From a virus (taxonomy: Duplodnaviria > Caudoviricetes): DNA of 64,000 nucleotides. The notes beneath the pieces are model-generated. The model made no database searches and was not told the origin of the DNA. It saw only the letters and a program-made list of their open reading frames with translations. The DNA is taken from IMG/VR virus record IMGVR_UViG_3300044551_000092, positions 96,001-160,000 of that record. One strand, 5' to 3'. Of the stretch, positions 1-64,000 are shown piece by piece. The position numbers and the translations under genes were made by a program. How positions within the stretch are numbered: the stretch's first letter is position 1; every line of letters starts with the position of its first letter.

Positions 1-2
1 TT

Positions 3-191
3 TATGGGGTTCAGCTTCTGAATGAGGAAAGTGGCTATTCAGTTGATGATGTTGTTCTTTCCAAAGCTTACACTTTCGTGGCTCGTAAGGTTAAGCCTGT
101 TACTGAAAAAGAAAATCGTCGTTCTGCTGGACGTGCGAGTGGCAATGCGGTTGTTGACAATAAATCAATTGGCGGCGGCTACATTATCTAA
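3..191 (+). CDS. Tail tube protein, C-terminal fragment (5'-truncated by window; absent from ORF track)
   Basis: Frame 3 reads YGVQLLNEESGYSVDDVVLSKAYTFVARKVKPV...GGGYII*. This aligns with the C-termini of 922-1419 (LYGVSTYTEGMSMSIDN...FEFYALDIDP) and 1427-2209 (INGVQL...YSFIAQDL). A terminator follows. Confidence 0.7.
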   Translation, partial: YGVQLLNEESGYSVDDVVLSKAYTFVARKVKPVTEKENRRSAGRASGNAVVDNKSIGGGYII

Positions 192-207
192 ATGCTTTCT
201 AATTCTC

Positions 208-242
208 AAGGGAATGGTAGATCACCTGCCATTCCTTTTTTT
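208..242 (+). terminator. Intrinsic terminator
   Basis: Stem GGAATGGTAG (211-220), loop ATCAC, stem CTGCCATTCC (226-235, one G-U pair), then T7; directly after the tube-gene stop. Confidence 0.85.
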
Positions 243-258
243 AAAGGAGATCTTGTTG

Positions 259-906
259 ATGCCTCTACCAAAAGATAATCTTTTATTCGGCTTTTCCACC
301 AGATTGACAGACGAACAGAAAGTTTTCGTTGATGCAATTTTTGATTACAAAATGGTCTTTTGTAATGCCAAGAGCGGGAGCGGAAAAACAACGTTATCGG
401 TGGCATGTGCGAAAATTTTAGAAAAACCATTGCTTTATCTTTTCTCTCCCGTCGAGGAGGGCAGGTTAGGTTTTTTACCAGGTGATTTGGAAGAAAAGAC
501 CGATGAGTATCTCCAACCATTAAAAGATGCACTTTTAGAAATTAACGAGCTGCCGGATAAAGCAATTATCTCTAAAAAAAGACCGGAGAATAACAAAAAC
601 GCATGGATCAAAGCCATGCCGCACGTTTATGCAAGAGGCATCAACATTAAAGATTCTGTCGTTATCATTGATGAAGCGCAGAATTGGACGCGTGGTGAAC
701 TGAAAAAGGTACTGACTCGAATTCATGATTCCTGCAATGTGATTGTAATTGGTCACAGCGGTCAATGTGATCTTGATAAGCCAACAAGAAGTGGATTTAT
801 TCCCTATCTTAAACATTATGAATCAGAACCATACTGTGCGGTCTGTACGCTTAGTCATAATTTTAGAGGCAAAATCTCATCTCACGCAGATGAACTGACG
901 TGGTAA
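259..906 (+). CDS. phoH: PhoH-like ATPase
   Basis: Walker A AKSGSGKTT, LGFLPGDLEEK, RGINIKDSVVIIDEAQN, LTRIHDSCNVIVIGHSGQCDL. Start moved from 22 to ATG 259 because of SD AAAGGAGA and because the longer ORF would cross the upstream gene and terminator. Confidence 0.92.
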   Translation: MPLPKDNLLFGFSTRLTDEQKVFVDAIFDYKMVFCNAKSGSGKTTLSVACAKILEKPLLYLFSPVEEGRLGFLPGDLEEKTDEYLQPLKDALLEINELPDKAIISKKRPENNKNAWIKAMPHVYARGINIKDSVVIIDEAQNWTRGELKKVLTRIHDSCNVIVIGHSGQCDLDKPTRSGFIPYLKHYESEPYCAVCTLSHNFRGKISSHADELTW

Positions 907-921
907 TAAGAAGGTGAAAGT

Positions 922-1419
922 ATGTTTCCGGACAATAAAGGGCTCAGACGCGTTAATACCACATATTCGGGGACAGATATGGTCTGTACATTAAATATGC
1001 CAAATGAAGGCCCGATTGTATTCGGCGAGCTTTCAAGTTTGTCTTATTCAATCTTTAGAGAAAAAGTTCCAATACGAGCCCTTGGTCATATCAGCATGAA
1101 AGGTTATACCCGTGGTGCACGAACGATTACCGGTGTTCTAAATTTTAATCTTTTTGATGAAAGTATTGTCTATCGATGTATGAAATCACTTAGGGATCAA
1201 GGCTATCGTATCATCATGGATGAAATGCCACTTTTTGACATTACGATTAGTTTGGCCAATGAATACGGCAGCCGATCGATGATGACGCTTTACGGCGTTT
1301 CCACTTATACCGAAGGAATGTCTATGTCGATTGATAATATTACCACGCATGATGTATTTGAATTTTATGCTTTGGATATAGATCCTATTTCCAAGATACG
1401 TCAAACAAAACGGAGATGA
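922..1419 (+). CDS. Tail tube-like virion structural protein (paralog 2)
   Basis: YSGTD...GELSSLSYSIFREKVPIRALG...GYTRGARTITGVLNF...FDITISLANEYG pattern; paralogous to neighbours; SD AAGGTG. Confidence 0.7.
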   Translation: MFPDNKGLRRVNTTYSGTDMVCTLNMPNEGPIVFGELSSLSYSIFREKVPIRALGHISMKGYTRGARTITGVLNFNLFDESIVYRCMKSLRDQGYRIIMDEMPLFDITISLANEYGSRSMMTLYGVSTYTEGMSMSIDNITTHDVFEFYALDIDPISKIRQTKRR

Positions 1420-1426
1420 GTTTTAT

Positions 1427-2209
1427 ATGCGTCGTATGATGGGCAACCACAATAATGCATCGACTGGTTTTCATCCAAATCCGCAGTTTGATACGTATCG
1501 ACGCCAAGATACTCGCGTTGAATATCAGCTATTCTCAAACGATTATTTTTCAAATGCTGATGTACATCTTTATTTTGGGAATATTTTTGTCGATGACATC
1601 ATTTCGCTAAATTTTACGCTTGAAGAACAGGTCCGACCCATTTATGGCTATCACTCCTATACGTATGATGCGGTTGCTAGGGGAAATCGGATAATAAGGG
1701 GTGAGTTTTCGATTAATTTTACTTCTGTCGGTTACCTGCAAGAAATTATTGAGAATGCAGATGCCATCGAATTTGCCTTATCCGATAAAGCCAAAAAACT
1801 GCCTGATATAGATTTGAAACACACTGATTTAACGATTGAAGATATTCTAAAAATTTATGGCAAAGAATCGTTCAATGAAATTGCAGATGCTTATGAAAAA
1901 GAGATATGGGGCGATGATTCAAAGACGACGTATTTAACCCCGGGTGCCTCAACTTATTTTCAGAGAACAACGCCATTTGGTTTTGATATTAAAATAAATT
2001 ATGGGGCCGTCAGTCAAACACTTGGGGCTCAATATCAAGGATTCTATAATAAAGCCCCCGTTCATCCAAACATCACTGTAGACCGAATAAATGGTGTTCA
2101 ATTAACGGGACTGCAAAAAAATATGAGTACGAGTGACCAAGGCCGCCCTTTAACAGAAACTTATTCTTTTATTGCTCAAGATTTAAATGGCAAAAGTACA
2201 ATGTATTAA
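1427..2209 (+). CDS. Tail tube-like virion structural protein (paralog 3, possible tube initiator)
   Basis: YFSNADV...LNFTLEEQVRPIYGYHS...VARGNRIIRGEFSINF...FDIKINYG; same motif order as 922-1419, with an insertion. Confidence 0.65.
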   Translation: MRRMMGNHNNASTGFHPNPQFDTYRRQDTRVEYQLFSNDYFSNADVHLYFGNIFVDDIISLNFTLEEQVRPIYGYHSYTYDAVARGNRIIRGEFSINFTSVGYLQEIIENADAIEFALSDKAKKLPDIDLKHTDLTIEDILKIYGKESFNEIADAYEKEIWGDDSKTTYLTPGASTYFQRTTPFGFDIKINYGAVSQTLGAQYQGFYNKAPVHPNITVDRINGVQLTGLQKNMSTSDQGRPLTETYSFIAQDLNGKSTMY

Positions 2210-2255
2210 CGTATAATAATCTTTAGATAAACCTTTAGAAAAGAGGAAATTTAAA

Positions 2256-2684
2256 TTGAAAAAAGAAACCAAACCATTAGAAAATCATAATAAAAAAAGT
2301 AGTGAAGAAACAGAAAATAAACATCTCGGCTTATATACAGATGAAGAATGGACAACACCGGTTTTTGAAGGAGGTCCCACACGACAAGAAATCGAAGAAT
2401 GGAAGAAAAAATATATGGCTGTTTATTTCACACCATTTGAAAATGAAAAATTTATATGGCGTCCATTAAAACGGCCTGAATATCGACAACTGATAGAGCA
2501 AAAAGAAATGGGAATCATGGACCGAGAAGAAGCAATTATGCAAGCGGTCATTCTATTCCCGCGAGACTTTGATATTAAAGAATACATTGCTAAAGGCGGA
2601 CGTGCAGGCGTGCCTTCACTTATTGCTGACATGGTGATGGATAAGTCAGGATTCACCGCACAGTCTGCTCCGATTGAGTTGTGA
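2256..2684 (+). CDS. Tail assembly chaperone (G-like)
   Basis: Small helical protein (IEEWKKKY...FIWRPLKRPEY...VILFP...AGVPSLIADMVMDKSGF) between tube genes and tape-measure slot; TTG start with SD AGAGG. Confidence 0.6.
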   Translation: MKKETKPLENHNKKSSEETENKHLGLYTDEEWTTPVFEGGPTRQEIEEWKKKYMAVYFTPFENEKFIWRPLKRPEYRQLIEQKEMGIMDREEAIMQAVILFPRDFDIKEYIAKGGRAGVPSLIADMVMDKSGFTAQSAPIEL

Positions 2685-2690
2685 TATGCT

Positions 2691-3503
2691 GTGAAAGGAC
2701 CGGCTAAACGAACGATCAATAGTTGGAAGAAGAAGTACGAACATATTTATAAAGTTATATTTGAAAACAAAAATAAGGATTACTCGCAACTGTTTATTTT
2801 CCGTGTTCCAGGTCGTGAAGAGTGGAAACAGATCACATTTATTTATCGTGAAAATCCAATGAAGCTTCAAGAAAAAATGTGTAGCGTCTGCACTTTGTAT
2901 CCTAAAAATTTTGATTTTGAAAATGGATTGGCTGGTTATGCCGAAGTCTTAAATAATATCATTCTTCGAATCGGTGGTTATCAGGAAGGGCAGGCGAAAG
3001 AGGCCCTTGATGCATTCCGTCAAGAACTTGAATTTCAAGATTATCAATCAGACTGCTTAATTCATGAAGCTTTTCCTGAATATTCGATTGAAGAAATTCA
3101 AAAATGGACCAATCTTAAATTGACTTACTATTTGTCTCGTGCTGAATTTATATTAAAACAGTTGCGCGGAGTTCAAATTATCATTGAGGGCTCAGAAGAA
3201 GCGAAACAGATTCAAGCACAGCAGCAACAGGGATCACAGCAAAAGACCTATCAACATAACTTTAAAATGAACGATGTAAACAGCCCGCTGCTTCATGCAA
3301 AAAAACCTCAAAAATCAAAGAAAAATCCTAAAGAACAGTCTCAAACGATACGTAATGAAGAAGACCTCTTGAAGAAACTTGCAGAAAATGAAGCGATACA
3401 CGGTCGCAAGATTGCTCCACCAAGTACTCATTTTGATGAACTAGATCGTCAGGAAGCAAATTATGATGTTATTCACGATCGTCTTAAAGGCGATTTTGAC
3501 TAG
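2691..3503 (+). CDS. Tail assembly chaperone paralog with C-terminal extension (GT-like)
   Basis: N-terminal half repeats the motifs of 2256-2684 (INSWKKKY...FIFRVPGREEW...CTLYP...AGYAEVLNNIILRIGGY), followed by a helical extension and Q/K-rich tail. Confidence 0.55.
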   Translation: MKGPAKRTINSWKKKYEHIYKVIFENKNKDYSQLFIFRVPGREEWKQITFIYRENPMKLQEKMCSVCTLYPKNFDFENGLAGYAEVLNNIILRIGGYQEGQAKEALDAFRQELEFQDYQSDCLIHEAFPEYSIEEIQKWTNLKLTYYLSRAEFILKQLRGVQIIIEGSEEAKQIQAQQQQGSQQKTYQHNFKMNDVNSPLLHAKKPQKSKKNPKEQSQTIRNEEDLLKKLAENEAIHGRKIAPPSTHFDELDRQEANYDVIHDRLKGDFD

Positions 3504-3518
3504 AAAGAGTGATAAGCA

Positions 3519-6500
3519 ATGGATGATCTGATGGAAATCGTGAAGCCTGAAAATTATCAGGATAATCAGCGGTCATCGAAATATTATTTATATAACGAAG
3601 ATGAACGTGCGGAAATGCCGGTCTATCAGAAAATCGCTCTTGGAGCTATCGCTGGCGCCGGTCTGCTTGCATTTGGTCATCGGACTGGTGCAGTACATAA
3701 AATTGCCCGCTTTTTAGATCGTGATATTCATATATCAGCCAAGGCATGGAGAAGCACGATTAATCAGGAAAGTGGTTTATCAAAAAATCTAAACTGGAAA
3801 CGGTTTGATCAAACACGCCAACACTTTCTCAATGAACGAAAAAGACTTCTTGCAGCTTACGACAAAGAGAAAAATCCATTGAATCGTCGAGAATTTGATA
3901 TTCAAAATTATTTAAATCAACGAGAGCGATTGATTGGGTCTGAAGTAAATGACGAATTTACTGGTGAGATGGCACATGTAATGAACGAAGACTATCGTCT
4001 CCGAGCCATCATGCAGGAGATTCGTCAAAATGAAAAAATCAGTTCAGCAATGGCTGATCGCATCCAGGTCGCTCTTGGCAAGGGCGGGGTTGACGATCTT
4101 CGATTACGCGACGATGAGCATATTCGTTTTTTGTTGAACAATCAAAAGATTAATGACCATAAGATTGTTGATTGGGTCAATGCTTCTCGTCATAAATATC
4201 AGAATATCGATTTTCTAAAGAACGAAGAGTTAAATCCAGGCGGTGCCAATTTTGTTCGACAGATGCAAGAAAAAATGCGTGATTTTACAGCACATCAACT
4301 TCAATATTACAATAAGAAAAATGGTTGGATTAAAAGCCGTATTATCGGACATAAACAAGCAACAGTCGGGGATATACTTGAACTTCACAGACGGGGCGTC
4401 GTAAATATTGACACGCATTTACGAGCACAGATTCACGATGCATTGAAATATAATAAAAAATTTAGAGATACTGTTTTTGATCGGAACTTGTATATTAAGA
4501 CGCGAGGCGGCAAGCCGGCCGGCCTCATGGATTACAATGCTTATCACCGGATTGGCCAGAAGACAATGGAGTGGTGGTCTCATACGCTCCCAGGTGGTTT
4601 GCTCCATCTTCGAGACTTTATTAACAGTCATGAAGCACGTGAACAAGCAGCTTTCCGAATTATGAAACGTGAATCCATTCAACCGATGCTCAACGCGCAA
4701 ATGGGTCTTGCCAATAAAAACCCCTTACATCAGCCTGTTGTTTTTGCGATGGGGCGGTTTGTCCGTCTTTTTGATGACGGGGCAGTAAATCATCACACGG
4801 CGCTCAATATCTTAAACAAGAAACGAGAAATGTATTTAACATCATCTCGATTTGGTACGCTTCCTAAAATTGTTCGGTCGGCAGCAGGGCTTGAAACAAA
4901 GGATAAACGGAGAAATCTTTTTACCGAAACCTTTGACCTATTTAATCAGGGTCGGGATGCGGATTCCGTTGAAATGCTTCGAATGTTTACGAAATATACC
5001 GACCCGACATGGGAAAGAAATGTTGTTCGACGAGTACTAAGCTATGGCATTAAAAACAATAAAGAATTCTATGATATTCGTAAATATTTTAATCGCTATA
5101 CTTCTGGCTATACTCCTCGGACGTTAAATCGGATGAAAAAAATAATGCCCCAATATATTCAGGATTATGTGGAGCAAAATCAACTTAATTTTGGCGACTC
5201 AGAGGACTTAAAGAAACTTTTTGGCTACATGGGGAAGCATGTTTCGCAAAAAGAAAACCCAGATTTTTACCGGTTTCATCAAGAATATCTGAGGAATCCA
5301 AATAATATTTTGTCCTATCACCGTTCGCTTGGCAATGATAATCCGATCATTGGTGGCAATCTCAAGATCCAAACTGGCGAAGATATTATTCGGCAACAGG
5401 TCAGCCGTGAAATAACCAGGCAGATCATTAACCGTAATGCAATCAAGCTCGGCGATAAGCGGGCTTCACAGGTTTTATTTCGCAAGAAATTGGAATCCAT
5501 GCGCTTAAACGATGAACTATTGAAAGGCGACTTGGACAAATCCATTCGCGCTTACAATCAATATCTGTTTGAGGAAGCGGGGGCTGAACATTTCCGCCAT
5601 CCACAATCAAGTTATAAAAAAATTAATGAGTTATTCACCGGTTCGGAGAACATTAGTCGCCAGTTTCAAAAAGACATGCATCAAATGTATCGACAGACAA
5701 ATCCAATTTGGGAAGAATACTCACCAATCAAAAAACCGAATCCGATCGGTGATGACTATTTGGCTGTCAATCGATCTTTTAAAACAAGTGATCTGTTAGG
5801 ACGTACAAAAGAATTTTTTACGGATATCGGCGATAAGGCCAAGCAGCTTGCGCTAACGACCGGCCGCCGAAACTTAGAAGATGTCACCACAATGTCCATC
5901 TTTGGTGGCTTTTATCCGGCATACCGATTACAGGAAGCGCTCGGGGCTGTCGGACTTGGCTTTTCAGATGAATCGCTCGGGTCACCGCTTTCTATCTGGT
6001 CTTCATTAATGCTTAAACGTATCCTTCCAATTTTTGGTGCGGTCGGCTTATATGGTTATGCCGATTATAAAATGCAACAGGATAGCGGGGCCGGCATTAC
6101 TGAACGATATGAGAACTATAAAGCAGATCGCCGAACCGAAGCAGCTCAAGCCCGTTATAAACTTGGACAGCAAGATAAATTAAAACACGAACTGCAACTG
6201 AAACCGGGTATCGATCAATTCAATGAGATGCCGAATGTTACATTGCCCATCATCGGAACCCGAGGCCCGGGAGACATTTTTAATACAATCGCTTCTCTGG
6301 TCTCCAGGACCCCTGTAACGGACTATCATAACGAAGATCGTATGAATGTCCAGGAGACAAAAGAAGACTTGACAAGCGGCGTTACACCCGTCAGAAAGGG
6401 CCGCTGGTGGGCCGCCGGATCACGAAGCGCTTATGTCGGCGATCGTATTCAGCAATTCAAACCGAATAGTTACCGATTAGCACATAGCGATTGGGAACAT

Positions 6501-9500
6501 TCCAACGTGACGGCTACGGGTGAAGAAAAATACAGCCATTCCTTTTTTCCGACAGCGGAAAACCCTCTTGGCTTTATCTCCTACTTAATCGGGACACGTG
6601 ATCCTTATTGGTATGAAAAGAAACACTATTTTGATCGGCCGTATCTCTTAACCGGTGATTTGTTTAATTCCAATACACCCTTTATCGGGGACATCGGCAA
6701 TATGACGATTGGTCAAGTCTTCAAACCAAGTCGTAAGATGCATGAAGACTATTGGGGGGATCCTGTACTAGTCCAAGAAGCAACTGATGAAGCAACGGAC
6801 CGTGATACAGAGAGGGGCGAGGGGTCGCTGGTGACTCGCGTTTCACCGTCCGGCCGCCGGGAAGAAGATGTTTTCAGTACACCTTCTGAATACGGCGCCC
6901 CGATGCAAGATTTTCCGCCGGCGGCTAAAGACAAAAAAGCGGCAAAAGATATTACCGACCGGGCCTATTATGTTGCGCAGATGAAGAATATTAGTACGGG
7001 TAAAGCTACGGGAGATGAGATCGTACGTGGCGTTGATTCCGGTCAAGTTGTCTTTATCCCGTCCCGTCAATCTGGGAATTATGCCTCTTATTCTCAGGCT
7101 TTTAAGGCGGCGGCAACAGCAGAGGCACAAAACCGAAAAATGAGGGAAAACCCACGTTCAAGAGAAATCAACAAGGATAAAATCATTTCAATGTATTATC
7201 CGGGACAAGAGCCAACCATGAAGCTCAAGCCTCGCGGTATCCATGATTTCGAATATCTTTATCAAAAAAGAGCGGATCATGATAAGCTGAGGCATCTTAA
7301 TGATCCTAATAATCTTAACTGGCGTCTGCAAAACTTGCAAAGTAATTGGTCAGAACCGGCCGGTATTTACAACTGGATTATCAATGATGAATTATTAAAA
7401 AACGATCCGTATCGCGATCAAAAAGTAATCGCAAAAGCTCATGACGCTTATGATTTCAACAGCCGTTTTTGGGATCAACAATATGGATCGCTCGGCGGAG
7501 AGCTTTCCGAAATAGGTCGTCGATTTATTCGTAAAGACAGCGGATTTATGGAGAAATATAACCCCATTCAAAATAGGATGCCTTCTTGGTTGCCCGGGTC
7601 GGATTATTTTCAAAATTTTCGAGAGGGAGACCCTTATACATTAATTCCGAATGGTGAATATCGTCTACCCGGGGAAGCGTATGAAAAACTTAATAAACTG
7701 CATCCAGACGAGACTGGACGATACGGAGCATTCGATAAATTTAAGATATTGGCTGATGTGGCTCCGTGGTCAAACGAGTATAACTTTTGGAAAGAGTACG
7801 TGAATGCTTTTACGACAGATAAAACATTAAGAAAACAATTTGCCGATATTAAACGGCAAGTATCTAAACGAAAAAAGAAATATGACTTTCAGCCCTATCA
7901 TTTTCGCAACACGGAACTGGAAAAACAACAAGTAACGGTTACGAAATTTCTTGACGACTATACTTTTCTCACCAAGGAGTTTGGCAATCAACCATTAAGA
8001 ATGGCTGGAATGGATGTCAGAGCAAAAGCTCCCGGAATTCTTCAGCAGTATTTCAAAACAGGCGATAAGATCACAATCGGTTTCAGTAAGGATCCAGTCT
8101 ATCAAAAAGCCAATGATACTTATGGGACGATGCATGTTGATGTCTTTGCGGGATTAAATAGTATTAACCAGCAAATTATCGCTCGCGGTCAAGCGAAAGA
8201 AAGTCCGAATGATTTCACACCGACGGGTGTCTGGGCTCGCTTCACACCTGAAGAAATTGCTCGCGGACACCGTTGGGAAAATGTCGCTCATTTTGAGTCA
8301 GCCTTAAATACAAAATTCCTTCACGTACGTTCCGCGGTAGAAGAATATGAGCGGGATCAGATTTATGGAAAAGACTGGTCTACATGGGAAAACTTTGGGA
8401 TCAGTGATTATTTAATACCAGCTGTCGAACGCATGATTGGAAATAGCAATCCATTAATGGCGACAATGAGCGGTGGACTAGTCGGTGGCTTTATTGGTCG
8501 TCTGTTTCTTGGCGGCGGCAAACGTACTAAAGCCGGATTAATTTTGGGGGCACTAACTGGTTTTGGTGCAAATATGTGGGGGAAATACTACGAGTATCGA
8601 ACCGGTAAGCGTTGGATCCCCAAACGTCGGCGGACTGAAAATGACATCAATGAATACTTTGATTTCTTAAAATACTTAAAATATCATGGACTTTATGAAG
8701 AAACCTCCCGTCGTGCGAAAAAGCAAGGTTATCATATTGACAAGATTTTGCAGAAGATCGATCAAAAGAAGCAAAGTACGAAAAAAGAACAACAAAAACT
8801 GATTGATGAAAAACGACGTCTATATATTCAGCAACCAAAGGATTTCGCTGAAAAAAGAAAAACAATTAACGCTAAGTTAAATAAGATCAGTGAAAATTGG
8901 AATATGGAACAATTACCGGATATTGTATCACAAACAATTTATTACAAAGATCAAATGGAAGCAACGTTATATGGGATGAACCCTAAAGGTGACTATTTGA
9001 ATTTAATGCGGGCACTTCCCTATAAAGATAAGTGGTTCTTTCAGGATTTTGCAAAAGCGGACTCAGAAGATCGAAAGAAAATCCTAAGTTTAATTCCCGA
9101 AAATGAGCGCCCCCTATATCTGAGTATTTGGGGGATGAAGCCTGATGAAAAGAAACCTGTTGCCTATTATCTCAAGAAATACAACATTCCTTCGGCAAAT
9201 TGGGCTGGATGGAGGCCAGATGTCAATCTGGAAGATGTTAAAGTCAAGGCAGTTAAAAATGCCGGACTTGATCTTAGTGATTTTAATTACTGGGATGATG
9301 ACTTGGCGGCTTCAAGATATGCGCCGGATATTAATTCACAAAATAACGTCTACAACCGTCCGGCGGCTTTTAAGGGTTATCATAACGTCGAACAGAATAT
9401 TCGAGAAATTATGGAGGGCTATAATCTGCGTAATGTACATGTAATCGCCAAACCCAGTCAAGGCGGGCTGACACAGGTAAATATTCAATATATGCAAGAT

Positions 9501-9554
9501 CGTAAAAAGGAAATTGAAAAAGAATTTAATTTAAATAGTCAAAATTACGTATAA
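3519..9554 (+). CDS. Giant virion protein (tape-measure/ejection-protein candidate) with hydrophobic segments and a degenerate SNase-like domain
   Basis: 2011 aa, first gene after chaperones. Gly-rich hydrophobic stretches at N-terminus (IALGAIAGAGLLAFG), middle (RILPIFGAVGLYGY) and C-terminal part (GGLVGGFIGRLFLGG...LILGALTGFG). SNase-like pattern at about 7930-8200. Confidence 0.6.
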   Translation: MDDLMEIVKPENYQDNQRSSKYYLYNEDERAEMPVYQKIALGAIAGAGLLAFGHRTGAVHKIARFLDRDIHISAKAWRSTINQESGLSKNLNWKRFDQTRQHFLNERKRLLAAYDKEKNPLNRREFDIQNYLNQRERLIGSEVNDEFTGEMAHVMNEDYRLRAIMQEIRQNEKISSAMADRIQVALGKGGVDDLRLRDDEHIRFLLNNQKINDHKIVDWVNASRHKYQNIDFLKNEELNPGGANFVRQMQEKMRDFTAHQLQYYNKKNGWIKSRIIGHKQATVGDILELHRRGVVNIDTHLRAQIHDALKYNKKFRDTVFDRNLYIKTRGGKPAGLMDYNAYHRIGQKTMEWWSHTLPGGLLHLRDFINSHEAREQAAFRIMKRESIQPMLNAQMGLANKNPLHQPVVFAMGRFVRLFDDGAVNHHTALNILNKKREMYLTSSRFGTLPKIVRSAAGLETKDKRRNLFTETFDLFNQGRDADSVEMLRMFTKYTDPTWERNVVRRVLSYGIKNNKEFYDIRKYFNRYTSGYTPRTLNRMKKIMPQYIQDYVEQNQLNFGDSEDLKKLFGYMGKHVSQKENPDFYRFHQEYLRNPNNILSYHRSLGNDNPIIGGNLKIQTGEDIIRQQVSREITRQIINRNAIKLGDKRASQVLFRKKLESMRLNDELLKGDLDKSIRAYNQYLFEEAGAEHFRHPQSSYKKINELFTGSENISRQFQKDMHQMYRQTNPIWEEYSPIKKPNPIGDDYLAVNRSFKTSDLLGRTKEFFTDIGDKAKQLALTTGRRNLEDVTTMSIFGGFYPAYRLQEALGAVGLGFSDESLGSPLSIWSSLMLKRILPIFGAVGLYGYADYKMQQDSGAGITERYENYKADRRTEAAQARYKLGQQDKLKHELQLKPGIDQFNEMPNVTLPIIGTRGPGDIFNTIASLVSRTPVTDYHNEDRMNVQETKEDLTSGVTPVRKGRWWAAGSRSAYVGDRIQQFKPNSYRLAHSDWEHSNVTATGEEKYSHSFFPTAENPLGFISYLIGTRDPYWYEKKHYFDRPYLLTGDLFNSNTPFIGDIGNMTIGQVFKPSRKMHEDYWGDPVLVQEATDEATDRDTERGEGSLVTRVSPSGRREEDVFSTPSEYGAPMQDFPPAAKDKKAAKDITDRAYYVAQMKNISTGKATGDEIVRGVDSGQVVFIPSRQSGNYASYSQAFKAAATAEAQNRKMRENPRSREINKDKIISMYYPGQEPTMKLKPRGIHDFEYLYQKRADHDKLRHLNDPNNLNWRLQNLQSNWSEPAGIYNWIINDELLKNDPYRDQKVIAKAHDAYDFNSRFWDQQYGSLGGELSEIGRRFIRKDSGFMEKYNPIQNRMPSWLPGSDYFQNFREGDPYTLIPNGEYRLPGEAYEKLNKLHPDETGRYGAFDKFKILADVAPWSNEYNFWKEYVNAFTTDKTLRKQFADIKRQVSKRKKKYDFQPYHFRNTELEKQQVTVTKFLDDYTFLTKEFGNQPLRMAGMDVRAKAPGILQQYFKTGDKITIGFSKDPVYQKANDTYGTMHVDVFAGLNSINQQIIARGQAKESPNDFTPTGVWARFTPEEIARGHRWENVAHFESALNTKFLHVRSAVEEYERDQIYGKDWSTWENFGISDYLIPAVERMIGNSNPLMATMSGGLVGGFIGRLFLGGGKRTKAGLILGALTGFGANMWGKYYEYRTGKRWIPKRRRTENDINEYFDFLKYLKYHGLYEETSRRAKKQGYHIDKILQKIDQKKQSTKKEQQKLIDEKRRLYIQQPKDFAEKRKTINAKLNKISENWNMEQLPDIVSQTIYYKDQMEATLYGMNPKGDYLNLMRALPYKDKWFFQDFAKADSEDRKKILSLIPENERPLYLSIWGMKPDEKKPVAYYLKKYNIPSANWAGWRPDVNLEDVKVKAVKNAGLDLSDFNYWDDDLAASRYAPDINSQNNVYNRPAAFKGYHNVEQNIREIMEGYNLRNVHVIAKPSQGGLTQVNIQYMQDRKKEIEKEFNLNSQNYV

Positions 9555-9569
9555 GGGGGCGCAGGATCA

Positions 9570-12500
9570 ATGGCTGAAGATAATCAATTCGAAATGAATC
9601 AATTGAGCCAAGAAATGGGTATTCCATTGGTGCGGCCCTCGGAGGGGCAATATCAGTGGGCGGCGTCCTTTCAACCTTTATATAAAACAAAAGCAACTAA
9701 CAATCAAGCTTATCAACAAAAGGTACAACGCATGGCACGTCTTATTTCCAATGAGAATGTGCAGAACTCGTTTAACGGGATGCCTATTTCGTTGAATGGA
9801 CACTATATCTATAAAAATCTTTCAACGCCCTACAACTACAATGCTCAGCAAAATATTAGAGATTTTCTAAAATTTAATCAGGCGGACAATTTTATGGCTT
9901 TTGATATAGAATCGATGGGCGATCCCGTAAATTTTGGTAAATTCGGTTTAACCGAAATCGCAGCGAATGAATTTACTCGGACAAATGGCGATATAAAATT
10001 GACACCGAATAGATTTTTCCGTCTGATTAATCCTGGTAAAGAAGTGCTCTATGATAGTGAAAGATTGATTCGCCAATTAGAAACAGATCCCTATGCGTTT
10101 CGTCGGATGAGCAATTATCAAAAAAGAAAACTAGTTGACTTGATGCGCTATTCGACTCTTCCTGAAAAAGGACAGGCGCCAGCGACATTTACTACAGAAA
10201 ACGATGTGGTTACCAACTTTAGACATAACTCCATTGCCTCAACATTTTTTGATAATGAGACTTTAAATGAAAATAAAGTAATTGCTGAAATGAATCGCGT
10301 GATTCCACATATGCGTTCTGGATTAAATATGCTTTCATCCAATCAGGCAATGAATTCTAAGAAAGCGTTGAGCCAATACAGTCAATTTGTCCGAAAGAAT
10401 CAAAATGTTTTTTTCCTTTCTCACAATGGAGCAAATTTTGATTTACCGGCCTTGCAAGCGGCCGCTCAAAAAGTCGGTGTAAGAATGGCACAACCCGCTA
10501 AACATCTTGATCTCTTGCAAACCATATCAACACTGTATCCAAATATTACGGATTTACATAGAGAACTTAATCCGAAATTTAACGGACGACTGCCAATGGG
10601 AGGTAGGAAGCTGCAGAGTCTGATTCAAACGCTTGGTTTGCAGGATACCGGTCTAGCCCATAGTGCAATGGACGATGAACAAGACATGGCAAGAGTGATG
10701 GCAAAGATTGGACCAGTCTTAAAAAATAAAATTGAAACCAGTAAAACGAAAATAAAAGAAGGATTTAATTATCATCCGACCGGTTTTTCATGGAATGACG
10801 AACCGTTGCGTGTGGGAGACCAACTTTTTGCGTCAGGTGGGGTAAAAGCATATTTGGATGGTGAATCTTCTTTTATGATGGAGGGGGACCGGCAGGGGCA
10901 TTACAAATTAAAGAATGATGGATTCAATACAACTTTTGTGAATGCCAAAACGTTTTATCAAGTGAAAGGCCTTCATGATTTATCTGATGAAAAGACAAGA
11001 CGTCTGGCACTGGAATTGTACGATAAAGAAAATGATCGAAAAGTTTTTATCAGTCGTGAGGGTGATCATGCATTCGACGAGATAGGTGCTTTTGTTCAAT
11101 CGCGTTTTTATAATTGGAGAGGCATCACACCGAATCAAAGACGGGAAATTGGACAAGCACATCTTCGTGATCAGGCTCGACGGCGTTATGAGAGCATGTT
11201 TAGCCTAGAGGGCGGTGGAACCGGTCTTACAAAAGGATTTGAAAGCGCAGAACGGCTATATGGAAATGCTGCGGTCTATGCCAAGCGTCTGGCCGGAAAG
11301 GAGAAAAATATCGAGCGCCGCGCCAGAGAACGGGCAAAAAAGAACGGAACAACCATAGCTGAAGAACGAAAAAAGCTGTTAACTCAGCGGATTACCCATG
11401 AAGAAATGTTACGGAGAATGGACTTTAACAGTCTACCGGTTAAGGATCCGACAACAGGCAAGCTGGCCACCGACGGCGCTGGTAATCTGATTAAAACGTT
11501 CAATCGCTCGGAACAGCAACAGTTCTTTAAAATGGCCCCCCGTCTTGTATCCGAGCTGCCGGTTTATGGTCCGGCAATTAATAAAATCAACCAGGTTTTT
11601 CAACCACAGATTGACCAGGCAGCAGGGGCTAAAGACTATAAGACTATTTTAAGACTTAAAAAGCAACGCGATGTTGCATGGAATCTCTATCATCAAAATG
11701 TCAAACAACAGCTAAAAAGTCAAGGACTGGATCACCTTGTCCCGACTGATCAAGTTGAACTGCCAGAATATGAGAATCGACGGATTCACTTTACTGATTA
11801 TGATAAGGGAATGAATACGCAGCGCTTACTGAATCTGGAAAGTGATCAATCCGCCCGGCAGTCGATTTACCGTTTTTTGAATCAAACCAAAAACACAGAA
11901 GAATCGGCAATACAGCACGCACGCAGGCAAAAAGAACGTCTCTATAAGATGGTCCGGTTTTTGGAAAGCGATAAGACGATCAAAGACGCTGGAGCCTACC
12001 GCTCAATTATTCAAAACACGGATTCAGTCAGTGACGCCGTCGATCAGTTTGTCTCTCGTCTGCGCAATAACGATGCGCTGCAAGAGACTACAAGGCAGCA
12101 GGTGTCACTAGCACGTAATGCTGCAGCGAGCCTTGTAAATCGTGATGCGCTTCGCATGAGGCTAAATAGCAGCATTCAGAAATCAAATCAGGTTTATGAT
12201 AATCTGTTTATTCCTCAACAGCCGGCCGGCACGCGGATTGCTTTCAATCGTGAAACAGAAGATCTATTTAAACGCCTTGATGAACGACATCCTGTAACTG
12301 GACTTGAACCGCATAACCGACAAGCAGTAGAAAGTTTGCTTGGCGATATTATGGAACGATATCCAAATATGCAAACGGCACTATCAATTGATCAGTCGAT
12401 CGGTAATGCCCGTATTTCGGTTTTTCGCCCTGAGGACAGTCGTAGTGTGACGGAACATCTAGCGGCTGGTACAAGCCATCCTAGAGCCTTAGAATTCGAG

Positions 12501-15500
12501 CTACCTTTGATAAATAGTCAAGGTACGCATGTAGTTGGTGGGAGGATTCTTAATGCACGGTCCTATCTTGATAAAACGTCTTCCGGCCAATTTCGCCTTT
12601 CCTCCTCATCAGAAATGATCGCCAATGCATATCGTCACAACTTGCCTAGTATCATGAAACGTTTACAGGACAACCAATTTGAAGAAGCCAATTATCGTTC
12701 GCGGCAAACACTAAATGACAGTATTAATGCTCTATCTGGTATCCAACGTACCGTTGACATAAATGAGAATGACAACGATGTTTTTCAGCATTCTCAGAAA
12801 GATATTACAAACCAGGCGCAAGTTGATGTACAGCGAGGAATGATTCGTGATTGGATTGATACTGGTAAACTAAATCCACGGGAGGACTTAGAATCCTCTG
12901 CATTCATCAACGGAAAGTTAAAACATAACTTGACCTTGAACGATGTGAAGTATAATCGGCAACAGGAATTGCTTCGAGAAATGGGCCGTTGGGCGAATGA
13001 AAATCGTGAACGCATCGGGGTGCCACTATATATCTCCGGCGTCAAAGACGTTCATGCAACCAGGGGAATTATGTCCCGCTTAGATGCTCGTGATTTTCAG
13101 CCATTCGGACATTTTGGGAATCAAGGCCGTCCTAATGCCATTCAGTTTACGAATGCTTTTCCCATCAATGAAGATGTACAAAAAAAACTGGATATGCAGA
13201 AATTCTATTATGCTTATGAAAGCAACGTAACGACGCCGACGGAAGATGCCATTAATGAGTTGTGGCGCAGTTTTCCAGAGAATGCGGGGAATTATAATAG
13301 CGTCAATTTGAAGTTTGGATTTATTGATAATCAGACGCTTTATAAACGGATGGAGGCGTTGCGTGAATCACATGCGGCTGATCTTCGAGAAATGGGAATA
13401 TTACAGGATGACGGTTCATGGAACCCGGCCACTTTTCCCCGAGTTTATGAGCAACAGGCGGCGATGGCCAACGAATTATTGGACAGTATGAGTTACACGG
13501 GGCATCAAATACTTAGCCATAATGAAGGATTTGAATTGGCAGAAGGACTAAGTGAAGGACAGATTGTAAAACCGGGCACCATTGTCGGCACAGAAATTCA
13601 GGAGGGGGTTCGAGTACCTGTTCGCTGGGAAAGGCCATATGAGGGGAGGCTGTCAATGCAAAATGGTCAGACTGCCGTCACTTATACTCGCCACCCCTAT
13701 AAATATATTCTCGAAGGAGAAAAGGTCACTCCATCGCCGGTTCCACAGAAACTGTTACAAATGATTACCGGAGACAAAGACATTGTCGGTCTTATTAATC
13801 CAAATATTCAAAAGCACCAGGATTTTAATTTGCTTTTATCCGGTCAATCACGGATCCTTGCGAATCATTTATCTGATCTTGAAAATCAAATTGATCAATC
13901 TCAAACTCAGCAGCAAGCAAAAAAATTATTGCAGCAAAAAAGGAATATCCTGCAAGCGATTAGGGAAAACAATATTCCACTGCAATGGGATGGCCAAGCA
14001 CGTCATTTCACAGACATATCAGCTTCAATGAGATCTGTAAATGGCGGTAAGTTAGAAATAAATAGCGATGCTTTGGATAAGGTTTTTGAGGCTGGTGGAA
14101 TAAGTCATGCTACAAAAGAAGGCATACAGTCGGGGATCTTAAAAACGATTATGTCTCACGTGGAAGACTATTCGAAAGCTGTTGATTATACGGGGCGACG
14201 GATCATCGGGCATGATGAGAACGGTCCGATTTATGGTAGTGAACGTGCGGGCTTTCGTGCCGGACATCGAGAGATGTGGTCGTTTAAACAGCAAGGGCTG
14301 AATCAAACTTATGATTTAGTGGCTCAAAACATGATTGATGAGGCAAAAGGCATGGATAGCTATGCCTTACACGCCCGTCCCAAACGTCGCTTAATATCCC
14401 GCTACGATGAGGCCCGCAATCTATTGAACACATTAAGTAATACGGTACATTCAACAGATTCCAGTATTTCGAAAACTGACGCACTTAGCATTGATAAATT
14501 TGAAAATTTACCGGTTGAGGAAAAAACACGCTTTGGTTATGCAGGAACCATTTTTGATCGTCAACGGATTCAGGAGTTCGGATTTTGGTTAAAGCTACCG
14601 ACAACCAAATTATCGAATGGACAAGAAATAAAACCGACAATAAATTTAAATGGTCCGGAAGCACCGCCTACTCCCGTCGATCGTATTTTTATGCCCTTTA
14701 CAAATCTTGAAGGAGCATCCGGCCAGATCCATCTGCGAAATTTACAACAACAGATGGCAGCAGTATATCGTCGAGCACAAGACGTAGAGAAGCAGACCAG
14801 CATTTCTGCCCGTCAAAAAGCGGGAGAAGGTCTGCAACGGTCCATCAATAATTATTTCGACAATATTATTTATCAGGCATCGGCTTCAAAAGGTTTAATT
14901 GGTGATACCTTAACAACTCGGTTGAGCAATACCTTCACGGGACGTACAAAAGTCATCGATCCTAGAATTTCTCGTCAGATGAATGGCGATTATGCGATGA
15001 TTTCTGAACAGCGAGCAAAAGACCTTGGAATTTATGACCGATTGAAAGCTGGACAAGCTGTTTATGGGATGCATACACGTTACCCGACATTTCATACTCA
15101 CGCATCGCAAATAGCAAAAATTAAAATGGACCCACATATCAACGATCAAAATATCCATCTAAATTCACTATTAGCCGATTTAACAGGAGCCGATAGCGAT
15201 GGAGATGTAGGCCATCTATGGGTTGCACGTGATGCAAAGGGGCATATCTATGATCATATTCAACATGAGTGGGCAAACCGCTATAAACAAGATCAAGAAT
15301 ACAGAGAACAACTTTGGCAACAACATCTTGCTGATTTTGAAAAAGAAAATCCACATGCATTAGATCAGCTTGCCGGAGATAAGATTGTTGCCAGCTCACC
15401 GAATAATGATGCTGAAGTCATGGCTCGCATCGGCAAACGTTATATCGGTGAAGCTTCCAATCTTGGGTTAGCCATGCGTGCCGCTTCTGAACAATATCTC

Positions 15501-16520
15501 AATAATCAACCGGGGGCTTTACAGGCCATTCGAAATTTTACTCAGGCTTTAGAACAGAAACCTATCTCATCAAAACACATGAAAGAAGCCCCCGAACGTT
15601 TAGTTCCAGCCGCAGAACTTATTTCTGCAGTTCGAAGTCAGGACTTTGATCGAGCACGGGCCATCGACGAAGTGTATTACGGTGGTGAATTTGCGGGAAA
15701 ACATTCCATGAATGAAGCCTTTGAAGCAATGAATCAGATTAACAACCGATTTAATCTAACAGATTCAGCTTTTAAAGTAGGGACCAGTCGAGGCATACGC
15801 CCCGAAAAAGGTTTGCGTCAAGCCTATAATGTTTTATCGGGTAATGGATCAGAAGGAAATTTACAAACAAACAGTCAATTGGAACTAACGCGTCATCTTT
15901 TAGAAAATCAACCGCGTGTTCGCATTTCTCCTAAAGAAGCAATGATGCGTGATCAGATGTATGATAATTCAAGTGGCCTAACAGACCGTGTGCGGCCAGA
16001 ATTGCGTAAAGGCCTAGGAGGGGCTGCGGCGGATACAATCGAAGATTTAACAGGTAACACTAAGGGTGTTTCACAACCTTTAGGTAAACAAACAGAAAAT
16101 CTATTCAATAAACTAAAAACAAGTCCGAAATTTAGAAAAGGCGCTTTTCTAAGTGCTCTTGCTCTTGGTGGGCTGGCAGGTTACAATATTCTTAGACATA
16201 ATCAACCGATTGATATGGAAGAAGCGGAGCAGGGAGATGGCCATTTTATGCCTGCTCCAGCCCCGGAAAGCCCCATTACTTCTAATTTTCAAGAACCTGA
16301 AACACAAAATGCAGATATTACTGTGTTCGCAACTGGACATAAAAATCAGCCACAAATGTTAAGCCAAATGGCGGCACAAGGGATCCAAGAATCATACATG
16401 AATCCTTCTCATACGAACTTTAACGTCCATGTTCAGGATAACTCTTCAAAATTAAGTCGTTTCTGGTATCGAGATCAGGTACAGAAAAATATAGATAATA
16501 AAGTTCAAGACAATGATTAA
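9570..16520 (+). CDS. Single-chain two-barrel (beta/beta'-like) RNA polymerase fused to N-terminal DEDDh exonuclease; putative virion RNAP
   Basis: Exonuclease motifs FDIE, HNGANFD, HSAMDD. Beta-like PFGHFGNQGRP, KYILEGEK, DIVGLINP, GFRAGHREMW. Beta'-like LQRSINNYFDN, RYPTFH, GADSDGD (15186-15206), QALEQKPISSKH. C-terminal hydrophobic GAFLSALALGGLAGY. Confidence 0.85.
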   Translation: MAEDNQFEMNQLSQEMGIPLVRPSEGQYQWAASFQPLYKTKATNNQAYQQKVQRMARLISNENVQNSFNGMPISLNGHYIYKNLSTPYNYNAQQNIRDFLKFNQADNFMAFDIESMGDPVNFGKFGLTEIAANEFTRTNGDIKLTPNRFFRLINPGKEVLYDSERLIRQLETDPYAFRRMSNYQKRKLVDLMRYSTLPEKGQAPATFTTENDVVTNFRHNSIASTFFDNETLNENKVIAEMNRVIPHMRSGLNMLSSNQAMNSKKALSQYSQFVRKNQNVFFLSHNGANFDLPALQAAAQKVGVRMAQPAKHLDLLQTISTLYPNITDLHRELNPKFNGRLPMGGRKLQSLIQTLGLQDTGLAHSAMDDEQDMARVMAKIGPVLKNKIETSKTKIKEGFNYHPTGFSWNDEPLRVGDQLFASGGVKAYLDGESSFMMEGDRQGHYKLKNDGFNTTFVNAKTFYQVKGLHDLSDEKTRRLALELYDKENDRKVFISREGDHAFDEIGAFVQSRFYNWRGITPNQRREIGQAHLRDQARRRYESMFSLEGGGTGLTKGFESAERLYGNAAVYAKRLAGKEKNIERRARERAKKNGTTIAEERKKLLTQRITHEEMLRRMDFNSLPVKDPTTGKLATDGAGNLIKTFNRSEQQQFFKMAPRLVSELPVYGPAINKINQVFQPQIDQAAGAKDYKTILRLKKQRDVAWNLYHQNVKQQLKSQGLDHLVPTDQVELPEYENRRIHFTDYDKGMNTQRLLNLESDQSARQSIYRFLNQTKNTEESAIQHARRQKERLYKMVRFLESDKTIKDAGAYRSIIQNTDSVSDAVDQFVSRLRNNDALQETTRQQVSLARNAAASLVNRDALRMRLNSSIQKSNQVYDNLFIPQQPAGTRIAFNRETEDLFKRLDERHPVTGLEPHNRQAVESLLGDIMERYPNMQTALSIDQSIGNARISVFRPEDSRSVTEHLAAGTSHPRALEFELPLINSQGTHVVGGRILNARSYLDKTSSGQFRLSSSSEMIANAYRHNLPSIMKRLQDNQFEEANYRSRQTLNDSINALSGIQRTVDINENDNDVFQHSQKDITNQAQVDVQRGMIRDWIDTGKLNPREDLESSAFINGKLKHNLTLNDVKYNRQQELLREMGRWANENRERIGVPLYISGVKDVHATRGIMSRLDARDFQPFGHFGNQGRPNAIQFTNAFPINEDVQKKLDMQKFYYAYESNVTTPTEDAINELWRSFPENAGNYNSVNLKFGFIDNQTLYKRMEALRESHAADLREMGILQDDGSWNPATFPRVYEQQAAMANELLDSMSYTGHQILSHNEGFELAEGLSEGQIVKPGTIVGTEIQEGVRVPVRWERPYEGRLSMQNGQTAVTYTRHPYKYILEGEKVTPSPVPQKLLQMITGDKDIVGLINPNIQKHQDFNLLLSGQSRILANHLSDLENQIDQSQTQQQAKKLLQQKRNILQAIRENNIPLQWDGQARHFTDISASMRSVNGGKLEINSDALDKVFEAGGISHATKEGIQSGILKTIMSHVEDYSKAVDYTGRRIIGHDENGPIYGSERAGFRAGHREMWSFKQQGLNQTYDLVAQNMIDEAKGMDSYALHARPKRRLISRYDEARNLLNTLSNTVHSTDSSISKTDALSIDKFENLPVEEKTRFGYAGTIFDRQRIQEFGFWLKLPTTKLSNGQEIKPTINLNGPEAPPTPVDRIFMPFTNLEGASGQIHLRNLQQQMAAVYRRAQDVEKQTSISARQKAGEGLQRSINNYFDNIIYQASASKGLIGDTLTTRLSNTFTGRTKVIDPRISRQMNGDYAMISEQRAKDLGIYDRLKAGQAVYGMHTRYPTFHTHASQIAKIKMDPHINDQNIHLNSLLADLTGADSDGDVGHLWVARDAKGHIYDHIQHEWANRYKQDQEYREQLWQQHLADFEKENPHALDQLAGDKIVASSPNNDAEVMARIGKRYIGEASNLGLAMRAASEQYLNNQPGALQAIRNFTQALEQKPISSKHMKEAPERLVPAAELISAVRSQDFDRARAIDEVYYGGEFAGKHSMNEAFEAMNQINNRFNLTDSAFKVGTSRGIRPEKGLRQAYNVLSGNGSEGNLQTNSQLELTRHLLENQPRVRISPKEAMMRDQMYDNSSGLTDRVRPELRKGLGGAAADTIEDLTGNTKGVSQPLGKQTENLFNKLKTSPKFRKGAFLSALALGGLAGYNILRHNQPIDMEEAEQGDGHFMPAPAPESPITSNFQEPETQNADITVFATGHKNQPQMLSQMAAQGIQESYMNPSHTNFNVHVQDNSSKLSRFWYRDQVQKNIDNKVQDND

Positions 16521-16535
16521 AGGGTGTGCTTATTC

Positions 16536-19500
16536 ATGGCAGTTTCAGTGCCGACTCTGGATGATCGTGACTTCCTATATGGAGAACTGCCAGAGCATCA
16601 TCTCAGAATCGGAGATAGTCAATTTCTAATTCCTCCGACTTCAATCCAAGTTAATCAGACTATGAAGACTGAGAAGATTACGATGTTGCGTTCAAGGGGG
16701 AGCCTGCCGGTTCAATCCGGATATAGTGAGCAATTCATCACTATATCATTGTTTTTCCCTAACGAAGATGCAATTAACTATGAAATGCGTCCTCTCCTTG
16801 CGCAGATGAAAAAATGTCCTTTTCTACCAATAGAGAATACTTATTTAAACAATGTCTATAAGATTAATGCTATTGTAATTAATGATGTCACCGCACAAAC
16901 AAATCCTGGTTTTCCTGGAACGATGACCTTGCTTGTACAGATGTTTGCATTTGACCCGGCAACGTATATCTATGGAAGCAGTGATAAAGACTTTAATGAT
17001 ATGTTCAACTGGCCTTTGTTTCGCTGGTATTATGAACAAAACCTGATACCGCAAACTGACCAACGACATGCCACTTACTATGAGCCATTGACAGAACCAT
17101 TAAATGACAGTTTTTTCTTCAAAATAGCTTCTGAAGATGACCTGATTGCGATGCGGCAATGGCGATTAAAAAAAACAAAATTGATTCAAGACTGGGCTCA
17201 GCAAAATAAAAGCTGGAGTTTTAGTGATTTCTTTGGATTTCTAAAAGGAAAAGTTGGCCAGATTTTTGGGCATTCCTATAAATCAGAAGAAGAACAGTTC
17301 GATGATGATTTAGATAATCTTTATCACAATGCAATGTTTGATTACGATATAAGTTATGAGCCGTGGCCAACCGGTGATCTTATTTTAACGGATCTGGCAG
17401 TGTCTTTTGAAAATCATCTTTCAACAATGCAGCTTGAAATGGATGAAAATCCGACCTATCAATATTTGGGATCCGGAGACGTAACAATTATTGCAAGCTT
17501 TGAAGCCAGCGACGAAGAATCCTTAGCCAGTCTGCAGAATCTAATTGATCGCGGGAACTATTATCTACGGACCTATCGAGAAGAAATGTTGACCGGAGCG
17601 ATTGAATTTGACTGCCAGCTTGCTCGGTTATTCGGAATCAAAAATGTTGTTATCAGCAATATGGTTGTTGATACAGTGGAAAATCAACCCGGGGTTTATT
17701 CGGTCAAACTGACCATGTACGGCTATAACCGAATTGCTAAAAAAATGAATGAAGTCCGTGCAATGACTCTCGGCCTAGAATGGAGTAATGGCGGTACAAA
17801 TGCATTAAAGTATATCATTCCATTTGTGGGTCCGGTATTATTCGGCGCTGATCGCCCCTTCTTTAAAGTTTTCACCAACTATATGAAGGATGTTGGCGAT
17901 GATATAAAAGTGACAAAAGATGGCGTACAACTAGCCATCTACCAATCTGCTGTATTAGAAACTTTTAAAATGGCCGAAGTGTATCCGGATCTGGAGTTGC
18001 CAACCTATGATGAAGTTGAAGCAGCCGGTTTTTCAATTAAAAACTTGAATGACGGCATCTTTGTAGATCCGGATTTCTTTTTAGTCTATGATGACATCGA
18101 AGATTATGCCAGACAGGTAGACACCGTATTCAAGACGGGTGGAGATAAGTTTGGCCTTCGTTTGGAAGATATGACAGGAAACAATGCTTCTGTAGATGGG
18201 ACAAAAATAAAGCCGGCTAAAGACGATAAAAAGAAGAAAAGTACAGGGCTCAAATCATCGCCGCCCAAAGAAACAAAGTTGGATACCAAAAATAATTCAA
18301 CTGATCAGAATGAAAAACTTTTACGCCAGGCTGCCAAAAAATATGGCATTTCGGATAAATTTATTGTCGGCTTTGCAACTTCTTTCGATCCGAAGCTCAG
18401 GCAGTATTACGACAAGGGTGCCAATCCTGACTTTAATTATTTATACTCTTCTCAAGAGACCTCAACGATCACTCAAAAGCAGGATTTAAAATATACAATT
18501 GGTCAAGAGGGCGCTGATTATTATTATGGTGTAATGCGAGTACGTCCGACACTGGGCTATTCCGTCCTGCTTGAAAAACGCACGGATTATAATATCGATC
18601 AAGGCACGCGGGCGATGGCGGTCTCTATCGCACATTTAAGAGCCGGATATGATGATAAAAATGATTATCACTATGAGCATTTAGCGAATGCTTTTGATTT
18701 AGACTTATCCTCAAAAGAGGATGCTAGTTTGTGTGAATTCATGGGCGGTGTAATGATTTATTTAGGTTATGAACGAGAACTAGCAGAACTATTAAAGAAT
18801 AATCGTCAACTTAGTAGTCAGCTTTCGGGTATGTTAAAAGATATGGTTTCAACGATCAAGAAAACGGATGGCGGGACCTCTAAAACGGATCTAATTAAAT
18901 TACCTGTTAAAGATTATAAAAATATCTCCGATTATAAAGCTCCATCTACACTAGTAGCAGGAACTCAAATAAACGAAGATGATTTTGGAGATTTAGAATC
19001 CTCTACAATTAAGGCCAGCATGTGTCATGATACGATATTATATGATCATCGTGGGCGACTGGTTCGTGCATTCCCTTCCTTTTTTATCGCCTTTATTGAC
19101 GAGGGGCGGTATGTTGGAACGTCCAGGATGTCAGACCAGTTCTTTCAATATCGCGGGGTTACTTCGATTGAATATGATTATACGAGAAAAAGTGCTGCGA
19201 ATACCTTATTTTTAACGATGAGCAATGTCTACGGATCACTGTCAGATTCAGAAAAAGCGCAGGATTTAACTTATTCGAGTACGTGGGATGTTTTTCAATC
19301 ATTGATAAACCCGGCGTCTGCCGCCGACCAGCTTGAGCGAAGCCGGCACCGTGATCCAAATTACTATAAAACAATTATGTTGACGACCGGCACACGGGTT
19401 CATTTCAGGATGGGTTATGGTTCAAATATTCAAATGATGCCAACGATCATCAACGGGACGATTACATCAATTGAAAACAAAATGGAAACTCTTCACGTAG

Positions 19501-22500
19501 CGGTTCAAGGCGATGGCATTGAACTGACAAATAAGCTGAATGCCGTGTATGGCCCAGATGATAGCACGGAAACCTTTCTTCATTCTAAAAAAGAGCCCAC
19601 GGAAATTTTAGACGAGTTGTTGACTGATTCTCAGGGCTTCTGGCACGACTTGATCGCTGGTCTTTCCAACTCAGAATTTAATAATCATTCGTTGGGTATT
19701 ATGCACTTCGGTGCGCCGGGGCCGCCGGAAGGGTGGAATGATGTTGGTTTTCAGCCTTTTCTAGAAAGCATTAACCCTAAAAATTGGTTTGGTGCTTCTC
19801 GTAAAATTGGCGAAGTTAATATGAATGTCTATAATACCAATGGTCTAACTCATAAAGAGGAAGACACCTGGTGGAATAATATTCGCAACACGTTGGGTTT
19901 TGGAGACAGCGATGAGGATAATATCAATATCAATTTGTTTGATAAAACCTTTTGGGATATTGTGAATATCTGTGCGGCCATTGGTGATGATTTTATTGCA
20001 GCGGTTCATCCGTTTGATTTTCGCAGTACCATCTTTATGGGGAAGCCTTATTTCCCGCTTCACTACGGCTATCAGGTAGCGCTTGGACAAGTCGTTGGAA
20101 CAAAAGTGAAAGTCTTTCGTCAGCTGCATTCCTATGATAGTTATACAAATATCATTAATAATGCGGTCTTGGCGTCGGAAGAAAATATGTACAACGTGGC
20201 TGTGGGTACATATATGGATGAGGGAAAGACTCGGACAACTCAGCCCGTCTATGTTGACACAAATATTTGGCCGGAAAAGCAGCGGACCGTAAATATTGAT
20301 ACAACATTAAATGCCAAAGGGATGAAATTTGTAGATAAAATTCCCCTGATTGGCGGCCTACTCAATAAACCAGCTAAATGGTACTTCGATGAAGGAGTCG
20401 CTTTAAAGATTACGGCAGCTGGCTTGCGGGATTATGTCAAAGATATGTACCAAGGGTATTTAACAGTAATGGGCGATCCTTCTGTTAAGCCTTATGATCA
20501 ATGCTTCATGCAAGATGAATTTAATCTGATGTCCGGTACGTTTGATGTCAAAGAGATTATTCACTATTTTGATAAAGAGAATGGCTTTATCAGCATGATA
20601 AAACCAGACATCATCGCTTTCAATAACGATCGAAGAATCTACTCACTCGGGACAGAAGCCATGCATGTCCTATGTGCAGCCTCGACGACTTGGGTCTTGC
20701 GAAAGATTTTACGATCCAAGGGTTACAACACAACACTTCCAGTTATGAATGCCATCTGGTCCAGTACTCGGAAATCTTTAGTCTATGCAAAGCAAAAATT
20801 TGATACTAAAAAATTAAAATCAAAAATTCAAGAATTCTATGGCAATCACATCAAGGGAGCAACTGAACAAGCTGTTACGGATGACATGGAGAAAGCAGCG
20901 GCTGCTGAAAATGTGTCACGGAGCAAGCAGCAAATTTCTGCATCGACCATAAAAAAATGGGTAAAGAACGGTTCATTAAAAAGCGCCGCGAAAAATTTGA
21001 AAGATGTCAGTGCTGAAGAACTTCAAGCTATCCTCAAAGGAGGAAAGTCTGCACTATCCAATCTGAAGTTTACAAAAAATCTTGGCATAGAACGCAGCAA
21101 ACTTCTTCAGCTTAGTAAACGATCGGCCAGCGGCTTATTAAAGGGGGCAAAGTTTGCCGCTGGCGGGGCGGCAAGAGGCGGTAAGTACCTTGTTGGGGCA
21201 AGTTCATTACTTGCGGGACCGCCCGGTTGGGTTGGATTTGCTCTTGAATCAGCCCTAACTTTTGTTGGGACAGCAACAATTGGCGAATTTTTGCATCGTT
21301 TCTTAGCAAATCGACATTCTGTCGTTGTCGTCCCATTAATGAAGGATGGGGTGGCTTTCTGTGCCGGACTGAATGGCCATAAAGGAGCTATCCTCGGTGA
21401 CTCTCCCGATATGATTAGTTGGCTGTCCAATACTTTTATTGGTGATCTTTTCTTAGGATTCACTGGAGTTGATACGAGTGACTTAAACGCATCATCTCAG
21501 TCAGTTTCTATTCAAATGCAAGTCCCAGCCTCAACATATAACGATAAAACAGCAAAAAAGAAAAGTCAGCCGACACAACAAGAAGACGCCGAGACCTGGT
21601 TGAATCAAATTTACCGACGACCGATCATGTATGACCCTGAGATTCAAAAACTTTATGATGCCGACTATGCCGCAAAAGAAAAAGAATGGAAGGATCATCT
21701 AGATGAACTAGGTAAAGGACTGGAAAGTGCATTATATGCCGACTATAGTAAACTGTTCAACCAGGGGCAAGAGTTCATCAATGAACTTCAGAAAATGTTT
21801 AGTAATTTCTTGAATTCAGTCTTCGGCGATAATGATGATTCGGGCGGCGGATCAGTTGATGGGAAAGCTGTCCATATTTCCGCACAGGTTAAAAAATATC
21901 AATCAAAAATTGAAAAATATGCAAAGAAATACAAAGTAGACGGCTATGTGCAACTGCTAATGGCGATTATGATGCAGGAATCCGGCGGACGTGGCAATGA
22001 TCCAATGCAGTCCGGCCAATCCAGTCCAGACGCTTCGATCAAACGGGGCTGTGCCGTTTTTAAAGAATCTTTAGATCATGGTCATAAATATGGTATGAAA
22101 ACAGTTATACAAGGCTATAACATGGGGCCGGGCTTCTGTGATTATGTAGGTAAGCACGGTAAAAAATTCAAAAGCTCCTTAGCTTATTCTTTTTCAGCCT
22201 ATATGAAAAGCAAACATGGTTATCGGGTATTCGGTGATCCCGATTATGTTGCGCATGTCCTGCGTTATTATGAAGGGAGTCTTGAGCCTTCATCCGGCGG
22301 TTCGGGCGATGCGCCAAGTACTGTTGGATCAGCAGGAAAGAAAAAATATCATTTAAGTCAATCCAAAGCAAAGAAGACACTCATTAATTTGCACAGCCAA
22401 AAGGGAAAACACTTTGGCCTAACTCTTGTAGATAGTGGTAGTGGCTTAATTCGGAAAGGTTCTTATGAAGTCCTTAATAATATAGCAGAAAAATATAAGA

Positions 22501-22832
22501 AAGAAACCGGTCAAACATTGAACGTGACCAGTGCTTACCGTCCGGGTGATTCCAACTGGCATGGGACTGGTTATGCGGTGGATGTTGATACGCCAAACAC
22601 AATGGTGCGTCAACGAAACGGTAAACTTGGTTTCAAAATGAACAGTAAAGATCGAAAGAATGCCGAGAAATTAGTGAATATCGCTGCTCAATGTGGTATG
22701 GACGGATTTGTCTTTGGGGATTACTCCCTTCTTCAGGAAGTCAAAAGTAAACACAAGGGTCTTGTCACTCAGTACCGGCCGCAGGACCACTACAATCACT
22801 TTCATATGTCCTATCCAAAGAAGAAAAAATAA
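16536..22832 (+). CDS. Multidomain baseplate hub / tail lysin (gp27/gpD-like hub + CwlT-like lysozyme + M15 peptidase)
   Basis: Hub-like GTRVHFRMGYGS...INGTIT and GYLTVMGDPSVKPYD...EIIHYF. Lysozyme-like MAIMMQESGG..DPMQ...QGYNMG...GDPDYVAHVLRYY. M15-type TSAYRP...HGTGYAVD...HFH. Start set at ATG 16536 (track start GTG 16524). Confidence 0.8.
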   Translation: MAVSVPTLDDRDFLYGELPEHHLRIGDSQFLIPPTSIQVNQTMKTEKITMLRSRGSLPVQSGYSEQFITISLFFPNEDAINYEMRPLLAQMKKCPFLPIENTYLNNVYKINAIVINDVTAQTNPGFPGTMTLLVQMFAFDPATYIYGSSDKDFNDMFNWPLFRWYYEQNLIPQTDQRHATYYEPLTEPLNDSFFFKIASEDDLIAMRQWRLKKTKLIQDWAQQNKSWSFSDFFGFLKGKVGQIFGHSYKSEEEQFDDDLDNLYHNAMFDYDISYEPWPTGDLILTDLAVSFENHLSTMQLEMDENPTYQYLGSGDVTIIASFEASDEESLASLQNLIDRGNYYLRTYREEMLTGAIEFDCQLARLFGIKNVVISNMVVDTVENQPGVYSVKLTMYGYNRIAKKMNEVRAMTLGLEWSNGGTNALKYIIPFVGPVLFGADRPFFKVFTNYMKDVGDDIKVTKDGVQLAIYQSAVLETFKMAEVYPDLELPTYDEVEAAGFSIKNLNDGIFVDPDFFLVYDDIEDYARQVDTVFKTGGDKFGLRLEDMTGNNASVDGTKIKPAKDDKKKKSTGLKSSPPKETKLDTKNNSTDQNEKLLRQAAKKYGISDKFIVGFATSFDPKLRQYYDKGANPDFNYLYSSQETSTITQKQDLKYTIGQEGADYYYGVMRVRPTLGYSVLLEKRTDYNIDQGTRAMAVSIAHLRAGYDDKNDYHYEHLANAFDLDLSSKEDASLCEFMGGVMIYLGYERELAELLKNNRQLSSQLSGMLKDMVSTIKKTDGGTSKTDLIKLPVKDYKNISDYKAPSTLVAGTQINEDDFGDLESSTIKASMCHDTILYDHRGRLVRAFPSFFIAFIDEGRYVGTSRMSDQFFQYRGVTSIEYDYTRKSAANTLFLTMSNVYGSLSDSEKAQDLTYSSTWDVFQSLINPASAADQLERSRHRDPNYYKTIMLTTGTRVHFRMGYGSNIQMMPTIINGTITSIENKMETLHVAVQGDGIELTNKLNAVYGPDDSTETFLHSKKEPTEILDELLTDSQGFWHDLIAGLSNSEFNNHSLGIMHFGAPGPPEGWNDVGFQPFLESINPKNWFGASRKIGEVNMNVYNTNGLTHKEEDTWWNNIRNTLGFGDSDEDNININLFDKTFWDIVNICAAIGDDFIAAVHPFDFRSTIFMGKPYFPLHYGYQVALGQVVGTKVKVFRQLHSYDSYTNIINNAVLASEENMYNVAVGTYMDEGKTRTTQPVYVDTNIWPEKQRTVNIDTTLNAKGMKFVDKIPLIGGLLNKPAKWYFDEGVALKITAAGLRDYVKDMYQGYLTVMGDPSVKPYDQCFMQDEFNLMSGTFDVKEIIHYFDKENGFISMIKPDIIAFNNDRRIYSLGTEAMHVLCAASTTWVLRKILRSKGYNTTLPVMNAIWSSTRKSLVYAKQKFDTKKLKSKIQEFYGNHIKGATEQAVTDDMEKAAAAENVSRSKQQISASTIKKWVKNGSLKSAAKNLKDVSAEELQAILKGGKSALSNLKFTKNLGIERSKLLQLSKRSASGLLKGAKFAAGGAARGGKYLVGASSLLAGPPGWVGFALESALTFVGTATIGEFLHRFLANRHSVVVVPLMKDGVAFCAGLNGHKGAILGDSPDMISWLSNTFIGDLFLGFTGVDTSDLNASSQSVSIQMQVPASTYNDKTAKKKSQPTQQEDAETWLNQIYRRPIMYDPEIQKLYDADYAAKEKEWKDHLDELGKGLESALYADYSKLFNQGQEFINELQKMFSNFLNSVFGDNDDSGGGSVDGKAVHISAQVKKYQSKIEKYAKKYKVDGYVQLLMAIMMQESGGRGNDPMQSGQSSPDASIKRGCAVFKESLDHGHKYGMKTVIQGYNMGPGFCDYVGKHGKKFKSSLAYSFSAYMKSKHGYRVFGDPDYVAHVLRYYEGSLEPSSGGSGDAPSTVGSAGKKKYHLSQSKAKKTLINLHSQKGKHFGLTLVDSGSGLIRKGSYEVLNNIAEKYKKETGQTLNVTSAYRPGDSNWHGTGYAVDVDTPNTMVRQRNGKLGFKMNSKDRKNAEKLVNIAAQCGMDGFVFGDYSLLQEVKSKHKGLVTQYRPQDHYNHFHMSYPKKKK

Positions 22833-22845
22833 GAGGTGAAAAGGA

Positions 22846-23265
22846 ATGTCGGTCTCGAGTAAAATTGCAAAAAAAGGTGCTTCTAAGGCGCGAGAACGTT
22901 ATCAGCCCGGTGTAATTGGCCATGTTCAAGCTTATCACCCAATTATAGACGATGTTATTAGGTGGCTGAAAAACGGAAATAAAGAAAAAGCCGCTGCAAC
23001 AGGCAATACGGCAGATGTGAAAGCGATTATCGGTAAGCGAACAGAAACTTATAAAAATGTTCCGGTCTGTGTCTACTCACAGGAAATTGTTCAAGGCGGA
23101 TTAGAAAAGAACACGAGAGTGTGGATAGAATTCATTAATGGAGATCTTCAACATCCCATTATTACTTCGGTATACTATCCGCCAACGGCTTTTGATTATA
23201 TCACCAACGCGTTTACGTTTGGTGTTGCTCGTTCTTTTTCAGGTCTGCACCTATTTGGAGGATAA
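22846..23265 (+). CDS. Baseplate spike-like OB-fold protein (gpV/gp5 N-terminal-like)
   Basis: KNVPV...RVWIEFINGDLQHPIITSV resembles the spike OB-fold signature; lies directly after the hub. Confidence 0.55.
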   Translation: MSVSSKIAKKGASKARERYQPGVIGHVQAYHPIIDDVIRWLKNGNKEKAAATGNTADVKAIIGKRTETYKNVPVCVYSQEIVQGGLEKNTRVWIEFINGDLQHPIITSVYYPPTAFDYITNAFTFGVARSFSGLHLFGG

Positions 23266-23267
23266 TT

Positions 23268-23678
23268 ATGACTTGGAAAGACGACTTAAACGAATATAAT
23301 TTATCTGATGACAGTAACCTTGATGATGCCGCGCTCGCGGATCAAGCGCCCGGCAATAAAGATATTGGATTGATCAATCAAGCTAATGGTGCCGGATTTC
23401 TTATTCGTAAAGATCAGACAATGCAGGGGTTCAGTGATTACGGACTGGGTTTCTCTTTTGACCCGCGCACCAAAAGTTTATCTGTATATGCACAGACCAT
23501 TAATCTCTATACACAAAAGATCAATAAAAGCAGTACGCAAAACTTAACTTTTTTTCAAGGGGATTATAAAGACGTAATGGACATGGTTGAGCAAAAAGAG
23601 GCTTTGTCTCAACAAGATCAGGAATCTGACGATGAGAACCTTGAGGATGGAGAGGGCTTCTATGGGGAATTACAGTGA
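23268..23678 (+). CDS. Hypothetical baseplate protein (beta-rich, acidic tail)
   Basis: SD GGAGG; between spike-like and gp25-like genes. Confidence 0.5.
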   Translation: MTWKDDLNEYNLSDDSNLDDAALADQAPGNKDIGLINQANGAGFLIRKDQTMQGFSDYGLGFSFDPRTKSLSVYAQTINLYTQKINKSSTQNLTFFQGDYKDVMDMVEQKEALSQQDQESDDENLEDGEGFYGELQ

Positions 23679-24273
23679 GAAAGATCTGTCATTCTATGGT
23701 CGCCGAAAAGTGGACTGTACGGTCGAACAAAAAGGAAATTATAATATCATCCGTTGGAAACCCGCTGATCATTTTTTAATCTATGGTTATGAAATCTATC
23801 GAAGCGCTATTCATACTGAAGAAGGAAATTTGCTTGTTCTCATTGATAATATTTATGGAGAATATGCCGATCCAATTCCGCCAAATGATCAGACACCGTA
23901 TTATTATACGGTCTACTATATTTCTTATGGCGATTTAGGAATCAAAAATGGTGATTTAGCATTGACAGATGGAAAAGCCTGTGCTGAACAGGATGCTTTA
24001 AATCGGATACGAACTCAGACAACAGACTGGCGCAGTCATCCAGAACTCGGGGCTGATCTTGAAGATTTAGAAGGCGAGCCCAATACAAGAGTAAATGGGC
24101 AAAAAGGAGTCGATCAGATTTTTAAGGCATTGACTCAAGATGGCCGTTTTTCACCAGAGGACGTAACGGTACGGGCTATCCCTGTTTCAATTGAAGAAAT
24201 TGATTTTTATACAATTATTGATACTCACGATGGAGATCCGATTGTTATCAAAACCCCATTAACCTTGCAATAA
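23662..24273 (+). CDS. gp25/gpW-like baseplate wedge protein with N-terminal FN3-like segment
   Basis: GDLALTDG...RIRTQTTDWRSHPELGADLEDLEGEPN...IFKALTQDGRF (gp25-like); N-terminal IRWKP...GYEIYRS...YYYTV. Start moved from 23587 to ATG 23662 (SD GGAGAGG). Confidence 0.7.
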   Translation: MGNYSEKDLSFYGRRKVDCTVEQKGNYNIIRWKPADHFLIYGYEIYRSAIHTEEGNLLVLIDNIYGEYADPIPPNDQTPYYYTVYYISYGDLGIKNGDLALTDGKACAEQDALNRIRTQTTDWRSHPELGADLEDLEGEPNTRVNGQKGVDQIFKALTQDGRFSPEDVTVRAIPVSIEEIDFYTIIDTHDGDPIVIKTPLTLQ

Positions 24274-24288
24274 AAGAGGTGAGGAACT

Positions 24289-25155
24289 ATGTTTGTTAGA
24301 CGATCAGCAATGGATATAATCGACACAGCAACGGATTATATTCTCTCTAATACATCCATTACGAATATGAATCCAGGCGGCATTGCCCGATCAATTACAG
24401 AAGCAATGGCTCCGGAATATGAATCGCTTTATGATTTTGCTCAGGACGTACTTGATCAAGGAATATTAAGTAAAGCGACATTGGATGCCACCACAAATAC
24501 GGATTACTTAGCTTTGATCGGAGGGCTTTTTAATTACCCTAGGCGGACAAAACAAGTTTTGAATGTTGATACAGGCATTACCGAAGAACAACCCATTGAT
24601 GATGATACCTATCGGTATGAAATATCTCAGCAAGTACAGGCGCAAGTCTCTTCAAATGAACAGGCCGTCAGACTTGCCGCGCTGACAGCTGACGGGGTGG
24701 CCGATATTATCATTCAAGAATACACGCATGGATCTGGGAGCTTTTCAATAATCGTTATGCCTGTTTTTGGCTTTGACGATCACGAAGTATTAAATGCAGT
24801 CATTGACAAAGTAAATGATAGCCGAGGGCTCGGGATCCGGGCGAACATTACTTTACCGGTTTATGTAGACGTTGATGTCTCACTACAACTTGTCTTCAAA
24901 GATTTACTTGCAGAAGATGAAAAGCAAAATACCATTTTTGATATTACCAGTAAAATAACAGACTATCTGGGTAACTATACAGTTGGTCAATCATTTGTCT
25001 ACAATGATTTTGTCGCAAAAGTCATGGAATCCTCAGATAATATACAAGATTTTATTGTTGTCTCTTTGAATTTCAATGATACACCTGTATTACTGATGAA
25101 TCAGACTATTAACGATGATGAACGGATTCGACCAAGAAATATCACTGTAGCATAA
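24289..25155 (+). CDS. Baseplate J-like wedge protein
   Basis: ITNMNPGGIARSITEA...A...L..IG...R; DDDTYRYEI; ALTADGVADI; GSGSFSIIV; IDKVNDSRGLGI; follows the gp25-like gene. Confidence 0.8.
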   Translation: MFVRRSAMDIIDTATDYILSNTSITNMNPGGIARSITEAMAPEYESLYDFAQDVLDQGILSKATLDATTNTDYLALIGGLFNYPRRTKQVLNVDTGITEEQPIDDDTYRYEISQQVQAQVSSNEQAVRLAALTADGVADIIIQEYTHGSGSFSIIVMPVFGFDDHEVLNAVIDKVNDSRGLGIRANITLPVYVDVDVSLQLVFKDLLAEDEKQNTIFDITSKITDYLGNYTVGQSFVYNDFVAKVMESSDNIQDFIVVSLNFNDTPVLLMNQTINDDERIRPRNITVA

Positions 25156-25177
25156 TTAAACTAGAGAGGTGAGTCTT

Positions 25178-25759
25178 GTGGGGACAAAAATTCAACTTTA
25201 TGATTTAGAAACACTCATTCAAAATTTGATTAATGACCTGAAAACTTTTCAGGGTAACCATGAAACCCTTCTTAAACGATTGCAAGATATATCTATTAAT
25301 GATTTAGATGATTCTATAAAAGAAATTTTACAAGACCTGTTGCAAGGCAAGGCAGATTCTAATCAATTAACCATTGCCCGCATAAATGAACTTGAAACAC
25401 AGATTAGCGATATTTTAGATAATCTCAGTCAAATTCAATCCTCTTTAGGTGACAATAACAATCAGAATATTCATTACGAATATGATGAAAATGATAATGT
25501 TGTTAAAGAAATTACAACAGGCGATAATGCCTATACGACTGAATATTTCTATTCTGGTGAAAATCAAGACATTCTTAATCACTCGATAAAGACGATTATT
25601 CTCAAAAATGGTGATACATTAACGGTTACAGAGCAATATCAATATGCTGGAGACAATATAACATCGATCGTGCGAATAGCTAAACTGACACCAAAAGAAC
25701 CAGAAACGCCAATAGTTGAGTCAGCATATTCAAAAGAAGTGGCTGTTGCAGTTGCCTAA
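25178..25759 (+). CDS. Hypothetical structural protein (coiled coil + short YD-like beta repeats)
   Basis: Heptad-rich N-terminal half; YEYDENDNV, YFYSGE, YQYAGDNI. Start GTG 25178 chosen from SD GAGGTG (track start 25169). Confidence 0.5.
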   Translation: MGTKIQLYDLETLIQNLINDLKTFQGNHETLLKRLQDISINDLDDSIKEILQDLLQGKADSNQLTIARINELETQISDILDNLSQIQSSLGDNNNQNIHYEYDENDNVVKEITTGDNAYTTEYFYSGENQDILNHSIKTIILKNGDTLTVTEQYQYAGDNITSIVRIAKLTPKEPETPIVESAYSKEVAVAVA

Positions 25760-25782
25760 ACTAGTAGGGATGGTGATTTATC

Positions 25783-27267
25783 TTGGATATTGTATCCTTG
25801 AATAAGGCCAATCAAGCCTTAAAAAGAATAAAACATCTTGACCAGGATATTATTGGTGCCGGCGCTGAAAGCCACTTTAAATCTGTCGATGCAAGGCTTG
25901 ACTGGATTGAAAATCAAGCGCTTGTTCAGTCCGCCGCTAACACATTAAACATCGATTTATCCAAGGGAACATTTAATAATACAGAATTAATTAATAATAA
26001 ACTACAATTAAAAAAAATCGGTGAAACACAAGCAGGTTATACAGAAAATGTCATACCCGCAAAATTATCTTTTGATGATCTGAGTAAATATCCATGGAAA
26101 ATAACAGGAACAGGTTTTCTAAAGTTTAGATCTCCGGACCGTATGTTTGATCATGGAGCTTCAGCTTTTGCAGGAGGGACTAATGGACCTGGTTCAGGTT
26201 ATATTTTATTTGATACTGGAGAAGGATATGAAACTCAAATCACAAAAATAAGATTGACATCTGCTGGATATGGATTTCCTCAGAACTGGAAAATTGATAC
26301 ATCTGATGAAAATAATTTTTCTGGGGAAGAAAAAACAGTTTATCAAAACACGGATGAAAGTTATAAGAATAAAGGACAAATATTAGAAGTCAATCTTTCT
26401 ACAGATCGACCATATCGTTATTATAAAATGACTTATAAAAGCACGTATGGTGATTATGCTCCTATAGGCCAGCCTGGTAATCACTTATCACTTTATGAAT
26501 TGGAAGCAATGGCGCCGAAAACGGTTACCATATATGCCTCACAGGGAAGTTACGAAACTGAAAAGATTGATTTTGGGATTGGCTATATTAAAACTGATTT
26601 AATCAATATTGTTCAGCAATTACCTTCTAGTGATGCTAAAGTAGAAACCTATATAGCCGATTCAGCGGATGGAGAAAACTTTAGTGATTATGTTTTGCTT
26701 GATCTTGAAAACCTGCCACAAAACAGGTACATCAAAATAAAGTTATCTTTGTCTGCACTAGCTCTTTCTGAAGATCCAACTTCTGCTACAGAAACGCCCA
26801 CTGTATCTTCTGTTACAATCGATATTATTGAGCAATCGCTAGAAGGTCGGCTAAAAAATTTGGAACTCTCTAATGCAATTAATCTAGCCAAACTAAATTT
26901 TAGAACCAGCGCTTATGCTTTAACTGATAAGTATCAGTTGGAAGAGATGGTTATTGATACATTTGAACAAAGCGGATCAGTAGATCCGGCAACCACCGCG
27001 TCATATGATGAGACAAACAAGCAGTATATTGGTGCGGGGGATATGCTGACTGTGACCGATACGCTTGCCTATCCTCCGACCGGTTTCCTGATTGTGGCGG
27101 ATAGTGATAAGGCAACCTTTCAATATTCACTAGATAATGGGGCAACGTGGGTGGACGCGCCAACCAATCAATTTATTAATATCACTACAACCAATACGCA
27201 ATTAAAAATAAAAGCAACGATTGAAGAAGGCGGGGCTCTTAGGGCTCTAGCTTACTCATGGATCTGA
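25783..27267 (+). CDS. Tail fibre/adhesin family A member with discoidin (F5/8C)-like insert
   Basis: N-terminal MDIVS, INLAKLN core, C-terminal SLDNGATW...LKIKA...LAYSWI shared with paralogs; central MFD...FPQNWKI...YRYYK...ELE. Confidence 0.6.
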   Translation: MDIVSLNKANQALKRIKHLDQDIIGAGAESHFKSVDARLDWIENQALVQSAANTLNIDLSKGTFNNTELINNKLQLKKIGETQAGYTENVIPAKLSFDDLSKYPWKITGTGFLKFRSPDRMFDHGASAFAGGTNGPGSGYILFDTGEGYETQITKIRLTSAGYGFPQNWKIDTSDENNFSGEEKTVYQNTDESYKNKGQILEVNLSTDRPYRYYKMTYKSTYGDYAPIGQPGNHLSLYELEAMAPKTVTIYASQGSYETEKIDFGIGYIKTDLINIVQQLPSSDAKVETYIADSADGENFSDYVLLDLENLPQNRYIKIKLSLSALALSEDPTSATETPTVSSVTIDIIEQSLEGRLKNLELSNAINLAKLNFRTSAYALTDKYQLEEMVIDTFEQSGSVDPATTASYDETNKQYIGAGDMLTVTDTLAYPPTGFLIVADSDKATFQYSLDNGATWVDAPTNQFINITTTNTQLKIKATIEEGGALRALAYSWI

Positions 27268-27278
27268 GGTGATAACGC

Positions 27279-28784
27279 ATGGATATAATCAGTTATCAAG
27301 CGGCTAAAAAGGCCAAAAAAGCCGCACAAAAACTGAATGATCGGATTGGTCTTGGCGCGGCAGCGAACGGTGATCCGGCAAATTACGTCGATGGGACGGC
27401 CAAAACCGTTAAAGAACGTCTGGAGAATTTAGATTCCAAGGCTCTTCCTGAATCTTTTAATAAACAAGTTTCTAAACTTGAAGAAAACACAATGATTAAT
27501 TTAAATAAGACCAATCTGAAGATGGAAGCTCTTTTATCTAAAGATCGGTTCAAGTTAGAAAATCTCGTGTTCGATAATTTTAAAGATGAAACTGGCATTG
27601 ATAAGGATCAATCCAATAATTATACGTTTGATCAATCAGCCGATAAAGTAAAGCAAACGAGTCCGACGATCCCTGCAGAAATTGTAACTATTGCTGAAGA
27701 AACAGAAGAGACACCTCAAAAAATTACCGTTTCCCAATCCAGTAAAGAACAAATAAATGAAGAAATGCATGTTGATTTGTCTAAGGGAAACCTTATTCAT
27801 GCTGAATTAGTTGATGGCACCGTACGGCTTGCTATTGAAGATGAAGAAAACCAGCACTATTTTGAATCCGGCAGCTATGAATCAACGGTAATTGACCTAA
27901 GCGAAAACTTCAAAAAGTTTACAAAATTGAATGCCGCAATTTTCTACCGTTCAATTTCCGGAACAAATACCATACCAGCAATGACCAGCAATATCGCGCC
28001 CGGCGGAGAAGCAGAAGCGAGTAGTATTTATAATTCGAATCATCAACCGTGGAAGGCGTTTAACCATACGACCAATGTAAATGATGTTAATGATGCATGG
28101 GTTCCCGCACCCAATGATACATCCCCTTGGATTAGCTATGATTTTGGAAATGCAAGAACTATTCGGGCTTATCTAATTACGATAAGGACGTACAGTACAG
28201 ATGGTAATCTTGGACCTACCAGTTGGATGTTTGAAGGATCCAACGATGGAGAAAATTGGACTACTATTGATTCTCATTTTAATCAACCTCAATGGACAAC
28301 CGGTGAAAAAAGAGGATGGATTTTATCTAATCCACAGTCGTTTAGATATTATCGTTTAAATATAACAGATACTGCAAGTCAAATCATTTCAATCGGCGAA
28401 CTTGAAATGCTTACTGATGTCTATACAAAAAAAGAAGAAATCTACACTGCCACATCAACGGACAATCAAACTTTTACCGATTATGAACCCTTAAACTCAG
28501 ATGACACAATTGCTTCTCCGGATGGTCGATATATTAAAGTCAAAATTGTCTTGCCGGCAGCGGCTGGGCTTAAAGAACAACCTGTTTATGATTTTTCAGC
28601 TAACGATGAATCTGTGAAATTTCAGGAAAACAACTACATTGATTTTACTAACTCACTTAAATTAAAGACGAATTATATAGAAAACATGATAATCGATGAT
28701 TCATACACAGAGGAAGGTACAATATTTAAAACAACAATAGATAAAACTAAATTTCAGTCCATAGACAAGATTGAGGTGTGGTAA
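27279..28784 (+). CDS. Tail fibre/adhesin family A member (N-terminal half of scaffold) with discoidin domain
   Basis: MDIISY...RLENL...INLNKTN...FDNFKDETGID; IPAMTSN...WKAFN...WISYDF...PTSWMFEGSNDGENWTTID...FRYYRLNI...IGELEM. Confidence 0.7.
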   Translation: MDIISYQAAKKAKKAAQKLNDRIGLGAAANGDPANYVDGTAKTVKERLENLDSKALPESFNKQVSKLEENTMINLNKTNLKMEALLSKDRFKLENLVFDNFKDETGIDKDQSNNYTFDQSADKVKQTSPTIPAEIVTIAEETEETPQKITVSQSSKEQINEEMHVDLSKGNLIHAELVDGTVRLAIEDEENQHYFESGSYESTVIDLSENFKKFTKLNAAIFYRSISGTNTIPAMTSNIAPGGEAEASSIYNSNHQPWKAFNHTTNVNDVNDAWVPAPNDTSPWISYDFGNARTIRAYLITIRTYSTDGNLGPTSWMFEGSNDGENWTTIDSHFNQPQWTTGEKRGWILSNPQSFRYYRLNITDTASQIISIGELEMLTDVYTKKEEIYTATSTDNQTFTDYEPLNSDDTIASPDGRYIKVKIVLPAAAGLKEQPVYDFSANDESVKFQENNYIDFTNSLKLKTNYIENMIIDDSYTEEGTIFKTTIDKTKFQSIDKIEVW

Positions 28785-31529
28785 ATGCAATATTATCTAA
28801 TAGTAACTTATGGGAGCGGAACACTATCGAGTGATAAATTGACAGCAACTACATCTGGAAATATGAAGGTTTCTCCAAATGAAGAAATTAAAGGAGATAA
28901 ATTTTACTATGAAATTAAGCTTAATATGAAATATTGTAATATTGAATCTCCAGCAGGTTTAATAAAAGAAGCTTTATATAATTCAACAGCACTTATTGGC
29001 GTTGAAGTCGATAATATAAATCATACACGAAGAATATTTATGGATGGTAATATATATAGAACACAGACTAATATTCCATCTAATAAGATGAACATTGAAA
29101 TATATGGTGGAGGTACAGTAACTTATAATTTTGGGAACCTGCCTTTTGAATATCAATCACCTAATCAATTTCCTGCTGCTATTTTCGCGCTTAGTAAATA
29201 TCTTTTTAGAGACATTGGAGATATAAAATCTTATAACAAAAAAATTAGTACAAAATCAATTGATTTTACGGGCAATAATTCTGGTGCGATGGTTAACTCC
29301 CCCAGCAGTGAATTAACAATCACTGGGGATGTTACACTACAAATTAAAACAAAAATTAGAGATTTATCTAATAATCCAATTTTAATAGCTTCTGGTAATG
29401 ATGGGGAAGCCAATGCAGCAAATGTTACATATCAAATTACTGTTAGTAAAAACGGAACAATTAATTATAAGCACGAATATAATAATGGACAAGATGAAGT
29501 TATAAGTACAGATAATTCTTATTTACCATTAAATGAATGGGTAGATATAGCCATTACAAGAAATACTGAGGATAAAATTATAACTTTTTATATTAATGGT
29601 GTTAAAAAAGAACAAAAAAGTTTTTCAAATTCACCAAACGGTGGCACTGATAATAAACTATCAATGGGTAGCTGGATTAATTCAATGTATTTTCTTAATG
29701 GTCAATTGGATGAAATAAAAATTTGGAATCGTATCTTGACTGATGAAGAAATTAAATTTTATTACAAACATTCTGTTGATCCAACATCAGATGGTCTAGT
29801 TGGTTATTGGCCCATTGAAGAATTAGATGGAACTATACTTAGTGATCTTAGCCCATATAAAAACAATGCAACAATAACAAATGGTTCTTTTTCAGATGAT
29901 ACAGACCTATTATTTGTTAGCTGGAAAACTATAGGCCCTGCACCAGCAACAAAAGCTATGTTTGATTCAGATGGTATGACGAACCTATCCAATATTGATA
30001 ATGAAGCCATTCAACAATTAGAGTCAGATCAGCCGGAACTCCTTTGCTGGACTGATGAAAATGTGCCACAATTAGAAAACACTATTCCTATCATGACTTC
30101 TGATACTTGCCCTAAAGGGACAGTTATTGATGGGGGGACATATAACGTCAGTGGTGAGACAAAAGTCAATCGTTGGGATGCTTTCAATGGTCAACCAAGT
30201 GGTTGGGGGTCTCCCTATAATACAAAAAGTGGCTGGATCGGGTTTCATTTCAGTACAGCAAAGGTGATTAGACAATACACAATACAGGCTGATGAAGTTT
30301 CATCTGTAAGTTTTGCACCAAAAGACTGGACTTTTGAAGGGTCAAATGATGGAGAAAACTGGACAATCCTTGATACGCAATCAAATGTAACTTCTTGGGA
30401 AAACCTAGAAAAGAAAACCTTTGAGATCAACAACACGAATACATTTTGTCAATACCGAATAAACATTACAGCAAATAATGGTGCTGATCACATTATTATC
30501 GGTGAAATTGAAATGTTTGGCTATGAACCCCGCCATGCAATATTGGCAGCTATTCCTAATCCCCAATTAGTCTTGCCGAAAGAAGACATAGAAATAAAGA
30601 ATTTTGAGAATATCAAAATAGATTCCATTTCACCTATTAATCTTTGCGTTGGTGGAGAACCCATAGCGAGTCGTTATGATACAAAGAATGGTAAACATAT
30701 TCCTGAAAGTGCTTTTGACAATGATGCATCTACGGCGTGGGATAGTGGTCAATATGGCAGCGCTGATGATTGGATTGGTTATGACTTTGGCGCGAGCCAC
30801 CCATTAGTTAGAAAAATAGTTCTTACACAAATGGATGCCGGCCATGCAGTAAGTGGGGTGACTGTACAAAGATCAACGGATAATATAAATTGGATTGATA
30901 TTATTACTGTTAGTTTAAGTCAAGACAGTTCTATACAAGAAATAAAACTCCCAAATACTGAATCAGCACAATATTGGAGAATTAAATCAACTTCAGGTCC
31001 ATCTCATGGTGGTTGGGGTTGGGAGATTTCAGAACTAAAAATGTTTGGTTGTTCAAATGAAGATATTAAAATAGTCCTTAGTGCTGATGAGGGAATGACA
31101 TGGATGGGCAAAACATCAGTAGATATTTCTGATTTGTCTTCTGTTAAATCGAACGGATGGTCCCCTGATGAATTACAAACCATTAGTCCTGATCAAATAT
31201 TAGATATAGTACCGAACAGAAAAGTTCGCTTTGCTTTCTATTTAGAACAAGAAAAATTAGAAAACATTACAGCACTAACATCTTTAAAAATCAATAATAG
31301 AGAATATATTTTCACTCCAACGTTGACGAATCTATCGATATTATTTCAGCTTTTAAAATCAAAACATCCAACTTATTTTGTTTCTCGCGATGACGGTGTG
31401 ACATGGAAAGAAATTGAACCCGACAAGCTTGTTGACTTCACTGATCAACCAGAGGGTAATAAACTTCGCATTAAAGCTCGATTGGAAGATGGACAAGAAA
31501 TCTACGCACTGACTTATTCTTGGATATAA
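28785..31529 (+). CDS. Receptor-binding-like protein: LamG (ConA-like) + two discoidin domains + family A C-terminus
   Basis: LamG WVDIAIT...FYING...FLNGQLDEIKIWNRILTDEEI...GLVGYW; discoidin PKDWTFEGSNDGENWTILD and AFDND...WIGYDFG; ends SRDDGVTW...YALTYSWI. Confidence 0.75.
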   Translation: MQYYLIVTYGSGTLSSDKLTATTSGNMKVSPNEEIKGDKFYYEIKLNMKYCNIESPAGLIKEALYNSTALIGVEVDNINHTRRIFMDGNIYRTQTNIPSNKMNIEIYGGGTVTYNFGNLPFEYQSPNQFPAAIFALSKYLFRDIGDIKSYNKKISTKSIDFTGNNSGAMVNSPSSELTITGDVTLQIKTKIRDLSNNPILIASGNDGEANAANVTYQITVSKNGTINYKHEYNNGQDEVISTDNSYLPLNEWVDIAITRNTEDKIITFYINGVKKEQKSFSNSPNGGTDNKLSMGSWINSMYFLNGQLDEIKIWNRILTDEEIKFYYKHSVDPTSDGLVGYWPIEELDGTILSDLSPYKNNATITNGSFSDDTDLLFVSWKTIGPAPATKAMFDSDGMTNLSNIDNEAIQQLESDQPELLCWTDENVPQLENTIPIMTSDTCPKGTVIDGGTYNVSGETKVNRWDAFNGQPSGWGSPYNTKSGWIGFHFSTAKVIRQYTIQADEVSSVSFAPKDWTFEGSNDGENWTILDTQSNVTSWENLEKKTFEINNTNTFCQYRINITANNGADHIIIGEIEMFGYEPRHAILAAIPNPQLVLPKEDIEIKNFENIKIDSISPINLCVGGEPIASRYDTKNGKHIPESAFDNDASTAWDSGQYGSADDWIGYDFGASHPLVRKIVLTQMDAGHAVSGVTVQRSTDNINWIDIITVSLSQDSSIQEIKLPNTESAQYWRIKSTSGPSHGGWGWEISELKMFGCSNEDIKIVLSADEGMTWMGKTSVDISDLSSVKSNGWSPDELQTISPDQILDIVPNRKVRFAFYLEQEKLENITALTSLKINNREYIFTPTLTNLSILFQLLKSKHPTYFVSRDDGVTWKEIEPDKLVDFTDQPEGNKLRIKARLEDGQEIYALTYSWI

Positions 31530-31541
31530 GAGGTGACCTAT

Positions 31542-32138
31542 ATGGACCCAATCAGCTATGGTGTTGCAAATCAAGCACTAAAACAACTTAGTAACATTGA
31601 ACATGCTTTAGGTGAAGATGTTCAAGGGAATTATGAATCTATTAAAGCGCGAATTGATGCACTGGAAATTGCCATGCAGACTGTAGTTAAAGAAGCTGAT
31701 AAGCTCATCATCCAAGATGCCATTAATATTATGAAAGCTAATGCCAAATTCAATGTGGCCGTAAAAGCTAAACGTTATCAAATGCAGAACATGCTTTTTG
31801 ATGATCTTTTGGATGACAGTGGTCTCGACAAAGTCAAAAGTAAAAACTATGTACTTGATACAGAAGTCGGGACAATCACAGCTAGTGATGATTGTCTAGT
31901 TGAAACAGGAAAATTGGAGCTTCCCGCGACACCAGCTAAACTCATTTTGGTTGTTGATCAGACATCAATAAATACTTATTATGCTTCACGAGATGGTGGA
32001 ACGATATGGGAAGCTATCACACCGGAACAGTTATTTTATTTCGATGATAATATTAGTCCTTTAGAAAATAAATTGAAACTAAAGATGAAATTATCTAATG
32101 GTTCAAAACTACTTAGTTATGCCCTGACATGGGTGTAA
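31542..32138 (+). CDS. Family A minimal scaffold protein
   Basis: MDPISYG...RIDALE...INIMKAN...FDDLLDDSGLD...SRDGGTIW...LKLK...YALTWV with no insert. Start ATG 31542 (SD GAGGTG; track start 31533). Confidence 0.6.
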   Translation: MDPISYGVANQALKQLSNIEHALGEDVQGNYESIKARIDALEIAMQTVVKEADKLIIQDAINIMKANAKFNVAVKAKRYQMQNMLFDDLLDDSGLDKVKSKNYVLDTEVGTITASDDCLVETGKLELPATPAKLILVVDQTSINTYYASRDGGTIWEAITPEQLFYFDDNISPLENKLKLKMKLSNGSKLLSYALTWV

Positions 32139-32156
32139 GTAAAGGAGCAAAGGATA

Positions 32157-32603
32157 ATGACCGTACAACGAATTAGTTTAGTTCCAGATAGTGAAAAAGA
32201 TTATCTAATTATCAAGCAAAAGATTCTGGATCAACAGCTGACCAAAAAAGATTATGATCAGTTGCCGCCGGCAGAACAGCAGGTCGTCGAAAAGGCTTTA
32301 TTTGATATTGCTTCTGACAAAGTTGAACCTAACATTGGTGCTTCAGCCCTAGAATTTGTTCTTTTCATGTTCATGAGAATTGTAAATAAAAAATTAGTAG
32401 GCAAAAGCTTAACTGCGGATGATAAGATTATCGAGGCCTCATTAAACCGAATTACATCCATGCATCAGATTACAGACAGTAAATTATCGATCGATCAATG
32501 GCTTTTTGACTACATGGCTTATGCGGAAGAAAAAGCAGCTAAAATTCTGCAAAATCGTAAAGAACACATTGCAAGGAAGGTTGAAATCACTGGTCATCAT
32601 TAA
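32157..32603 (+). CDS. Hypothetical helical protein
   Basis: SD AAAGGAG; 148 aa; no recognised motif. Confidence 0.5.
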   Translation: MTVQRISLVPDSEKDYLIIKQKILDQQLTKKDYDQLPPAEQQVVEKALFDIASDKVEPNIGASALEFVLFMFMRIVNKKLVGKSLTADDKIIEASLNRITSMHQITDSKLSIDQWLFDYMAYAEEKAAKILQNRKEHIARKVEITGHH

Positions 32604-32668
32604 ATTCTTAGAAAAATCGGCTTTGCAAGATCTTTAGAAAAAACATACGATAAAACTGGTGATCTATC

Positions 32669-33163
32669 ATGGCTATAGAAACTGGTGATCTTATCTTTGT
32701 GCGGGATCAGCCGGATCTTATTTCCAGATTAATTTGTTGGTTTACCGGCAGCCGTTATTCACACGTAGGAATGATCTATCAAGACGACTTGATCTATGAA
32801 ATTAATTTATCCCGGCAACTCGCAATCTACCCCAATCGATATAAACATTATGATATCTATCGGTATAAAAAAGGCTTAACTCATTTACAAAAAATAATGT
32901 TACAGGATCAAGCGGCAGCTGAAGCAAAGGTAAATGAAGGATATGATTTACCAAAAATCTTTGAATTTGCCTTGATGAAATGGATCAAGAAACCGTTTGT
33001 TTTGAAACAAAATAAAAAGAAAATCTGCTCTGAAATTGTAGATAATCTATATCTAAGTATTGGGATTGATCTTGTTCCTGAAAGAATTAATGGGGATGTT
33101 CGACCGGTTGATTTGGTTAAATCTTCACAGCTGAAAAGAATATATTCCTACGATCTTCGCTAG
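32669..33163 (+). CDS. Permuted papain-like NlpC/P60 amidase (YiiX/YebB-like)
   Basis: GDLIFV...ISRLI.WFTGSRYSHVG (His) precedes GYD...ICSEIV (Cys)...VRPVDL, the permuted His-before-Cys order. Confidence 0.85.
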   Translation: MAIETGDLIFVRDQPDLISRLICWFTGSRYSHVGMIYQDDLIYEINLSRQLAIYPNRYKHYDIYRYKKGLTHLQKIMLQDQAAAEAKVNEGYDLPKIFEFALMKWIKKPFVLKQNKKKICSEIVDNLYLSIGIDLVPERINGDVRPVDLVKSSQLKRIYSYDLR

Positions 33164-33201
33164 TAGGTCAATAAAAAAATCGTTCTAAGGAGGAAGAACT
33201 C

Positions 33202-33849
33202 ATGGCGGATGCACTTGAATCAAATTATTCAAATGAAGTTAATGTCCAGGCTGAAGCGCCAGTTCCAGATACACTTGCTCCGGGTATTCCAGCAAATCTT
33301 GCAGCACAAATTGCACAGGGCAAAGTAACCCTATCGTGGGATCCAGTTACCAAGAATCACGATAACTCTGATATAACAGATCTTGGTGGCTATAATATTC
33401 TGCGTAAACTCCACGATGAAGATGAATTTACTCAGATTGGTCAAGTCGATGCGACTCATACATCCTATGAAGATACAGACATCGTTGACGGTGCGACGTA
33501 TATCTATGCCGTTAATGCGTATGATACCGCAGAAACTCCGAATGTCGGTTTAAATTCTGAAGAACTGACGGTTAAAACTATTCCAGGCATTCCTCAAAAT
33601 CTTGCTGGCTCTTCAGCGGATGGTAAAGTTAATCTGACGTGGGACAGCGTTCTTAATGCAGAAAGCCCCCATACAAATGAGAACCTTGCTGGATATAACG
33701 TCTATCGTTCAACCACAACAGGGGAAGGTTACACGAAAATCGGCTCAACCGATAAAAATACGACAACTTATGAAGATACCGATGTTGAGGCAGGCACCAC
33801 TTATTATTATGTGGTAACTTCGTATGATAACAGTGGCGCTGCTGCTTAA
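33202..33849 (+). CDS. Fibronectin type III repeat protein (two FN3 domains)
   Basis: Two repeats PGIP.NL......GKV.L.WD.V...GYN..R...YEDTD...G.TY.Y.V..YD; strong SD AAGGAGG; terminator follows. Confidence 0.85.
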   Translation: MADALESNYSNEVNVQAEAPVPDTLAPGIPANLAAQIAQGKVTLSWDPVTKNHDNSDITDLGGYNILRKLHDEDEFTQIGQVDATHTSYEDTDIVDGATYIYAVNAYDTAETPNVGLNSEELTVKTIPGIPQNLAGSSADGKVNLTWDSVLNAESPHTNENLAGYNVYRSTTTGEGYTKIGSTDKNTTTYEDTDVEAGTTYYYVVTSYDNSGAAA

Positions 33850-33868
33850 ATCAAACGACTGTATTTTT

Positions 33869-33899
33869 GAGACGCAGGAGAACACTGCGTCTCTTTTTT
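33869..33899 (+). terminator. Intrinsic terminator
   Basis: Perfect 9-bp stem GAGACGCAG / CTGCGTCTC, 7-nt loop, T6 tail. Confidence 0.92.
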
Positions 33900-33923
33900 C
33901 ATATGTTCAAGGTATATGAAACA

Positions 33924-33955
33924 TGGTACAATAAATTTAGAATGAATTTTCTAAA
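33924..33955 (+). promoter_or_regulatory. Extended -10 element (TGgTACAAT) followed by inverted repeat TTTAGAA-N6-TTCTAAA
   Basis: Lies between the terminator and the SD of 33973; no good -35. Confidence 0.4.
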
Positions 33956-33972
33956 GAACGGGGTGTATCTCC

Positions 33973-35415
33973 GTGTCGTATGAAAAGAAAACCGATATTT
34001 ATGAATTGGTTAGTAATGATCGGGTAGCATTTGAACAAATTAGTCAATCAGATTTAAAGGGGAAAGACATCCCAAAAACAGATGAATTTTTAGGCCTGTT
34101 TTATCAACAGTCACAATGTACAAATCTTGTGTTTAAATTGACAGGTTCAGCAACCGATATTTATCTAAAAATTTTTTATGTCAATCAACTTCCGCTTGCC
34201 ACTGCCAAACATGCCTTTATCCTGTTTTGGACAGGCACGAGCTGGAGCCGTATTGTTTTCACGCTGAATGAAAAAGAACATGCATTTGAGATTCATACGA
34301 ATAAAACAGGCTACTATGCGGTAGGAATCCAGAAAAATTGGTATTCTCAAATTACGCAATCCATTGCAAATGAGTGGCCGCATTGGGCAGGAATTCGTAG
34401 CGCTATTTCTTCCGGCCAAATTTACTTGAATCAATATGCCATGATTTTTGAAGAAATCAAAGAGCAGATTCAATGGATTCGAGAACAAAAATATCTAAGT
34501 ACGGTGGATGTACATCAACTGGATTGGATTTATATTTACTCGTTACCGGTGCCATTAACGGCTGATGATACGATCACCCTAAAAGATGGAGACCATTTGG
34601 TAGAAGTCTTTGATAGCGTTTATCAATTCTTCGTCAATGATTCCAATCAGGGCGGCATCATTGATTATGAAAAAAGTCGCTTTTATTCGGTTGCTAAATA
34701 TGAACAGTTAAAATTATATACCAATAAAGGCACATTTAATTTGGTTGGCCAACCCTATCAGGTGTGGAACTCGCTCGATGATTTTGGCTTATTGCTCGAT
34801 GAACCGCGACGATTTTTAGAAAAAAACAAAGATTATATTGAACGATTATTGAATGTGTTTCGCTATCCATCGAACACAACGAAAACAGGCGTCGCAAACG
34901 GGGTGGGGCGAAACCTTAATCTGATTCAAAAGGTTACGTGGGTCGATGATACAAAAACACTGTTTATTCGTAATGATTCTGCGGCCTATATTGAACCACA
35001 TAGCATTCGTGTTGATGGCTATAAATTAGATGCAAGTGATTATACAATCGATGCCTCGTTAAATTTAAAAATCAATCCCATGAACCAACATAAGACACAT
35101 ATAGTGACTTTTATGAATAACTTGATTCAACATGAACTCTATAATCAGCAGGATATGGAACTGCAAAAGTTGATCTATCAAGATGACGGTCAAGCAACCT
35201 CAACGCTTTTACATTGGGTTGAACAGATAAATATGATTGCGCCGGTTATGTGGGATCAGATTAAGTGGGATCAGGGTTTTTGGGACACGATCAATAAAAA
35301 TCTGCTAAGTATCGGATATATACCAAATATCTGGGATTCCAATACGGATGTCTGGAAATCATATGTTATCAAGAAAGACAGATGGGAGGCGCAAAACATA
35401 TGGCAGACGGAGTGA
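33973..35415 (+). CDS. Baseplate wedge protein with gpI-like domain
   Basis: LDDFGLLLDEPRRFLEKNKDYIERLLNVFRYPSNTTKTGVANGV resembles the gpI-type wedge signature; GTG start, SD GGGGTG. Confidence 0.5.
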   Translation: MSYEKKTDIYELVSNDRVAFEQISQSDLKGKDIPKTDEFLGLFYQQSQCTNLVFKLTGSATDIYLKIFYVNQLPLATAKHAFILFWTGTSWSRIVFTLNEKEHAFEIHTNKTGYYAVGIQKNWYSQITQSIANEWPHWAGIRSAISSGQIYLNQYAMIFEEIKEQIQWIREQKYLSTVDVHQLDWIYIYSLPVPLTADDTITLKDGDHLVEVFDSVYQFFVNDSNQGGIIDYEKSRFYSVAKYEQLKLYTNKGTFNLVGQPYQVWNSLDDFGLLLDEPRRFLEKNKDYIERLLNVFRYPSNTTKTGVANGVGRNLNLIQKVTWVDDTKTLFIRNDSAAYIEPHSIRVDGYKLDASDYTIDASLNLKINPMNQHKTHIVTFMNNLIQHELYNQQDMELQKLIYQDDGQATSTLLHWVEQINMIAPVMWDQIKWDQGFWDTINKNLLSIGYIPNIWDSNTDVWKSYVIKKDRWEAQNIWQTE

Positions 35416-38400
35416 TGAACCCTGATCAATTTCCAGACAGTGAATTGCCAAATCGAAATATTAAGCAAAACACTGACGATCATATTGTCTGGAAGACTGA
35501 TGAAGAGAAACAAAAAGTGATGTCTCCCGGTGTCATCGACGCCCCTTATCTTCAGGGTAAAACACAAAATCGGCCGATTAAAGCCATTAAATCTGGTGTT
35601 GGCGATCAAGACGATTTATTAGTGAAAAAGCCGGAAAAGGAAACTCTATCAAAAGATTTTAAAATATCCGCTCGGTTAGAAGGGGAGCAGCAGCACAGCA
35701 TTAATCACTTTCCAGGGATTGATTTTCAATACGGCATTCATTATAAGGGCCAATATTATGAAGATGACAACAGCCAGCACTACAAACACCGGGTCGATGC
35801 CTATCCGAAAAAAGTTTTAAAAGCTGAGATTACTCAAACCGATAAACATCCAGTTACACGTCCTTGGGTTGTTGGCGTAGACATTAATGGCCATGTTCGT
35901 AAGACCACATTGCATTATGCAGTAGAATGGAGCGGTCTGTATCAAGAAGAGGAAGTGCAGGGGGCTGCGGATCTGTTTACATATCAAAACGGGAATTTTA
36001 TCGGCCCTGGACCAAAAACAAATTCTTGGCACAAAGAGGGCGGCTCGGTCCAAAACTATGACAACCGATCGCATATGCAAGGTGTTGTGGCAAAAGAATT
36101 TTACGACTGGGATTCTTATGAGTGTGAATATGAATTTCAACCCATCCGCTCACTAAAATATCGCCCCGACACGGCAGCAACCGTTCCTTACAACGGCCGC
36201 TGGTACCGTCTGCCGGGCGCTGACGGCGATATCCTCGGCTTTGTGTTTAAGGCTAAGCCAGATAATAAAAACTTCTATCTGTTCCTCTGGGAGGCTCAGG
36301 ATAGGGTAATGAGTTCTTGGCGGGCTAAATCATTTAATGGTTATAACTGTTTAACCGGTGGTGTCAGCGATTATACGTTGGATAAGGCGGAACAGGTTTA
36401 CCGGAGGTATATGTCCTCATCCAACCAAGCCGCGCTTGGAATATATACTGGGCTTAGCTTGAGTACGGGGTCAAATTCAGATATTACAAGCTCACAATGG
36501 AGTAAGTGGACTCGCTGGTGTAACAGTGCCGGTTGGGGGAAACGCCATTATAAGATATATAAAGTAACAAATGGCGTCATGCATGAAGTACATGTGACGC
36601 CGCGAGGCAACAACAATGGCTGGAAACAAAACTGGATTGATGGTTCCGGCTACTTTCCCATGGATTACTTAAACAGTGTCAAAATACACGTAGAAGGACG
36701 ACGCGTACAGATTTATACCAAATCCTATAAATCAGGACATTATAACAGTGTTGGTTTTCAAAAAGCCTTTGACTTTAATGTCGCTTCGGGTTATGAACAG
36801 GGAAGCACGGGTATTGTTACCTTTTCACAGTCTGTAAAAATGACAAAGATCCGAGTATCCCGTTGGTTGCCTATGAACGGTCGAGTTCCATCATCGGGCT
36901 ATAGCGCATGGAGTGGAATCGGTTCGAAAAAGATAAGCTCTTCCGGATCATCTTACGTTGACAGCTCTGCGCGATCAATGGCCAGGCAAAAGTCTGGGCA
37001 ATCCGACCCAGAATATGAAGTTAAGAAAGTAACTGGTTTGGTCGAAAATAAAGAATATGGATCTATCTCTGCATCGGTAAATCGACCTGTCGTGCTTACG
37101 TCCACCAATCCAAAAGACGCGGGCGGTATCCGGACAATTACGCCGACACGTTCAGGGACGGCTTATATTACACCTGATCATTTTAATCAGGAGACTTGGC
37201 TGATGGTAATTAAAGATATACCCAGCCTTTTTAAAGAAACGATCAATAGTTTCTTAGCCAACAATCCAGAAATTGATCGAATTGCCTCTGTTGTTCCTCG
37301 GGTGATTAAACCCAATCATAAAGATGACGATGACTGGGATTTCGTGAATGGAGCGCTTTATATGTGGAACAGTGCCCCACCGATTACGCAAAAAACGAAA
37401 GACTACGCCGTCACTGTTTATGCATACGAAGGATTGAAACGAGTCGCTAATCTATGGGATGATTTTCAAGATTCCAAATGGGCAACTTATGTTCTACGGA
37501 TTATTGACAATCCAGATGATCCGACTGGCTTTAATCCAGATTTTGACAAACTGTACATCAAAGATAAAAAGCTTTACGCTCAAACGAAAGAATGGTATCT
37601 GGGGACTTATGATGCCGATATTAGCGATGTGGGAACAGTCACCAATCAAGCCAATGTTGAGATTGATATTCCGCCAATGCCTGAACATTTTATTTCACCG
37701 TCTACCGGAGAAGAAATGTATCATGGTTATACAGACGTGGATTTTCTCCTAAACCAGCTAGAACCGACGATCGTTAAAGATGTATGGATGTGGTTTAAGA
37801 GTAATCTGAGTCGCACAACCAAGAATACTCAATCGCCCTTAAACGTTCTGAATGGTAAGCCTATTATTAAGACGAATCTCATAAATGATAAAGTTGTTGT
37901 CCACTGTGAACCTCGTCCGCACTATATCCCTTGGGAGTCTGGCAAGTATATTGGATATGGCAAAGTCAACGGTAAGCGTCCATTCTTTTCTGCAGCACAT
38001 GGAAAAGCAGATTTAGCTAATGTGCCAACTAATGTGGTTTATATTGCTCCTGGAGTCAATCGCTTGTCCGACCCGATTATTGATGTCAGTGACGATCGAG
38101 TCAAATTTAAAATTAATCCAGATAAGACAGTCACTTTTTATTCGGATTATGAGGCTCCCTATGTATGGAAAACTCAATGGCATAGTCAGTGGAAAGATCT
38201 CCCGCTGGTTTACACCATACGTTCTGATGAGCAATGGATACGTCAGGTGTCCATTGATTTTAGTCAAGAAGATCTTGGCAATTATGATACTGGCAGTATT
38301 CAAGTTGAACGTATTCATGTTGTTCCAAGCAATCCTTTTGTGAATCTTTGGGCGGAAAAGGCTTTCGATAACCAAAAGAAAATCAACTATAATTTTGATG

Positions 38401-41291
38401 TCAAATGCGATATTCGCTACCCGTCGGTAGCACAAATTGACCTTAATAACTTTTTCGCCAATTGGAAAAATTACAATGAACTGAAAAACGGAGAAGGGCA
38501 GGAGGCCGATCCGAATAGCCCAAATGAGGGAGACTGGCATGGGCCCCCCGAAGCCGGCTATCCTAAAATCACAAACATCATCAACCAGAATGGCTTATCT
38601 GGCTGGTATAACCCGGCACATGCATCTCTCAAAGATTACACCTATCATTTTAAAGTGCAGGAGAAGTCTGGCTGGGATAATGACATGTATGGTGCCATGT
38701 TCCGCTTCGATCCAAAGACGTTAAATTTCTATTCGTTTGAGTGGGACGGCGGCGGCTACACGGCCGAGGGACATAACGGAATGAATATTATCCGCAATAT
38801 TTGTTTGGATCCGGAGAACTACGGAAAGCATTCACTGCATTATTCTAAAAAACAAATCGGCCATAACGACTTAAAATGGGTGCCGCTCAGCGAAGACATC
38901 CACGACGTATCAATAACCGTGCAGGGGCAGCAGATTCAGGTATATACCGATGGCGAAAAACGGATTGACGTGATTGATGACGATCCAGAGGCGCTTCTGT
39001 ATGGCGCATTTGGACCGCTCACCCTGTCGAACCCGGACACCTATTTCTGGGACTTGTCGCTTGAAACTTATGAAACAGCGACGATGACGCAGCACTTTGA
39101 AAATCAGCTGCCGATGCCGTTTGATGCTAACCTACATCCCGTTGAACAGCAAATCGTGACTGGTCTATTTGGCTACTTCCAGAGTTTCATTTCTAACTAT
39201 ACGAATGACTTGAGTGACGTGTCGCTTCTTTACACGATTCAAAATGACAAGAGCGACGTTTCGGTATATTTTAACAGGACCGGCAAGACAATGTCGTCAA
39301 ATCAGGATGATATTCCTTGTGGGACTGTGACGAACGCAGACGGCGGCAGTTCATCGACCTATACGGTCTATGGCGAGATCAAGGCGGAAACGCCTTATCC
39401 GTGGTCACCGATGCTGCATAACGGCTATTATTATTTTAACGAGAAAGAAAACTTTTTATTTGCAAACCCAATTGTTGAACAACACAATACTGTTCATATC
39501 ATTAATGTTTTAATTCTTTATCCTGCCGCTCTGCATGGCGACCCAGAAGGGAAAACAAATATTCAGCACGCTATTGAAAACTATGGAAACTTCAGTCAAT
39601 ATGAAAAGATTCATGCGGTCCAGGATGTCTATGAAAATTATAATAAATACAATGCCGATCACTTTGATGTATTAACTTTCTGTCCGGCTGACTGTAATGC
39701 AAGACAGGATATTACAGATGATATGATGAACTGGATCCGTGATTTCTACCACAAAGATAAGATTATTATTTTTACACACGACACGGCGACAATGTCTCAG
39801 GGGACGGGACTTTCAGGCAGATTTGGAACGTTGTTTCAAGAGATGGGTTTTACGCTTAATCCGCGAGAATATACCCGTGCTACAACTATTCGAAAAACTG
39901 TTCATGAAGAATGGATGGACTATCCGTATAAGCTGCCAGATGTCATGACAGTCACACATACGCATTGGAACTGGATTGATGGAGGAAAAGGATTATTTTC
40001 ATTCGGAAATAACGACAATGAATTCTGGTTGCGTAACATCGGAAACGTTTACTATTCCGAGTCGGGAGACGGGACTTATGATTGTAACGGCGAATACATC
40101 CAACCATTAAGTGAAGATGAGCAAAAAATTTGGGTTAACTTAATCATGAAAGTGGCCAAATGGCGGCACTATGATGAATTTGACCCACGAGAACCCATCT
40201 TAATGTCACGGCCAAAACAGGGTGCCCCAACAATTGTCAGAGCCAATGATGTTTTACTTCGGAAAACGAATTTTTATGATGGAGCAATGAAGCGAACTTT
40301 AGAAAAAACGGAGCGCTTCCACGGAAATGGACGTTCAAAATATTACTTACTGTATCAAGGCATAGACGGAGAGACATTAAAAGTCTTTGTAAATGATGAA
40401 AGCATTGAGGATTATATTTTTGATGCCGATCAGTCCAGCATTCAATTCATGCAGCAGTATAACGACCAAGATGTCATTGTCGTTAGTTATCATCTTCAGA
40501 AAAGTTATACAATCGATGAAAATTTTCAAGTCGGCGATGATGTGGCAAAGGTTATTGTTGATCCAAATATGAGCATCAATCAGTTAAATAACTTAGAAAT
40601 CATTTATGAGGGTACGGATTTAACTCCATTTTACCGAGCTAGTGAAGTAACTTTAAATCCAATTCTTACTCATAATCATAGTGGCTTTTTACGGTTGACT
40701 GAAAAGACAGATCAGAAGCCATCGCAATTAACCGTCATAGCCTCTCCAGATCATGCGGTTCCAGGAGATCAAATTATCATTACAGTGAGAGTTGAAGACC
40801 AAGACGGCAATCCCGTTGAAAAAGTCGGTGTAGTCTTAAGAAAAGAAGGAGCCGATTATAAAAACGGCCAAACAAATGAGGCAGGAGAAATCTATTTCTA
40901 TGACCAAATTGGTGCGGCACAAACAGTGACCTACCGAGCAATCTGTGATACTTTGCAACGAGATGTTTTAGTTTATGTTGCAAGCCAATCGACTTCGAAT
41001 CAGAATTTTATTGAGTTAAAAACATCACAGCCATCGTTATCAATTAAGCGTAAAGAGGAAGCTACAATATACTTAACGGTAAGAAATTCGGACTGGTCAG
41101 TTATGGCCAATCAATCTGTTTCAATATCTTATCTAAATAAACAGTTGACAGTATTAACCAATAAATATGGACAAGCAGCGATTACGTTAAACAGCGACGG
41201 ACAAAAAGCACAACTTGTTCCAATCAAAGTTCAAGCCACAATAGAAGGAATAAAAATTGTAAATGAAATCATTATTCAACTGGTTGATTAA
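35400..41291 (+). CDS. Giant multidomain virion/fibre protein (two TSP_C-like lectin modules, alpha/beta insert, C-terminal Ig-like domains)
   Basis: DGDILGFVFK...NFYLFLWE and DNDMYGAMFR...NFYSFEW; Big_1-like IIITVRVEDQDGNPV. Start ATG 35400 (SD GGGAGG; track start 35382). Confidence 0.6.
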   Translation: MADGVMNPDQFPDSELPNRNIKQNTDDHIVWKTDEEKQKVMSPGVIDAPYLQGKTQNRPIKAIKSGVGDQDDLLVKKPEKETLSKDFKISARLEGEQQHSINHFPGIDFQYGIHYKGQYYEDDNSQHYKHRVDAYPKKVLKAEITQTDKHPVTRPWVVGVDINGHVRKTTLHYAVEWSGLYQEEEVQGAADLFTYQNGNFIGPGPKTNSWHKEGGSVQNYDNRSHMQGVVAKEFYDWDSYECEYEFQPIRSLKYRPDTAATVPYNGRWYRLPGADGDILGFVFKAKPDNKNFYLFLWEAQDRVMSSWRAKSFNGYNCLTGGVSDYTLDKAEQVYRRYMSSSNQAALGIYTGLSLSTGSNSDITSSQWSKWTRWCNSAGWGKRHYKIYKVTNGVMHEVHVTPRGNNNGWKQNWIDGSGYFPMDYLNSVKIHVEGRRVQIYTKSYKSGHYNSVGFQKAFDFNVASGYEQGSTGIVTFSQSVKMTKIRVSRWLPMNGRVPSSGYSAWSGIGSKKISSSGSSYVDSSARSMARQKSGQSDPEYEVKKVTGLVENKEYGSISASVNRPVVLTSTNPKDAGGIRTITPTRSGTAYITPDHFNQETWLMVIKDIPSLFKETINSFLANNPEIDRIASVVPRVIKPNHKDDDDWDFVNGALYMWNSAPPITQKTKDYAVTVYAYEGLKRVANLWDDFQDSKWATYVLRIIDNPDDPTGFNPDFDKLYIKDKKLYAQTKEWYLGTYDADISDVGTVTNQANVEIDIPPMPEHFISPSTGEEMYHGYTDVDFLLNQLEPTIVKDVWMWFKSNLSRTTKNTQSPLNVLNGKPIIKTNLINDKVVVHCEPRPHYIPWESGKYIGYGKVNGKRPFFSAAHGKADLANVPTNVVYIAPGVNRLSDPIIDVSDDRVKFKINPDKTVTFYSDYEAPYVWKTQWHSQWKDLPLVYTIRSDEQWIRQVSIDFSQEDLGNYDTGSIQVERIHVVPSNPFVNLWAEKAFDNQKKINYNFDVKCDIRYPSVAQIDLNNFFANWKNYNELKNGEGQEADPNSPNEGDWHGPPEAGYPKITNIINQNGLSGWYNPAHASLKDYTYHFKVQEKSGWDNDMYGAMFRFDPKTLNFYSFEWDGGGYTAEGHNGMNIIRNICLDPENYGKHSLHYSKKQIGHNDLKWVPLSEDIHDVSITVQGQQIQVYTDGEKRIDVIDDDPEALLYGAFGPLTLSNPDTYFWDLSLETYETATMTQHFENQLPMPFDANLHPVEQQIVTGLFGYFQSFISNYTNDLSDVSLLYTIQNDKSDVSVYFNRTGKTMSSNQDDIPCGTVTNADGGSSSTYTVYGEIKAETPYPWSPMLHNGYYYFNEKENFLFANPIVEQHNTVHIINVLILYPAALHGDPEGKTNIQHAIENYGNFSQYEKIHAVQDVYENYNKYNADHFDVLTFCPADCNARQDITDDMMNWIRDFYHKDKIIIFTHDTATMSQGTGLSGRFGTLFQEMGFTLNPREYTRATTIRKTVHEEWMDYPYKLPDVMTVTHTHWNWIDGGKGLFSFGNNDNEFWLRNIGNVYYSESGDGTYDCNGEYIQPLSEDEQKIWVNLIMKVAKWRHYDEFDPREPILMSRPKQGAPTIVRANDVLLRKTNFYDGAMKRTLEKTERFHGNGRSKYYLLYQGIDGETLKVFVNDESIEDYIFDADQSSIQFMQQYNDQDVIVVSYHLQKSYTIDENFQVGDDVAKVIVDPNMSINQLNNLEIIYEGTDLTPFYRASEVTLNPILTHNHSGFLRLTEKTDQKPSQLTVIASPDHAVPGDQIIITVRVEDQDGNPVEKVGVVLRKEGADYKNGQTNEAGEIYFYDQIGAAQTVTYRAICDTLQRDVLVYVASQSTSNQNFIELKTSQPSLSIKRKEEATIYLTVRNSDWSVMANQSVSISYLNKQLTVLTNKYGQAAITLNSDGQKAQLVPIKVQATIEGIKIVNEIIIQLVD

Positions 41292-41305
41292 AAGGAGAAA
41301 GCACT

Positions 41306-44300
41306 ATGCCTGAGGACTTGACAGAATACAAAAAGCTACTCTCCAACGGGACAAAAACAATGCGTATTGGCCAAACCGTTCCAGAAGGAGACGTTAATAC
41401 CAGTTACATTCATACGCCAGAAGTATCTCCAGATCAAAATTTATCATTAGTGCGATATACGTCTAAAACAGATAATATGATTCCTCTGGAACAGCAAAAG
41501 AATCTTGCCGTGCCTGATCAAAATGGTCGATTGAACTATGTAAACCTAAGTGAAGATAATGCACCGATTACATTAAAAGCGCCTTACGAGGCTTTCCCGG
41601 ACAAAGACCCGATTGTTACCCGTCACTTCAAAAATGATCATTTTAGTTTGTCATCGGCGCTATACTATTTATTTGAAATAAAATATCACTTAGATAGCAA
41701 ATCCGGAGATCCCAATCGTATTGTTAAGTACACTGGCAACCAGATTCAGATCACTGATGAAAATGGTAATGCTTTAGACGACAACTATGCCTATGAAATT
41801 TATGTTAAAGCAATGGCAGATAATCCCTATATTTATTGGGTGAAGATCTATCTTGGCTTCAATACCGATGAAGAACACACTTATAAAATTCGATATAACC
41901 ATATCGATCATGTAGTGGATCCGGCACATATGCAAAATGCTGACCATAAAACGATTGAACTTTACACGAACAGCAATAATCAAATCGTAATCTCCTCTGT
42001 AACAAAGCAACTGGTGGAGAGTGGGAAACTGCGCATCGTCAATGGCTTAAGTGCTTCAAAAAAAGTTGATCAATTATCCGATTATAATGCGGACGACGAG
42101 GTTTATCAGGCTGTATTGAATGAAAAGCATGATGGTTATCATGTGAATGTGACCCAAAAGGCTGAGGCAGATCCCAGAGAACACACACAATTTAATTATA
42201 AAATCATTGCTCACTTTTGGAATGGGGATCGAAGTAAAGAACAAAAAGTCACAACAGGTTTTATTGAAGATTGGGTAATGGACCCCTCTGCATTACTTGC
42301 TTACGAAAAAAACGAATATCAGGGAAGTTATAAACTGCTTTCGATTCCAATAAATGATCAGCCACTTACGGTGAATCAATTAATTCATAAATCATTGCCC
42401 TTCACAACTGAAGATGTGGCGAATGATGCGGTTTATGAAATTTACGATGCACAGGATCGACTGCTCTATTCAACGTTAAATTCGCCTGATAATAAAAATG
42501 TTGAGACATCCATCCCAGATGCTTTGGGGAAAGTTGCTGCAGCAAAAGCGGCAGAAAAGAAAGCCGCTTGGATTAATGCGATGCATTCAAATATTCGTTT
42601 AATCACCCAGCCATTTAAACACGGCTGTACACTTTGGGGCGAAAAAACGAAGACTCACTGGGCTTTTGAATGGAAGGCAACGGGCCAGGGTGAAAAACAC
42701 ATGCTGCAAGTTTTCAGCACATCATTTTCTGTAAAAGCTGATGTGACGGTTCATAAGTCTAGTGGCGACACCAAAACCACGGTTGAGTCTGATAAATTTA
42801 TTATTACGTTAACCGATCACATTCAGCGGCGGATACATGATGATGAAGTAGACACAATTATGAAACCCTATATCGATAAAGCTGCCGGCGGATCCAGCTG
42901 GTCTGTAAACCGCTATTCGGTTGAATCTGACAGTAATAAATTGATAACTTATATTGACGAGATTGACGAAGGCCATATCTGGGGAAAAACGACCGATCCC
43001 TTAGCTGGTGAAATTCAAAAAATCCCCTGGAGTACATCTGATAACGCTCTTGATGTTGAAGGAGTCGGATCGGTTATTTTTCACGAAGACGGTGATTATA
43101 CTGTTTATTTTGGCCCCCTTGTTTTACCAACAAATCTTGTCCCCGACGATGTTTTTAACTTTCACTGGAACAAGCCCATTATCACATCGGGAGATCAGGT
43201 AGATATTTATCTAAAAGAAGACGGAGAGACGCTAACGCTAACAATGCCGACGCCAACAATCACTCAGCTGTCAAATCATATAGAAATTAATCAGGACTCT
43301 CTGTTGAAACGCGAAGGTATTAAACCAATGACTGGAAATATCTTTGCTGATGGCGATCTTTATGACAAATTAGGAATTAAAAATACTGATCCACTTGATA
43401 TAGCACTGCGATTGGAACGGGGGAATTCGACAAAAGAACCTAGCTTTCAAATCAACTATCGTTTCGAAGTCAATAAAGGTGAGGAAGTCCGTTATCCCGT
43501 TGATCAGTTTCAGAATCAACTTGGGGCCAACCGATTGCGGTTATCTCAATTTCTCAGCTCATTTAATAGAGTTGACTTTGCAATTGACTACAATGTTTTG
43601 TGGCCAAAAACAAAAACAACAGAAATGAAAGACTTGTTTGCACGAAATGCACCAGGTGCCGTTATGATTGAAGAGAATGAAGGGGATGCAACTTGGCAAA
43701 TCGTCAATGGGGTACTGAAAGACGATGACAACACGCAAAAATTCATTGCTTCATATAATACCCAATTTGATCATACCAGCTCCCACCTAACGGATTTCAC
43801 TTTTACGCCTAGAGGGCAAGACGACGATCTGGTAGGAGTGCTTTTCCGGGTCCAAGATACCAAAAATTTTTATATGCTAGTCATGGAATGTGATACGCCT
43901 CAAAATACTTCCGGATCCTATCGCGTAGAAAGTACACAACCGGAAAGCGTCTTTGAGTGGGATAAATATCCACGAAAATCTGCGCCAACCTATAATGAAT
44001 ATAACTATTATCGAGGATGGAAAACCTATCATCATCGTATTTACCAAGTCAAAAACGGAAATAAAATTCTGATCAAAGAATATTCGACTACAGACAATCG
44101 GGGCTATCTAAAAGAACAAACTAATAATATCCGTATTATTGCAAACGGAAAACAAACAGATATTTATTTCCAATATGGTTTCCCAGATCATGAGGATTCA
44201 GATACACAAAATTGGATGCATCTGTATACCATTAATACGGAATGGGACAACGGTTCTTTTGGTATATGCAACTATTCTATGCGTGTTGAATTTAATAGGA

Positions 44301-46294
44301 TATCGACCATTCTTTATGATCAGTTAACCGGCCGCATTGATAACCTGTCCGGGACTGGGAATCCGATGAGTCAAGTTGCTATCAGTACTCGCCAATTCTG
44401 TGATCGATATATCCGGAATCAAGTTGATACGAAAAAATATAATGTGAACGGAAAATATATTCCCGTCAAATATATTGGTGTTGTCAAAAACTCATCGAAG
44501 GGTAAAGTGTTTGTTTCTGGCACGGGAAATGGACCAATTCTTGTATTCTCAAACAGTACTTTTGACCGAAGTCGAGTAAATTGTAAAGTTGTGGCCTGGA
44601 CAATGGATGAGAATCTTGAAGCCACACCGATCTATGCCGTAAAATATGATCACGCGCGTAAAATTGACATTGATATGCCTCAAGTCCCGAGTACCGAAGT
44701 TCAGCTTCGTCAATGGTTTATGCGTATTCGCGAAGGCCATTTTCAAACAAGAATTAATCTGCCTTATTATGAAGAAAAAGAGAAAACTCCAGCAATTTAC
44801 ACGGCTTACCCTGACCTTGTTGCATATAAACCATCAGCAATTGATCAGCCCGTTTCTGTCCTGTGCGAATATGGCGTGCCAGATTATGACCGACAGGCAT
44901 TTTTTGCTAAACCTTATCAACTGATTCAAAAAGAAAAAGCGTTGATTTTAAATGAGCAGGCTATCCAGACCTGTCATCATCCGATTGTCCTGAAATCAGT
45001 TGCCGGCATTTCTTACCTTGAAGTTGAGGCGGTACGGCGAAATCATGCTCATCTAATCAGCATCAAAGATATTGATGCTCAAAAAGGAATTATCTACTTA
45101 AACGATCATCTTCATTCGCAAGATGAAGTCTACGTTCGTTATGCTTATTATGAAAATCACTTAATTTACAAGGGGTTTCAAAAATCAGGCAAATATTTTT
45201 ATTTAGATATGAACCCCAGTCAAGGTCATCGTGTGACGGTAAGCACTGAAGGCAACCGTAGTCTAATTCCAATGGATCTTGAAATCAACGATCACACTTC
45301 AATCAACGAAACGGAATCAAATGAGCTATTAGTCCGGCCAATTTCGATATATCTTAGGCCAATCAACATCTATACGGAGGACTATCATGTGATCCATCAT
45401 GAAACGCGCAACATCATTGCCCATACCGATCAGGAGGAAGTTTTCGAATCAGACAGTTATGACTATGATCCTGCGCTTTTCCAATTGGGAAAGATCTATG
45501 CGCAGGCAAACAGTGAGTTGAAAAAAGACATGGTCATCCTGGATACTCGGACAAGAGGCGGTGGGCTGGATGAGATGCTGAGTCGTGATCTTATAAAACA
45601 AATCAATAAAGAATCTCTATATCACTGGGATATTGGCTTTTTTGATGGTGAAGCTTTTCAAGAGAATGGGATCTTTACTTTACACCTTCCTAGCACTATC
45701 CTAGACCATTATACGGAAGCGGAAGTCCAACGCCTGGTGGGTAAATATAAAGCCTTAGGAACTCTGCCTATTATCGAATATTTTAACCCGAATGAATTGA
45801 AAATCGAGCGGTTTAATTTACTGCAGCATTATGATTTCAGTAAAGATGACAAGCTATCGTATCATCAAAAGAAATTAGACTCCGGTTCCTTCTCGCTTTA
45901 TAATACGCGCGGGACAAGGGCCATGCGTTTTATCGACCATGCGCAGTATGGTCTATCTCTCCCGGGTTATCTGTTCGCCGACAAGCCTTCTATTACTTTA
46001 AGTATCACTGGATGTATTCAGGAGGATTCCACACCGCGCCATGCGGCAGAGATGACAGTTTATTATACTGATGGTACTTCTCAATCATTTACCGGTCCTA
46101 TTATTAAAGATGCTGCTTTTACAACATATACTGCTCAATTTATGATTCAAAAAGAGCAAAAAACTATTAGAAAAGTATTACTTTATCTAAATGATCGTGA
46201 TAGTAAAGTCGAAGGGTATGGATATATTCTAAAAGTTTTACTAAAAGGTGAAACACCAGTTGATTCGGAATCCACTGAAATACACGCTATATGA
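41306..46294 (+). CDS. Giant multidomain virion/baseplate-associated protein with TSP_C-like module
   Basis: 1662 aa; DDDLVGVLFRVQDTKNFYMLVME; beta-rich; SD AAGGAG. Confidence 0.55.
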   Translation: MPEDLTEYKKLLSNGTKTMRIGQTVPEGDVNTSYIHTPEVSPDQNLSLVRYTSKTDNMIPLEQQKNLAVPDQNGRLNYVNLSEDNAPITLKAPYEAFPDKDPIVTRHFKNDHFSLSSALYYLFEIKYHLDSKSGDPNRIVKYTGNQIQITDENGNALDDNYAYEIYVKAMADNPYIYWVKIYLGFNTDEEHTYKIRYNHIDHVVDPAHMQNADHKTIELYTNSNNQIVISSVTKQLVESGKLRIVNGLSASKKVDQLSDYNADDEVYQAVLNEKHDGYHVNVTQKAEADPREHTQFNYKIIAHFWNGDRSKEQKVTTGFIEDWVMDPSALLAYEKNEYQGSYKLLSIPINDQPLTVNQLIHKSLPFTTEDVANDAVYEIYDAQDRLLYSTLNSPDNKNVETSIPDALGKVAAAKAAEKKAAWINAMHSNIRLITQPFKHGCTLWGEKTKTHWAFEWKATGQGEKHMLQVFSTSFSVKADVTVHKSSGDTKTTVESDKFIITLTDHIQRRIHDDEVDTIMKPYIDKAAGGSSWSVNRYSVESDSNKLITYIDEIDEGHIWGKTTDPLAGEIQKIPWSTSDNALDVEGVGSVIFHEDGDYTVYFGPLVLPTNLVPDDVFNFHWNKPIITSGDQVDIYLKEDGETLTLTMPTPTITQLSNHIEINQDSLLKREGIKPMTGNIFADGDLYDKLGIKNTDPLDIALRLERGNSTKEPSFQINYRFEVNKGEEVRYPVDQFQNQLGANRLRLSQFLSSFNRVDFAIDYNVLWPKTKTTEMKDLFARNAPGAVMIEENEGDATWQIVNGVLKDDDNTQKFIASYNTQFDHTSSHLTDFTFTPRGQDDDLVGVLFRVQDTKNFYMLVMECDTPQNTSGSYRVESTQPESVFEWDKYPRKSAPTYNEYNYYRGWKTYHHRIYQVKNGNKILIKEYSTTDNRGYLKEQTNNIRIIANGKQTDIYFQYGFPDHEDSDTQNWMHLYTINTEWDNGSFGICNYSMRVEFNRISTILYDQLTGRIDNLSGTGNPMSQVAISTRQFCDRYIRNQVDTKKYNVNGKYIPVKYIGVVKNSSKGKVFVSGTGNGPILVFSNSTFDRSRVNCKVVAWTMDENLEATPIYAVKYDHARKIDIDMPQVPSTEVQLRQWFMRIREGHFQTRINLPYYEEKEKTPAIYTAYPDLVAYKPSAIDQPVSVLCEYGVPDYDRQAFFAKPYQLIQKEKALILNEQAIQTCHHPIVLKSVAGISYLEVEAVRRNHAHLISIKDIDAQKGIIYLNDHLHSQDEVYVRYAYYENHLIYKGFQKSGKYFYLDMNPSQGHRVTVSTEGNRSLIPMDLEINDHTSINETESNELLVRPISIYLRPINIYTEDYHVIHHETRNIIAHTDQEEVFESDSYDYDPALFQLGKIYAQANSELKKDMVILDTRTRGGGLDEMLSRDLIKQINKESLYHWDIGFFDGEAFQENGIFTLHLPSTILDHYTEAEVQRLVGKYKALGTLPIIEYFNPNELKIERFNLLQHYDFSKDDKLSYHQKKLDSGSFSLYNTRGTRAMRFIDHAQYGLSLPGYLFADKPSITLSITGCIQEDSTPRHAAEMTVYYTDGTSQSFTGPIIKDAAFTTYTAQFMIQKEQKTIRKVLLYLNDRDSKVEGYGYILKVLLKGETPVDSESTEIHAI

Positions 46295-46317
46295 TGATAT
46301 AATGAGGAGGAAGTAAA

Positions 46318-47367
46318 ATGCCAGTATCAGAACAACGAGATGTCATTCCCTTTGTTAATAACTTGGAAAAAGAAATTAATAATCTAAATATATCTGTTTC
46401 AAGTTGGATTCAATCTGAGGATCGGATCAATGCTAAAATAAAAGATGTCGATGCAAATACCTATCGCTCACAAACGGCTGTTGTAAAGGCGGATGAGGCT
46501 ATTTCAGAAGTCAATAATGCAACGGTGGGGATTGTAGCGAACCGTGGTCAGCGCCTTGCTGCACTGCTTCAGCAAATGCGTGAGCAGATCTTAGAGGCAG
46601 CTGCCAATCAAGAGAAAAAGGGCGGCGGTACCGGTGCTTATGATAAACGAATCAATTCAGAGATTGATAACGCAGTAGCTCAAATCAGTCCTTTTGTGAA
46701 GGATGGTCTAAAATTAGATTATCGCTTTAAAAGCTTAGAAAAATTAGCAAATAACGCATTAAAAGAACTGATACTGCCCTATAAAATAACAGCTGAAGCA
46801 AATGGAACAGAATATGATCTACCAGCCATTGAAAATGTAACGCCAATTGAAGGGACGGTTACTATCCTTAATCAAGACCTAATTCCTTTATTTACGAATG
46901 ATCACAGTAATCTAATTGCAGGCGAGCTGAATAGCGATGGCCATATCTTATTCAATAATGAGATCCATCAGACGGTGAACTTGTATTTCCCGGCAAAAAT
47001 TGCATTCAACAATATTCCGAAAGATTTTGTAATGATTACCGTTGAAATGATGCTTGAGAAAAATAGTAAGTTAATGAAAAGCATTCTAACGTTTCAAGAA
47101 ACTTTAGATAAACTCATAAATACGGTGGAACAAATGCAAGGAGCCCATTGGACAGCAGATTTATCCATCGTTAAAAATCATCAGGATATTATCAAAGAAA
47201 AGATTACGCCAAAAAGCTTAGGCGTAGAAGTTAAAGATGGCATAGCTAACGTCAGCTTTGCCTATGAAGATAATGATTTTTTGAGCCATTTTATTTGTGA
47301 GAAATATGATGATGAAGCTAAAACATGGAAACCATATGATGGTGCTGAGGGCATCATTCCAAAGTAA
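46318..47367 (+). CDS. Coiled-coil virion structural protein
   Basis: SD GAGGAGG; heptad-rich N-terminus; within structural cluster. Confidence 0.5.
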   Translation: MPVSEQRDVIPFVNNLEKEINNLNISVSSWIQSEDRINAKIKDVDANTYRSQTAVVKADEAISEVNNATVGIVANRGQRLAALLQQMREQILEAAANQEKKGGGTGAYDKRINSEIDNAVAQISPFVKDGLKLDYRFKSLEKLANNALKELILPYKITAEANGTEYDLPAIENVTPIEGTVTILNQDLIPLFTNDHSNLIAGELNSDGHILFNNEIHQTVNLYFPAKIAFNNIPKDFVMITVEMMLEKNSKLMKSILTFQETLDKLINTVEQMQGAHWTADLSIVKNHQDIIKEKITPKSLGVEVKDGIANVSFAYEDNDFLSHFICEKYDDEAKTWKPYDGAEGIIPK

Positions 47368-47399
47368 AAACATTTGCCCGAAGATTGAGGGGAATTTCA

Positions 47400-49862
47400 A
47401 TGAGCAGCCAATTCCTAAATGATTTTCTCTTAACGATGCCAGAGATTCAGCGAAAAAAGATATTGGAATTGCTGGAATTAAAGCAACAAAAAGGTTTTAT
47501 CAAATCAGATGAAGAATTTCAACAAGAACTTAATCGTTTAATGAAAGATCTTGAAAAATATAACGGTCAGCCGACATTCAACCCGATTTCGCAAAGCGGC
47601 CGTACAAACTCAGATGCTTATAATCAGAATATGAACGCGATTCTGTTTGATTTAAAAACTTTGTTTGATGCTTCGAGTCAAATTGATCAGTTGATTGACG
47701 ATAACCAACGCATCTCGCTATCAAAGTTGTCCGACCTGCAAAAACAGGTTCAGACTCTAACGGCACAGGTTGATAAATTTAAATTACTGATCAATTATTC
47801 CAATGCTTTTGATGATGTCATTTATGAGCAGTTCAAAATCCCTGATTATCAGGAAACGGATAAAACTGTACTCAATGAATTGCGAGTAGATCGGTTCGGC
47901 GAGCAACGCCCAGAAACATATGATGCCGAAAGCGATGGCAACAGCCTGCATCTCGCATCTTTTCAGACCCTTGATCAACTAAAGACCAGCTATGGGAAAA
48001 AAACGGCACAGATCAGTGTAAAAAATCGCACTGGTCTTGTTGCATCGAGTACTGAGCATGCGATCGATCAAGCCATTGATGGATCGATCGATACATTCTG
48101 GGCTGAAAATGTAATTGTCGATGACACCATCAATCAAGACATCGACAATCTCTGGGCTAATGACTACAACGGCTATCCGAAGTCTGGCGCACTGTGTGAA
48201 ATTGAAATTATCCTGAATAGTGTCACAGCGGTATCTGAAGTAGATTTCTCACCTTTTACTAACTATCCGCTGGAAGTCGTTAGTATACTTGGCTATGAAG
48301 CACAGGGCACTCAAAGCAAAGTTCATGAGTTGATTTCACCGAATCATACAAATTTATATCAGCGAAGTCAGAAATCAACCGGTAAGATGATTTTTCAATT
48401 TCCGGAAGTCAACATTAAAAAACTGCTTATTCTTATCCGACAGGAAAATTACGTCAAAGAAAACTATATTGTTACAAATGATCAGAAAAACAATCAGCAG
48501 CTTTGGGATAATATGGGCTCGACAGACCAATTTCTTTATGATGAACGAGATCCTGACGAAACGATAGCTGAATTCAATAAAAAGAATGAGGTAACCGGCT
48601 GGAATGTTTATCTACAGAAACTGAAGGAATGGGCAGTTACTGTCAAAGATAGTTCTTTACTTCAAGCAGCTGAAAAGGCTCTTAAAATTATTCAAAACGG
48701 GGATTATAAGAATCCCTTACTGCTCCAATTACAAACGATTTCAGACAAATCTTGGACCGGGAAAAAGGGCGTAAGTGTACCGAATGTCCCCGAACTTTCC
48801 GAACAGTGGTTGGCTGTAAATAAGGTTTCATATTTGTATGGCGCCTATGATATTGGCGTTTTTTCTAAAAAATACTTGGACAATTCAATCTATATTTCAC
48901 AGGAATTGCCCTTTAAAAACAATCCAAAACGATTAGCTTTAACCACTGAAGAGCAAAACGTTGCTATTCAGGTAGATATGGAGCACAGCACTTACGTCAC
49001 TGATATTGAATATTATCTGGCATTTAATGAACATCCAAAGCAAGAAAACTGGTATGCAATACTTCCAACAAATAAACCATACGTACAGGGTGAACTGCTT
49101 TGTGGGCTTAGAAATACTCATACAATTAACGATCAGATTGAGTTCGACCCAGAGGTTGTAAGTTTCACATTGCGTTTTCCTTATTTATCAAAGGATACGG
49201 TAACGATTCGAAGGAATGGGCAGCCCATGCTTTCTAATATGTTTGATCTTTCTGATGACGGGACAACGGTCTCAATTAAACGAGAATTCTATTCGCCGGC
49301 AAGTATCTACACGGCCGATTATAGGCCCGTAGAAAGTGCATTCTATATTGACGTGAACGAGGATGTCGGCCTTACTCCGATGCAATTCAAAATGAAAGAC
49401 GGCACGATCGGGGAGCATTTTGAAGTTGCTGATGCGAATAACAAAATTACCTTGTCTCATTTGCCTTATATCTTCCGGGAGCAGATTTTCTCGATGAATG
49501 ATGGCGATCAATCCTATAAAGAAAACACGTCGCATTACACTTCTGACGATATGTATTATCCCATCATTGTTCGGGTAAATGGGGAAGAATATAAGAATAT
49601 TACAGATTATGCGACCAATTCCTATAACCAAGAACGATTAAAAGAGAATAATGGGAAGTGCTTTGCTCAAATTAACGATCAAGTGATTTTCGGCAGATCC
49701 AACACCGATCTTAAAGATATACAAGTCGATTACTATTTTATGAAAACAAATATCCGCCTTAAAGCTATTTTAAGACGTAATCATAATCTTGATGAAAGTA
49801 TTACACCGCATCTTTACAATTGGCAGCTGCGGAGCCAGACAACAAATATTAAAGATGCCTAA
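47400..49862 (+). CDS. Structural protein family B member 1
   Basis: GQPTF...S..YN....I..DL, coiled coil, AIDGSIDTFW, YLYGAYDI, C-terminal ITPHLYNWQL shared with downstream paralogs. Start ATG 47400 (track start 47385). Confidence 0.55.
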   Translation: MSSQFLNDFLLTMPEIQRKKILELLELKQQKGFIKSDEEFQQELNRLMKDLEKYNGQPTFNPISQSGRTNSDAYNQNMNAILFDLKTLFDASSQIDQLIDDNQRISLSKLSDLQKQVQTLTAQVDKFKLLINYSNAFDDVIYEQFKIPDYQETDKTVLNELRVDRFGEQRPETYDAESDGNSLHLASFQTLDQLKTSYGKKTAQISVKNRTGLVASSTEHAIDQAIDGSIDTFWAENVIVDDTINQDIDNLWANDYNGYPKSGALCEIEIILNSVTAVSEVDFSPFTNYPLEVVSILGYEAQGTQSKVHELISPNHTNLYQRSQKSTGKMIFQFPEVNIKKLLILIRQENYVKENYIVTNDQKNNQQLWDNMGSTDQFLYDERDPDETIAEFNKKNEVTGWNVYLQKLKEWAVTVKDSSLLQAAEKALKIIQNGDYKNPLLLQLQTISDKSWTGKKGVSVPNVPELSEQWLAVNKVSYLYGAYDIGVFSKKYLDNSIYISQELPFKNNPKRLALTTEEQNVAIQVDMEHSTYVTDIEYYLAFNEHPKQENWYAILPTNKPYVQGELLCGLRNTHTINDQIEFDPEVVSFTLRFPYLSKDTVTIRRNGQPMLSNMFDLSDDGTTVSIKREFYSPASIYTADYRPVESAFYIDVNEDVGLTPMQFKMKDGTIGEHFEVADANNKITLSHLPYIFREQIFSMNDGDQSYKENTSHYTSDDMYYPIIVRVNGEEYKNITDYATNSYNQERLKENNGKCFAQINDQVIFGRSNTDLKDIQVDYYFMKTNIRLKAILRRNHNLDESITPHLYNWQLRSQTTNIKDA

Positions 49863-49865
49863 GGG

Positions 49866-52586
49866 GTGTCATCAGTGGCACAGACAAGCAATAATTCAGA
49901 ACTGCTTTATCAACAAGCAAAAACATTATTTGACCAAGCCAAAGCTAAATTCGATGATGGAACCATTCAAACGGAGCCCCAACTCGTACAAGAAGTATTT
50001 CAATCTTTTCAGAAATTCTTTACGTCAATTGGGAAACCGAGTTTTGTGCCGCGTTATGCAACTGAAAACGGTCCGCTCTGGTCAGAAGACTTTAATTCAA
50101 TGATGGATGAAATTCGTATAGATTTAGAAATTCTCTATCGTGAAGCGGATCTATTGGGTGATGCCCTTTATACGGATTTTAATCATCATTCGGTTCAATA
50201 CACGGCAGTTAAGCAACAATTTTCAGAGGTCAATGATAAACTCAAGGATTTAGAAATATATTCAAAGTACACGACTGACGGGATGCTACAATTTGGTCGT
50301 GATGACTTTTTTAATTCTGATCGTATTGATTATGATAAGATTTCAGGAAAGCCTCTTGAAATTCATAACGGTATCCTGACTTTGCCGACCAAGGAGGGCG
50401 CGTCTAATGCGGCCGCAGACGCGCAGATTTCGATTGTAACGGGTAATAAATCGTTTGGTGACTACATACTGGGCTCCGAGTCAAACGGCTTTCCAGGCAA
50501 CAATGCGGAGGTTTCCGTGGTTGCTGATCCATACCTAACCAATGGAGACAGTTACTTCTTTGTCTCGCGCGATAACAATCATGGAAATTACGGTGCGGTG
50601 CTCGACGGGGATGCTAATACGTGGTTTGAATACGAACGGGTAAACGTGCGCGATCAAGAGAAAATCAGGGTGGCGAAGAATTTAGGTTGGGAATATCAGG
50701 TCTATGAAAATAAAACAATACCCTTTGCTAAAGATCCAGAGAATGGAAGACTCAAACTTCATCTTCAAATTATGCTTAAAAAAGAAACAATTATTAATCA
50801 AATCAATGTGAATATGTATACGCCGCCAAATTATGGGGCGCGGACTGCAAACATTAAAGACATTACCGTTGCAGCAGAAAACGGAATCCCAGAATCCATT
50901 CTATCAAGTGTAACAAAAGATGGTTATTCTTTTCACTTTGAGCCTCGTAAAGTAAAAGTTGTACATATCCTTTTCGAACAGTCACAAAAATATATGACCG
51001 ATATTGGTCATCTCTATTTCAAAAAGAAAATCACAACGAAGAAAAACGGTGACTACGTCTTTGATACGCTGAATCAGAACTATCAGGACGATCAGGCAAC
51101 GCGACTCGACGGGCCGAAGATCAGCCTTACGGATCTCGGTGTCAAAGTAGACGTAAAAAATACCGATGTCAGTGCCTACTATCCGGTCAAGGGAGAAAAC
51201 AGTGATGCCATCTCGCTGCAGGAGATCGTCAACCGGATCACGGGAGATATTGATCTAGATACTGTCGATATGGGTATTGAACGCTTTGAGGGCTGGCGCT
51301 ACTGTATTGGAGTTCAGGATATTGAGATTCTGTCAGCGGAATATGAAACCGAAGGAGAGCTTGTCACCAAGCCGATCTATTTTGAGAAACCGCTGGATAA
51401 GATTTCTTTATCAACCGAAAGTGTCCTTCCTGATTTCATTAAAGAAAATCCCGACATTAAATATGACTGGCTAAAATTTTTTATCAGTATCGACGATGGT
51501 TCGACTTGGAATCCGATTACGCCGCTTGAGTATGAAACGATGAGCATGGATGATCCGCCCAAAATTTATACAATTCATCAAGTGCAAGATAGCGATGCAA
51601 AGTTATCTGATAAAGGCTACTTAGAATCAGTAACTCCCGTATACAGTATCCGTTTACGAATTGTTCTGTCACGGCCTGAAGATGCTGAAATATCTTCAAT
51701 GGGTGCTTCAACTGTTACGCCATATCATAGCTATTCAACGCCAAAATTAAACAATTATTTGATTCAAGCCTCGACGCGAGAGATTGATTTAAATACGGAA
51801 GCATTGGATCAAATTAAAAATCTCAACGTGGAGCCAACTTACCCAACTCATGAATACACGCCTCCGACGGTTATTCCTAATCCAATTCCTGAAGATCCGA
51901 CACCTCCGCCGCCTCCGGCACCGCCGGATGACCATGTGGATCCAAATCCGGAGACACCGCCACCAACTTCTAATTTAAAAGTCATCATGGATAATAAAGT
52001 CGCGGAATGGTGCAGCAATAAAGATTTAACGGTTGTGGGTTCAATTACCAGCAATCTAAATCTAAAAAATGCAATATTACTGATTAATGGTCAAGAAATC
52101 AAAAACGAATCGTTAAATAATATAAAGGAGTATGCCTTTAACTGGACAATTACTTCTAAACAATTACAGGATTTAGGATTTGACATCGATGATCAAGTTT
52201 TCATTCAAGTGGGCGGCACCGATGAACTTAAAACAGGAAGCGACAATGAAACGGTCACGCTTATTGATTGCTCAACACCTCCACCGCCGAATGATTGTTG
52301 GGAATTTGATAAACTATTCGTTCATTACTATAATCCAACCAGTCAAAAGATGGAGCAGATTGAACTTTCCGCTACTGTTTTACCTTATACTGCAAGTCTG
52401 TCTGATGGGACACAAGCTATTATTGGTTGGAATCAAGCAAATTCATCAGCCTCAATTACACTACGTAGTGGAAAATTTATTGTCGATGGTGTTGGCGTTC
52501 ATTATATTGATTTTAATAATAATGAAAAAACAGTCTGGAGTTCGACGGCATCAGGCAATATTCCACCAGATACCCCACTGAGTTAA
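49866..52586 (+). CDS. Structural protein family B member 2 with Pro-rich linker and C-terminal beta domains
   Basis: GKPSF...SEDFN...DL, VLDGDANTWF, YCIGVQDI, STPKLNNY, then PTPPPPPAPPDD linker. True start may be GTG 49875. Confidence 0.55.
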   Translation: MSSVAQTSNNSELLYQQAKTLFDQAKAKFDDGTIQTEPQLVQEVFQSFQKFFTSIGKPSFVPRYATENGPLWSEDFNSMMDEIRIDLEILYREADLLGDALYTDFNHHSVQYTAVKQQFSEVNDKLKDLEIYSKYTTDGMLQFGRDDFFNSDRIDYDKISGKPLEIHNGILTLPTKEGASNAAADAQISIVTGNKSFGDYILGSESNGFPGNNAEVSVVADPYLTNGDSYFFVSRDNNHGNYGAVLDGDANTWFEYERVNVRDQEKIRVAKNLGWEYQVYENKTIPFAKDPENGRLKLHLQIMLKKETIINQINVNMYTPPNYGARTANIKDITVAAENGIPESILSSVTKDGYSFHFEPRKVKVVHILFEQSQKYMTDIGHLYFKKKITTKKNGDYVFDTLNQNYQDDQATRLDGPKISLTDLGVKVDVKNTDVSAYYPVKGENSDAISLQEIVNRITGDIDLDTVDMGIERFEGWRYCIGVQDIEILSAEYETEGELVTKPIYFEKPLDKISLSTESVLPDFIKENPDIKYDWLKFFISIDDGSTWNPITPLEYETMSMDDPPKIYTIHQVQDSDAKLSDKGYLESVTPVYSIRLRIVLSRPEDAEISSMGASTVTPYHSYSTPKLNNYLIQASTREIDLNTEALDQIKNLNVEPTYPTHEYTPPTVIPNPIPEDPTPPPPPAPPDDHVDPNPETPPPTSNLKVIMDNKVAEWCSNKDLTVVGSITSNLNLKNAILLINGQEIKNESLNNIKEYAFNWTITSKQLQDLGFDIDDQVFIQVGGTDELKTGSDNETVTLIDCSTPPPPNDCWEFDKLFVHYYNPTSQKMEQIELSATVLPYTASLSDGTQAIIGWNQANSSASITLRSGKFIVDGVGVHYIDFNNNEKTVWSSTASGNIPPDTPLS

Positions 52587-52603
52587 AAAGGAGCAACGTT
52601 GTT

Positions 52604-53740
52604 ATGAGTATACAGCATGCGGAATTAATGACGGGTGATCCCGAGCCGAAACAATCGGCTCCTTGGATTAATGAAATTAAAAGCAATCAACTAGGAAATG
52701 CACCGTTGCTTTCCGGAACAGGGACCATTGCTTACTATACATTCGGTTCAGATTGGAATAAAAATCAATGCGGGAACGGTGTTCTGTACGATCCCACTGA
52801 TCAGGATTTCAATCCTCCCGAAGTCAATTTTAATCAAGTACCTAGCTCAATTCCATATCACATGTTGGTTGACGGGCATTATCAAGTCCATATGACTGCT
52901 CACGATGATAAATTGCTTGATGCTGTAAGAGCAGCATATGGAAGTGTCCAAATTGTAGACGAGAAGGATATCGGCGTCAATCAAAAAGAATATGAATTAT
53001 TAATTCCTGTAACAGTTCCGCCTAAAAAGTTACTTCAAGCTGCAAGAATTGCGGACATTGTTTTTATATTCGATACATCTGGAAGCATGGAAGATAATAT
53101 TGACAATGTTAAAGCAAATATTCAGGAATTTATTAACTATTTTAAATCACATAATATTGAAGCTTATATGGGTGTTATGACGACTTGGTATGACGGAGAC
53201 ATCGTTAAGCATAATCTACTGCCGGCTGATCAAGTTAACATTGATGATGTGCATGTGGACGGCAGGGACAAAAGCGGCCTGGAAGAAGAGCAAGGGTGGC
53301 GGAGTTTTACAGACAGCAATTATGGATTACCCTATTTTTATTCTGAGTTTCATTCGAACTCAATTCGTCATTGTATCATGCTTACTGACGCCCGTTTTCG
53401 CGATGACATTCCAAACGATTTAATTAGTGCCTTGAAGTCGAAAGACGTGATTGTCTCAATGATTTGTGATCCGAATAATAATAAAAGTTCGAGTGGGCAG
53501 GCGGAATTTACTATCCTATCTCATGACACCGGCGGAAAAGAATACGATATTTTTAATGCCAATTTTTCAGATCAAATGCTGCAGATCGCAGATCAAATCG
53601 TAAATTCAGCCATTTATGGAATAGATGATACATCAATTACAGTCAGTGGCCACGCCACGGACCTGTCCGGCAATGAAGGTTCAAATTCAACAGTATTGAA
53701 TTTTCATGCTGACAATGTGGATCTGGGTGAAGAATCATGA
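52604..53740 (+). CDS. von Willebrand factor A (vWA) domain protein
   Basis: DIVFIFDTSGSM (MIDAS DxSxS), IMLTDA, ILSHDTGGK. Confidence 0.85.
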   Translation: MSIQHAELMTGDPEPKQSAPWINEIKSNQLGNAPLLSGTGTIAYYTFGSDWNKNQCGNGVLYDPTDQDFNPPEVNFNQVPSSIPYHMLVDGHYQVHMTAHDDKLLDAVRAAYGSVQIVDEKDIGVNQKEYELLIPVTVPPKKLLQAARIADIVFIFDTSGSMEDNIDNVKANIQEFINYFKSHNIEAYMGVMTTWYDGDIVKHNLLPADQVNIDDVHVDGRDKSGLEEEQGWRSFTDSNYGLPYFYSEFHSNSIRHCIMLTDARFRDDIPNDLISALKSKDVIVSMICDPNNNKSSSGQAEFTILSHDTGGKEYDIFNANFSDQMLQIADQIVNSAIYGIDDTSITVSGHATDLSGNEGSNSTVLNFHADNVDLGEES

Positions 53741-55869
53741 GTATTCGGCGTATACAAATGAGTCGAGCAATTGAACAGATCGTCAAATATTTTCTGTTTC
53801 ATGGCCGTTATCCTATCTATCAAACGATTACTCATTATTTCTCAGATTGGTTAACTCGGCACAATCCTGGAGAGCCAAGCTTTAATCCAAAACCGGCTCT
53901 AAAAAAGCAGAAGACGAGCTCAGAAAATTATAATAGTAACATTAAACAAATTGATACGGATTTGAATGATGCTTATGAGGCGACAATCGATCAAAATAAT
54001 CGCGTGATGACTAATTTTAGCGCGGTAGAAACGGAGCGGCAGAAACTAATTCAACAGTTGGACATACTTTCAAGCACGATTGACGAGCTTCTGATGGTGT
54101 CGGGCAATGCTGATTTTAAGGATTTTGACGGTAAACTGATCAGTTTCGAAAACGCAGACCAGGTCAATCAGGAAGAAAGCACGGTCCTGCTTGATTTACC
54201 GAATAAGCAAGTGACGTTGAAAGAAAACACGAACCAGGTGACCAAAGTGAAAGTCAACCCGGATCGCGTTACGTTTAAGGCACTCATGCCGGCGGAAAAG
54301 ATATCGGCCTTAACTAAGCTGTCTGGCGCATTTGATGACCAGATGAACACCGCCTGGTGGCAGATCGTCAAAACCAAAACGCCGGGTTCTACCGAAGACG
54401 AGGGTAGCTATGGTATGCGCGCACAGCTCGACATCAATTTTGACGCGCTGCAGACGATTAACGAAATTCGTTACATTGCTCACAATAACAAACCGGTCAC
54501 CGTATCGATCAATTATACGATGGACGGCCAGTCGTTTAGCCCGCTGCCGGGCAAAGACTCTGCCAAGGTCGTCAACCAGACGGCAAACTGGCAATTTCAA
54601 TCTATCTCGGTCAAAGGTATCCGTTTTATTTTTGAAAAAAAGGAGCATGACGACTTATCGGCAGGCATGTATCAATACTATTTTGGGGCTAAAGATATCT
54701 CGTTTTTAAATCGTTTCTATCAACAATCCGGTGTATTATATACCCAGCCGATTGCATTCTCCGACAGCGTCAAGCGTGTCACGCTTAAAGCTAAACACAC
54801 CGTGCCGGCTAATACCGACATCCAGTATCAGGTGGCTCTATATGACGCGGAAATGAATCTCGACGCATTGAATTGGTATGCGATCAGTTCCTACGACGAA
54901 ACCAATCCGAAGTATGCAACGATCGTACAATTTAATACGAAAAAACTACGCGTCGTCAATGCCAATAAAATAGAAAAGACTGGCGAAGTGATTAACAGTG
55001 AGTTACTGTTTCGCCTACTCAAGCCCGACGGCGAAGGCATCGTGTCGCAGACGGATGATACGGGCGAGACCTTTGACTCACTTAAAAGCGCCCAGTTATT
55101 CCGAGGAATCAACCAATGGAAGCGGGAGAAGACATATCTTCCGTTTACCGGCGCGGTACCGCTCAATTCGCAGTGGGATCCAATCGCTGCCCAGACACCG
55201 GCACTGATAAGTGAGAAATATCTGCCGCTCTCAAACGAACTGCCGCTGAACGATAACCCGGCTGATCCGAATAGAGACAACTTCTTTCGGTTTACAATTT
55301 GTATTTATGCAGAACATGAAAATGATGCGCCACTTGGCCTTTCGATGCTGCACACAATCAATGATGAAATAAAAAAACGAATTGGGACTTACTCCATCTA
55401 TTTAAATCGTGAGCGGCTTATTACTGAAAATGATCAGGTCCAAATGCATTTTCAAAAGGGATGGAATGAAATTGTATTATTGTATTGGTTCGGGGACACA
55501 CAAAAACGATCAGACTTTACTGCGGCTAGTATGCCAGTGGTGACTTATCTGGGGCAATTTAATTTTGCCGGTGAAACAAAAGTCCGTGCTGAACTGCTAC
55601 CGATGACTTATACCGATGAACATAATCTGTTCTACAATATCGCACCAAATAATCATGATTACTTTACAATCCATGAACAGCAGGTCTGTTTTAACTACAA
55701 CCCACAAGGTTGCAATTTTCAGTTGCTTTATGAGACTGATTTAACTTCCGGTGATCTAGAAAATGATCTAGAAAATAATCAAGTGATTGTGCGCGCTCTA
55801 ATGTCTCATGAAGCGGGTATGAATGATATTACACCAGCAATAACCAATATCCAGCTTCATGGAAAGTAA
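53737..55869 (+). CDS. Structural protein family B member 3
   Basis: GEPSF...SSENYN...DL, AFDDQMNTAWW, YYFGAKDI, ITPAITNIQL; ATGA overlap with the vWA gene. Confidence 0.55.
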   Translation: MSIRRIQMSRAIEQIVKYFLFHGRYPIYQTITHYFSDWLTRHNPGEPSFNPKPALKKQKTSSENYNSNIKQIDTDLNDAYEATIDQNNRVMTNFSAVETERQKLIQQLDILSSTIDELLMVSGNADFKDFDGKLISFENADQVNQEESTVLLDLPNKQVTLKENTNQVTKVKVNPDRVTFKALMPAEKISALTKLSGAFDDQMNTAWWQIVKTKTPGSTEDEGSYGMRAQLDINFDALQTINEIRYIAHNNKPVTVSINYTMDGQSFSPLPGKDSAKVVNQTANWQFQSISVKGIRFIFEKKEHDDLSAGMYQYYFGAKDISFLNRFYQQSGVLYTQPIAFSDSVKRVTLKAKHTVPANTDIQYQVALYDAEMNLDALNWYAISSYDETNPKYATIVQFNTKKLRVVNANKIEKTGEVINSELLFRLLKPDGEGIVSQTDDTGETFDSLKSAQLFRGINQWKREKTYLPFTGAVPLNSQWDPIAAQTPALISEKYLPLSNELPLNDNPADPNRDNFFRFTICIYAEHENDAPLGLSMLHTINDEIKKRIGTYSIYLNRERLITENDQVQMHFQKGWNEIVLLYWFGDTQKRSDFTAASMPVVTYLGQFNFAGETKVRAELLPMTYTDEHNLFYNIAPNNHDYFTIHEQQVCFNYNPQGCNFQLLYETDLTSGDLENDLENNQVIVRALMSHEAGMNDITPAITNIQLHGK

Positions 55870-55876
55870 GGAGAGA

Positions 55877-56428
55877 ATGGGACCTATGAAAAACTATAAG
55901 CTACCAAGCTTGGTGATGCGTAATGCCCGTAAAAGAGGAGAACGCGAATCTGAAAAGGTGCTTTCAATGGAACATGAATTTTGTTATGACGTGCACGTTC
56001 AATTTCAAGACATTATTGATCAAACGAGTCGAATTCAAACCGATATCAGCAATAAGTTTCAAGGAGAATCAATCGAAAATACACAAAACTTATTGGTTTC
56101 CTATCGAAAATCTATTGCTGTTAACAAAAATCAATTAACCTATCCATTAATACAAGAAATGGCAGTGAGTTCAATTGATCATGTTGTGTTAAAATTAAAA
56201 GGTGGAGATACTATTTCACCAACTGATTACACGATTTTTAATAATAATAGTGTTACGTTTAGAAAACCAGTTGAGGGTATCATTATTGCTTCATTTATCG
56301 CAAAAGTTAGTTTTTATAACCAAAGATATAATGGCCAAGATGATCTTATAAGACGATTAAGTAACCTTAATGCAAGAATGGAACAGTTAGACGAAAGGAT
56401 TAAAGATTATGCGAATGCCAATTTCTGA
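55877..56428 (+). CDS. Small structural protein, family B-related N-terminus
   Basis: ARKRGERESEK parallels ARFRGPTSSNE of the next gene. Start ATG 55877 or 55886 after SD AAGGAG (track start 55859). Confidence 0.45.
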   Translation: MGPMKNYKLPSLVMRNARKRGERESEKVLSMEHEFCYDVHVQFQDIIDQTSRIQTDISNKFQGESIENTQNLLVSYRKSIAVNKNQLTYPLIQEMAVSSIDHVVLKLKGGDTISPTDYTIFNNNSVTFRKPVEGIIIASFIAKVSFYNQRYNGQDDLIRRLSNLNARMEQLDERIKDYANANF

Positions 56429-57653
56429 GCCGGGGCACGCCCGGTTTCGGGGCCCGACCTCATCAAATGAATATAATGATATGGAAGACGATCATTATGC
56501 GGATCTAGTCAATCTTTTTAAAGCAATAAATGATAATGAATTGTCTTTGCAATTTAGCAAGGATGCGGCTTTAACTTCGGATAAGATGATTGGCACGTAT
56601 ATATCCTTTTTAGAGGGGCGTGTAACACAGTTAGAAAACAAGCTCGACCAGTTACAAATCGACCACCTTCGTTCCTCAAAAATCGGCTTAGTCAGTGATA
56701 TGACAGCTCACTACCCAGATCAGGATCAAGATAAAACAATCAACGACAGCCGATGCCAAATCGATTTTCCTTTTCGACATGCGACGCTTCCGAAAACTTC
56801 ACAGATTCCAAAGACTTATTTAACGGATAAAAACAAAGAAGTTGTTATACCGGAACAACTTGAAATTACAGTCACACGAAACAATACTACCGGAGTTATC
56901 GACGAAAACGATATTCGTATGGCCTTTAATGGTGACAACAATGAGTTCTGGATTCGTAAAGTATCCTATGATATTGGAACCGAACCGAATGAGGAGGATG
57001 TTATTGTAGATGTTTCACTTCCTCAGCAATTGGTTAATAATCTCAATGTAAATACAATCCTCATTCATCCACATCCGGAACTGGGGATTGAAGTCAAGAA
57101 TGTCGAAATCAGTACAGCTAACGGCTACGAAACGGTTCCGGGATTTAATCAGGATGAGGTAGCCAGTCTATCTCAGAATCTCTATGCCCCACGGAAGAAA
57201 TACTATTTCCCGCAAAAACCCGTGCAGCATGTCCGCTTGACTTTAGTCCAACATCATCCGATAAAAATGAACGATAAAATGGTTTTTATTCTGGGAGCTC
57301 AAGAAATCGGTGTGTATCTAACTAGCTTTGAGCCTTCAGGAAGCTTTGTTCTCACCCATTTTGATATGTCTAAAGTTGGCGTCTATTCAATCGAATCAGT
57401 CGATCATATTTTTCAAAACAGAGATACATTTAGCTATCCCCGATCTTTAGATAATCTACTTGAAAACAACCTGTACAATTATGAAATATTAATTCCCCAA
57501 AATAATTCTTTGGTTCCCATATCGAACAGTCAATGGTCTAATTTAACGGCTAAGGAAATCTGGGTGAAAACAGTTCTGTATCCGGATCCAGGGATGAATA
57601 ATGGAGTTAATCCCTGCCTTCATGCTGTTCGTTTAAATTACTATCAGTCATGA
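56409..57653 (+). CDS. Structural protein family B member 4
   Basis: RGPTSSNEYN...DL, coiled coil, AFNGDNNEFW, FILGAQEI, VNPCLHAVRL. Confidence 0.55.
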   Translation: MRMPISEPGHARFRGPTSSNEYNDMEDDHYADLVNLFKAINDNELSLQFSKDAALTSDKMIGTYISFLEGRVTQLENKLDQLQIDHLRSSKIGLVSDMTAHYPDQDQDKTINDSRCQIDFPFRHATLPKTSQIPKTYLTDKNKEVVIPEQLEITVTRNNTTGVIDENDIRMAFNGDNNEFWIRKVSYDIGTEPNEEDVIVDVSLPQQLVNNLNVNTILIHPHPELGIEVKNVEISTANGYETVPGFNQDEVASLSQNLYAPRKKYYFPQKPVQHVRLTLVQHHPIKMNDKMVFILGAQEIGVYLTSFEPSGSFVLTHFDMSKVGVYSIESVDHIFQNRDTFSYPRSLDNLLENNLYNYEILIPQNNSLVPISNSQWSNLTAKEIWVKTVLYPDPGMNNGVNPCLHAVRLNYYQS

Positions 57654-57666
57654 GGAGGGGTGGCAG

Positions 57667-58227
57667 TTGAATCGTTATCTAAACGAATTTTTAGATTCGT
57701 TATCAGGACTTCTAAATATAAAAACATTGACGGCTTCCGTCATAGGAGGCTTTATTGTAATGATATATAACTTCTTATACGGAAACGGTAACGTCGAAAT
57801 CATGATAGTCCTGATTGGTGTTACTTTGCTGGACTGGATTACCGGTATAAGTGCAGCTCGTATAGATCATAGCTACAGTTCTGAATATGGAAAAATTGGT
57901 GTAGCGCGAACAGTTTTTATGTTTTTATTACCTGCCGTGGCGCATCATATCGATAATTTTTTAGGTTCTATGAATATCTTATTTTATATGATTGCTTGTG
58001 GGCTAATTTATCATACTTGGATGAGCATGATTGCGAATACAGTGCGATCAGGTTGGGGACGCTGGGTTCCTGTTTGGTTACTGAATCAGATTTCCTCAGA
58101 ATTAAAAGCAAAAATTTATCGTGCAGATGAACGTCGAAAAAAATTCTCTGAAAAAGAAGAAGAAGAAAATAAAATTATAAAGACCGTTTATAATCGAAAA
58201 CAGTCATCAAAAAAACGAAGAAAATAG
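57667..58227 (+). CDS. Phage holin (Phage_holin_4 / toxin-secretion type)
   Basis: About three hydrophobic helices, LLDWITGISAA...SSEYGKIGVAR signature, basic C-terminus; TTG start, SD GAGGAGG. Confidence 0.85.
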   Translation: MNRYLNEFLDSLSGLLNIKTLTASVIGGFIVMIYNFLYGNGNVEIMIVLIGVTLLDWITGISAARIDHSYSSEYGKIGVARTVFMFLLPAVAHHIDNFLGSMNILFYMIACGLIYHTWMSMIANTVRSGWGRWVPVWLLNQISSELKAKIYRADERRKKFSEKEEEENKIIKTVYNRKQSSKKRRK

Positions 58228-58259
58228 ACGAAATATTTAGAATTAAAGAGTAAATGGCA

Positions 58260-58287
58260 TTGATTATCTAATTTTCTGTGTTACAAT
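58260..58287 (+). promoter_or_regulatory. SigmaA-like promoter for the replication module
   Basis: TTGATT, 16-nt spacer containing TGTG at the extended position, then TACAAT; in the AT-rich gap between holin and SSAP. Confidence 0.55.
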
Positions 58288-58337
58288 TAAGATACAAGAT
58301 AATTAGTGCTATTTTTCTACAAATTGGAGGAAAAATA

Positions 58338-59333
58338 ATGGGTGAAGAATATGTACCCTCACGCGAAGAAACTAAAATTATCCGCGAAAAATTAAAAGAC
58401 TGCAAGCAAGAATGGCTTGAAAGCAAGCAAGGCAAACGTGGGCAAGGAACGGTCAATTATATCGGCTGGAATACGGTCCGGCAAATCATTGACGCGGCGG
58501 TGGATGGACTCACTTATTGGGATTTCGGTATTATCGATCAATGGCGTCAGGAAATCAACGACGGTAAAACTGGAAATATGGTTGGTTGGGTTTATCAGGT
58601 AAAAGCCTACATTTATATTCCCGGACTCGGCCGTCGCGAACAATTCGGTAAAAAAATTGCCATCGGTGGCGTAAATAATCAAGATTCTGCATTTCAAGCA
58701 GCCGCGTCAAATGCACTATCTAAATGTGCTTCATTATTTGGCGTTGGTGAAAAAATCTATGCGAAAATTAAAATTGAAACTGAGGATAACAATTCATATG
58801 GAAATAGCAACTATACAGATCAACAGCAGGCTCCGTATAATCAACAGCAGTGGGGGCAGCCGCAAGAGAATTGGAATCAGCAACAACCTAATGATCCAAA
58901 TTGGAACAGTGTGTTTCATCAGGTAGATCAGCAAATGTCACAAGGGAATGTGCAAACGCCTTTTGATCCAACGCCCCAGGCTGTACCCAATCAGTTCCAG
59001 GCCATGCCACAGCCAACCGCTCAGCCACAGAATATGCCAAATTCCCAATATGGTGCGCCGGTTAATGCGGGAGGCGGGATGAACGCTTCAGCGGCTACTC
59101 AGCAGGCCACTACCAATCCACAAAATAATGTCTTGAATCCTTGGCAGGAAAAAGGCGTACAGAACGAATTATTGAGGTATCGAAAACAGAAAGAACGGCT
59201 AAAAGTCAATAATGATGATCAAATGATTCCTTACTTAAGAGATTACTTTAAATCAGAAAATGCATCACTGAACAATTTAACTCCAGATAATTTAAAGAGT
59301 TTCAATGACTATCTGGATAAAGTCTCAGCTTAA
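58338..59333 (+). CDS. Rad52/22-family single-strand annealing protein (Sak-like) with Q/N/P-rich linker
   Basis: YIGWNTVRQIID...WDF...RREQFG...AFQAAASNALSKCASLFGVGEKIY. Start moved to ATG 58338 (SD GGAGG; track start 58278 overlaps the promoter). Confidence 0.8.
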   Translation: MGEEYVPSREETKIIREKLKDCKQEWLESKQGKRGQGTVNYIGWNTVRQIIDAAVDGLTYWDFGIIDQWRQEINDGKTGNMVGWVYQVKAYIYIPGLGRREQFGKKIAIGGVNNQDSAFQAAASNALSKCASLFGVGEKIYAKIKIETEDNNSYGNSNYTDQQQAPYNQQQWGQPQENWNQQQPNDPNWNSVFHQVDQQMSQGNVQTPFDPTPQAVPNQFQAMPQPTAQPQNMPNSQYGAPVNAGGGMNASAATQQATTNPQNNVLNPWQEKGVQNELLRYRKQKERLKVNNDDQMIPYLRDYFKSENASLNNLTPDNLKSFNDYLDKVSA

Positions 59334-59350
59334 AAGTAAAGAGGGATCTT

Positions 59351-60010
59351 TTGATGACGATCAAATGGCTTGCCCAGTATTTTGTCCACATGATCACAGA
59401 GAAAGCAGACCCTAGAGGACGACAGACCCAAGCGGCTGAAATAGCCATTGAAGAATTGCAGCAAAAAGGCTGGACAATAGAAGGGATTAAAGAACAACTT
59501 GATCGCTTTAAATCTGTTTACGCTGATGCCGCAAAAAATATTTATCATGTTCAGGAAATTATGAATCATATTCAACCGCCGCGTAATCTAATGATTCCAG
59601 GAGCGTTTTATTATCATCATATTTTAAGAAAGATGCCACCGGCACCGAAAATGATTTTCGATCCTGTGACCAAAACTTTCCACCAGAAAGTTGAGAAATA
59701 TTATCTTGAAATGAAACCTTACTTTTCAATGGATGAACTGCTTAGATACTGGTATCGAGGGCATCGGAAGCCGGACAAAGTCAATCAGGATATCTCTCGA
59801 TTCAATTATCTGCTCAAAATATATGATCTAGATGTCATTCTGTTTGCAATCGATATTGGGCGTCAGTACCGTAAGGAATGCGGGCGCGGCGAATTAACGA
59901 ACGTTTTTGAGATTGAACATTATATCGAGGCGGCAGAAAAAAGGATTAAAGAAAAACGCGCCCTTTCAAAGCTTCAGGGGGTCAATGAAATTGTTCGGAG
60001 AGAAGGATAA
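59351..60010 (+). CDS. Hypothetical replication-module protein
   Basis: Helical 219-aa ORF between SSAP and primase; no firm motif. Confidence 0.5.
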   Translation: MMTIKWLAQYFVHMITEKADPRGRQTQAAEIAIEELQQKGWTIEGIKEQLDRFKSVYADAAKNIYHVQEIMNHIQPPRNLMIPGAFYYHHILRKMPPAPKMIFDPVTKTFHQKVEKYYLEMKPYFSMDELLRYWYRGHRKPDKVNQDISRFNYLLKIYDLDVILFAIDIGRQYRKECGRGELTNVFEIEHYIEAAEKRIKEKRALSKLQGVNEIVRREG

Positions 60011-60012
60011 CG

Positions 60013-61119
60013 ATGCAAGTCTATGTTGAATGCGGGGCAGAATTTATGGGAAGAAACCATATTACTCGTTTTCGTCGTAAACAGTATATGCCTCCGGCCC
60101 AAGTCGATCTCTTCCGTATTCAATATAATAATCGTGATGTCTATCAAACGGTCATGAATTATCTCGACCCAATTTGGTTCCAGGATGAAAAAGGCCGGTG
60201 GCTGATAAATGCAGCGGATAGTCTTAAATATGGAAATTTCTATATGGATTTTGATACAGATTTTTCTGATCCACAGGCATTTAGCAAGATTCGTGAAGAC
60301 ATCGCGATCGCGTTACGTTATTTAAAGCTATTTCTAAATATCGATCCGCGCTCGATTTACTACTATTTCAGTGGTTTTAAAGGTTTTCATCTCATGGTCA
60401 ATGCTGAAATTATCGGTATTGAACCGCATTTGGCTCTGAATGAAATCTATAAAGATATTATCGAAGACATAGGTCAATACATTAAACACGATACGCTGGA
60501 TCGTGGCATTTATGATGATAAACGGATGTTTCGTCTAGTTAACAGTATCAATGGGAAAAGCGGTTTATATAAAATCCCATTGACCGCAGACGAATTTTTA
60601 AATTTCAGTTATGAAGAAATTAAAAATTTGGCTAAACAGCCACGAACCATTCATTACAAATCGCCCGTTTATCAACCACGGGCGAAATTACAGTTTCAAA
60701 AAATAGTTGATAATTGGACAAAACGAATCAATATAAGACAAAGCTATACTGGCAAGATACGTAAGTTAAAAGTGCTTCCTCCCTGTATTGCTCACATGCG
60801 GGAAAGAACATTTAGGCAAACAGTAGATCAACGCAATAACAGTGCTACGGCTCTCAGCAGTTTCTATTTTCAACAAGGTCTTGAGAGAGAAGATACTCTT
60901 GACCGCTTAATTCTGTGGAATGAACAATGCTGTTTGCCGCCCCTTAAAGAGCGAGAGATTAGAACCATCGTGCACAGTGTTTATAATGGTCAGTATCGCT
61001 ATGGCTGCGGGACGTTTAAAAAGGTTTCTGGCCTATGTGATAAAGACCACTGTCCTCTATTTCATAAAGAGTTAAACATAGAAAATCAAGCCGAGCAAAA
61101 GCAGAAGGCGGTCAGATGA
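60013..61119 (+). CDS. Archaeo-eukaryotic primase (AEP) with Cys-rich C-terminal domain
   Basis: Motif I FYMDFD, motif II FSGFKGFH, motif III LDRGIYD.KRMFRL.NS; C-terminal LPPC...RNN...WN...PPL..REI...YGC...C...C. Confidence 0.88.
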   Translation: MQVYVECGAEFMGRNHITRFRRKQYMPPAQVDLFRIQYNNRDVYQTVMNYLDPIWFQDEKGRWLINAADSLKYGNFYMDFDTDFSDPQAFSKIREDIAIALRYLKLFLNIDPRSIYYYFSGFKGFHLMVNAEIIGIEPHLALNEIYKDIIEDIGQYIKHDTLDRGIYDDKRMFRLVNSINGKSGLYKIPLTADEFLNFSYEEIKNLAKQPRTIHYKSPVYQPRAKLQFQKIVDNWTKRINIRQSYTGKIRKLKVLPPCIAHMRERTFRQTVDQRNNSATALSSFYFQQGLEREDTLDRLILWNEQCCLPPLKEREIRTIVHSVYNGQYRYGCGTFKKVSGLCDKDHCPLFHKELNIENQAEQKQKAVR

Positions 61120-62189
61120 TTTCTTTTGAAGATATGCTCAAACAAATGGATAAACAAATGGATCAGGAAGAAAAAGCTTTTTCTATTACACCTGAGAAAC
61201 GCCTAGAAGTTAAACATCCAGAACTTCTTGTTGACCACGAACTAACGGATATCGAACGAGAAATGATTCAGACGATACAGGAGTCCGACCAGTATGCTTG
61301 GAGCAAGGCCAAGTATGGGAGCTTTACAACCGGTTTTAATCTGTTTGATCAAGTTATTGAACACGACTTACAATCAGGACTTATTATTCTTGCGGCCGAT
61401 CCAAATGTTGGCAAGTCCGCCTTTATGCTGCAACTTTTAAAGCAGGTCTCTGAAAAAAATGAAGATTGTTTTTGCGAGTATTATTCGTTAGATGATAATA
61501 AAAAGAAGATGCTGCCCCGATATATTGCGAATGATCAATTAATCTCAATCAATGAGGCCAGCAACCCTTCGAAATATGCGAATAAAAAAGATCTTTTAGA
61601 TAAACGGAATGAAGGACTGAAACATCTTTATGAAAACATCGGCCGATTTTCATTAAGAGATGATACGGGGGATGGCTCATCGACGCTCGAAGCACTTGAG
61701 GACCGCATTAAAAAATTGATGATGAATTATCCAAATAAACGCATTATACTGGGAATAGACAGTTATTTTGACTTAACGACCCGAGCGAGCTTTAACAGCG
61801 ACAACCGGGAAGAAGAAGAAATGGCCAAGAAATTAAAAGGTTTAATTAAACAGTACGACATTACAATTTTCTGTACCGCACATTTAAGAAAAACGAATGG
61901 GAATCGGCCAAACATGGATGATTTAAAGGGTATGAAACGCCTGCAGTTTGAAGCAGACATTATTGGTATGCTGTACAACGAAGTCGGTATTCATGAAGAG
62001 GCCGCTGAGGTCTATTGGACCAGCGACGACGAAGAGTTAAAAATGCCAGTTCTTGAAATGAAAATTGTTAAAAATAAGATGGGCAGTTTTAAGGGGACCC
62101 ACTTTTATAATATGACGCCTAAGTATAGCCAGTTTGTCGAAGCGACGCCAGAGGCTTGCCGCCAGTATTCCGCACGTATTTATGGCTAA
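61116..62189 (+). CDS. DnaB-like (SF4) replicative helicase
   Basis: Walker A AADPNVGKS, YSLD, GIDS, TAHLRK...RPNMDDLKG...EAD, KIVKNK.G; ATGA overlap with primase. Confidence 0.9.
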   Translation: MISFEDMLKQMDKQMDQEEKAFSITPEKRLEVKHPELLVDHELTDIEREMIQTIQESDQYAWSKAKYGSFTTGFNLFDQVIEHDLQSGLIILAADPNVGKSAFMLQLLKQVSEKNEDCFCEYYSLDDNKKKMLPRYIANDQLISINEASNPSKYANKKDLLDKRNEGLKHLYENIGRFSLRDDTGDGSSTLEALEDRIKKLMMNYPNKRIILGIDSYFDLTTRASFNSDNREEEEMAKKLKGLIKQYDITIFCTAHLRKTNGNRPNMDDLKGMKRLQFEADIIGMLYNEVGIHEEAAEVYWTSDDEELKMPVLEMKIVKNKMGSFKGTHFYNMTPKYSQFVEATPEACRQYSARIYG

Positions 62190-62206
62190 AAAGGAGAGTG
62201 AACGCA

Positions 62207-62716
62207 ATGGCTAGTCCGACTGATTTATTGCGAAGTTATTTGCATGAATTTGAGAATATCTATATTCATTCGAAATTCAATATCGAAAATAAACTAAATC
62301 AGTTTCAAGAAAATCTAACAAACTTGAATCAGCAATTGATACAGGAAAATGATTTAATTCGTCAAGCAACCGGCAATCATGAGAACCAAGAAATTTTAGA
62401 TCAACTGAATGAAACGAAGGAACAAATGAGCGACAATTATCAAGCCATTCAGGAGATAATTGATCAGTTAAAATTAGATTTAACACATGATTTTCAACTA
62501 TTAAATTATCATACAAGAGAGCTATATAAGACTGACTTAGATATTGCCGGTTTTACCAAACATGAATTTGCGGGGAACTATAAAGCGATCATTGACGGCG
62601 ATTTAATTACAATCAAGAAAGATGGCCACGCCGAAACGCCAATCGCAACTGACCTTAAACGCTGGAAAGATAACAATCAATTCAACATGGTTGTCATTAA
62701 GAAAGATAAAAAATAA
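62207..62716 (+). CDS. Hypothetical coiled-coil protein
   Basis: Start ATG 62207 after SD AAGGAG (track start 62156). Confidence 0.55.
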   Translation: MASPTDLLRSYLHEFENIYIHSKFNIENKLNQFQENLTNLNQQLIQENDLIRQATGNHENQEILDQLNETKEQMSDNYQAIQEIIDQLKLDLTHDFQLLNYHTRELYKTDLDIAGFTKHEFAGNYKAIIDGDLITIKKDGHAETPIATDLKRWKDNNQFNMVVIKKDKK

Positions 62717-62739
62717 AACCAGAAGGGAGGCTAACTCCT

Positions 62740-63189
62740 TTGAAATTCTCGTATTATTTCAATCCCGAACGAACGGAACGGATCGATTTTAACTTTGAAC
62801 TGTCCAGTATCGACGACACGCAAGATACACAAACCATTGCAAACTATACCATAGGCATTGAAGAATATACTGATAATAAAATCGCCAACCATATATCTAA
62901 AGGTGGGACCTTCCATTTTTCTATAGTTGGTGTTCCAAACGAAGAATTTGAACATGATATCAACTTTGGCCGGATACGCTATGACAATAAATGGATCTTC
63001 GAAGCTGTTAATAACAAGAATAACAGTGAACAAGATCGAATTGGTCTGATTTGTAGCAAAGAAAATAACCCCTTGGGACTGGACATTACGAATACCAGTG
63101 AACTCTACGATGCTCAACTCAAAGCGAATACCTTCTCTCAACTTGAACAGGATTATGAACCACCAGAAGATTTATTTTCAGAAAAATAA
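62740..63189 (+). CDS. Hypothetical acidic protein
   Basis: TTG start after SD GGGAGG. Confidence 0.55.
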   Translation: MKFSYYFNPERTERIDFNFELSSIDDTQDTQTIANYTIGIEEYTDNKIANHISKGGTFHFSIVGVPNEEFEHDINFGRIRYDNKWIFEAVNNKNNSEQDRIGLICSKENNPLGLDITNTSELYDAQLKANTFSQLEQDYEPPEDLFSEK

Positions 63190-63208
63190 ATATAAGGAGA
63201 CAAATAAT

Positions 63209-63610
63209 ATGTTTATTGGACCCACTCTAACTCTGGAGCAACTCAATAAGTTCCTTAATAAACGCCTGCAAGATGAAGAACATCATATAGGCGAAGTTAG
63301 TAGACAAATTAATGATCTACGAAATGAAATGAAACACACGCAAAAAACAATATTGGACAATAATCGTACTGAAGTAAACCCCAATTATATTAGTCTACAA
63401 GAGAAATTCAACGCCAAACTTAAATTGCTTGATGAAAGCAATGACACGATTGAATTTCTTAATGATCGGATCGATCAATTGGAATCAATTGAAAAAGATC
63501 CCCTGCATAGCAAGGAAATGAAATATAAGAAAATAACCCTTTCAAGTAATGATTGTTTGATGCTTGGCGTACCGCAGGACTTCAATTTTGAAAAGGAAAC
63601 GATAAGCTGA
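63209..63610 (+). CDS. Hypothetical coiled-coil protein
   Basis: Start ATG 63209 after SD AAGGAG (track start 63098). Confidence 0.55.
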   Translation: MFIGPTLTLEQLNKFLNKRLQDEEHHIGEVSRQINDLRNEMKHTQKTILDNNRTEVNPNYISLQEKFNAKLKLLDESNDTIEFLNDRIDQLESIEKDPLHSKEMKYKKITLSSNDCLMLGVPQDFNFEKETIS

Positions 63611-63945
63611 TGCATGAACTGGAGCGTGAAGAGCTACGGGAAAATTATCTAAAAGAACGTATGACTGTGGTAAATAAGCAAATAGACCGTCAAACAATTC
63701 TAGGAAAAGAGAATATGAATAAATTACCACGGCATATGGTTAATTGTAACTGGTTTTCAGAATGTCCCATTGATTTTAAATGTCGGGCTTACAATCCAAC
63801 CTATATACGTTGTCAGAATTGTATCCTCGCAAAAAAAGATCTGATTTGCCGAAAAAAGCGACTGCACTGTGAACGTAATTTGAACCGGATGATCACCCGA
63901 CCATTTATTGATTTGGATAAAAAGGAAGACTCGTATGGACTTTAA
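63610..63945 (+). CDS. Small Cys-rich (putative metal-binding) protein
   Basis: CNWFSECPIDFKC...CQNC...C...HC; TGATG overlap; alternative start ATG 63715. Confidence 0.5.
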   Translation: MHELEREELRENYLKERMTVVNKQIDRQTILGKENMNKLPRHMVNCNWFSECPIDFKCRAYNPTYIRCQNCILAKKDLICRKKRLHCERNLNRMITRPFIDLDKKEDSYGL

Positions 63946-64000
63946 AACTTTTCAAACGAAACAGCTAAAGCAGGAACTAACAAGCCCGTGCTATTGCCGG
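63935..64000 (+). CDS. ORF start running off the window end (MDFKTFQTKQLKQELTSPCYCR...)
   Basis: ATG 63935 after SD AAGGA, overlapping the previous gene's end; open to the window edge. Confidence 0.35.
   Translation, partial: MDFKTFQTKQLKQELTSPCYCR

What the first reader, a model, noticed from the sequence alone, without database searches (positions are those of the whole stretch)
3519..22832. Three-giant-protein cassette in the tape-measure slot: candidate injected wall-breaching, membrane-crossing and transcription system
Seen: where one tape-measure gene is expected there are ORFs of about 2011, 2316 and 2100 aa. Each has Gly/Ala-rich hydrophobic segments (about 3630-3675, 5940-6060, 8455-8580; 16140-16193; 21130-21295) inside otherwise charged sequence. 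Together they carry an SNase-like fold, exonuclease + RNAP, and hub + lysozyme + peptidase. No periodic tape-measure repeats are evident. Inference: a co-ejected system that digests the wall, forms a membrane conduit and starts transcription, possibly pulling DNA in by transcription.
Basis: inference. Interest (0 to 1): 0.8.

Follow-up and report, generated by a model that had tools for sequence, protein, structure and literature searches.

The report
Tail-module giant trio with virion RNA polymerase
A 206-kb jumbo phage of spore-forming bacteria carries, between its tail chaperones and baseplate, three giant genes, and the middle one is an apparently undescribed RNA polymerase fused to a proofreading-type exonuclease that the virus probably injects to start its own transcription.

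Summary
Three abutting ORFs of 2011, 2316 and 2102 aa lie between the two tail chaperones and the baseplate wedge genes. The window comes from a complete 206,290-bp jumbo myophage of the Bacillus phage 0305phi8-36 lineage.

- **Domains:**
  - Protein 1 has a staphylococcal-nuclease fold, though its catalytic residues are not all kept.
  - Protein 2 has an N-terminal DEDDh exonuclease with invariant catalytic residues. It also has a single-chain two-barrel RNA polymerase: the beta-like half scores Z about 15 to Rpb2/beta, the beta'-like half Z about 8, and RxPTxH...DSDGD is invariant.
  - Protein 3 is a gp27/gp44-type hub carrying a lysozyme-like domain and a zinc-peptidase motif.
- **Conservation:** the trio keeps its order in 0305phi8-36, WH1, KLEB27-3, MTATph1 and a Paenibacillus element. 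The homologues there are annotated as virion proteins.
- **New here:**
  - Proteins 1 and 2 and nearly all their relatives contain no cysteine, while the hub is normal. The proven tape-measure-fused polymerase of Thermus phage P23-45 has none either.
  - The genome also encodes a second, YonO-like polymerase.

Ejection, conduit formation and early transcription remain inferred. The closest precedent is P23-45 gp96. This is a new variant: a contractile-tailed jumbo phage, an exonuclease fusion and a different domain order. The scan holds other notes on this same stretch.

The parts
922..1419 (+). tail tube paralogue
   Evidence: tblastn with WH1 gp100/gp101 and 0305 gp140/gp141; phrog_9206. The sheath and first tube gene lie just upstream of the window.
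1427..2209 (+). homologue of WH1 gp099 / 0305 gp142 (virion protein)
   Evidence: tblastn 1.7e-38.
2256..2684 (+). tail assembly chaperone 1
   Evidence: tblastn to WH1 gp098 (1e-25) and 0305 gp143; phrog_29362.
2691..3503 (+). tail assembly chaperone 2, paralogous to chaperone 1 at its N-terminus
   Evidence: tblastn to WH1 gp097 and 0305 gp144; phrog_29362 and phrog_29368. The two-gene chaperone form is described in PMC2147016.
3519..9554 (+). giant protein 1 (2011 aa, no Cys): gp145-like virion protein with glycine-zipper segments
   Evidence: BLASTP to 0305 gp145 at 3e-104 and to WH1 gp096 at 6e-163; 376 homologues; 0 Cys.
3615..3677 (+). protein 1, hydrophobic segment 1
   Evidence: KD scan.
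5988..6062 (+). protein 1, hydrophobic segment 2
   Evidence: KD scan; conserved block in alignment A3.
7911..8318 (+). protein 1, SNase-like OB fold (aa about 1465-1600), probably non-catalytic
   Evidence: Profile against PDB thermonuclease, E 1e-3; 5 of 32 members hit PF00565, best 3.3e-7; AF2 model plus Foldseek, prob 1.0, TM about 0.6. The equivalents of SNase D21, E43 and R87 are replaced (alignment).
8454..8585 (+). protein 1, glycine-zipper double hydrophobic segment
   Evidence: KD scan; a homologue is named 'glycine zipper 2TM domain-containing protein' by NCBI.
9570..16520 (+). giant protein 2 (2316 aa, no Cys): exonuclease, two-barrel RNAP and C-terminal membrane anchor, in the tape-measure slot
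9867..10694 (+). protein 2, DEDDh 3'-5' exonuclease (aa about 100-375) with a long insert between ExoI and ExoII
   Evidence: Invariant D112/E114, N286/D291 and H364/D369; 13 of 14 members hit PF13482 and 8 hit RNase_T; profile hits PolB exonuclease domains in PDB at 1.4e-6.
12957..14345 (+). protein 2, beta/Rpb2-like half of the RNAP (aa 1130-1592), including a barrel-sandwich insert
   Evidence: AF2 pLDDT 72.9; Foldseek gives 151 hits at E<=1e-3 and the top 50 are all second-largest RNAP subunits; VIA Z 15-16 with 320-335 aa aligned; Z 14.7 in the Foldseek-independent search. K1378 and K1385 are invariant.
14445..15791 (+). protein 2, beta'/Rpb1-like half of the RNAP (aa about 1626-2074)
   Evidence: VIA wide search: Rpb1/A190/beta' at Z 7.4-8.3 over model residues 471/497-945; single-chain RDR2 at Z 9.3, QDE-1 at 8.7, P74-26 gp62 at 7.1 and crAss gp66 at 6.3 span both halves. 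PF00623 gives weak hits in 5 of 14 members and in KLEB27-3 and WH1.
15192..15206 (+). catalytic DSDGD (D1875, D1877, D1879), 35 residues after R1837-Y-P-T-F-H
   Evidence: Invariant in A1; DxDGD present in about 94 of 101 long family members; matches the published filter [RK]xPx{20,100}DxDxD.
16137..16193 (+). protein 2, C-terminal hydrophobic glycine-zipper segment, followed by a conserved DN..L...WYRD tail
16524..22832 (+). giant protein 3 (2102 aa, 12 Cys): baseplate hub with wall-degrading domains
   Evidence: phrog_20474 at 1271 bits, end to end; tblastn to 0305 gp147 'baseplate hub', KLEB27-3 gp035 and WH1 gp094.
18951..20963 (+). protein 3, hub core (aa 810-1480)
   Evidence: This is the part best conserved with gp147, KLEB27-3, WH1 and MTATph1. 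All ten best named language-model neighbour clusters (0.93-0.94) fall in the Mu gp44/gpP-like hub families or clan. The gp27 homology of gp147 is argued in PMC2147016. The hub was not fold-tested here.
21186..21293 (+). protein 3, hydrophobic Gly/Ala-rich segment
   Evidence: KD scan and a 20-aa run without charged or amide residues.
21882..22283 (+). protein 3, lysozyme-like domain
   Evidence: PF13702 at 1.7e-28; PDB 4fdy and 4hpe N-terminal domains at 4e-18.
22476..22829 (+). protein 3, LAS/VanY-type zinc peptidase motif region (HxxGxAxD ... HxH)
   Evidence: PF02557 VanY at E 8.5e-4, below the curated cut-off; motifs read from the translation.
23587..24273 (+). baseplate protein (gpW/gp25-like)
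   Evidence: phrog_975 and phrog_120.
24289..25155 (+). baseplate wedge gpJ/gp6-like
   Evidence: phrog_6; tblastn to 0305 gp151 at 4e-33.

Best explanation
The cassette encodes the central, host-penetrating complement of the contractile tail of a 0305phi8-36-type jumbo phage.

Shown: it comprises three proteins.
- Protein 1 is a cysteine-free gp145-family virion protein. It has three glycine-zipper hydrophobic segments and an SNase-like OB domain that is probably non-catalytic.
- Protein 2 is cysteine-free and sits where the lineage's tape measure is annotated. It combines a DEDDh 3'-5' exonuclease, a single-chain two-barrel RNA polymerase closest in fold to cellular beta/beta', and a C-terminal membrane segment with a conserved tail.
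- Protein 3 is a gp27/gp44-type hub carrying a lysozyme-like domain and a LAS-type peptidase.

Inferred mechanism:
1. On sheath contraction the hub enzymes cut the peptidoglycan.
2. Proteins 1 and 2 leave the tail lumen in a non-native state. The absence of cysteine suits this.
3. They insert their glycine-zipper segments into the membrane.
4. Protein 2 refolds at the cytoplasmic face as a virion RNA polymerase and transcribes the first genes of the entering DNA.
5. The genome's second, YonO-like polymerase then takes over.

This is the scheme proposed for P23-45 gp96. The exonuclease either trims the entering DNA end or proofreads or processes the transcript. Which of these it does is open.
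For: - **Position and synteny:** the order is sheath, tube, tube paralogue, two chaperones, trio, gpW/gpJ. The same order is found in 0305phi8-36, KLEB27-3, MTATph1, WH1 and a Paenibacillus urinalis element.
- **Virion association of homologues:** GenBank notes say so for gp145 and gp146 by mass spectrometry, and annotate WH1 gp094-096 and KLEB27-3 gp031/033/034 as structural.
- **RNAP fold:** the 18 best of 48,161 representative chains are all RNAP subunits or single-chain two-barrel RNAPs, and they cover both halves. The beta half scores Z 15-16. Foldseek gives 151 hits at E<=1e-3.
- **RNAP motifs:** RYPxFH...ADSDGD is invariant, as are two lysines in the beta-like barrel. DxDGD is kept in about 94 of 101 members of a family of 113 clusters at 50% identity.
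- **Exonuclease:** the catalytic residues are invariant and Pfam/PDB profile hits agree.
- **Second polymerase:** a PF05183 ORF of 1151 aa lies elsewhere in the genome.
- **Cysteine exclusion:** proteins 1 and 2 have 0 Cys in 4327 aa against a genome frequency of 0.79% (P about 1e-15). 106 of 119 and 98 of 100 relatives also have none, and the exceptions carry Cys almost only inside inteins. Hubs and other giant virion proteins are normal. P23-45 gp96 has 0 Cys in 5002 aa.
- **Wall enzymes on the hub:**
Against: - No experiment exists for this phage; it is a metagenomic record.
- A folded exonuclease plus RNAP (about 1300 aa of globular domains) should not fit a tail-tube lumen. To my knowledge the other characterised virion RNAPs (N4, crAss-like, phiKZ) travel in the capsid.
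- The hydrophobic segments are only moderately hydrophobic (KD 1.2-1.4).
- The 0305phi8-36 middle protein gp146 has no DxDGD and no detectable similarity apart from about 27 C-terminal residues. A polymerase is therefore not obligatory in this slot.
- The basis of the 'structural protein' labels of WH1 and KLEB27-3 could not be checked.
- No YonO-like gene was detected in WH1, KLEB27-3 or MTATph1. That search is insensitive.
Confidence: 0.6

Rival explanations
1. Protein 2 is a capsid-packaged internal protein, like the N4, crAss-like and phiKZ virion polymerases, and is merely encoded in the tail module. Protein 1 alone is the tape measure and channel former.
For: Protein 1 directly follows the chaperones, has three glycine-zipper segments and a very tight length distribution (median 2001 aa, IQR 1954-2032). 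About 1300 aa of protein 2 are predicted globular enzyme domains, which is hard to reconcile with a lumen-resident ruler. As far as I know, the other characterised virion RNAPs are in the head.
Against: Protein 2 sits immediately before the hub. It ends in a membrane segment plus a conserved tail, and that tail is the only part weakly shared with the published tape measure gp146 (PMC2147016). Cysteine exclusion is shared by proteins 1 and 2 and by gp146. The protein 1 homologue of KLEB27-3 is split into two genes, which is odd for a continuous ruler.
Confidence: 0.2
2. The two-barrel enzyme of protein 2 synthesises DNA or primers, like the PolD side of the two-barrel superfamily, and the DEDDh domain is its proofreader. 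It would then be an injected replication or repair enzyme rather than a transcriptase.
For: A DEDDh exonuclease fused to a polymerase is the classical proofreading arrangement of DNA polymerases. The exonuclease profile hits family B DNA polymerase exonuclease domains best. The superfamily includes archaeal PolD (stated in PMC7824862).
Against: All of the best structural matches are RNA polymerases, and no PolD chain appears among the 50 rows listed. The RxPTxH...DxDGD signature is that of beta'. RNA-acting DEDDh exonucleases also match (RNase_T and Rv2179c-like exoribonuclease).
Confidence: 0.07
3. The enzyme-like domains are inactive relics, and all three proteins are purely architectural tail parts.
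For: The SNase-like domain of protein 1 has lost key catalytic residues. The 0305phi8-36 phage does without the polymerase motif.
Against: The catalytic residues of the exonuclease and the polymerase are invariant or nearly so across a family that has otherwise diverged to about 30% identity. That indicates purifying selection on catalysis.
Confidence: 0.05

Closest known systems
Thermus phage P23-45 gp96, tape-measure-fused virion RNA polymerase (Chaban et al. 2024, PMC10770324)
   Same: Both are single-chain two-barrel RNAPs inside a giant protein encoded in the tape-measure slot, with [RK]xP...DxDGD and a membrane segment. In both, a second non-virion single-subunit RNAP is encoded elsewhere in the genome. 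Both have zero cysteines. The published model has the polymerase sitting at the membrane pore and transcribing pre-early genes during DNA entry.
   Different: gp96 belongs to a siphovirus with a non-contractile 800-nm tail. Its RNAP is N-terminal and is followed by about 3800 aa of tape measure with a metallopeptidase. Here the phage is a jumbo myovirus, the RNAP is in the C-terminal half with only about 240 aa after it, a DEDDh exonuclease is fused at the N-terminus, and the peptidase sits on the separate hub protein. hhalign found no profile similarity. The beta half here resembles cellular beta far more (Z about 15) than P74-26 gp62 (Z 7.1).
Bacillus phage 0305phi8-36 gp145 / gp146 / gp147 (Thomas 2007; Hardies 2007, PMC2147016)
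   Same: The three giant genes lie in the same order after the same two-gene chaperone. gp145 is homologous to protein 1 (3e-104) and gp147 to protein 3. gp145 and gp146 are virion proteins by mass spectrometry. All first and second giants are cysteine-free. 0305phi8-36 also has a YonO/RdRP-like RNAP (orf99).
   Different: gp146, published as the tape measure, has no DxDGD and no detectable similarity to protein 2 beyond a weak C-terminal motif.
crAss-like phage phi14:2 gp66 and phage N4 vRNAP (virion polymerases inside giant proteins)
   Same: These are giant virion proteins whose central part is an RNA polymerase injected for early transcription. gp66 is a single-chain two-barrel enzyme that aligns over the whole model (Z 6.3, 440 aa).
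   Different: From general knowledge, both are podoviruses whose polymerases are carried in the capsid. N4 vRNAP is T7-like, not two-barrel. Neither is known to carry an exonuclease domain or to be encoded between tail chaperones and hub.
T4 gp27-gp5 / Mu gp44 hub with tail lysozyme
   Same: Both are central baseplate hubs that carry the wall-degrading activity.
   Different: Here the hub, a lysozyme-like domain and a LAS peptidase are one 2102-aa chain with an internal hydrophobic segment. The hub fold was not tested directly.

Membership tests
Two-barrel (DPBB) RNA polymerase superfamily | beta'-type barrel with the metal-binding DxDxD, preceded by [RK]xP within 20-100 residues | tested here: met
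   R1837-Y-P...(35 aa)...D1875-S-D-G-D1879, invariant in 14 sequences. DxDGD is present in about 94 of 101 long members. The regex follows the published filter. The beta'/Rpb1 fold matches at Z 7.4-8.3.
Two-barrel (DPBB) RNA polymerase superfamily | Second, beta-type barrel supplying two basic residues | tested here: met
   VIA Z 15-16 to Rpb2/beta over 320-335 residues and Z 14.7 in the independent search. K1378 and K1385 are invariant in the predicted barrel strands. Their catalytic role is inferred.
Two-barrel (DPBB) RNA polymerase superfamily | Template-dependent RNA synthesis | not testable with these tools
   Needs a biochemical assay.
Tape-measure-fused virion RNAP (P23-45 gp96 type) | Encoded in the tape-measure slot between tail chaperones and tail tip or hub | tested here: met
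Tape-measure-fused virion RNAP (P23-45 gp96 type) | N-terminal RNAP followed by a long tape-measure body with a metallopeptidase | tested here: not met
   The RNAP occupies aa 1130-2075 of 2316. Only about 240 aa follow it, and the peptidase is on protein 3.
Tape-measure-fused virion RNAP (P23-45 gp96 type) | Sequence or structure kinship with gp96 | tested here: inconclusive
   hhalign of A2 against gp96 327-1200 found nothing. The relative P74-26 gp62 aligns at Z 7.1. No gp96 chain was among the rows listed.
Tape-measure-fused virion RNAP (P23-45 gp96 type) | Presence in virions | not testable with these tools
   This rests only on the annotation of homologues: WH1 gp095 'virion structural protein' and KLEB27-3 gp034 'structural protein'.
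Phage tape measure protein | Length proportional to tail length | not testable with these tools
   No micrograph exists for this metagenomic phage. The family length IQR is 2280-2474 aa.
Phage tape measure protein | Largely extended helical protein, often with repeats | tested here: not met
   There are no repeats. About 1300 of 2316 aa are predicted globular enzyme domains. Residues 420-1130 were not modelled.
DEDDh (DnaQ-like) 3'-5' exonuclease | ExoI DxE, ExoII NxxxFD and ExoIII HxxxxD with all acidic residues | tested here: met
   D112/E114, N286/F290/D291 and H364/D369 are invariant. 13 of 14 members hit PF13482 (best 8.6e-7) and 8 hit RNase_T. PDB PolB exonuclease domains hit at 1.4e-6.
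Staphylococcal nuclease (SNase, PF00565) | OB-fold of thermonuclease | tested here: met
   Foldseek prob 1.0 and TM about 0.6 over 130-140 columns; profile E 1e-3; 5 of 32 members pass PF00565.
Staphylococcal nuclease (SNase, PF00565) | Catalytic set D21, D40, E43, R35, R87 | tested here: not met
   In the HMMER alignment protein 1 keeps the R35 and D40 equivalents. It has Y, A and T at the D21, E43 and R87 positions.
gp27 / Mu gp44-type baseplate hub | Hub fold and position next to the baseplate wedge genes | tested here: inconclusive
   Position is met. Homology to 0305 gp147 and to the ME3 'baseplate hub' is shown. Language-model neighbours are gp44/gpP clusters at 0.93-0.94. PDB profile searches found nothing, and no structure was predicted.
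Lysozyme_like (PF13702) | Pfam match above the curated cut-off | tested here: met
   99.7 bits against a cut-off of 25.
LAS / VanY-type zinc peptidase (M15) | HxxGxAxD and HxH motifs, and a Pfam match | tested here: inconclusive
   Both motifs can be read in the last 120 residues. PF02557 scores 19.6 bits, below the cut-off of 25.

The most novel reading that the evidence does not exclude
Protein 2 is threaded unfolded through the contracted tail and refolds at the inner face of the membrane, held there by its C-terminal glycine-zipper anchor. It then acts as a self-contained entry machine. The DEDDh exonuclease resects the 3' strand of the incoming genome end, or proofreads the transcript as nsp14 does for coronavirus polymerase. 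The cellular-type fused beta-beta' polymerase then transcribes the pre-early genes, and this transcription helps reel in a 206-kb genome. Protein 1 forms the channel, and its degenerate SNase domain guides the DNA. If so, this would be the first exonuclease-coupled two-barrel transcriptase and the first tail-delivered polymerase in a contractile-tailed phage. The family has over 100 sequence clusters.
Probability: 0.25. Interest if true: 0.85.

Novelty: new variant of a known kind. Interest (0 to 1): 0.7.

Why it matters
How jumbo phages that lack a phiKZ-type multisubunit virion polymerase start transcription is not settled. This family offers a directly testable answer in cultivable Bacillus phages (WH1, KLEB27-3, Edson).

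It extends the only known case of a tail-module-encoded polymerase (P23-45) to contractile tails. It also extends it to a widespread family: 113 clusters at 50% identity, found on about 200-kb phage or phage-plasmid genomes of Bacillus, Paenibacillus, Virgibacillus, Alicyclobacillus and Moorella.

Two features have not, to my knowledge, been discussed before:
- a DEDDh exonuclease fused to a two-barrel RNA polymerase;
- near-absolute cysteine exclusion that separates the two presumably ejected giants from the hub.

The second could serve as a simple sequence marker for tail-ejected proteins. Both sharpen the open problem of how a large enzyme passes a 4-nm tube.

Tried and rejected
- **No nucleotide or protein matches for the trio or protein 2 among phages:** megablast of the trio against 50,697 phage records gave no match. 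tblastn of protein 2 gave no match at 1e-5. Homology to KLEB27-3 gp034 and WH1 gp095 appeared only in pairwise BLASTP.
- **No sequence link from protein 2 to solved structures:** phmmer of protein 2 and hmmsearch of its RNAP profile against PDB sequences found nothing relevant. Recognition needed structure.
- **No profile link to other polymerases or to gp146:**
  - The RNAP profile against this genome's own YonO-like polymerase and against P23-45 gp96 gave no similarity.
  - The full protein 2 alignment (A1) against 0305 gp146 gave only a non-significant 27-residue C-terminal match.
- **Hub not confirmed by sequence:** PDB profile searches with the two conserved hub blocks found nothing, so the hub label rests on homology and position.
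- **Second polymerase in relatives left open:** PF05183 in WH1, KLEB27-3 and MTATph1 gave no hit. A search with this genome's nvRNAP found nothing even in 0305phi8-36, which does have a family member. The absence therefore says nothing.
- **No weak Pfam or PHROG clues:** whole proteins 1 and 2 gave none beyond RNase_H_2.
- **Chance hit dismissed:** a weak phmmer hit of protein 1 to paramyxovirus L proteins (E 0.065) is taken as chance.
- **No repeats:** Tandem Repeats Finder and self-BLASTP found none.
- **Paper not available:** Thomas et al. 2007 (PMC2171028), which holds the tail-length argument, is not in the library.
- **Not run:**
  - Complex prediction, because no specific binding claim is made.

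Full report
**Source of the window**

The window is bases 96001-160000 of a 206,290-bp IMG/VR virus record rated complete. It has no close nucleotide relative among 50,697 phage records. At protein level its tail module matches the jumbo myophages Bacillus phage 0305phi8-36, vB_BceM_WH1, Edson and vB_BauM_KLEB27-3, and Moorella phage MTATph1.

**Observation**

Three + strand ORFs of 2011, 2316 and 2102 aa lie at 3519-9554, 9570-16520 and 16524-22832, with gaps of 15 and 3 nt.

- Upstream are the sheath and first tube gene (just before the window), a PhoH-like gene, a tube paralogue, a gp142-like gene and two paralogous chaperones.
- Downstream are gpW/gp25-like and gpJ-like baseplate genes.
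- There are no tandem or internal repeats, and the three proteins are not paralogues.

**Protein 1**

- It is homologous to 0305phi8-36 gp145 (3e-104), WH1 gp096 (6e-163), MTATph1 CDS26 and the split pair KLEB27-3 gp031 + gp033.
- gp145 is a virion protein by mass spectrometry, according to its GenBank note.
- The family is large: 376 hits. Most lie on contigs of about 200 kb, several of them labelled as plasmids of Paenibacillus or Bacillus.
- Residues about 1465-1600 adopt the staphylococcal nuclease fold.
  - The family profile hits thermonuclease chains (E 1e-3).
  - 5 of 32 members pass PF00565 (best 3.3e-7).
  - An AlphaFold model of residues 1255-1645 matches SNase structures with Foldseek probability 1.0 and TM about 0.6.
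  - In the HMMER alignment the equivalents of SNase D21, E43 and R87 are Y, A and T. I therefore read the domain as a nucleic-acid-binding OB fold and not an active nuclease (inference).
- The most conserved block (residues about 1300-1420) is predicted with pLDDT below 50. Strongly conserved sequence without a confident autonomous fold would fit a segment that folds only in an assembly.

**Protein 2: family and exonuclease**

- BLASTP links it to KLEB27-3 gp034 ('structural protein', 2e-17) and WH1 gp095 ('virion structural protein'). It is not linked to 0305phi8-36 gp146.
- Fourteen close homologues of 2243-2683 aa align end to end.
- The N-terminal domain has invariant ExoI (D112, E114), ExoII (N286, F290, D291) and ExoIII (H364, D369) motifs.
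- 13 of 14 members hit PF13482 and 8 hit RNase_T. The profile hits family B polymerase exonuclease domains in PDB at 1.4e-6.

**Protein 2: polymerase**

- *Model.* Residues 1130-2080 were modelled at pLDDT 72.9 and pTM 0.68.
- *Foldseek.* There are 151 PDB hits at E<=1e-3, and the first 50 are all second-largest subunits of cellular, poxvirus or ASFV RNA polymerases.
- *VIA-align.* Z is 15-16 over 320-335 residues for model residues 1-463 against Rpb2 residues about 494-1113.
- *Foldseek-independent search of 48,161 representative chains.* The 18 best rows are all RNA polymerases.
  - Beta-type subunits score Z 11.9-14.7. These include the phiKZ and AR9 non-virion enzymes.
  - Single-chain RDR2 scores 9.3, QDE-1 8.7, P74-26 gp62 7.1 and crAss gp66 6.3. 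Each spans both halves of the model.
  - Rpb1/A190/beta' score Z 7.4-8.3 over model residues about 471/497-945.
- *Barrel-sandwich insert.* A small domain at model residues 181-243 matches biotinyl/NusG-type domains at Z 5-6.5. A barrel-sandwich insert is described as typical of cellular beta and absent from the YonO/RdRP branch (PMC7824862). I have not shown that this domain is that insert; the link is my inference.
- *Motifs.* R1837-Y-P-T-F-H lies 35 residues before the invariant A-D-S-D-G-D. This reproduces the beta' signature and the published filter [RK]xPx{20,100}DxDxD.
- *Pfam.* PF00623, the Rpb1 active-site domain, is the only Pfam family that recurs: weakly in 5 of 14 members, and in KLEB27-3 gp034 and WH1 gp095.
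- *Family size.* An exhaustive HMM search of 1.84 billion representatives finds 113 clusters. Nearly all are 2100-3100 aa with the polymerase at the same relative position.
- *Conservation.* About 94 of 101 long members keep DxDGD, and 94 of 101 have a hydrophobic run in the last 220 residues.

**Protein 3**

- phrog_20474 matches it end to end at 1271 bits.
- It is homologous to 0305phi8-36 gp147, which is annotated as baseplate hub, and to its counterparts in the other isolates. Hardies et al. argued that gp147 has a T4 gp27 domain (PMC2147016).
- The conserved core (residues 810-1480) has Mu gp44/gpP-like hub clusters as its language-model neighbours, at 0.93-0.94. This is a lead only. PDB profile searches were blank.
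- The C-terminus has Lysozyme_like PF13702 (1.7e-28; PDB 4fdy at 4e-18). It also has a sub-threshold VanY match with readable HxxGxAxD and HxH motifs.

**Conservation of the arrangement**

The order chaperones, giant 1, giant 2, hub giant is found in five relatives:

- 0305phi8-36: gp143/144, then gp145, gp146, gp147.
- WH1: gp098/097, then gp096, gp095, gp094.
- KLEB27-3: giant 1 is split.
- MTATph1: the middle gene is interrupted near a transposase gene.
- A Paenibacillus urinalis element: 1957, 2259 and 2145 aa.

**Cysteine exclusion**

- Proteins 1 and 2 contain no cysteine in 4327 residues, while the genome's ORFs average 0.79% (P about 1e-15).
- 106 of 119 protein 1 relatives and 98 of 100 long protein 2 relatives also have none. 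The exceptions in family 1 carry their cysteines almost only inside intein inserts.
- The hub has 12 Cys. The two other giant virion proteins in the window have 11 and 8.
- The same split holds in all four isolates, and 0305phi8-36 gp146 is also cysteine-free.
- P23-45 gp96, the experimentally proven tape-measure-fused polymerase, has none in 5002 residues, against 0.16% in its neighbouring structural proteins.

I read this as a signature of proteins that must stay in, or pass through, a non-native state outside the cytoplasm. That interpretation is inference.

**Second polymerase**

The genome has a 1151-aa ORF matching PF05183 (RdRP/YonO-like, 43 bits) about 40 kb upstream of the window. It corresponds to orf99 of 0305phi8-36 (PMC2147016).

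**Mechanism and comparison**

The best-supported reading is the one given under Best explanation. The closest precedent is P23-45 gp96. Its authors propose a polymerase held at the tape-measure pore that transcribes pre-early genes, including the gene for a second polymerase, during DNA entry (PMC10770324).

The present protein fails one defining feature of that type. Its domain order is exonuclease, unknown region, RNAP and short anchor, not an N-terminal RNAP followed by a long tape-measure body. It also shows no profile similarity to gp96. I therefore describe it as working like gp96 without being a member of its family.

The survey of viruses with two RNAPs in that paper does not list the accessions of 0305phi8-36, WH1 or KLEB27-3. 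The jumbo-phage overview notes only the YonO-like enzyme of 0305phi8-36. My literature searches found no description of this family. Absence from the held library is not proof of novelty.

**Verdict**

The domain calls are correct. The functional reading is plausible, has a precedent, and remains untested. I class it as a new variant of a known kind, of good interest because cultivable relatives make it testable.

Noticed in passing
window 3519-16520; families P0017-P0135 and P0004-P0244: Near-absolute cysteine exclusion in giant proteins 1 and 2 and their relatives, and in 0305 gp146 and P23-45 gp96. Hubs and other giant virion proteins have normal cysteine content.
   Followed up: yes
homologues of protein 1 (P0086, P0088, P0096, P0098, P0108, P0111, P0116, P0122, P0125, P0130): Inteins (PF14528, PF14890) are inserted at five or more distinct, highly conserved sites of the protein 1 family, near residues 970, 1036-1058, 1375, 1400 and 1596 of protein 1. 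This is unusual for a tail protein and marks these motifs as functionally critical.
   Followed up: partly
window 7419-7778 (protein 1 aa about 1300-1420): The most conserved block of protein 1, with about 30 invariant residues, is predicted with pLDDT below 50. It may fold only within an assembly.
   Followed up: no
window 22-906: A PhoH-like ATPase gene (phrog_170, 4.7e-49) sits between the first tail tube gene and its paralogue. This insertion is absent from the tail modules of WH1, KLEB27-3 and 0305phi8-36.
   Followed up: no
L001 11651-19264 (0305phi8-36 gp146): The published tape measure of 0305phi8-36 lacks any DxDxD and is not detectably related to protein 2 apart from about 27 C-terminal residues. 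The middle slot of this lineage therefore holds at least two unrelated bodies on a shared C-terminal anchor.
   Followed up: partly
L005 11766-19122 (MTATph1) and L002 4292-11445 (KLEB27-3): In MTATph1 the middle giant is cut short (1309 aa) next to a transposase gene. In KLEB27-3 the protein 1 homologue is split into 1340 aa and 677 aa around a small ORF.
   Followed up: no
window 35382-41291 and 41306-46294: Two further giant ORFs (1969 and 1662 aa) match virion structural PHROGs only at their C-termini. Their function is unknown.
   Followed up: no
window 32669-33163: An enoyl-CoA hydratase/carnithine racemase-like ORF (phrog_1128, 1.9e-25) lies within the tail-fibre region.
   Followed up: no
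contigs of P0014, P0035, P0042, P0059, P0063: Many relatives lie on replicons of about 200 kb that are labelled as plasmids of Paenibacillus or Bacillus. This suggests that the lineage often persists as a phage-plasmid.
   Followed up: no

Follow-up and report, generated by a model that had tools for sequence, protein, structure and literature searches.

The window analysed here, a stretch of 64,000 nucleotides, comes from the complete 206-kb genome of a jumbo myophage akin to Bacillus phage 0305phi8-36, and holds in the tape-measure slot of its tail module an open reading frame for a protein of 2316 aa, without internal stops (Table 1). Upstream lie two tail chaperone genes that have a domain in common (E 2e-12) and a 2011-aa giant, which in blastp also matches WH1 gp096 (E 5e-164) and MTATph1 CDS0026 (E 2e-162); downstream lies a baseplate hub giant homologous to the gp147 hub of 0305phi8-36. 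The initial annotation had placed the gene after a tail chaperone pair and before a baseplate hub in a contractile-tailed Bacillota phage, and comparative gene order agrees. The succession of chaperones, giant, target gene, hub and baseplate is kept in 0305phi8-36, in WH1 and in two relatives from metagenomes, and collinear homologues of 2200-2700 aa stand in an identical gene order. In KLEB27-3 the first giant is divided between two genes, and in MTATph1 the gene in the target slot is interrupted by a transposase; the slot between chaperones and hub is retained in all relatives examined. Relatives of the 2316-aa protein bear the database label 'hypothetical'.

Table 1. Features of the tail-module locus and of the 2316-aa protein, with positions in the window
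Feature	Residues (aa)	Position	Strand	Basis
Tail chaperone pair, homologues of 0305phi8-36 gp143/gp144		2256..3503 (2256-2684, 2691-3503)	+	blastp E 5e-22, 1e-15
2011-aa giant, homologue of 0305phi8-36 virion protein gp145		3519..9554	+	blastp E 3e-104
2316-aa protein gene, tape-measure slot		9570..16520	+	open frame
DEDDh 3'-5' exonuclease domain, N-terminal	~100-375	9867..10694	+	motifs, profile
Middle region	440-1119	10887..12926	+	no PDB-sequence, Pfam or Atlas match
Beta/Rpb2-like half, first double-psi barrel	1120-1600	12927..14369	+	VIA-align
FG-x7-R-x-N-x2-Q-x2-N motif	1179-1195	13104..13154	+	resembles beta/Rpb2 PF..H....R, by eye only
E1294, invariant acidic residue of Y-E/D-Q/G motif (YEQQ, from aa 1293)	1294	13449..13451	+	E40/D13 of 53
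K1378-x6-K1385-x-T1387, two basic barrel residues (KYILEGEK, 13701-13724, aa 1378-1385)	1378-1387	13701..13730	+	conservation
GFRAGHRE motif	1561-1568	14250..14273	+	resembles beta GQRFGEME
Beta'/Rpb1-like half: clamp-like coiled coil, second double-psi barrel, bridge-helix-like helix, trigger-loop-like element	1626-2060	14445..15749	+	VIA-align, hhalign
RYPTFH, counterpart of beta' NRAPTLH / Rpb1 R446-x-P448	1837-1842	15078..15095	+	R1837 51/51, P1839 51/51
DSDGD (D1875, D1877, D1879), catalytic metal-binding loop	1875-1879	15192..15206	+	D, D, G, D each 51/51
Long helix, AR-GK--IG---N	1947-1976	15408..15497	+	model helix 828-857
QALEQKPISSKH	1992-2003	15543..15578	+	conservation, model
Gly/Ala-rich hydrophobic segment GAFLSALALGGLAGYNIL	2190-2208	16137..16193	+	conserved, 41 homologues
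C-terminal module (last ~65 aa), common with 0305phi8-36 gp146	2245-2313	16302..16508	+	hhalign
Baseplate hub giant, 2102 aa, lysozyme-like domain		16524..22832	+	phrog_20474 full length; Pfam Lysozyme_like E 1.7e-28

The protein is a composite of several parts. At the level of motifs and profile, its N-terminal exonuclease is intact: the ExoI (D112/E114), ExoII (N286/D291) and ExoIII (H364/D369) motifs are present, none of the eight signature residues varies among 31 homologues, and the profile of the region matches exonuclease I, the exonuclease domains of PolB/PolC, DnaQ and TREX2 in the PDB (E 3e-7 to 1e-4), in addition to a weak match to Pfam RNase_H_2. The middle region gave no match in PDB sequences, Pfam or the Atlas; its best hhalign match is to E. 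coli beta residues 100-171, at an E value of only 0.094, and PLINSQGTHVVGG (aa 979-990) is a possible beta N-terminal motif. Beyond the polymerase described below, the segment GAFLSALALGGLAGYNIL keeps the pattern G-LALGG---YN-L and falls under a strict Kyte-Doolittle transmembrane threshold, while the profile of the C-terminal module (41 sequences) matches the C-terminus of gp146 with an hhalign probability of 95.6% (E 1.2e-8).

The initial annotation proposed that this gene conceals a fused beta and beta' two-barrel RNA polymerase (RNAP), and each motif that it quoted, namely FQPFGHFGNQGRPNAIQFTNAFP, YEQQ, KYILEGEK, GFRAGHREMWSF, RYPTFH, DSDGD and QALEQKPISSKH, was found where it had been placed, an agreement well beyond chance. 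Profile comparisons, Pfam matches in homologues and the two halves of a template-free model all corroborate the proposal. A profile of 55 aligned sequences (A3), searched against 177,635 PDB sequences, matched RNAP largest subunits only (E 1.7e-6 to 4.3e-4), among them the phiKZ nvRNAP (1.7e-6), Pol V (6.4e-6), bacterial beta' (6.2e-5) and AR9 (4.3e-4), and hhalign aligned it with E. coli beta' residues 324-483 (probability 80.6%, E 1.3e-5). Of 23 proteins in the sister subfamily, 19 match Pfam RNA_pol_Rpb1_2 (two exceed the curated cut-off), and in a six-frame scan of the 206-kb genome the sole match to PF00623 (13.7 bits) covers window positions 15018-15233, the DSDGD region. As a single query the 2316-aa protein scored 13.6 bits against RNA_pol_Rpb1_2, under the threshold of 25.3, and matched no PDB sequence; the beta-like half had no significant profile match to beta (hhalign against E. 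coli beta, E 0.28).

Structure prediction extends this evidence to both halves. The template-free AlphaFold2 model of aa 1120-2060 has a pLDDT of 92.1 and a pTM of 0.89, and Foldseek returned at least 500 PDB matches at E <= 0.001, all of those listed being second-largest or largest RNAP subunits. By VIA-align the N-terminal half of the model resembles beta/Rpb2 (Z up to 15.7) and the C-terminal half beta'/Rpb1 (Z up to 11.6), and the whole model can be aligned over both halves with the single-chain enzymes QDE-1 (Z 11.4), P74-26 gp62 (9.3) and P23-45 gp96 (8.4). Its ESM Atlas neighbours are phage proteins with Rpb2_6 and Rpb1_2. The initial annotation located the polymerase correctly and drew its extent too narrowly, the folded span being at least aa 1120-2060.

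The beta identity of the first half rests on the predicted structure and on conserved motifs. This half superimposes on bacterial beta residues ~537-1305 (Z 15.7; rmsd 4.3-4.6 A over 377-391 residues), on ASFV RPB2 (Z 14.4-14.9) and on the beta-like subunits of phiKZ and AR9 (Z 14.5-15.1), all by VIA-align. FQPFGHFGNQGRPNAIQFTNAFP begins at nucleotide 13095 (aa 1176) and the FG-x7-R motif is well kept (G1180, R1187 and N1189 each in 47 of 51 homologues, N1195 in 46 of 52). From motif order, E1294 is a candidate equivalent of Rpb2 D837 and beta D814. The basic pair, comparable to Rpb2 KFASRHGQKGT, is conserved as K1378 in 54/54, K/R1385 in 53/53 and T1387 in 53/53 homologues. GFRAGHRE, within GFRAGHREMWSF (14250-14285), retains E1568 in 49/51 and G1565 in 42/51, and at E 0.28 is the best hhalign match of the profile to E. 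coli beta (residues 1267-1286).

In the second half, model residues 507-941 align with the largest subunit of Pol I (Z 11.6), Rpb1 (11.1) and M. tuberculosis beta' (9.3) by VIA-align; residues 667-800 match isolated double-psi barrel domains at ~2 A rmsd (Z 8-9.8), and residues 491-662 match an RNAP clamp domain (Z 7.5). RYPTFH is aligned onto NRAPTLH by both hhalign and HMMER, DSDGD aligns with beta' NADFDGD, and a DxDGD sequence occurs at the equivalent place in 59/59 full-length homologues, its second residue being S, Y, F, N, A, M, Q or T. The long helix that follows (G1960 in 52/52, K1956 in 47/52, N1964 in 44/52) is a candidate bridge helix. A candidate trigger loop is provided by QALEQKPISSKH (Q1996 in 46/51, I1999 in 50/52, K2002 in 51/52), which ends a helix and precedes the sole low-confidence loop of the model (block 881-890, pLDDT 59).

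Taken across the alignment (per-column counts from 51-54 homologues), R1837, P1839, D1875/D1877/G1878/D1879, K1378, K/R1385 and E/D1294 are invariant in homologues that are otherwise 16-35% identical, among them the three Asp (51/51) and two basic positions whose conservation the initial annotation had proposed to check. Model and alignment demonstrate a polymerase fold with conserved catalytic residues, and the reading of the C-terminal half (at least aa 1120-2060) as a single-chain two-barrel RNAP is strongly supported. Giant tail proteins change fast and acquire domains, and neither the beta-like half nor the 2316-aa protein alone has a significant direct Pfam match, so a structural tape-measure or ejection protein of RNAP descent, with the fold kept and activity lost, might be imagined. 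We regard this as most improbable: the three Asp, R-x-P, both basic residues and the acidic residue are invariant in 51-59 homologues, and such invariance at so low an identity is a pattern unexpected for a pseudo-enzyme. We give equally little credence to a two-barrel polymerase of other chemistry, whether a QDE-1-like RNA-dependent RNAP, a DNA polymerase or a primase, with the exonuclease as a proofreader of the kind seen in replicative DNA polymerases. A fused DEDDh exonuclease that in profile searches comes closest to DNA exonucleases is a typical feature of DNA polymerases, and QDE-1 does align over both halves; yet the best structure and sequence matches are subunits of DNA-dependent multisubunit RNAPs (Z 14-15.7), the NADFDGD-type loop, SGR, R-x-P-T-x-H and clamp-like element are of beta' type, PF05183 (RdRP) matches another gene of the genome and not this one, and archaeal PolD is absent among the matches listed. 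The RNAP within the 2316-aa protein is a complete single-chain relative of cellular beta and beta', previously unannotated.

We consider it likely that this tail-module giant, with its predicted two-barrel RNAP, is delivered through the tail and transcribes the first phage genes. Packaging in the virion and injection are suggested by synteny, by the 'structural protein' database annotation that the orthologues in this position carry in the cultured Bacillus phages KLEB27-3 (gp034) and WH1 (gp095), and by the gp146-type C-terminal module, gp146 being a putative tape measure found in 0305phi8-36 virions by mass spectrometry. A tape-measure-fused RNAP has a precedent in gp96 of Thermus phage P23-45 (PMC10770324), of whose known tail-tape-fused virion RNAP the present protein is a variant. 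Unlike the 2316-aa protein, gp146 has no RNAP module, and no other protein of this slot has been confirmed in virions by mass spectrometry, so virion location can be transferred only through that short shared module and the conserved gene order. A genuine two-barrel RNAP absent from the virion, made late simply through its position in the tail operon and acting in the producing cell (for instance in late transcription or priming), or one packaged in the head, would accommodate this; the injected RNAPs of N4 and the crAss-like phages go in the head and not the tail (PMC10770324). We judge it unlikely, although less so than the two alternatives above, given the constant gene slot in the relatives examined, the module in common with a virion protein, the structural annotation of orthologues, and a separate, non-structural YonO-like RNAP already encoded among minus-strand early-type genes of the genome.

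In the polymerase, the beta/Rpb2-like part contributes the barrel that bears K1378, K1385 and the acidic E1294, and the beta'/Rpb1-like part directly after it contributes the barrel that bears R1837, P1839 and the metal loop D1875-x-D1877-G-D1879, followed C-terminally by the bridge-helix-like helix and the trigger-loop-like element. If tail delivery is correct, the protein would be assembled into the tail alongside the neighbouring giants, and sheath contraction would drive it out into the envelope or cytoplasm of the host. A polymerase module of ~105 kDa cannot fit folded in the tail tube, so delivery would require an unfolded or otherwise stored state; once expelled, the polymerase would refold and transcribe the first phage genes off the entering DNA without host RNA polymerase. 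In this way the phage probably supplies the infected cell with a transcription enzyme of its own. The exonuclease may trim 3' ends of DNA or RNA at the entry site, which is the least certain part of the scheme. Early targets may include the gene of the YonO-like RNAP, and passage from tail RNAP to YonO-like RNAP would then be the proposed analogue of the two-polymerase relay of P23-45.

The protein under study (P0001) is not recognizable as an RNA polymerase (RNAP) in searches that start from its single sequence, and the description of the enzyme as hidden in the initial annotation is borne out by Pfam, PHROGs, PDB sequences and phage records alike. Against Pfam and PHROGs nothing was returned except a weak DEDD-exonuclease match at aa 258-338; phmmer gave no match among PDB sequences, tblastn none at E <= 1e-5 among 50,697 phage records and a word-indexed homologue search with the putative RNAP module (aa 1120-2060) only the query itself. 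Each of the motifs quoted in the initial annotation could be confirmed in the translation, in sequence and in position. Relatives were obtained by two routes: P0002, a homologue from a 264-kb IMG/VR phage, led to 21 further members of its subfamily, and an exhaustive HMMER search with aa 1120-2060 yielded 42 clusters at 50% identity (28 of the 42 at E < 1e-30), mostly of 2200-2700 aa and 28-36% identical. The family comprises at least 42 such clusters and a 22-member sister subfamily, with the cultured phages KLEB27-3 and WH1 among its sources. P0001 is collinear with, but only weakly similar to, its positional orthologues KLEB27-3 gp034 (2434 aa) and WH1 gp095 (2515 aa); the blastp matches lie at the N-terminus (E 2e-17), aa 1120-1268 (7e-6) and aa 1830-1879 (0.009), and both orthologues carry NRYPT...ADxDGD at the matching place. 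A DxDGD is present at the equivalent place in 59 of 59 full-length homologues, its second residue being variable. Members from Parageobacillus galactosidasius, Oceanobacillus profundus, Bacillus stercoris and a Bacilli MAG are all labelled 'hypothetical protein', and the database labels seen for the family all read 'hypothetical', 'structural protein' or 'DNA polymerase III epsilon-like'; such enzymes are missed by annotation pipelines that lack family-alignment profiles or structures.

The profile of the 55-sequence homologue alignment (A3), run against 177,635 PDB sequences, matches almost only RNAP largest subunits, namely phiKZ nvRNAP gp55 (E 1.7e-6), Pol V (6.4e-6), bacterial beta' (6.2e-5), ASFV RPB1 (2.4e-4) and AR9 beta' (4.3e-4), in alignments that span the SGR motif, NRxPT and DxDGD in that order. 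The profile of an earlier 23-sequence alignment (A2) found no RNAP among the PDB sequences, and a first AlphaFold model from A2, in which P0001 is about 20% identical to every other row, reached a pLDDT of 38.7 and was discarded; the A3 profile and model succeeded only once the exhaustive HMMER search had supplied closer relatives. Both HMMER and hhalign align the DSDGD of P0001 to beta' NADFDGD, R1837 and P1839 align with beta' NRAPTLH, and the hhalign comparison with E. coli beta' extends over 134 columns (residues 324-483) with a probability of 80.6% and E 1.3e-5. Eight residues are described as common to all two-barrel RNAPs: Rpb1 R446, P448 and three Asp, and Rpb2 D837, K979 and K987 (PMC2919709). 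Judged from the alignment, R1837, P1839, the three Asp, E/D1294, K1378 and K/R1385 of P0001 appear to correspond to these eight in kind and order, E/D1294 being a candidate equivalent of Rpb2 D837 by its place in the motif order and not by residue-level superposition. The Asp and Lys residues that the initial annotation had singled out are conserved throughout A3, with Lys or Arg at position 1385 (see table).

The Pfam family RNA_pol_Rpb1_2 (PF00623) has a curated gathering cut-off of 25.3 bits and was matched in 19 of the 23 A2 members, two of which exceed that value. The homologues P0015 (28.5 bits) and P0017 (26.4 bits) pass, P0034 from the clade of P0001 itself scores 24.2 bits and P0001 scores 13.6-13.7 bits, below the cut-off; P0001 is a remote relative of PF00623, not a member at the Pfam threshold. 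Six-frame scanning of the phage genome placed its sole PF00623 match at window positions 15018-15233 and gave no match to PF00562 (RNA_pol_Rpb2_6) at E <= 1. For the beta-like half the sequence evidence is weak, the best hhalign match to E. coli beta being the GQRFGEMEVWALEAYG motif named in the initial annotation (E 0.28), and its putative assignment rests on the predicted structure and the motifs.

Tail-module genes of the window, conserved residues of the P0001 RNAP module in alignment A3, and VIA-align matches of the AlphaFold model of aa 1120-2060 (model residue 1 is about aa 1120)
Feature	Position	Strand	Details
PhoH-like ATPase gene	22-906	+	phrog_170, E 4.7e-49; just upstream of tail-tube paralogues
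Tail chaperone pair	2256-2684 and 2691-3503	+	gp143/gp144 homologues, E 5e-22 and 1e-15
Upstream giant	3519-9554	+	2011 aa; gp145 homologue, E 3e-104
Target giant P0001	9570-16520	+	2316 aa; middle of three consecutive giant ORFs
Baseplate hub giant	16524-22832	+	2102 aa; lysozyme-like domain
gpJ-like baseplate protein, gp151 counterpart	24289-25155		
E/D1294	aa 1294		acidic in 53/53
K1378	aa 1378		54/54
K/R1385	aa 1385		53/53
T1387	aa 1387		53/53
R1837, P1839	aa 1837, 1839		51/51 each
D1875, D1877, G1878, D1879	aa 1875-1879 (DSDGD)		51/51 each
G1960	aa 1960		52/52
K2002	aa 2002		51/52
AR9 nvRNAP beta-like	model 1-481		Z 14.6
phiKZ nvRNAP beta-like	model 1-481		Z 14.5
ASFV RPB2	model 1-481		Z 14.4; rmsd 3.5 A over 316 residues
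Pol I A135	model 1-481		Z 14.1
Bacterial beta	model 1-481		Z 14.0
Pol I largest subunit	model 507-941		Z 11.6
Rpb1	model 507-941		Z 11.1
M. tuberculosis beta'	model 507-941		Z 9.3
QDE-1	model ~2-929		Z 11.4 (390 residues)
P74-26 gp62	model ~2-929		Z 9.3
P23-45 gp96	model ~2-929		Z 8.1-8.4 (about 305 residues)

Template-free AlphaFold prediction of aa 1120-2060 with A3 gave a mean pLDDT of 92.1 and a pTM of 0.89, with no segment below 50. Foldseek returned at least 500 PDB matches at E <= 0.001, and among the matches listed all are RNAP second-largest subunits (about 500-530 columns) or largest subunits. VIA-align, run independently of Foldseek against 48,161 representative chains, matches one half of the model to beta/Rpb2 and the other to beta'/Rpb1, in agreement with the single-chain fusion of beta and beta' that had been proposed from motifs, and it also matches the single-chain enzymes QDE-1 and P23-45 gp96. 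On re-examination of the top 1000 Foldseek chains Z rose to 15.7 against residues ~537-1305 of E. coli and Vibrio beta; the C-terminal half of beta/Rpb2, which contains the barrel, aligns with model residues 2-481 at Z 14-15.7. Isolated double-psi barrels, among them designed DPBBs and the CDC48/VAT N-domain, match model residues 667-800 with an rmsd of about 2 A, and IHLN (strand), LLADLTG (helix), ADSDGD (loop) and VGHLW (strand) form in the model the active-site barrel element of beta'. In the ESM Atlas, the clusters nearest to the model consist of phage proteins with Rpb2_6 and Rpb1_2 in one chain (TM 0.49-0.56 over 472-591 residues). Since the alignments with single-chain enzymes extend over both halves, these are placed relative to one another as in a polymerase, and the two predicted barrels are opposed in the manner of solved polymerases. 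A long helix (aa 1947-1976) bearing the conserved AR-GK--IG---N, and a conserved Q-x2-ISSK[HK] adjoining the sole low-confidence loop of the model, fit a candidate bridge helix and trigger loop, respectively. Model residues 491-662 match an RNAP clamp domain at Z 7.5, a value within the range of common arrangements and only suggestive of a retained clamp-like element. Taken with the alignment, the model shows a predicted two-barrel polymerase fold in which all catalytic residues are under strong purifying selection.

The polymerase is not the only enzymatic module predicted in P0001. Residues ~100-375 contain a complete DEDDh (DnaQ-like) 3'-5' exonuclease signature composed of ExoI D-x-E, ExoII N-x4-D and ExoIII H-x4-D; none of the residues D112, E114, N286, D291, H364 and D369 varies among 31 homologues, and the exonuclease profile matches exonuclease I, the PolB/PolC exonuclease domains, DnaQ and TREX2 in the PDB (E 3e-7 to 1e-4). 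At the level of sequence, the signature in P0001 is intact. The middle region, aa 440-1119, gave no PDB-sequence match and no usable Atlas match. It includes a conserved PLI---GTH--G (aa 979-990, window 12504-12539) that resembles the PLMTDNGTFVING of beta (hhalign to E. coli beta ~100-171, E 0.094), and because of this resemblance the polymerase may begin upstream of the modelled part. The C-terminus combines a conserved hydrophobic stretch rich in Gly and Ala (aa 2190-2208) with a Pro-rich linker and a terminal module.

The window belongs to a virus record of 206,290 bp that was judged 100% complete, and its large genes all lie on the + strand. The nearest cultured relatives of the hub are the jumbo myophages Bacillus phage 0305phi8-36, vB_BauM_KLEB27-3, vB_BceM_WH1 and Edson, together with Moorella phage MTATph1. 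In 0305phi8-36 the chaperone pair gp143/gp144 is followed by the virion protein gp145, the 'hypothetical tape measure' gp146 and the hub gp147, and since the gene order in the window is identical, the target occupies the gp146 slot; the same cassette is also present around two metagenomic homologues. The placement of the gene between tail chaperones (2256-3503 as a pair) and baseplate hub, already recognized in the initial annotation, is the position of a tape-measure gene, with one gene intervening between chaperones and target as in 0305phi8-36.

That intervening gene has to be weighed, as the upstream giant of 2011 aa is an equally good tape-measure candidate; it could itself be the true tape measure, or else a further enzyme. 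Within the lineage this gp145-family protein is far better conserved than the RNAP-bearing giant (E 3e-104 to 5e-164), and it has a single hydrophobic segment, at aa 1646-1665. Its 2367-aa counterpart in a metagenomic relative (L011:1956-9059) contains an intein with a LAGLIDADG endonuclease. In 0305phi8-36 itself, gp146 is a virion protein by mass spectrometry, and its tape-measure role was assigned mainly through a correlation with tail length (PMC2147016). P0001 resembles gp146 (2537 aa) in genomic slot, in length and in its C-terminal end, the last ~65 residues being homologous to the end of gp146 (hhalign 95.6%, E 1.2e-8); a tail-module position is shown for P0001, as is a C-terminal module that it has in common with a virion protein. 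As a carrier of the polymerase gp146 was rejected: it has no DxDxD anywhere and no RNAP-profile match (hhalign probability 3.6%), from which it follows that the RNAP is a module in only part of the lineage. An ExoI-like LDIETTG occurs near aa 1210 of gp146 (L001:9651-17261), without an RNAP, and in the MTATph1 slot (L002:9766-17122) an exonuclease lies at aa ~860-960 of CDS0027, a gene interrupted by a transposase. The gp146 slot is modular, and just the last ~65-220 aa are common to all of its occupants.

Virion RNAPs embedded in giant proteins occur in crAss-like and N4-like phages. To our knowledge, an RNAP within a tape measure protein has so far been recognized in one phage group, Thermus phage P23-45 and its relatives. 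In P23-45 the fusion of a virion RNAP to the tape measure is established (PMC10770324; PDB 8H2M/8H2N), and the tape-fused enzyme transcribes the pre-early genes, including that of a non-virion polymerase (PMC10770324). P0001 is like P23-45 gp96 in being a single-chain two-barrel RNAP within a giant protein of the tape-measure slot, in having a hydrophobic segment elsewhere in the same protein and in coming from a phage with a second two-barrel RNAP of non-virion type. The two proteins differ in that gp96 carries its RNAP N-terminally in 5002 aa and belongs to a non-contractile siphophage, whereas the RNAP of P0001 follows the exonuclease and a 680-aa region, and so lies in the C-terminal half of a 2316-aa protein from a contractile-tailed Bacillota jumbo phage. 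They have no detectable sequence similarity; in structure P0001 comes closer to multisubunit beta/beta' (Z about 15), seems to keep the clamp-like element that gp96, described as flat and clamp-less, does without, and has the additional DEDDh exonuclease, while a metallopeptidase was not found in it.

The motif order of P0001, beta and then beta', is that of the phiKZ and AR9 nvRNAPs (PDB 7OGP, 7S00) and of cellular beta/beta'; phiKZ gp55 is its best sequence-profile match, and multisubunit RNAPs are among the top structural matches (Z 14.5-15.7). Unlike these enzymes, P0001 is a structural-module protein with its halves fused in one chain; what can be recognized of beta is only its C-terminal 60% or so, and of beta' its N-terminal part, and no alpha, omega or sigma-like partners or separate subunits were seen. 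With SPbeta YonO and QDE-1 it shares the presence of both barrels in one polypeptide, and QDE-1 covers the whole model; unlike these PF05183 proteins, P0001 has no PF05183 match, and its beta'-type motifs and the 84-aa spacing, which includes a beta-rich insert, between the acidic residue and the two lysines are nearer to the multisubunit type. As cited in PMC10770324, gp66 of phi14:2, a crAss-like phage, is a single-chain two-barrel RNAP in a giant virion protein (~2180 aa) that is delivered to the host. It is like P0001 in this architecture, but the phage it comes from is podovirus-like, and it is believed to be carried along with proteins of the head or cargo; no sequence similarity to P0001 was found, and its absence among the structural matches listed is uninformative either way. 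The family differs from known virion RNAPs in five ways: phage type and host, position of the module, closer likeness to multisubunit enzymes, the fused exonuclease, and the lack of a detectable sequence relation to gp96.

A full-text literature search found no description of the P0001 family, and an exonuclease-RNAP fusion was found in none of the papers and database entries examined. Previous studies of 0305phi8-36 and of jumbo phages mention the YonO-like enzyme only (PMC2147016, PMC2919709, PMC7824862), and the supplement of PMC10770324 does not mention 0305phi8-36, WH1 or KLEB27. In the present phage this second RNAP, of the YonO/RdRP type, is a 1151-aa ORF on the minus strand outside the window, at about 54393-57848 of the whole genome (G000:C1; L003:370-3822). 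It bears the motifs GRNPAI...ADNDGDE and is the sole PF05183 match in the genome (E 1.1e-10), and it is likely to be a non-virion polymerase. Recent duplication as the origin of the two RNAPs is not supported, the A3 profile matching the YonO-like ORF with E 0.19.

Because the genome encodes this YonO/RdRP-like enzyme as well, its two-polymerase layout is that of P23-45. Synteny, the C-terminal module shared with gp146 and the 'structural' annotations of orthologues lead us to infer that P0001 is present in the virion and transcribes pre-early genes. The protein would be built into the tail with its giant neighbours, be freed on contraction, refold at the entry site and transcribe the first genes from the incoming DNA; speculatively, the exonuclease might trim 3' ends of DNA or RNA there. 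We tentatively propose, as a serious possibility, that contractile-tailed jumbo phages of Bacillota inject through the tail a self-contained single-polypeptide machine, made of a DEDDh exonuclease, a multisubunit-like single-chain beta-beta' RNAP and a tape-measure-type anchor, which starts a relay with the YonO-like enzyme and renders early infection independent of the host RNAP.

Our results extend the idea of a tape-measure-slot RNAP to an unrelated lineage, the contractile-tailed jumbo phages of Bacillaceae, and make the start of transcription and the role of the oversized tail-lumen proteins in 0305phi8-36-like phages testable questions. As modelled, the enzyme would represent a new form, a compact single-chain polymerase that is fused to an exonuclease and resembles cellular beta/beta' more closely in structure than YonO or gp96 do.

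The closest viral fold neighbours of the model, from BFVD, are A0A8S5SD80, a 'minor tail protein' of the gut siphophage Siphoviridae sp. ctnpt50 (E 1.8e-18, TM 0.55), and A0A172Q021 and A0A075BUT7, uncharacterised proteins of Acinetobacter phage ME3 and Microcystis phage MaMV-DC. On these predicted folds, tail or giant proteins may commonly harbour RNAP modules that go unannotated, and the three relatives hint at tail-embedded polymerases as an overlooked strategy and not a Thermus-phage oddity.

The genome also contains CCGAYAGG tetraloop hairpins, 17 observed against 5.9 expected. Nine of the 17, whose stems measure 3-6 bp and differ in sequence, are found outside the window on the + strand of G000:C1 at 9790-53124; the hairpins may serve one of the phage RNAPs as candidate signals, or may be terminators.

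Follow-up and report, generated by a model that had tools for sequence, protein, structure and literature searches.

A 215-residue protein encoded by a large virus contains two FN3 domains and a 23-residue N-terminal peptide and nothing further; the second of these domains ends ahead of its last β-strand (strand G), and the peptide at the opposite end of the chain resembles just that missing strand. The best reading of this arrangement, and one we consider probable, is that copies of the protein complement each other in trans in a homotypic, head-to-tail fashion, with the N-terminal strand of one copy being donated to the incomplete domain of another. That such an exchange would be propagated into an open fibre is a more specific proposal within this reading, and we offer it as a tentative suggestion whose chances we would place somewhat below even.

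Architecture of the permuted FN3 protein

The window, i.e. the whole 64,000-nucleotide stretch of DNA that was analyzed, covers bases 96001-160000 of a virus record of 206,290 bp, which CheckV rates as complete. The gene and its associated features, all on the + strand and given in window coordinates, are as follows:

33187-33193, +: Shine-Dalgarno element AAGGAGG, 8 nucleotides before the ATG at 33202, read from the sequence
33202-33849, +: coding sequence of the 215-aa permuted tandem-FN3 protein, including the TAA at 33847-33849 (from the open reading frame list, the Pfam fn3 match and 23 homologs)
33214-33252, +: residues 5-17 (LESNYSNEVNVQA), an orphan FG-turn and G-strand peptide, the predicted donor strand (from alignments and models)
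33253-33282, +: residues 18-27, the proline-rich linker between the donor strand and domain 1 (from alignments)
33283-33582, +: residues 28-127, the complete FN3 domain 1 with strands A to G (from AlphaFold2)
33583-33846, +: residues 128-215, FN3 domain 2 with strands A to F, the predicted acceptor (from AlphaFold2 and profile)
33869-33899, +: intrinsic terminator with a 9-bp stem including 6 GC pairs, a 7-nucleotide loop and T6

The Pfam fn3 profile (PF00041) matches the protein in two stretches with 37.1 bits, against a cut-off of 25. AlphaFold2 assigns to domain 1 the seven strands A, B, C, C', E, F and G of an FN3 domain (31-38, 41-47, 61-69, 77-83, 88-91, 99-108 and 122-125; pLDDT 95-98), but to domain 2 only six (132-139, 142-148, 162-170, 178-184, 189-192 and 202-209), with the residues that follow being disordered. 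The C-terminus of the protein stops within the FG turn (..SYDNSGAAA), and when a profile of domain 1 is aligned to domain 2 it covers positions 4-87 of 104, the part corresponding to the G strand being missing. The absence of the G strand from domain 2 is common to every member of the family. A first-pass annotation of this DNA, made from the sequence alone, had described a complete first repeat that ends in a G strand, a second repeat that stops after its F strand and an orphan G-strand-like peptide at the N-terminus; the first two of these are confirmed by the strand assignments above and the third by the comparisons that follow.

In P0025, an ordinary relative with three FN3 domains (38% identity at 96% query coverage), BLASTP pairs the first domain's G strand with residues 7-17 of the permuted protein, and the last domain runs on through ...VDQAGNESQPSKEMSASA. 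A profile search of 1.8 billion representatives returned 68,113 matches, dominated by giant tandem FN3 proteins; this library of representatives yielded neither a census of permuted members nor informative fusions. The ordinary tandem FN3 arrays align unbroken to positions 5-205 of the family profile, and the junction between their repeats is equivalent to the C-terminus of the family (...YYYVITSYDNSL) joined to its N-terminus (M..LES.YS.QV.A.A.D..AP), as is seen in the array P0066, where it reads ...YYYVVTATDN-LS-LESVYSIQTSATPGD. Given that ordinary tandem arrays carry the same motifs without interruption, the 215-aa protein consists of two repeats of an FN3 array that have been cut in the FG turn, not at a domain boundary, and by the same alignments the N-terminal peptide is a true homolog of the G strand. 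The linker at 18-27 likewise resembles the inter-domain linkers of ordinary FN3 arrays, with four extra residues in this phage. When the N-terminal peptide was appended to domain 2 and scored with the domain-1 profile, the gain over a shuffled peptide was just 1-5 bits, but this profile is a poor test for permuted constructs because the donor strand differs too much from the G strand of domain 1.

Conservation of the permutation across the family

Database searches recovered 23 relatives with lengths of 199-276 aa, which show ~47-55% identity over at least 72% of the query; the coverage of the query is 93-97% in all of them except two with an insertion. Their sources include contigs of up to 217 kb and assemblies named Bacillus cereus, B. 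thuringiensis and Alicyclobacillus shizuokensis, and the contig of one relative has been deposited under Campylobacter jejuni. A further member, CDS0048 (340 aa; L001:5443-6465), is encoded by the cultured 176-kb Moorella phage MTATph1. Carriers of the gene hence include both this cultured phage and prophage-like elements in Bacillus cereus-group and Alicyclobacillus assemblies. The ends of the protein are fixed throughout: all 23 database relatives and the MTATph1 protein begin with M-x(0-2)-L-E/Q-S-x-x-S, and all of them likewise terminate with ...D-x-x-x in the FG turn. In an alignment of 22 sequences L5, S7 and S10 are invariant and E6 is retained in more than 90%, and the donor strand is conserved to a degree comparable with the integrated G strand of domain 1. 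At the nucleotide level, a search of a phage collection with the segment 32600-35500 returned no match. A search of the virus's own genome found only one FN3 gene of the permuted family.

Some members differ in the first domain, which has an insertion of ~65 residues in P0022 and P0024 and of ~130 residues in MTATph1 CDS0048. The insertion in P0024 matches the N-terminal domain of the T7 tail fibre (PF03906) with 25.7 bits, which is barely over the cut-off, and each subunit with such an insertion may carry an extra binding module. As a separate observation, the largest contig in a cluster of B. cereus homologs that are 50% identical to the query (P0011) has 206,290 bases, the very size of the record from which the window is taken; this match is probably a coincidence or a bookkeeping artefact.

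Structure models of the monomer and of three copies

Structures were modeled for P0001, which differs from the window protein at a single residue (T153 for A153). The AlphaFold2 monomer (mean pLDDT 91.6, pTM 0.78) has its two domains arranged as an extended rod that matches tandem FN3 structures in the PDB with a probability of 1.00, the nearest being titin A77-A78 and fibronectin 12-14 (TMq 0.57-0.58). A search of solved structures by sequence gave only weak titin and Fn3-like matches, with no close relative among them. In the monomer model residues 1-26 form an unpaired coil (pLDDT 63-68), and the chain is not closed upon itself.

The first-pass annotation had suggested that two to four copies be modeled together. 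Such a model with three full-length copies, built from alignment A1, predicts a head-to-tail interface formed by the G strand, with an ipSAE of 0.72 as against 0.00 for the best of three controls. The mark of 0.72 is reached by 20 of 30 proteins solved as same-chain pairs and by 1 of 23 solved as single chains, counts that are a rough guide for a protein run with its own alignment and in three copies instead of two. The three-copy runs share at least 93% of their contacts, with a pLDDT of at least 87 for the partner. In this model residues 2-21 of the scored copy are predicted to insert into a second copy, where they contact domain 2 (125-143, W147 and 195-213), while domain 2 of the scored copy itself receives residues 2-20 from the third. 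The residue pairs with the lowest error (7:208, 10:206, 12:204, 15:203 and 16:201) place the inserted strand antiparallel to strand F, with strand A (residues 127-134) alongside, which is the canonical register of a G strand. Donor residues 5-7 also contact residues 37, 39 and 96-97 in domain 1 of the acceptor, as would be expected if the nicked FG turn were situated at the junction between the domains. Domain 1 of the donor makes no confident contact with the acceptor, implying that the hinge would be flexible and that reciprocal dimers are geometrically possible. As the output describes the contacts of one copy, a chain and a three-membered ring look alike in it. The model may, moreover, have done no more than complete the familiar FN3 fold, in which case its passing score would reflect likeness rather than binding.

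In FN3 domains strand G starts at the pole of the FG turn and finishes at the far pole. From the register of the contacts and the extended shape of the model, the FG-turn pole of domain 2 is expected to face domain 1, and closure within one chain would be sterically hard because the ~10 residues of the linker would have to span two domain lengths to get back to domain 1. Taken with the interface itself, this supports a model in which the N-terminal strand fills the groove of another copy. The earlier proposal that each subunit has its C-terminal FN3 domain completed by the N-terminal strand of a neighbor is accordingly strengthened in its general form, by the conserved permutation, the unclosed monomer, the three-copy interface and the topology of the FN3 fold. 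The accompanying claim of a long flexible phage fibre is less secure, since closed dimers or trimers fit the same data.

A model for head-to-tail strand complementation

Under the reading that we favor, the two-domain FN3 "brick" is a tandem FN3 array that has been circularly permuted by a break in its FG turn: domain 2, running from strand A to strand F, leaves an open groove at the position of strand G, and the matching G strand precedes domain 1. Since the G slot of domain 2 would point away from domain 1, and the linker that follows the donor strand is of ~10 residues, the donor strand would be unable to reach its own domain 2. It would instead enter the domain 2 groove of a different copy, beside strand A and antiparallel to strand F, and thereby restore a normal FN3 fold that is merely nicked in the FG turn. 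Repetition of this step from head to tail would chain FN3 domains non-covalently into a counterpart of the giant FN3 arrays that are covalent in other proteins. Given that the gene is situated between genes for baseplate and receptor-binding proteins and those for giant virion proteins, such a chain might be attached to the baseplate or fibre apparatus, where it would act as a flexible tether or accessory fibre. What counts against this model is that polymerization in the cytoplasm would have to be kept in check, and no means of doing so was found; nor did the analysis identify an anchor or cap protein conserved across the family.

Expression signals and gene neighborhood

The reading frame of the gene opens at 33175 and no start codon precedes the ATG at 33202, ahead of which lies a canonical and strong ribosome-binding site. 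The terminator hairpin at 33869-33899 begins 20 bases past the stop codon and is the top-ranked terminator-like site in the 19.5 kb scanned (22000-41500). A strong Shine-Dalgarno element and a terminator of its own had both been attributed to this gene in the first-pass annotation, and both are present, the AAGGAGG 8 nucleotides before the ATG and the hairpin with its T6. The strong hairpin and U-run lie in a gap of ~100 nucleotides 3' of the gene (33850-33972), and equivalent gaps of ~100 nucleotides with a hairpin and U-run are found in three relatives (L003:10628-10722, L005:10634-10740 and L006:10625-10726). The terminator sequence itself differs among these divergent genomes and the window, though the hairpin and U-run are kept; the Moorella phage MTATph1 has just 17 nucleotides at this position. 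Within a late operon that is otherwise tightly packed, the gap with its hairpin marks a conserved transcript end or attenuation point. A high copy number of the protein is only suggested by the ribosome-binding site and the conserved terminator, and these signals would fit a subunit made in excess over its downstream neighbors, of which they are no more than suggestive.

Upstream of the permuted FN3 gene lie genes for gp25-like, gp6/J-like and other baseplate proteins, and then for fibre-like proteins bearing discoidin and laminin-G domains. Downstream is a homolog (482 aa) of ORF162 of Bacillus phage 0305phi8-36, which in that phage is a low-copy virion protein, and beyond this are genes for giant virion proteins. 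The cassette conserved among relatives starts with the gene for a 148-aa protein, which in most cases is followed by one for a C92 permuted papain-like amidase; then come the FN3 gene, the ~100-nucleotide gap and the genes for the 482-aa protein and a giant PA14 protein. The gene directly upstream in the window (32669-33163) encodes a YaeF/YiiX-type permuted papain-like amidase (phrog_1128; PF05708 with 23 bits, below the cut-off), which adjoins the FN3 gene in the Bacillus-type relatives and is missing from the Alicyclobacillus element; it may act as a virion lysin or in processing.

The phage 0305phi8-36 (L007, 80213-88159 of EF583821) lacks the permuted FN3 gene, and at the corresponding position it encodes ORF161, a virion protein of 114 aa. 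Given that this relative of the module, whose virion has been characterized, is without the gene, the permuted FN3 protein is dispensable for an architecture of the 0305phi8-36 type. FN3 domains are common among the baseplate and fibre proteins of 0305phi8-36, such as gps 163 and 165-167 (PMC2147016). The FN3 domains of gp163, of which there are four beginning near residue 300, are ordinary and complete, and are unrelated to the permuted family.

Candidate partners and anchors encoded in the same genome

Two segments of the baseplate module were considered as possible attachment points for the permuted FN3 protein:

23701-23925, +: FN3-like six-strand segment at the N-terminus of a gp25-like baseplate protein, a candidate anchor (from AlphaFold2)
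25712-25756, +: C-terminal tail IVESAYSKEVAVAVA of a 196-aa baseplate-module protein, a possible donor for domain 2 (from a motif scan and translation)

The coding sequence of the gp25-like protein runs from ~23647 or 23662 to 24273; its start may be the ATG at either of these positions and not the TTG at 23587. The first-pass annotation had pointed to its FN3-like segment as a possible anchor that also seems to end after its F strand. As for shape, this agrees with AlphaFold2, which gives six strands over residues 19-93, a low-confidence hairpin at 97-106 and the gp25 fold (mean pLDDT 76.6). As an FN3 domain, though, the N-terminal segment has no Pfam match and is found by our own FN3 profile with E = 1.7, and it is missing in most carriers of the permuted FN3 gene: long forms of 198-208 aa with this domain occur in the window and in a Parageobacillus galactosidasius prophage, while most relatives have short forms of 131-140 aa. 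The gp25-like protein hence stands as a weakly supported candidate for the anchor.

The 196-aa protein (25169-25759) is coiled-coil and RHS/YD-like, and is encoded directly after the J-like wedge gene. Its end (25688-25756) consists of a linker, TPKEPETP, followed by the G-strand-like IVESAYSKEVAVAVA, which has ES.YS.EV.V in common with the donor strand. This likeness is not significant on the scale of the genome, the BLOSUM62 score of 29 being equal to the median best score from shuffled open reading frames, and the 12 best matches to the family donor profile do not include the tail. Homolog searches for the tail recovered no relative that carries one, and it is missing from the counterparts of the 196-aa protein in Alicyclobacillus, Parageobacillus and a metagenomic relative (L011). 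Either the tail or the gp25-like domain may serve as a local anchor in this phage only.

Within the 206-kb genome the sole FN3 domain that lacks a G strand, by both our own profile and PF00041, is domain 2 of the permuted protein, and the donor-strand profile of the family scores 19.1 bits with the permuted protein itself, the next best match having 5.9. Because neither the 196-aa tail nor the gp25 extension tracks the permuted FN3 gene, the conserved partner of the protein would most simply be the protein itself. Elsewhere in the genome a single FN3 domain was detected (81235-81453), and here the G strand is in place; it belongs to a 232-residue open frame at 80884-81579 of the record, ~15 kb upstream of the window, and this protein could be a decoration protein of the head module.

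Alternative explanations

The arrangement might also be produced by a process in which the protein has no assembly role at all, the gene being a decayed fragment left by the out-of-register loss of a larger FN3 array. The sequence does resemble two repeats excised from an array, but 25 family members that have diverged to ~50% identity begin and stop at the very same points, residues of the donor strand are invariant, a ribosome-binding site of its own and a conserved terminator flank the gene, and synteny is maintained in phages of Bacillus, Alicyclobacillus and Moorella; on these grounds this explanation was rejected, and we lend it hardly any credence. Closure within one chain, with the N-terminal strand lying on its own domain 2 to give a compact monomer akin to an ordinary Ig-like decoration protein, would be the simplest way to fill the open groove, and circular permutants of β-sandwich domains often fold. 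Yet the AlphaFold2 monomer leaves the first 26 residues undocked as a coil of low pLDDT, and the far pole of the G slot would, from the contact register and the extended model, be separated from the start of domain 1 by about two domain lengths, with ~10 linker residues to cover that distance. We rejected this arrangement too, in view of the undocked strand and the FN3 topology, and consider it very improbable.

Exchange between copies could alternatively end in a closed, domain-swapped oligomer, in which two or three copies swap their N-terminal strands to form a ring or an antiparallel dimer. Such a unit, lacking free ends, would serve as a strut or a decoration. The predicted trans interface suits this arrangement equally, and a ring of three is not separated from a chain by the output of the model; the ~10-residue linker has no confident contacts and is probably flexible, and from FN3 geometry two rods of ~8 nm lying antiparallel could exchange strands. 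Closure would, in addition, avert runaway polymerization in the cytoplasm. Set against this, the linker is an ordinary proline-rich linker of the kind that joins domains in serial FN3 arrays, the two domains of the subunit are modeled as an extended rod, and the scored copy in the three-copy model gives its strand to one neighbor and accepts that of another, so that the swap is not reciprocal; a closed dimer would also have no obvious advantage over an unpermuted pair of FN3 domains. We regard a closed oligomer as unlikely, and the preference for a polymer over it remains one of interpretation. Less probable still is a heterotypic adaptor, in which the groove and the N-terminal strand would each bind a different virion protein so as to make a two-ended connector instead of a homopolymer. 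Candidates for such partners exist in this phage, namely the tail IVESAYSKEVAVAVA, which follows a proline-rich linker and shares ES.YS.EV.V with the donor strand, and the gp25-like protein, whose N-terminal FN3-like domain has six strands and an uncertain seventh; moreover, every fibre requires an anchor anyway. The tail, however, scores no better than the median of shuffled frames and falls outside the top 12 of the donor profile, and both it and the gp25 extension are missing from relatives that keep the permuted FN3 gene, with the two not co-occurring. Head-to-tail complementation between copies of the same protein is thus left as our preferred reading.

Relationship to known donor-strand systems and FN3 arrays

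The pilins of the chaperone-usher pathway have an Ig-like fold without the last (G) strand, and the N-terminal extension of each subunit fills the groove of its neighbor antiparallel to strand F, joining the subunits from head to tail (PMC9715654). The permuted FN3 protein is like the subunits of these pili (type 1 and P pili, with FimA and PapA) in that it too has an incomplete Ig-like fold together with a terminal extension that matches the missing strand. In contrast to them, the phage protein has no signal peptide and no periplasmic chaperone or usher, and would be made in the cytoplasm of an infected Gram-positive cell; its N-terminus (MADALESNYS) lacks a hydrophobic leader, it has no fimbrial Pfam match, and its neighbors are phage structural genes. 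Its subunit differs further in having the FN3 fold and two domains, one of which is complete, and in its visible descent from a tandem array that was cut out of register. The sequences of the phage protein and the pilins are unrelated, with Pfam returning families of the fn3 type only.

Linkage of β-sandwich subunits by an N-terminal strand without a chaperone-usher system is known from the Saci_0406 threads, the archaeal bundling pili and TasA of Bacillus subtilis (PMC9715654; PMC9674648). These are secreted, cellular structures with folds other than FN3, none of them is encoded by a virus, and the threads add isopeptide bonds and glycans. The operon of the archaeal thread also includes a putative cap that has only a donor strand, and the G-like tail of the 196-aa protein would act in a similar way, if real.

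The permuted protein shares its domain type, motifs and proline-rich linkers with the covalent tandem arrays of FN3 or Ig-like domains in phage particles and giant bacterial surface proteins. In those arrays all domains are complete and belong to one polypeptide, whereas the phage bricks would be joined non-covalently, with a length that is not fixed by the gene. Hoc-like head decoration proteins are also small phage proteins of tandem Ig-like or FN3 domains, and one weak tblastn match (28% identity) is annotated as "Hoc-like head decoration". The permuted protein, on the other hand, has no capsid-binding domain, and its gene lies in the baseplate and fibre module, not in the head module. Hoc-like proteins are not known to lack a terminal strand. 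The permuted FN3 protein would be a variation on donor-strand complementation, and it belongs to none of the donor-strand families compared here.

Implications for phage structure

Donor-strand complementation is known from the secreted pili and matrix fibres of bacteria and archaea, and searches of a full-text literature library found no example of a virus-encoded fibre built in this way. It is possible, though on balance rather doubtful, that the permuted FN3 protein represents the first such fibre, i.e. a chaperone-free baseplate appendage of variable length that is built in the cytoplasm from two-domain FN3 bricks by jumbo phages of spore-forming firmicutes, and that its origin would simply be a tandem FN3 array cut with an offset of one strand. 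If this were true, it would mean that phages can assemble parts of their virions from non-covalently chained Ig-like bricks, and that a single event, the excision of repeats out of register from an array, is enough to create a donor-strand system. A nick in the FG turn would then make an FN3 domain into a natural self-assembling "tag and catcher" pair, which might be of interest in protein engineering. Such a role would also account for a conserved and unannotated gene in widespread jumbo phages and prophage-like elements.
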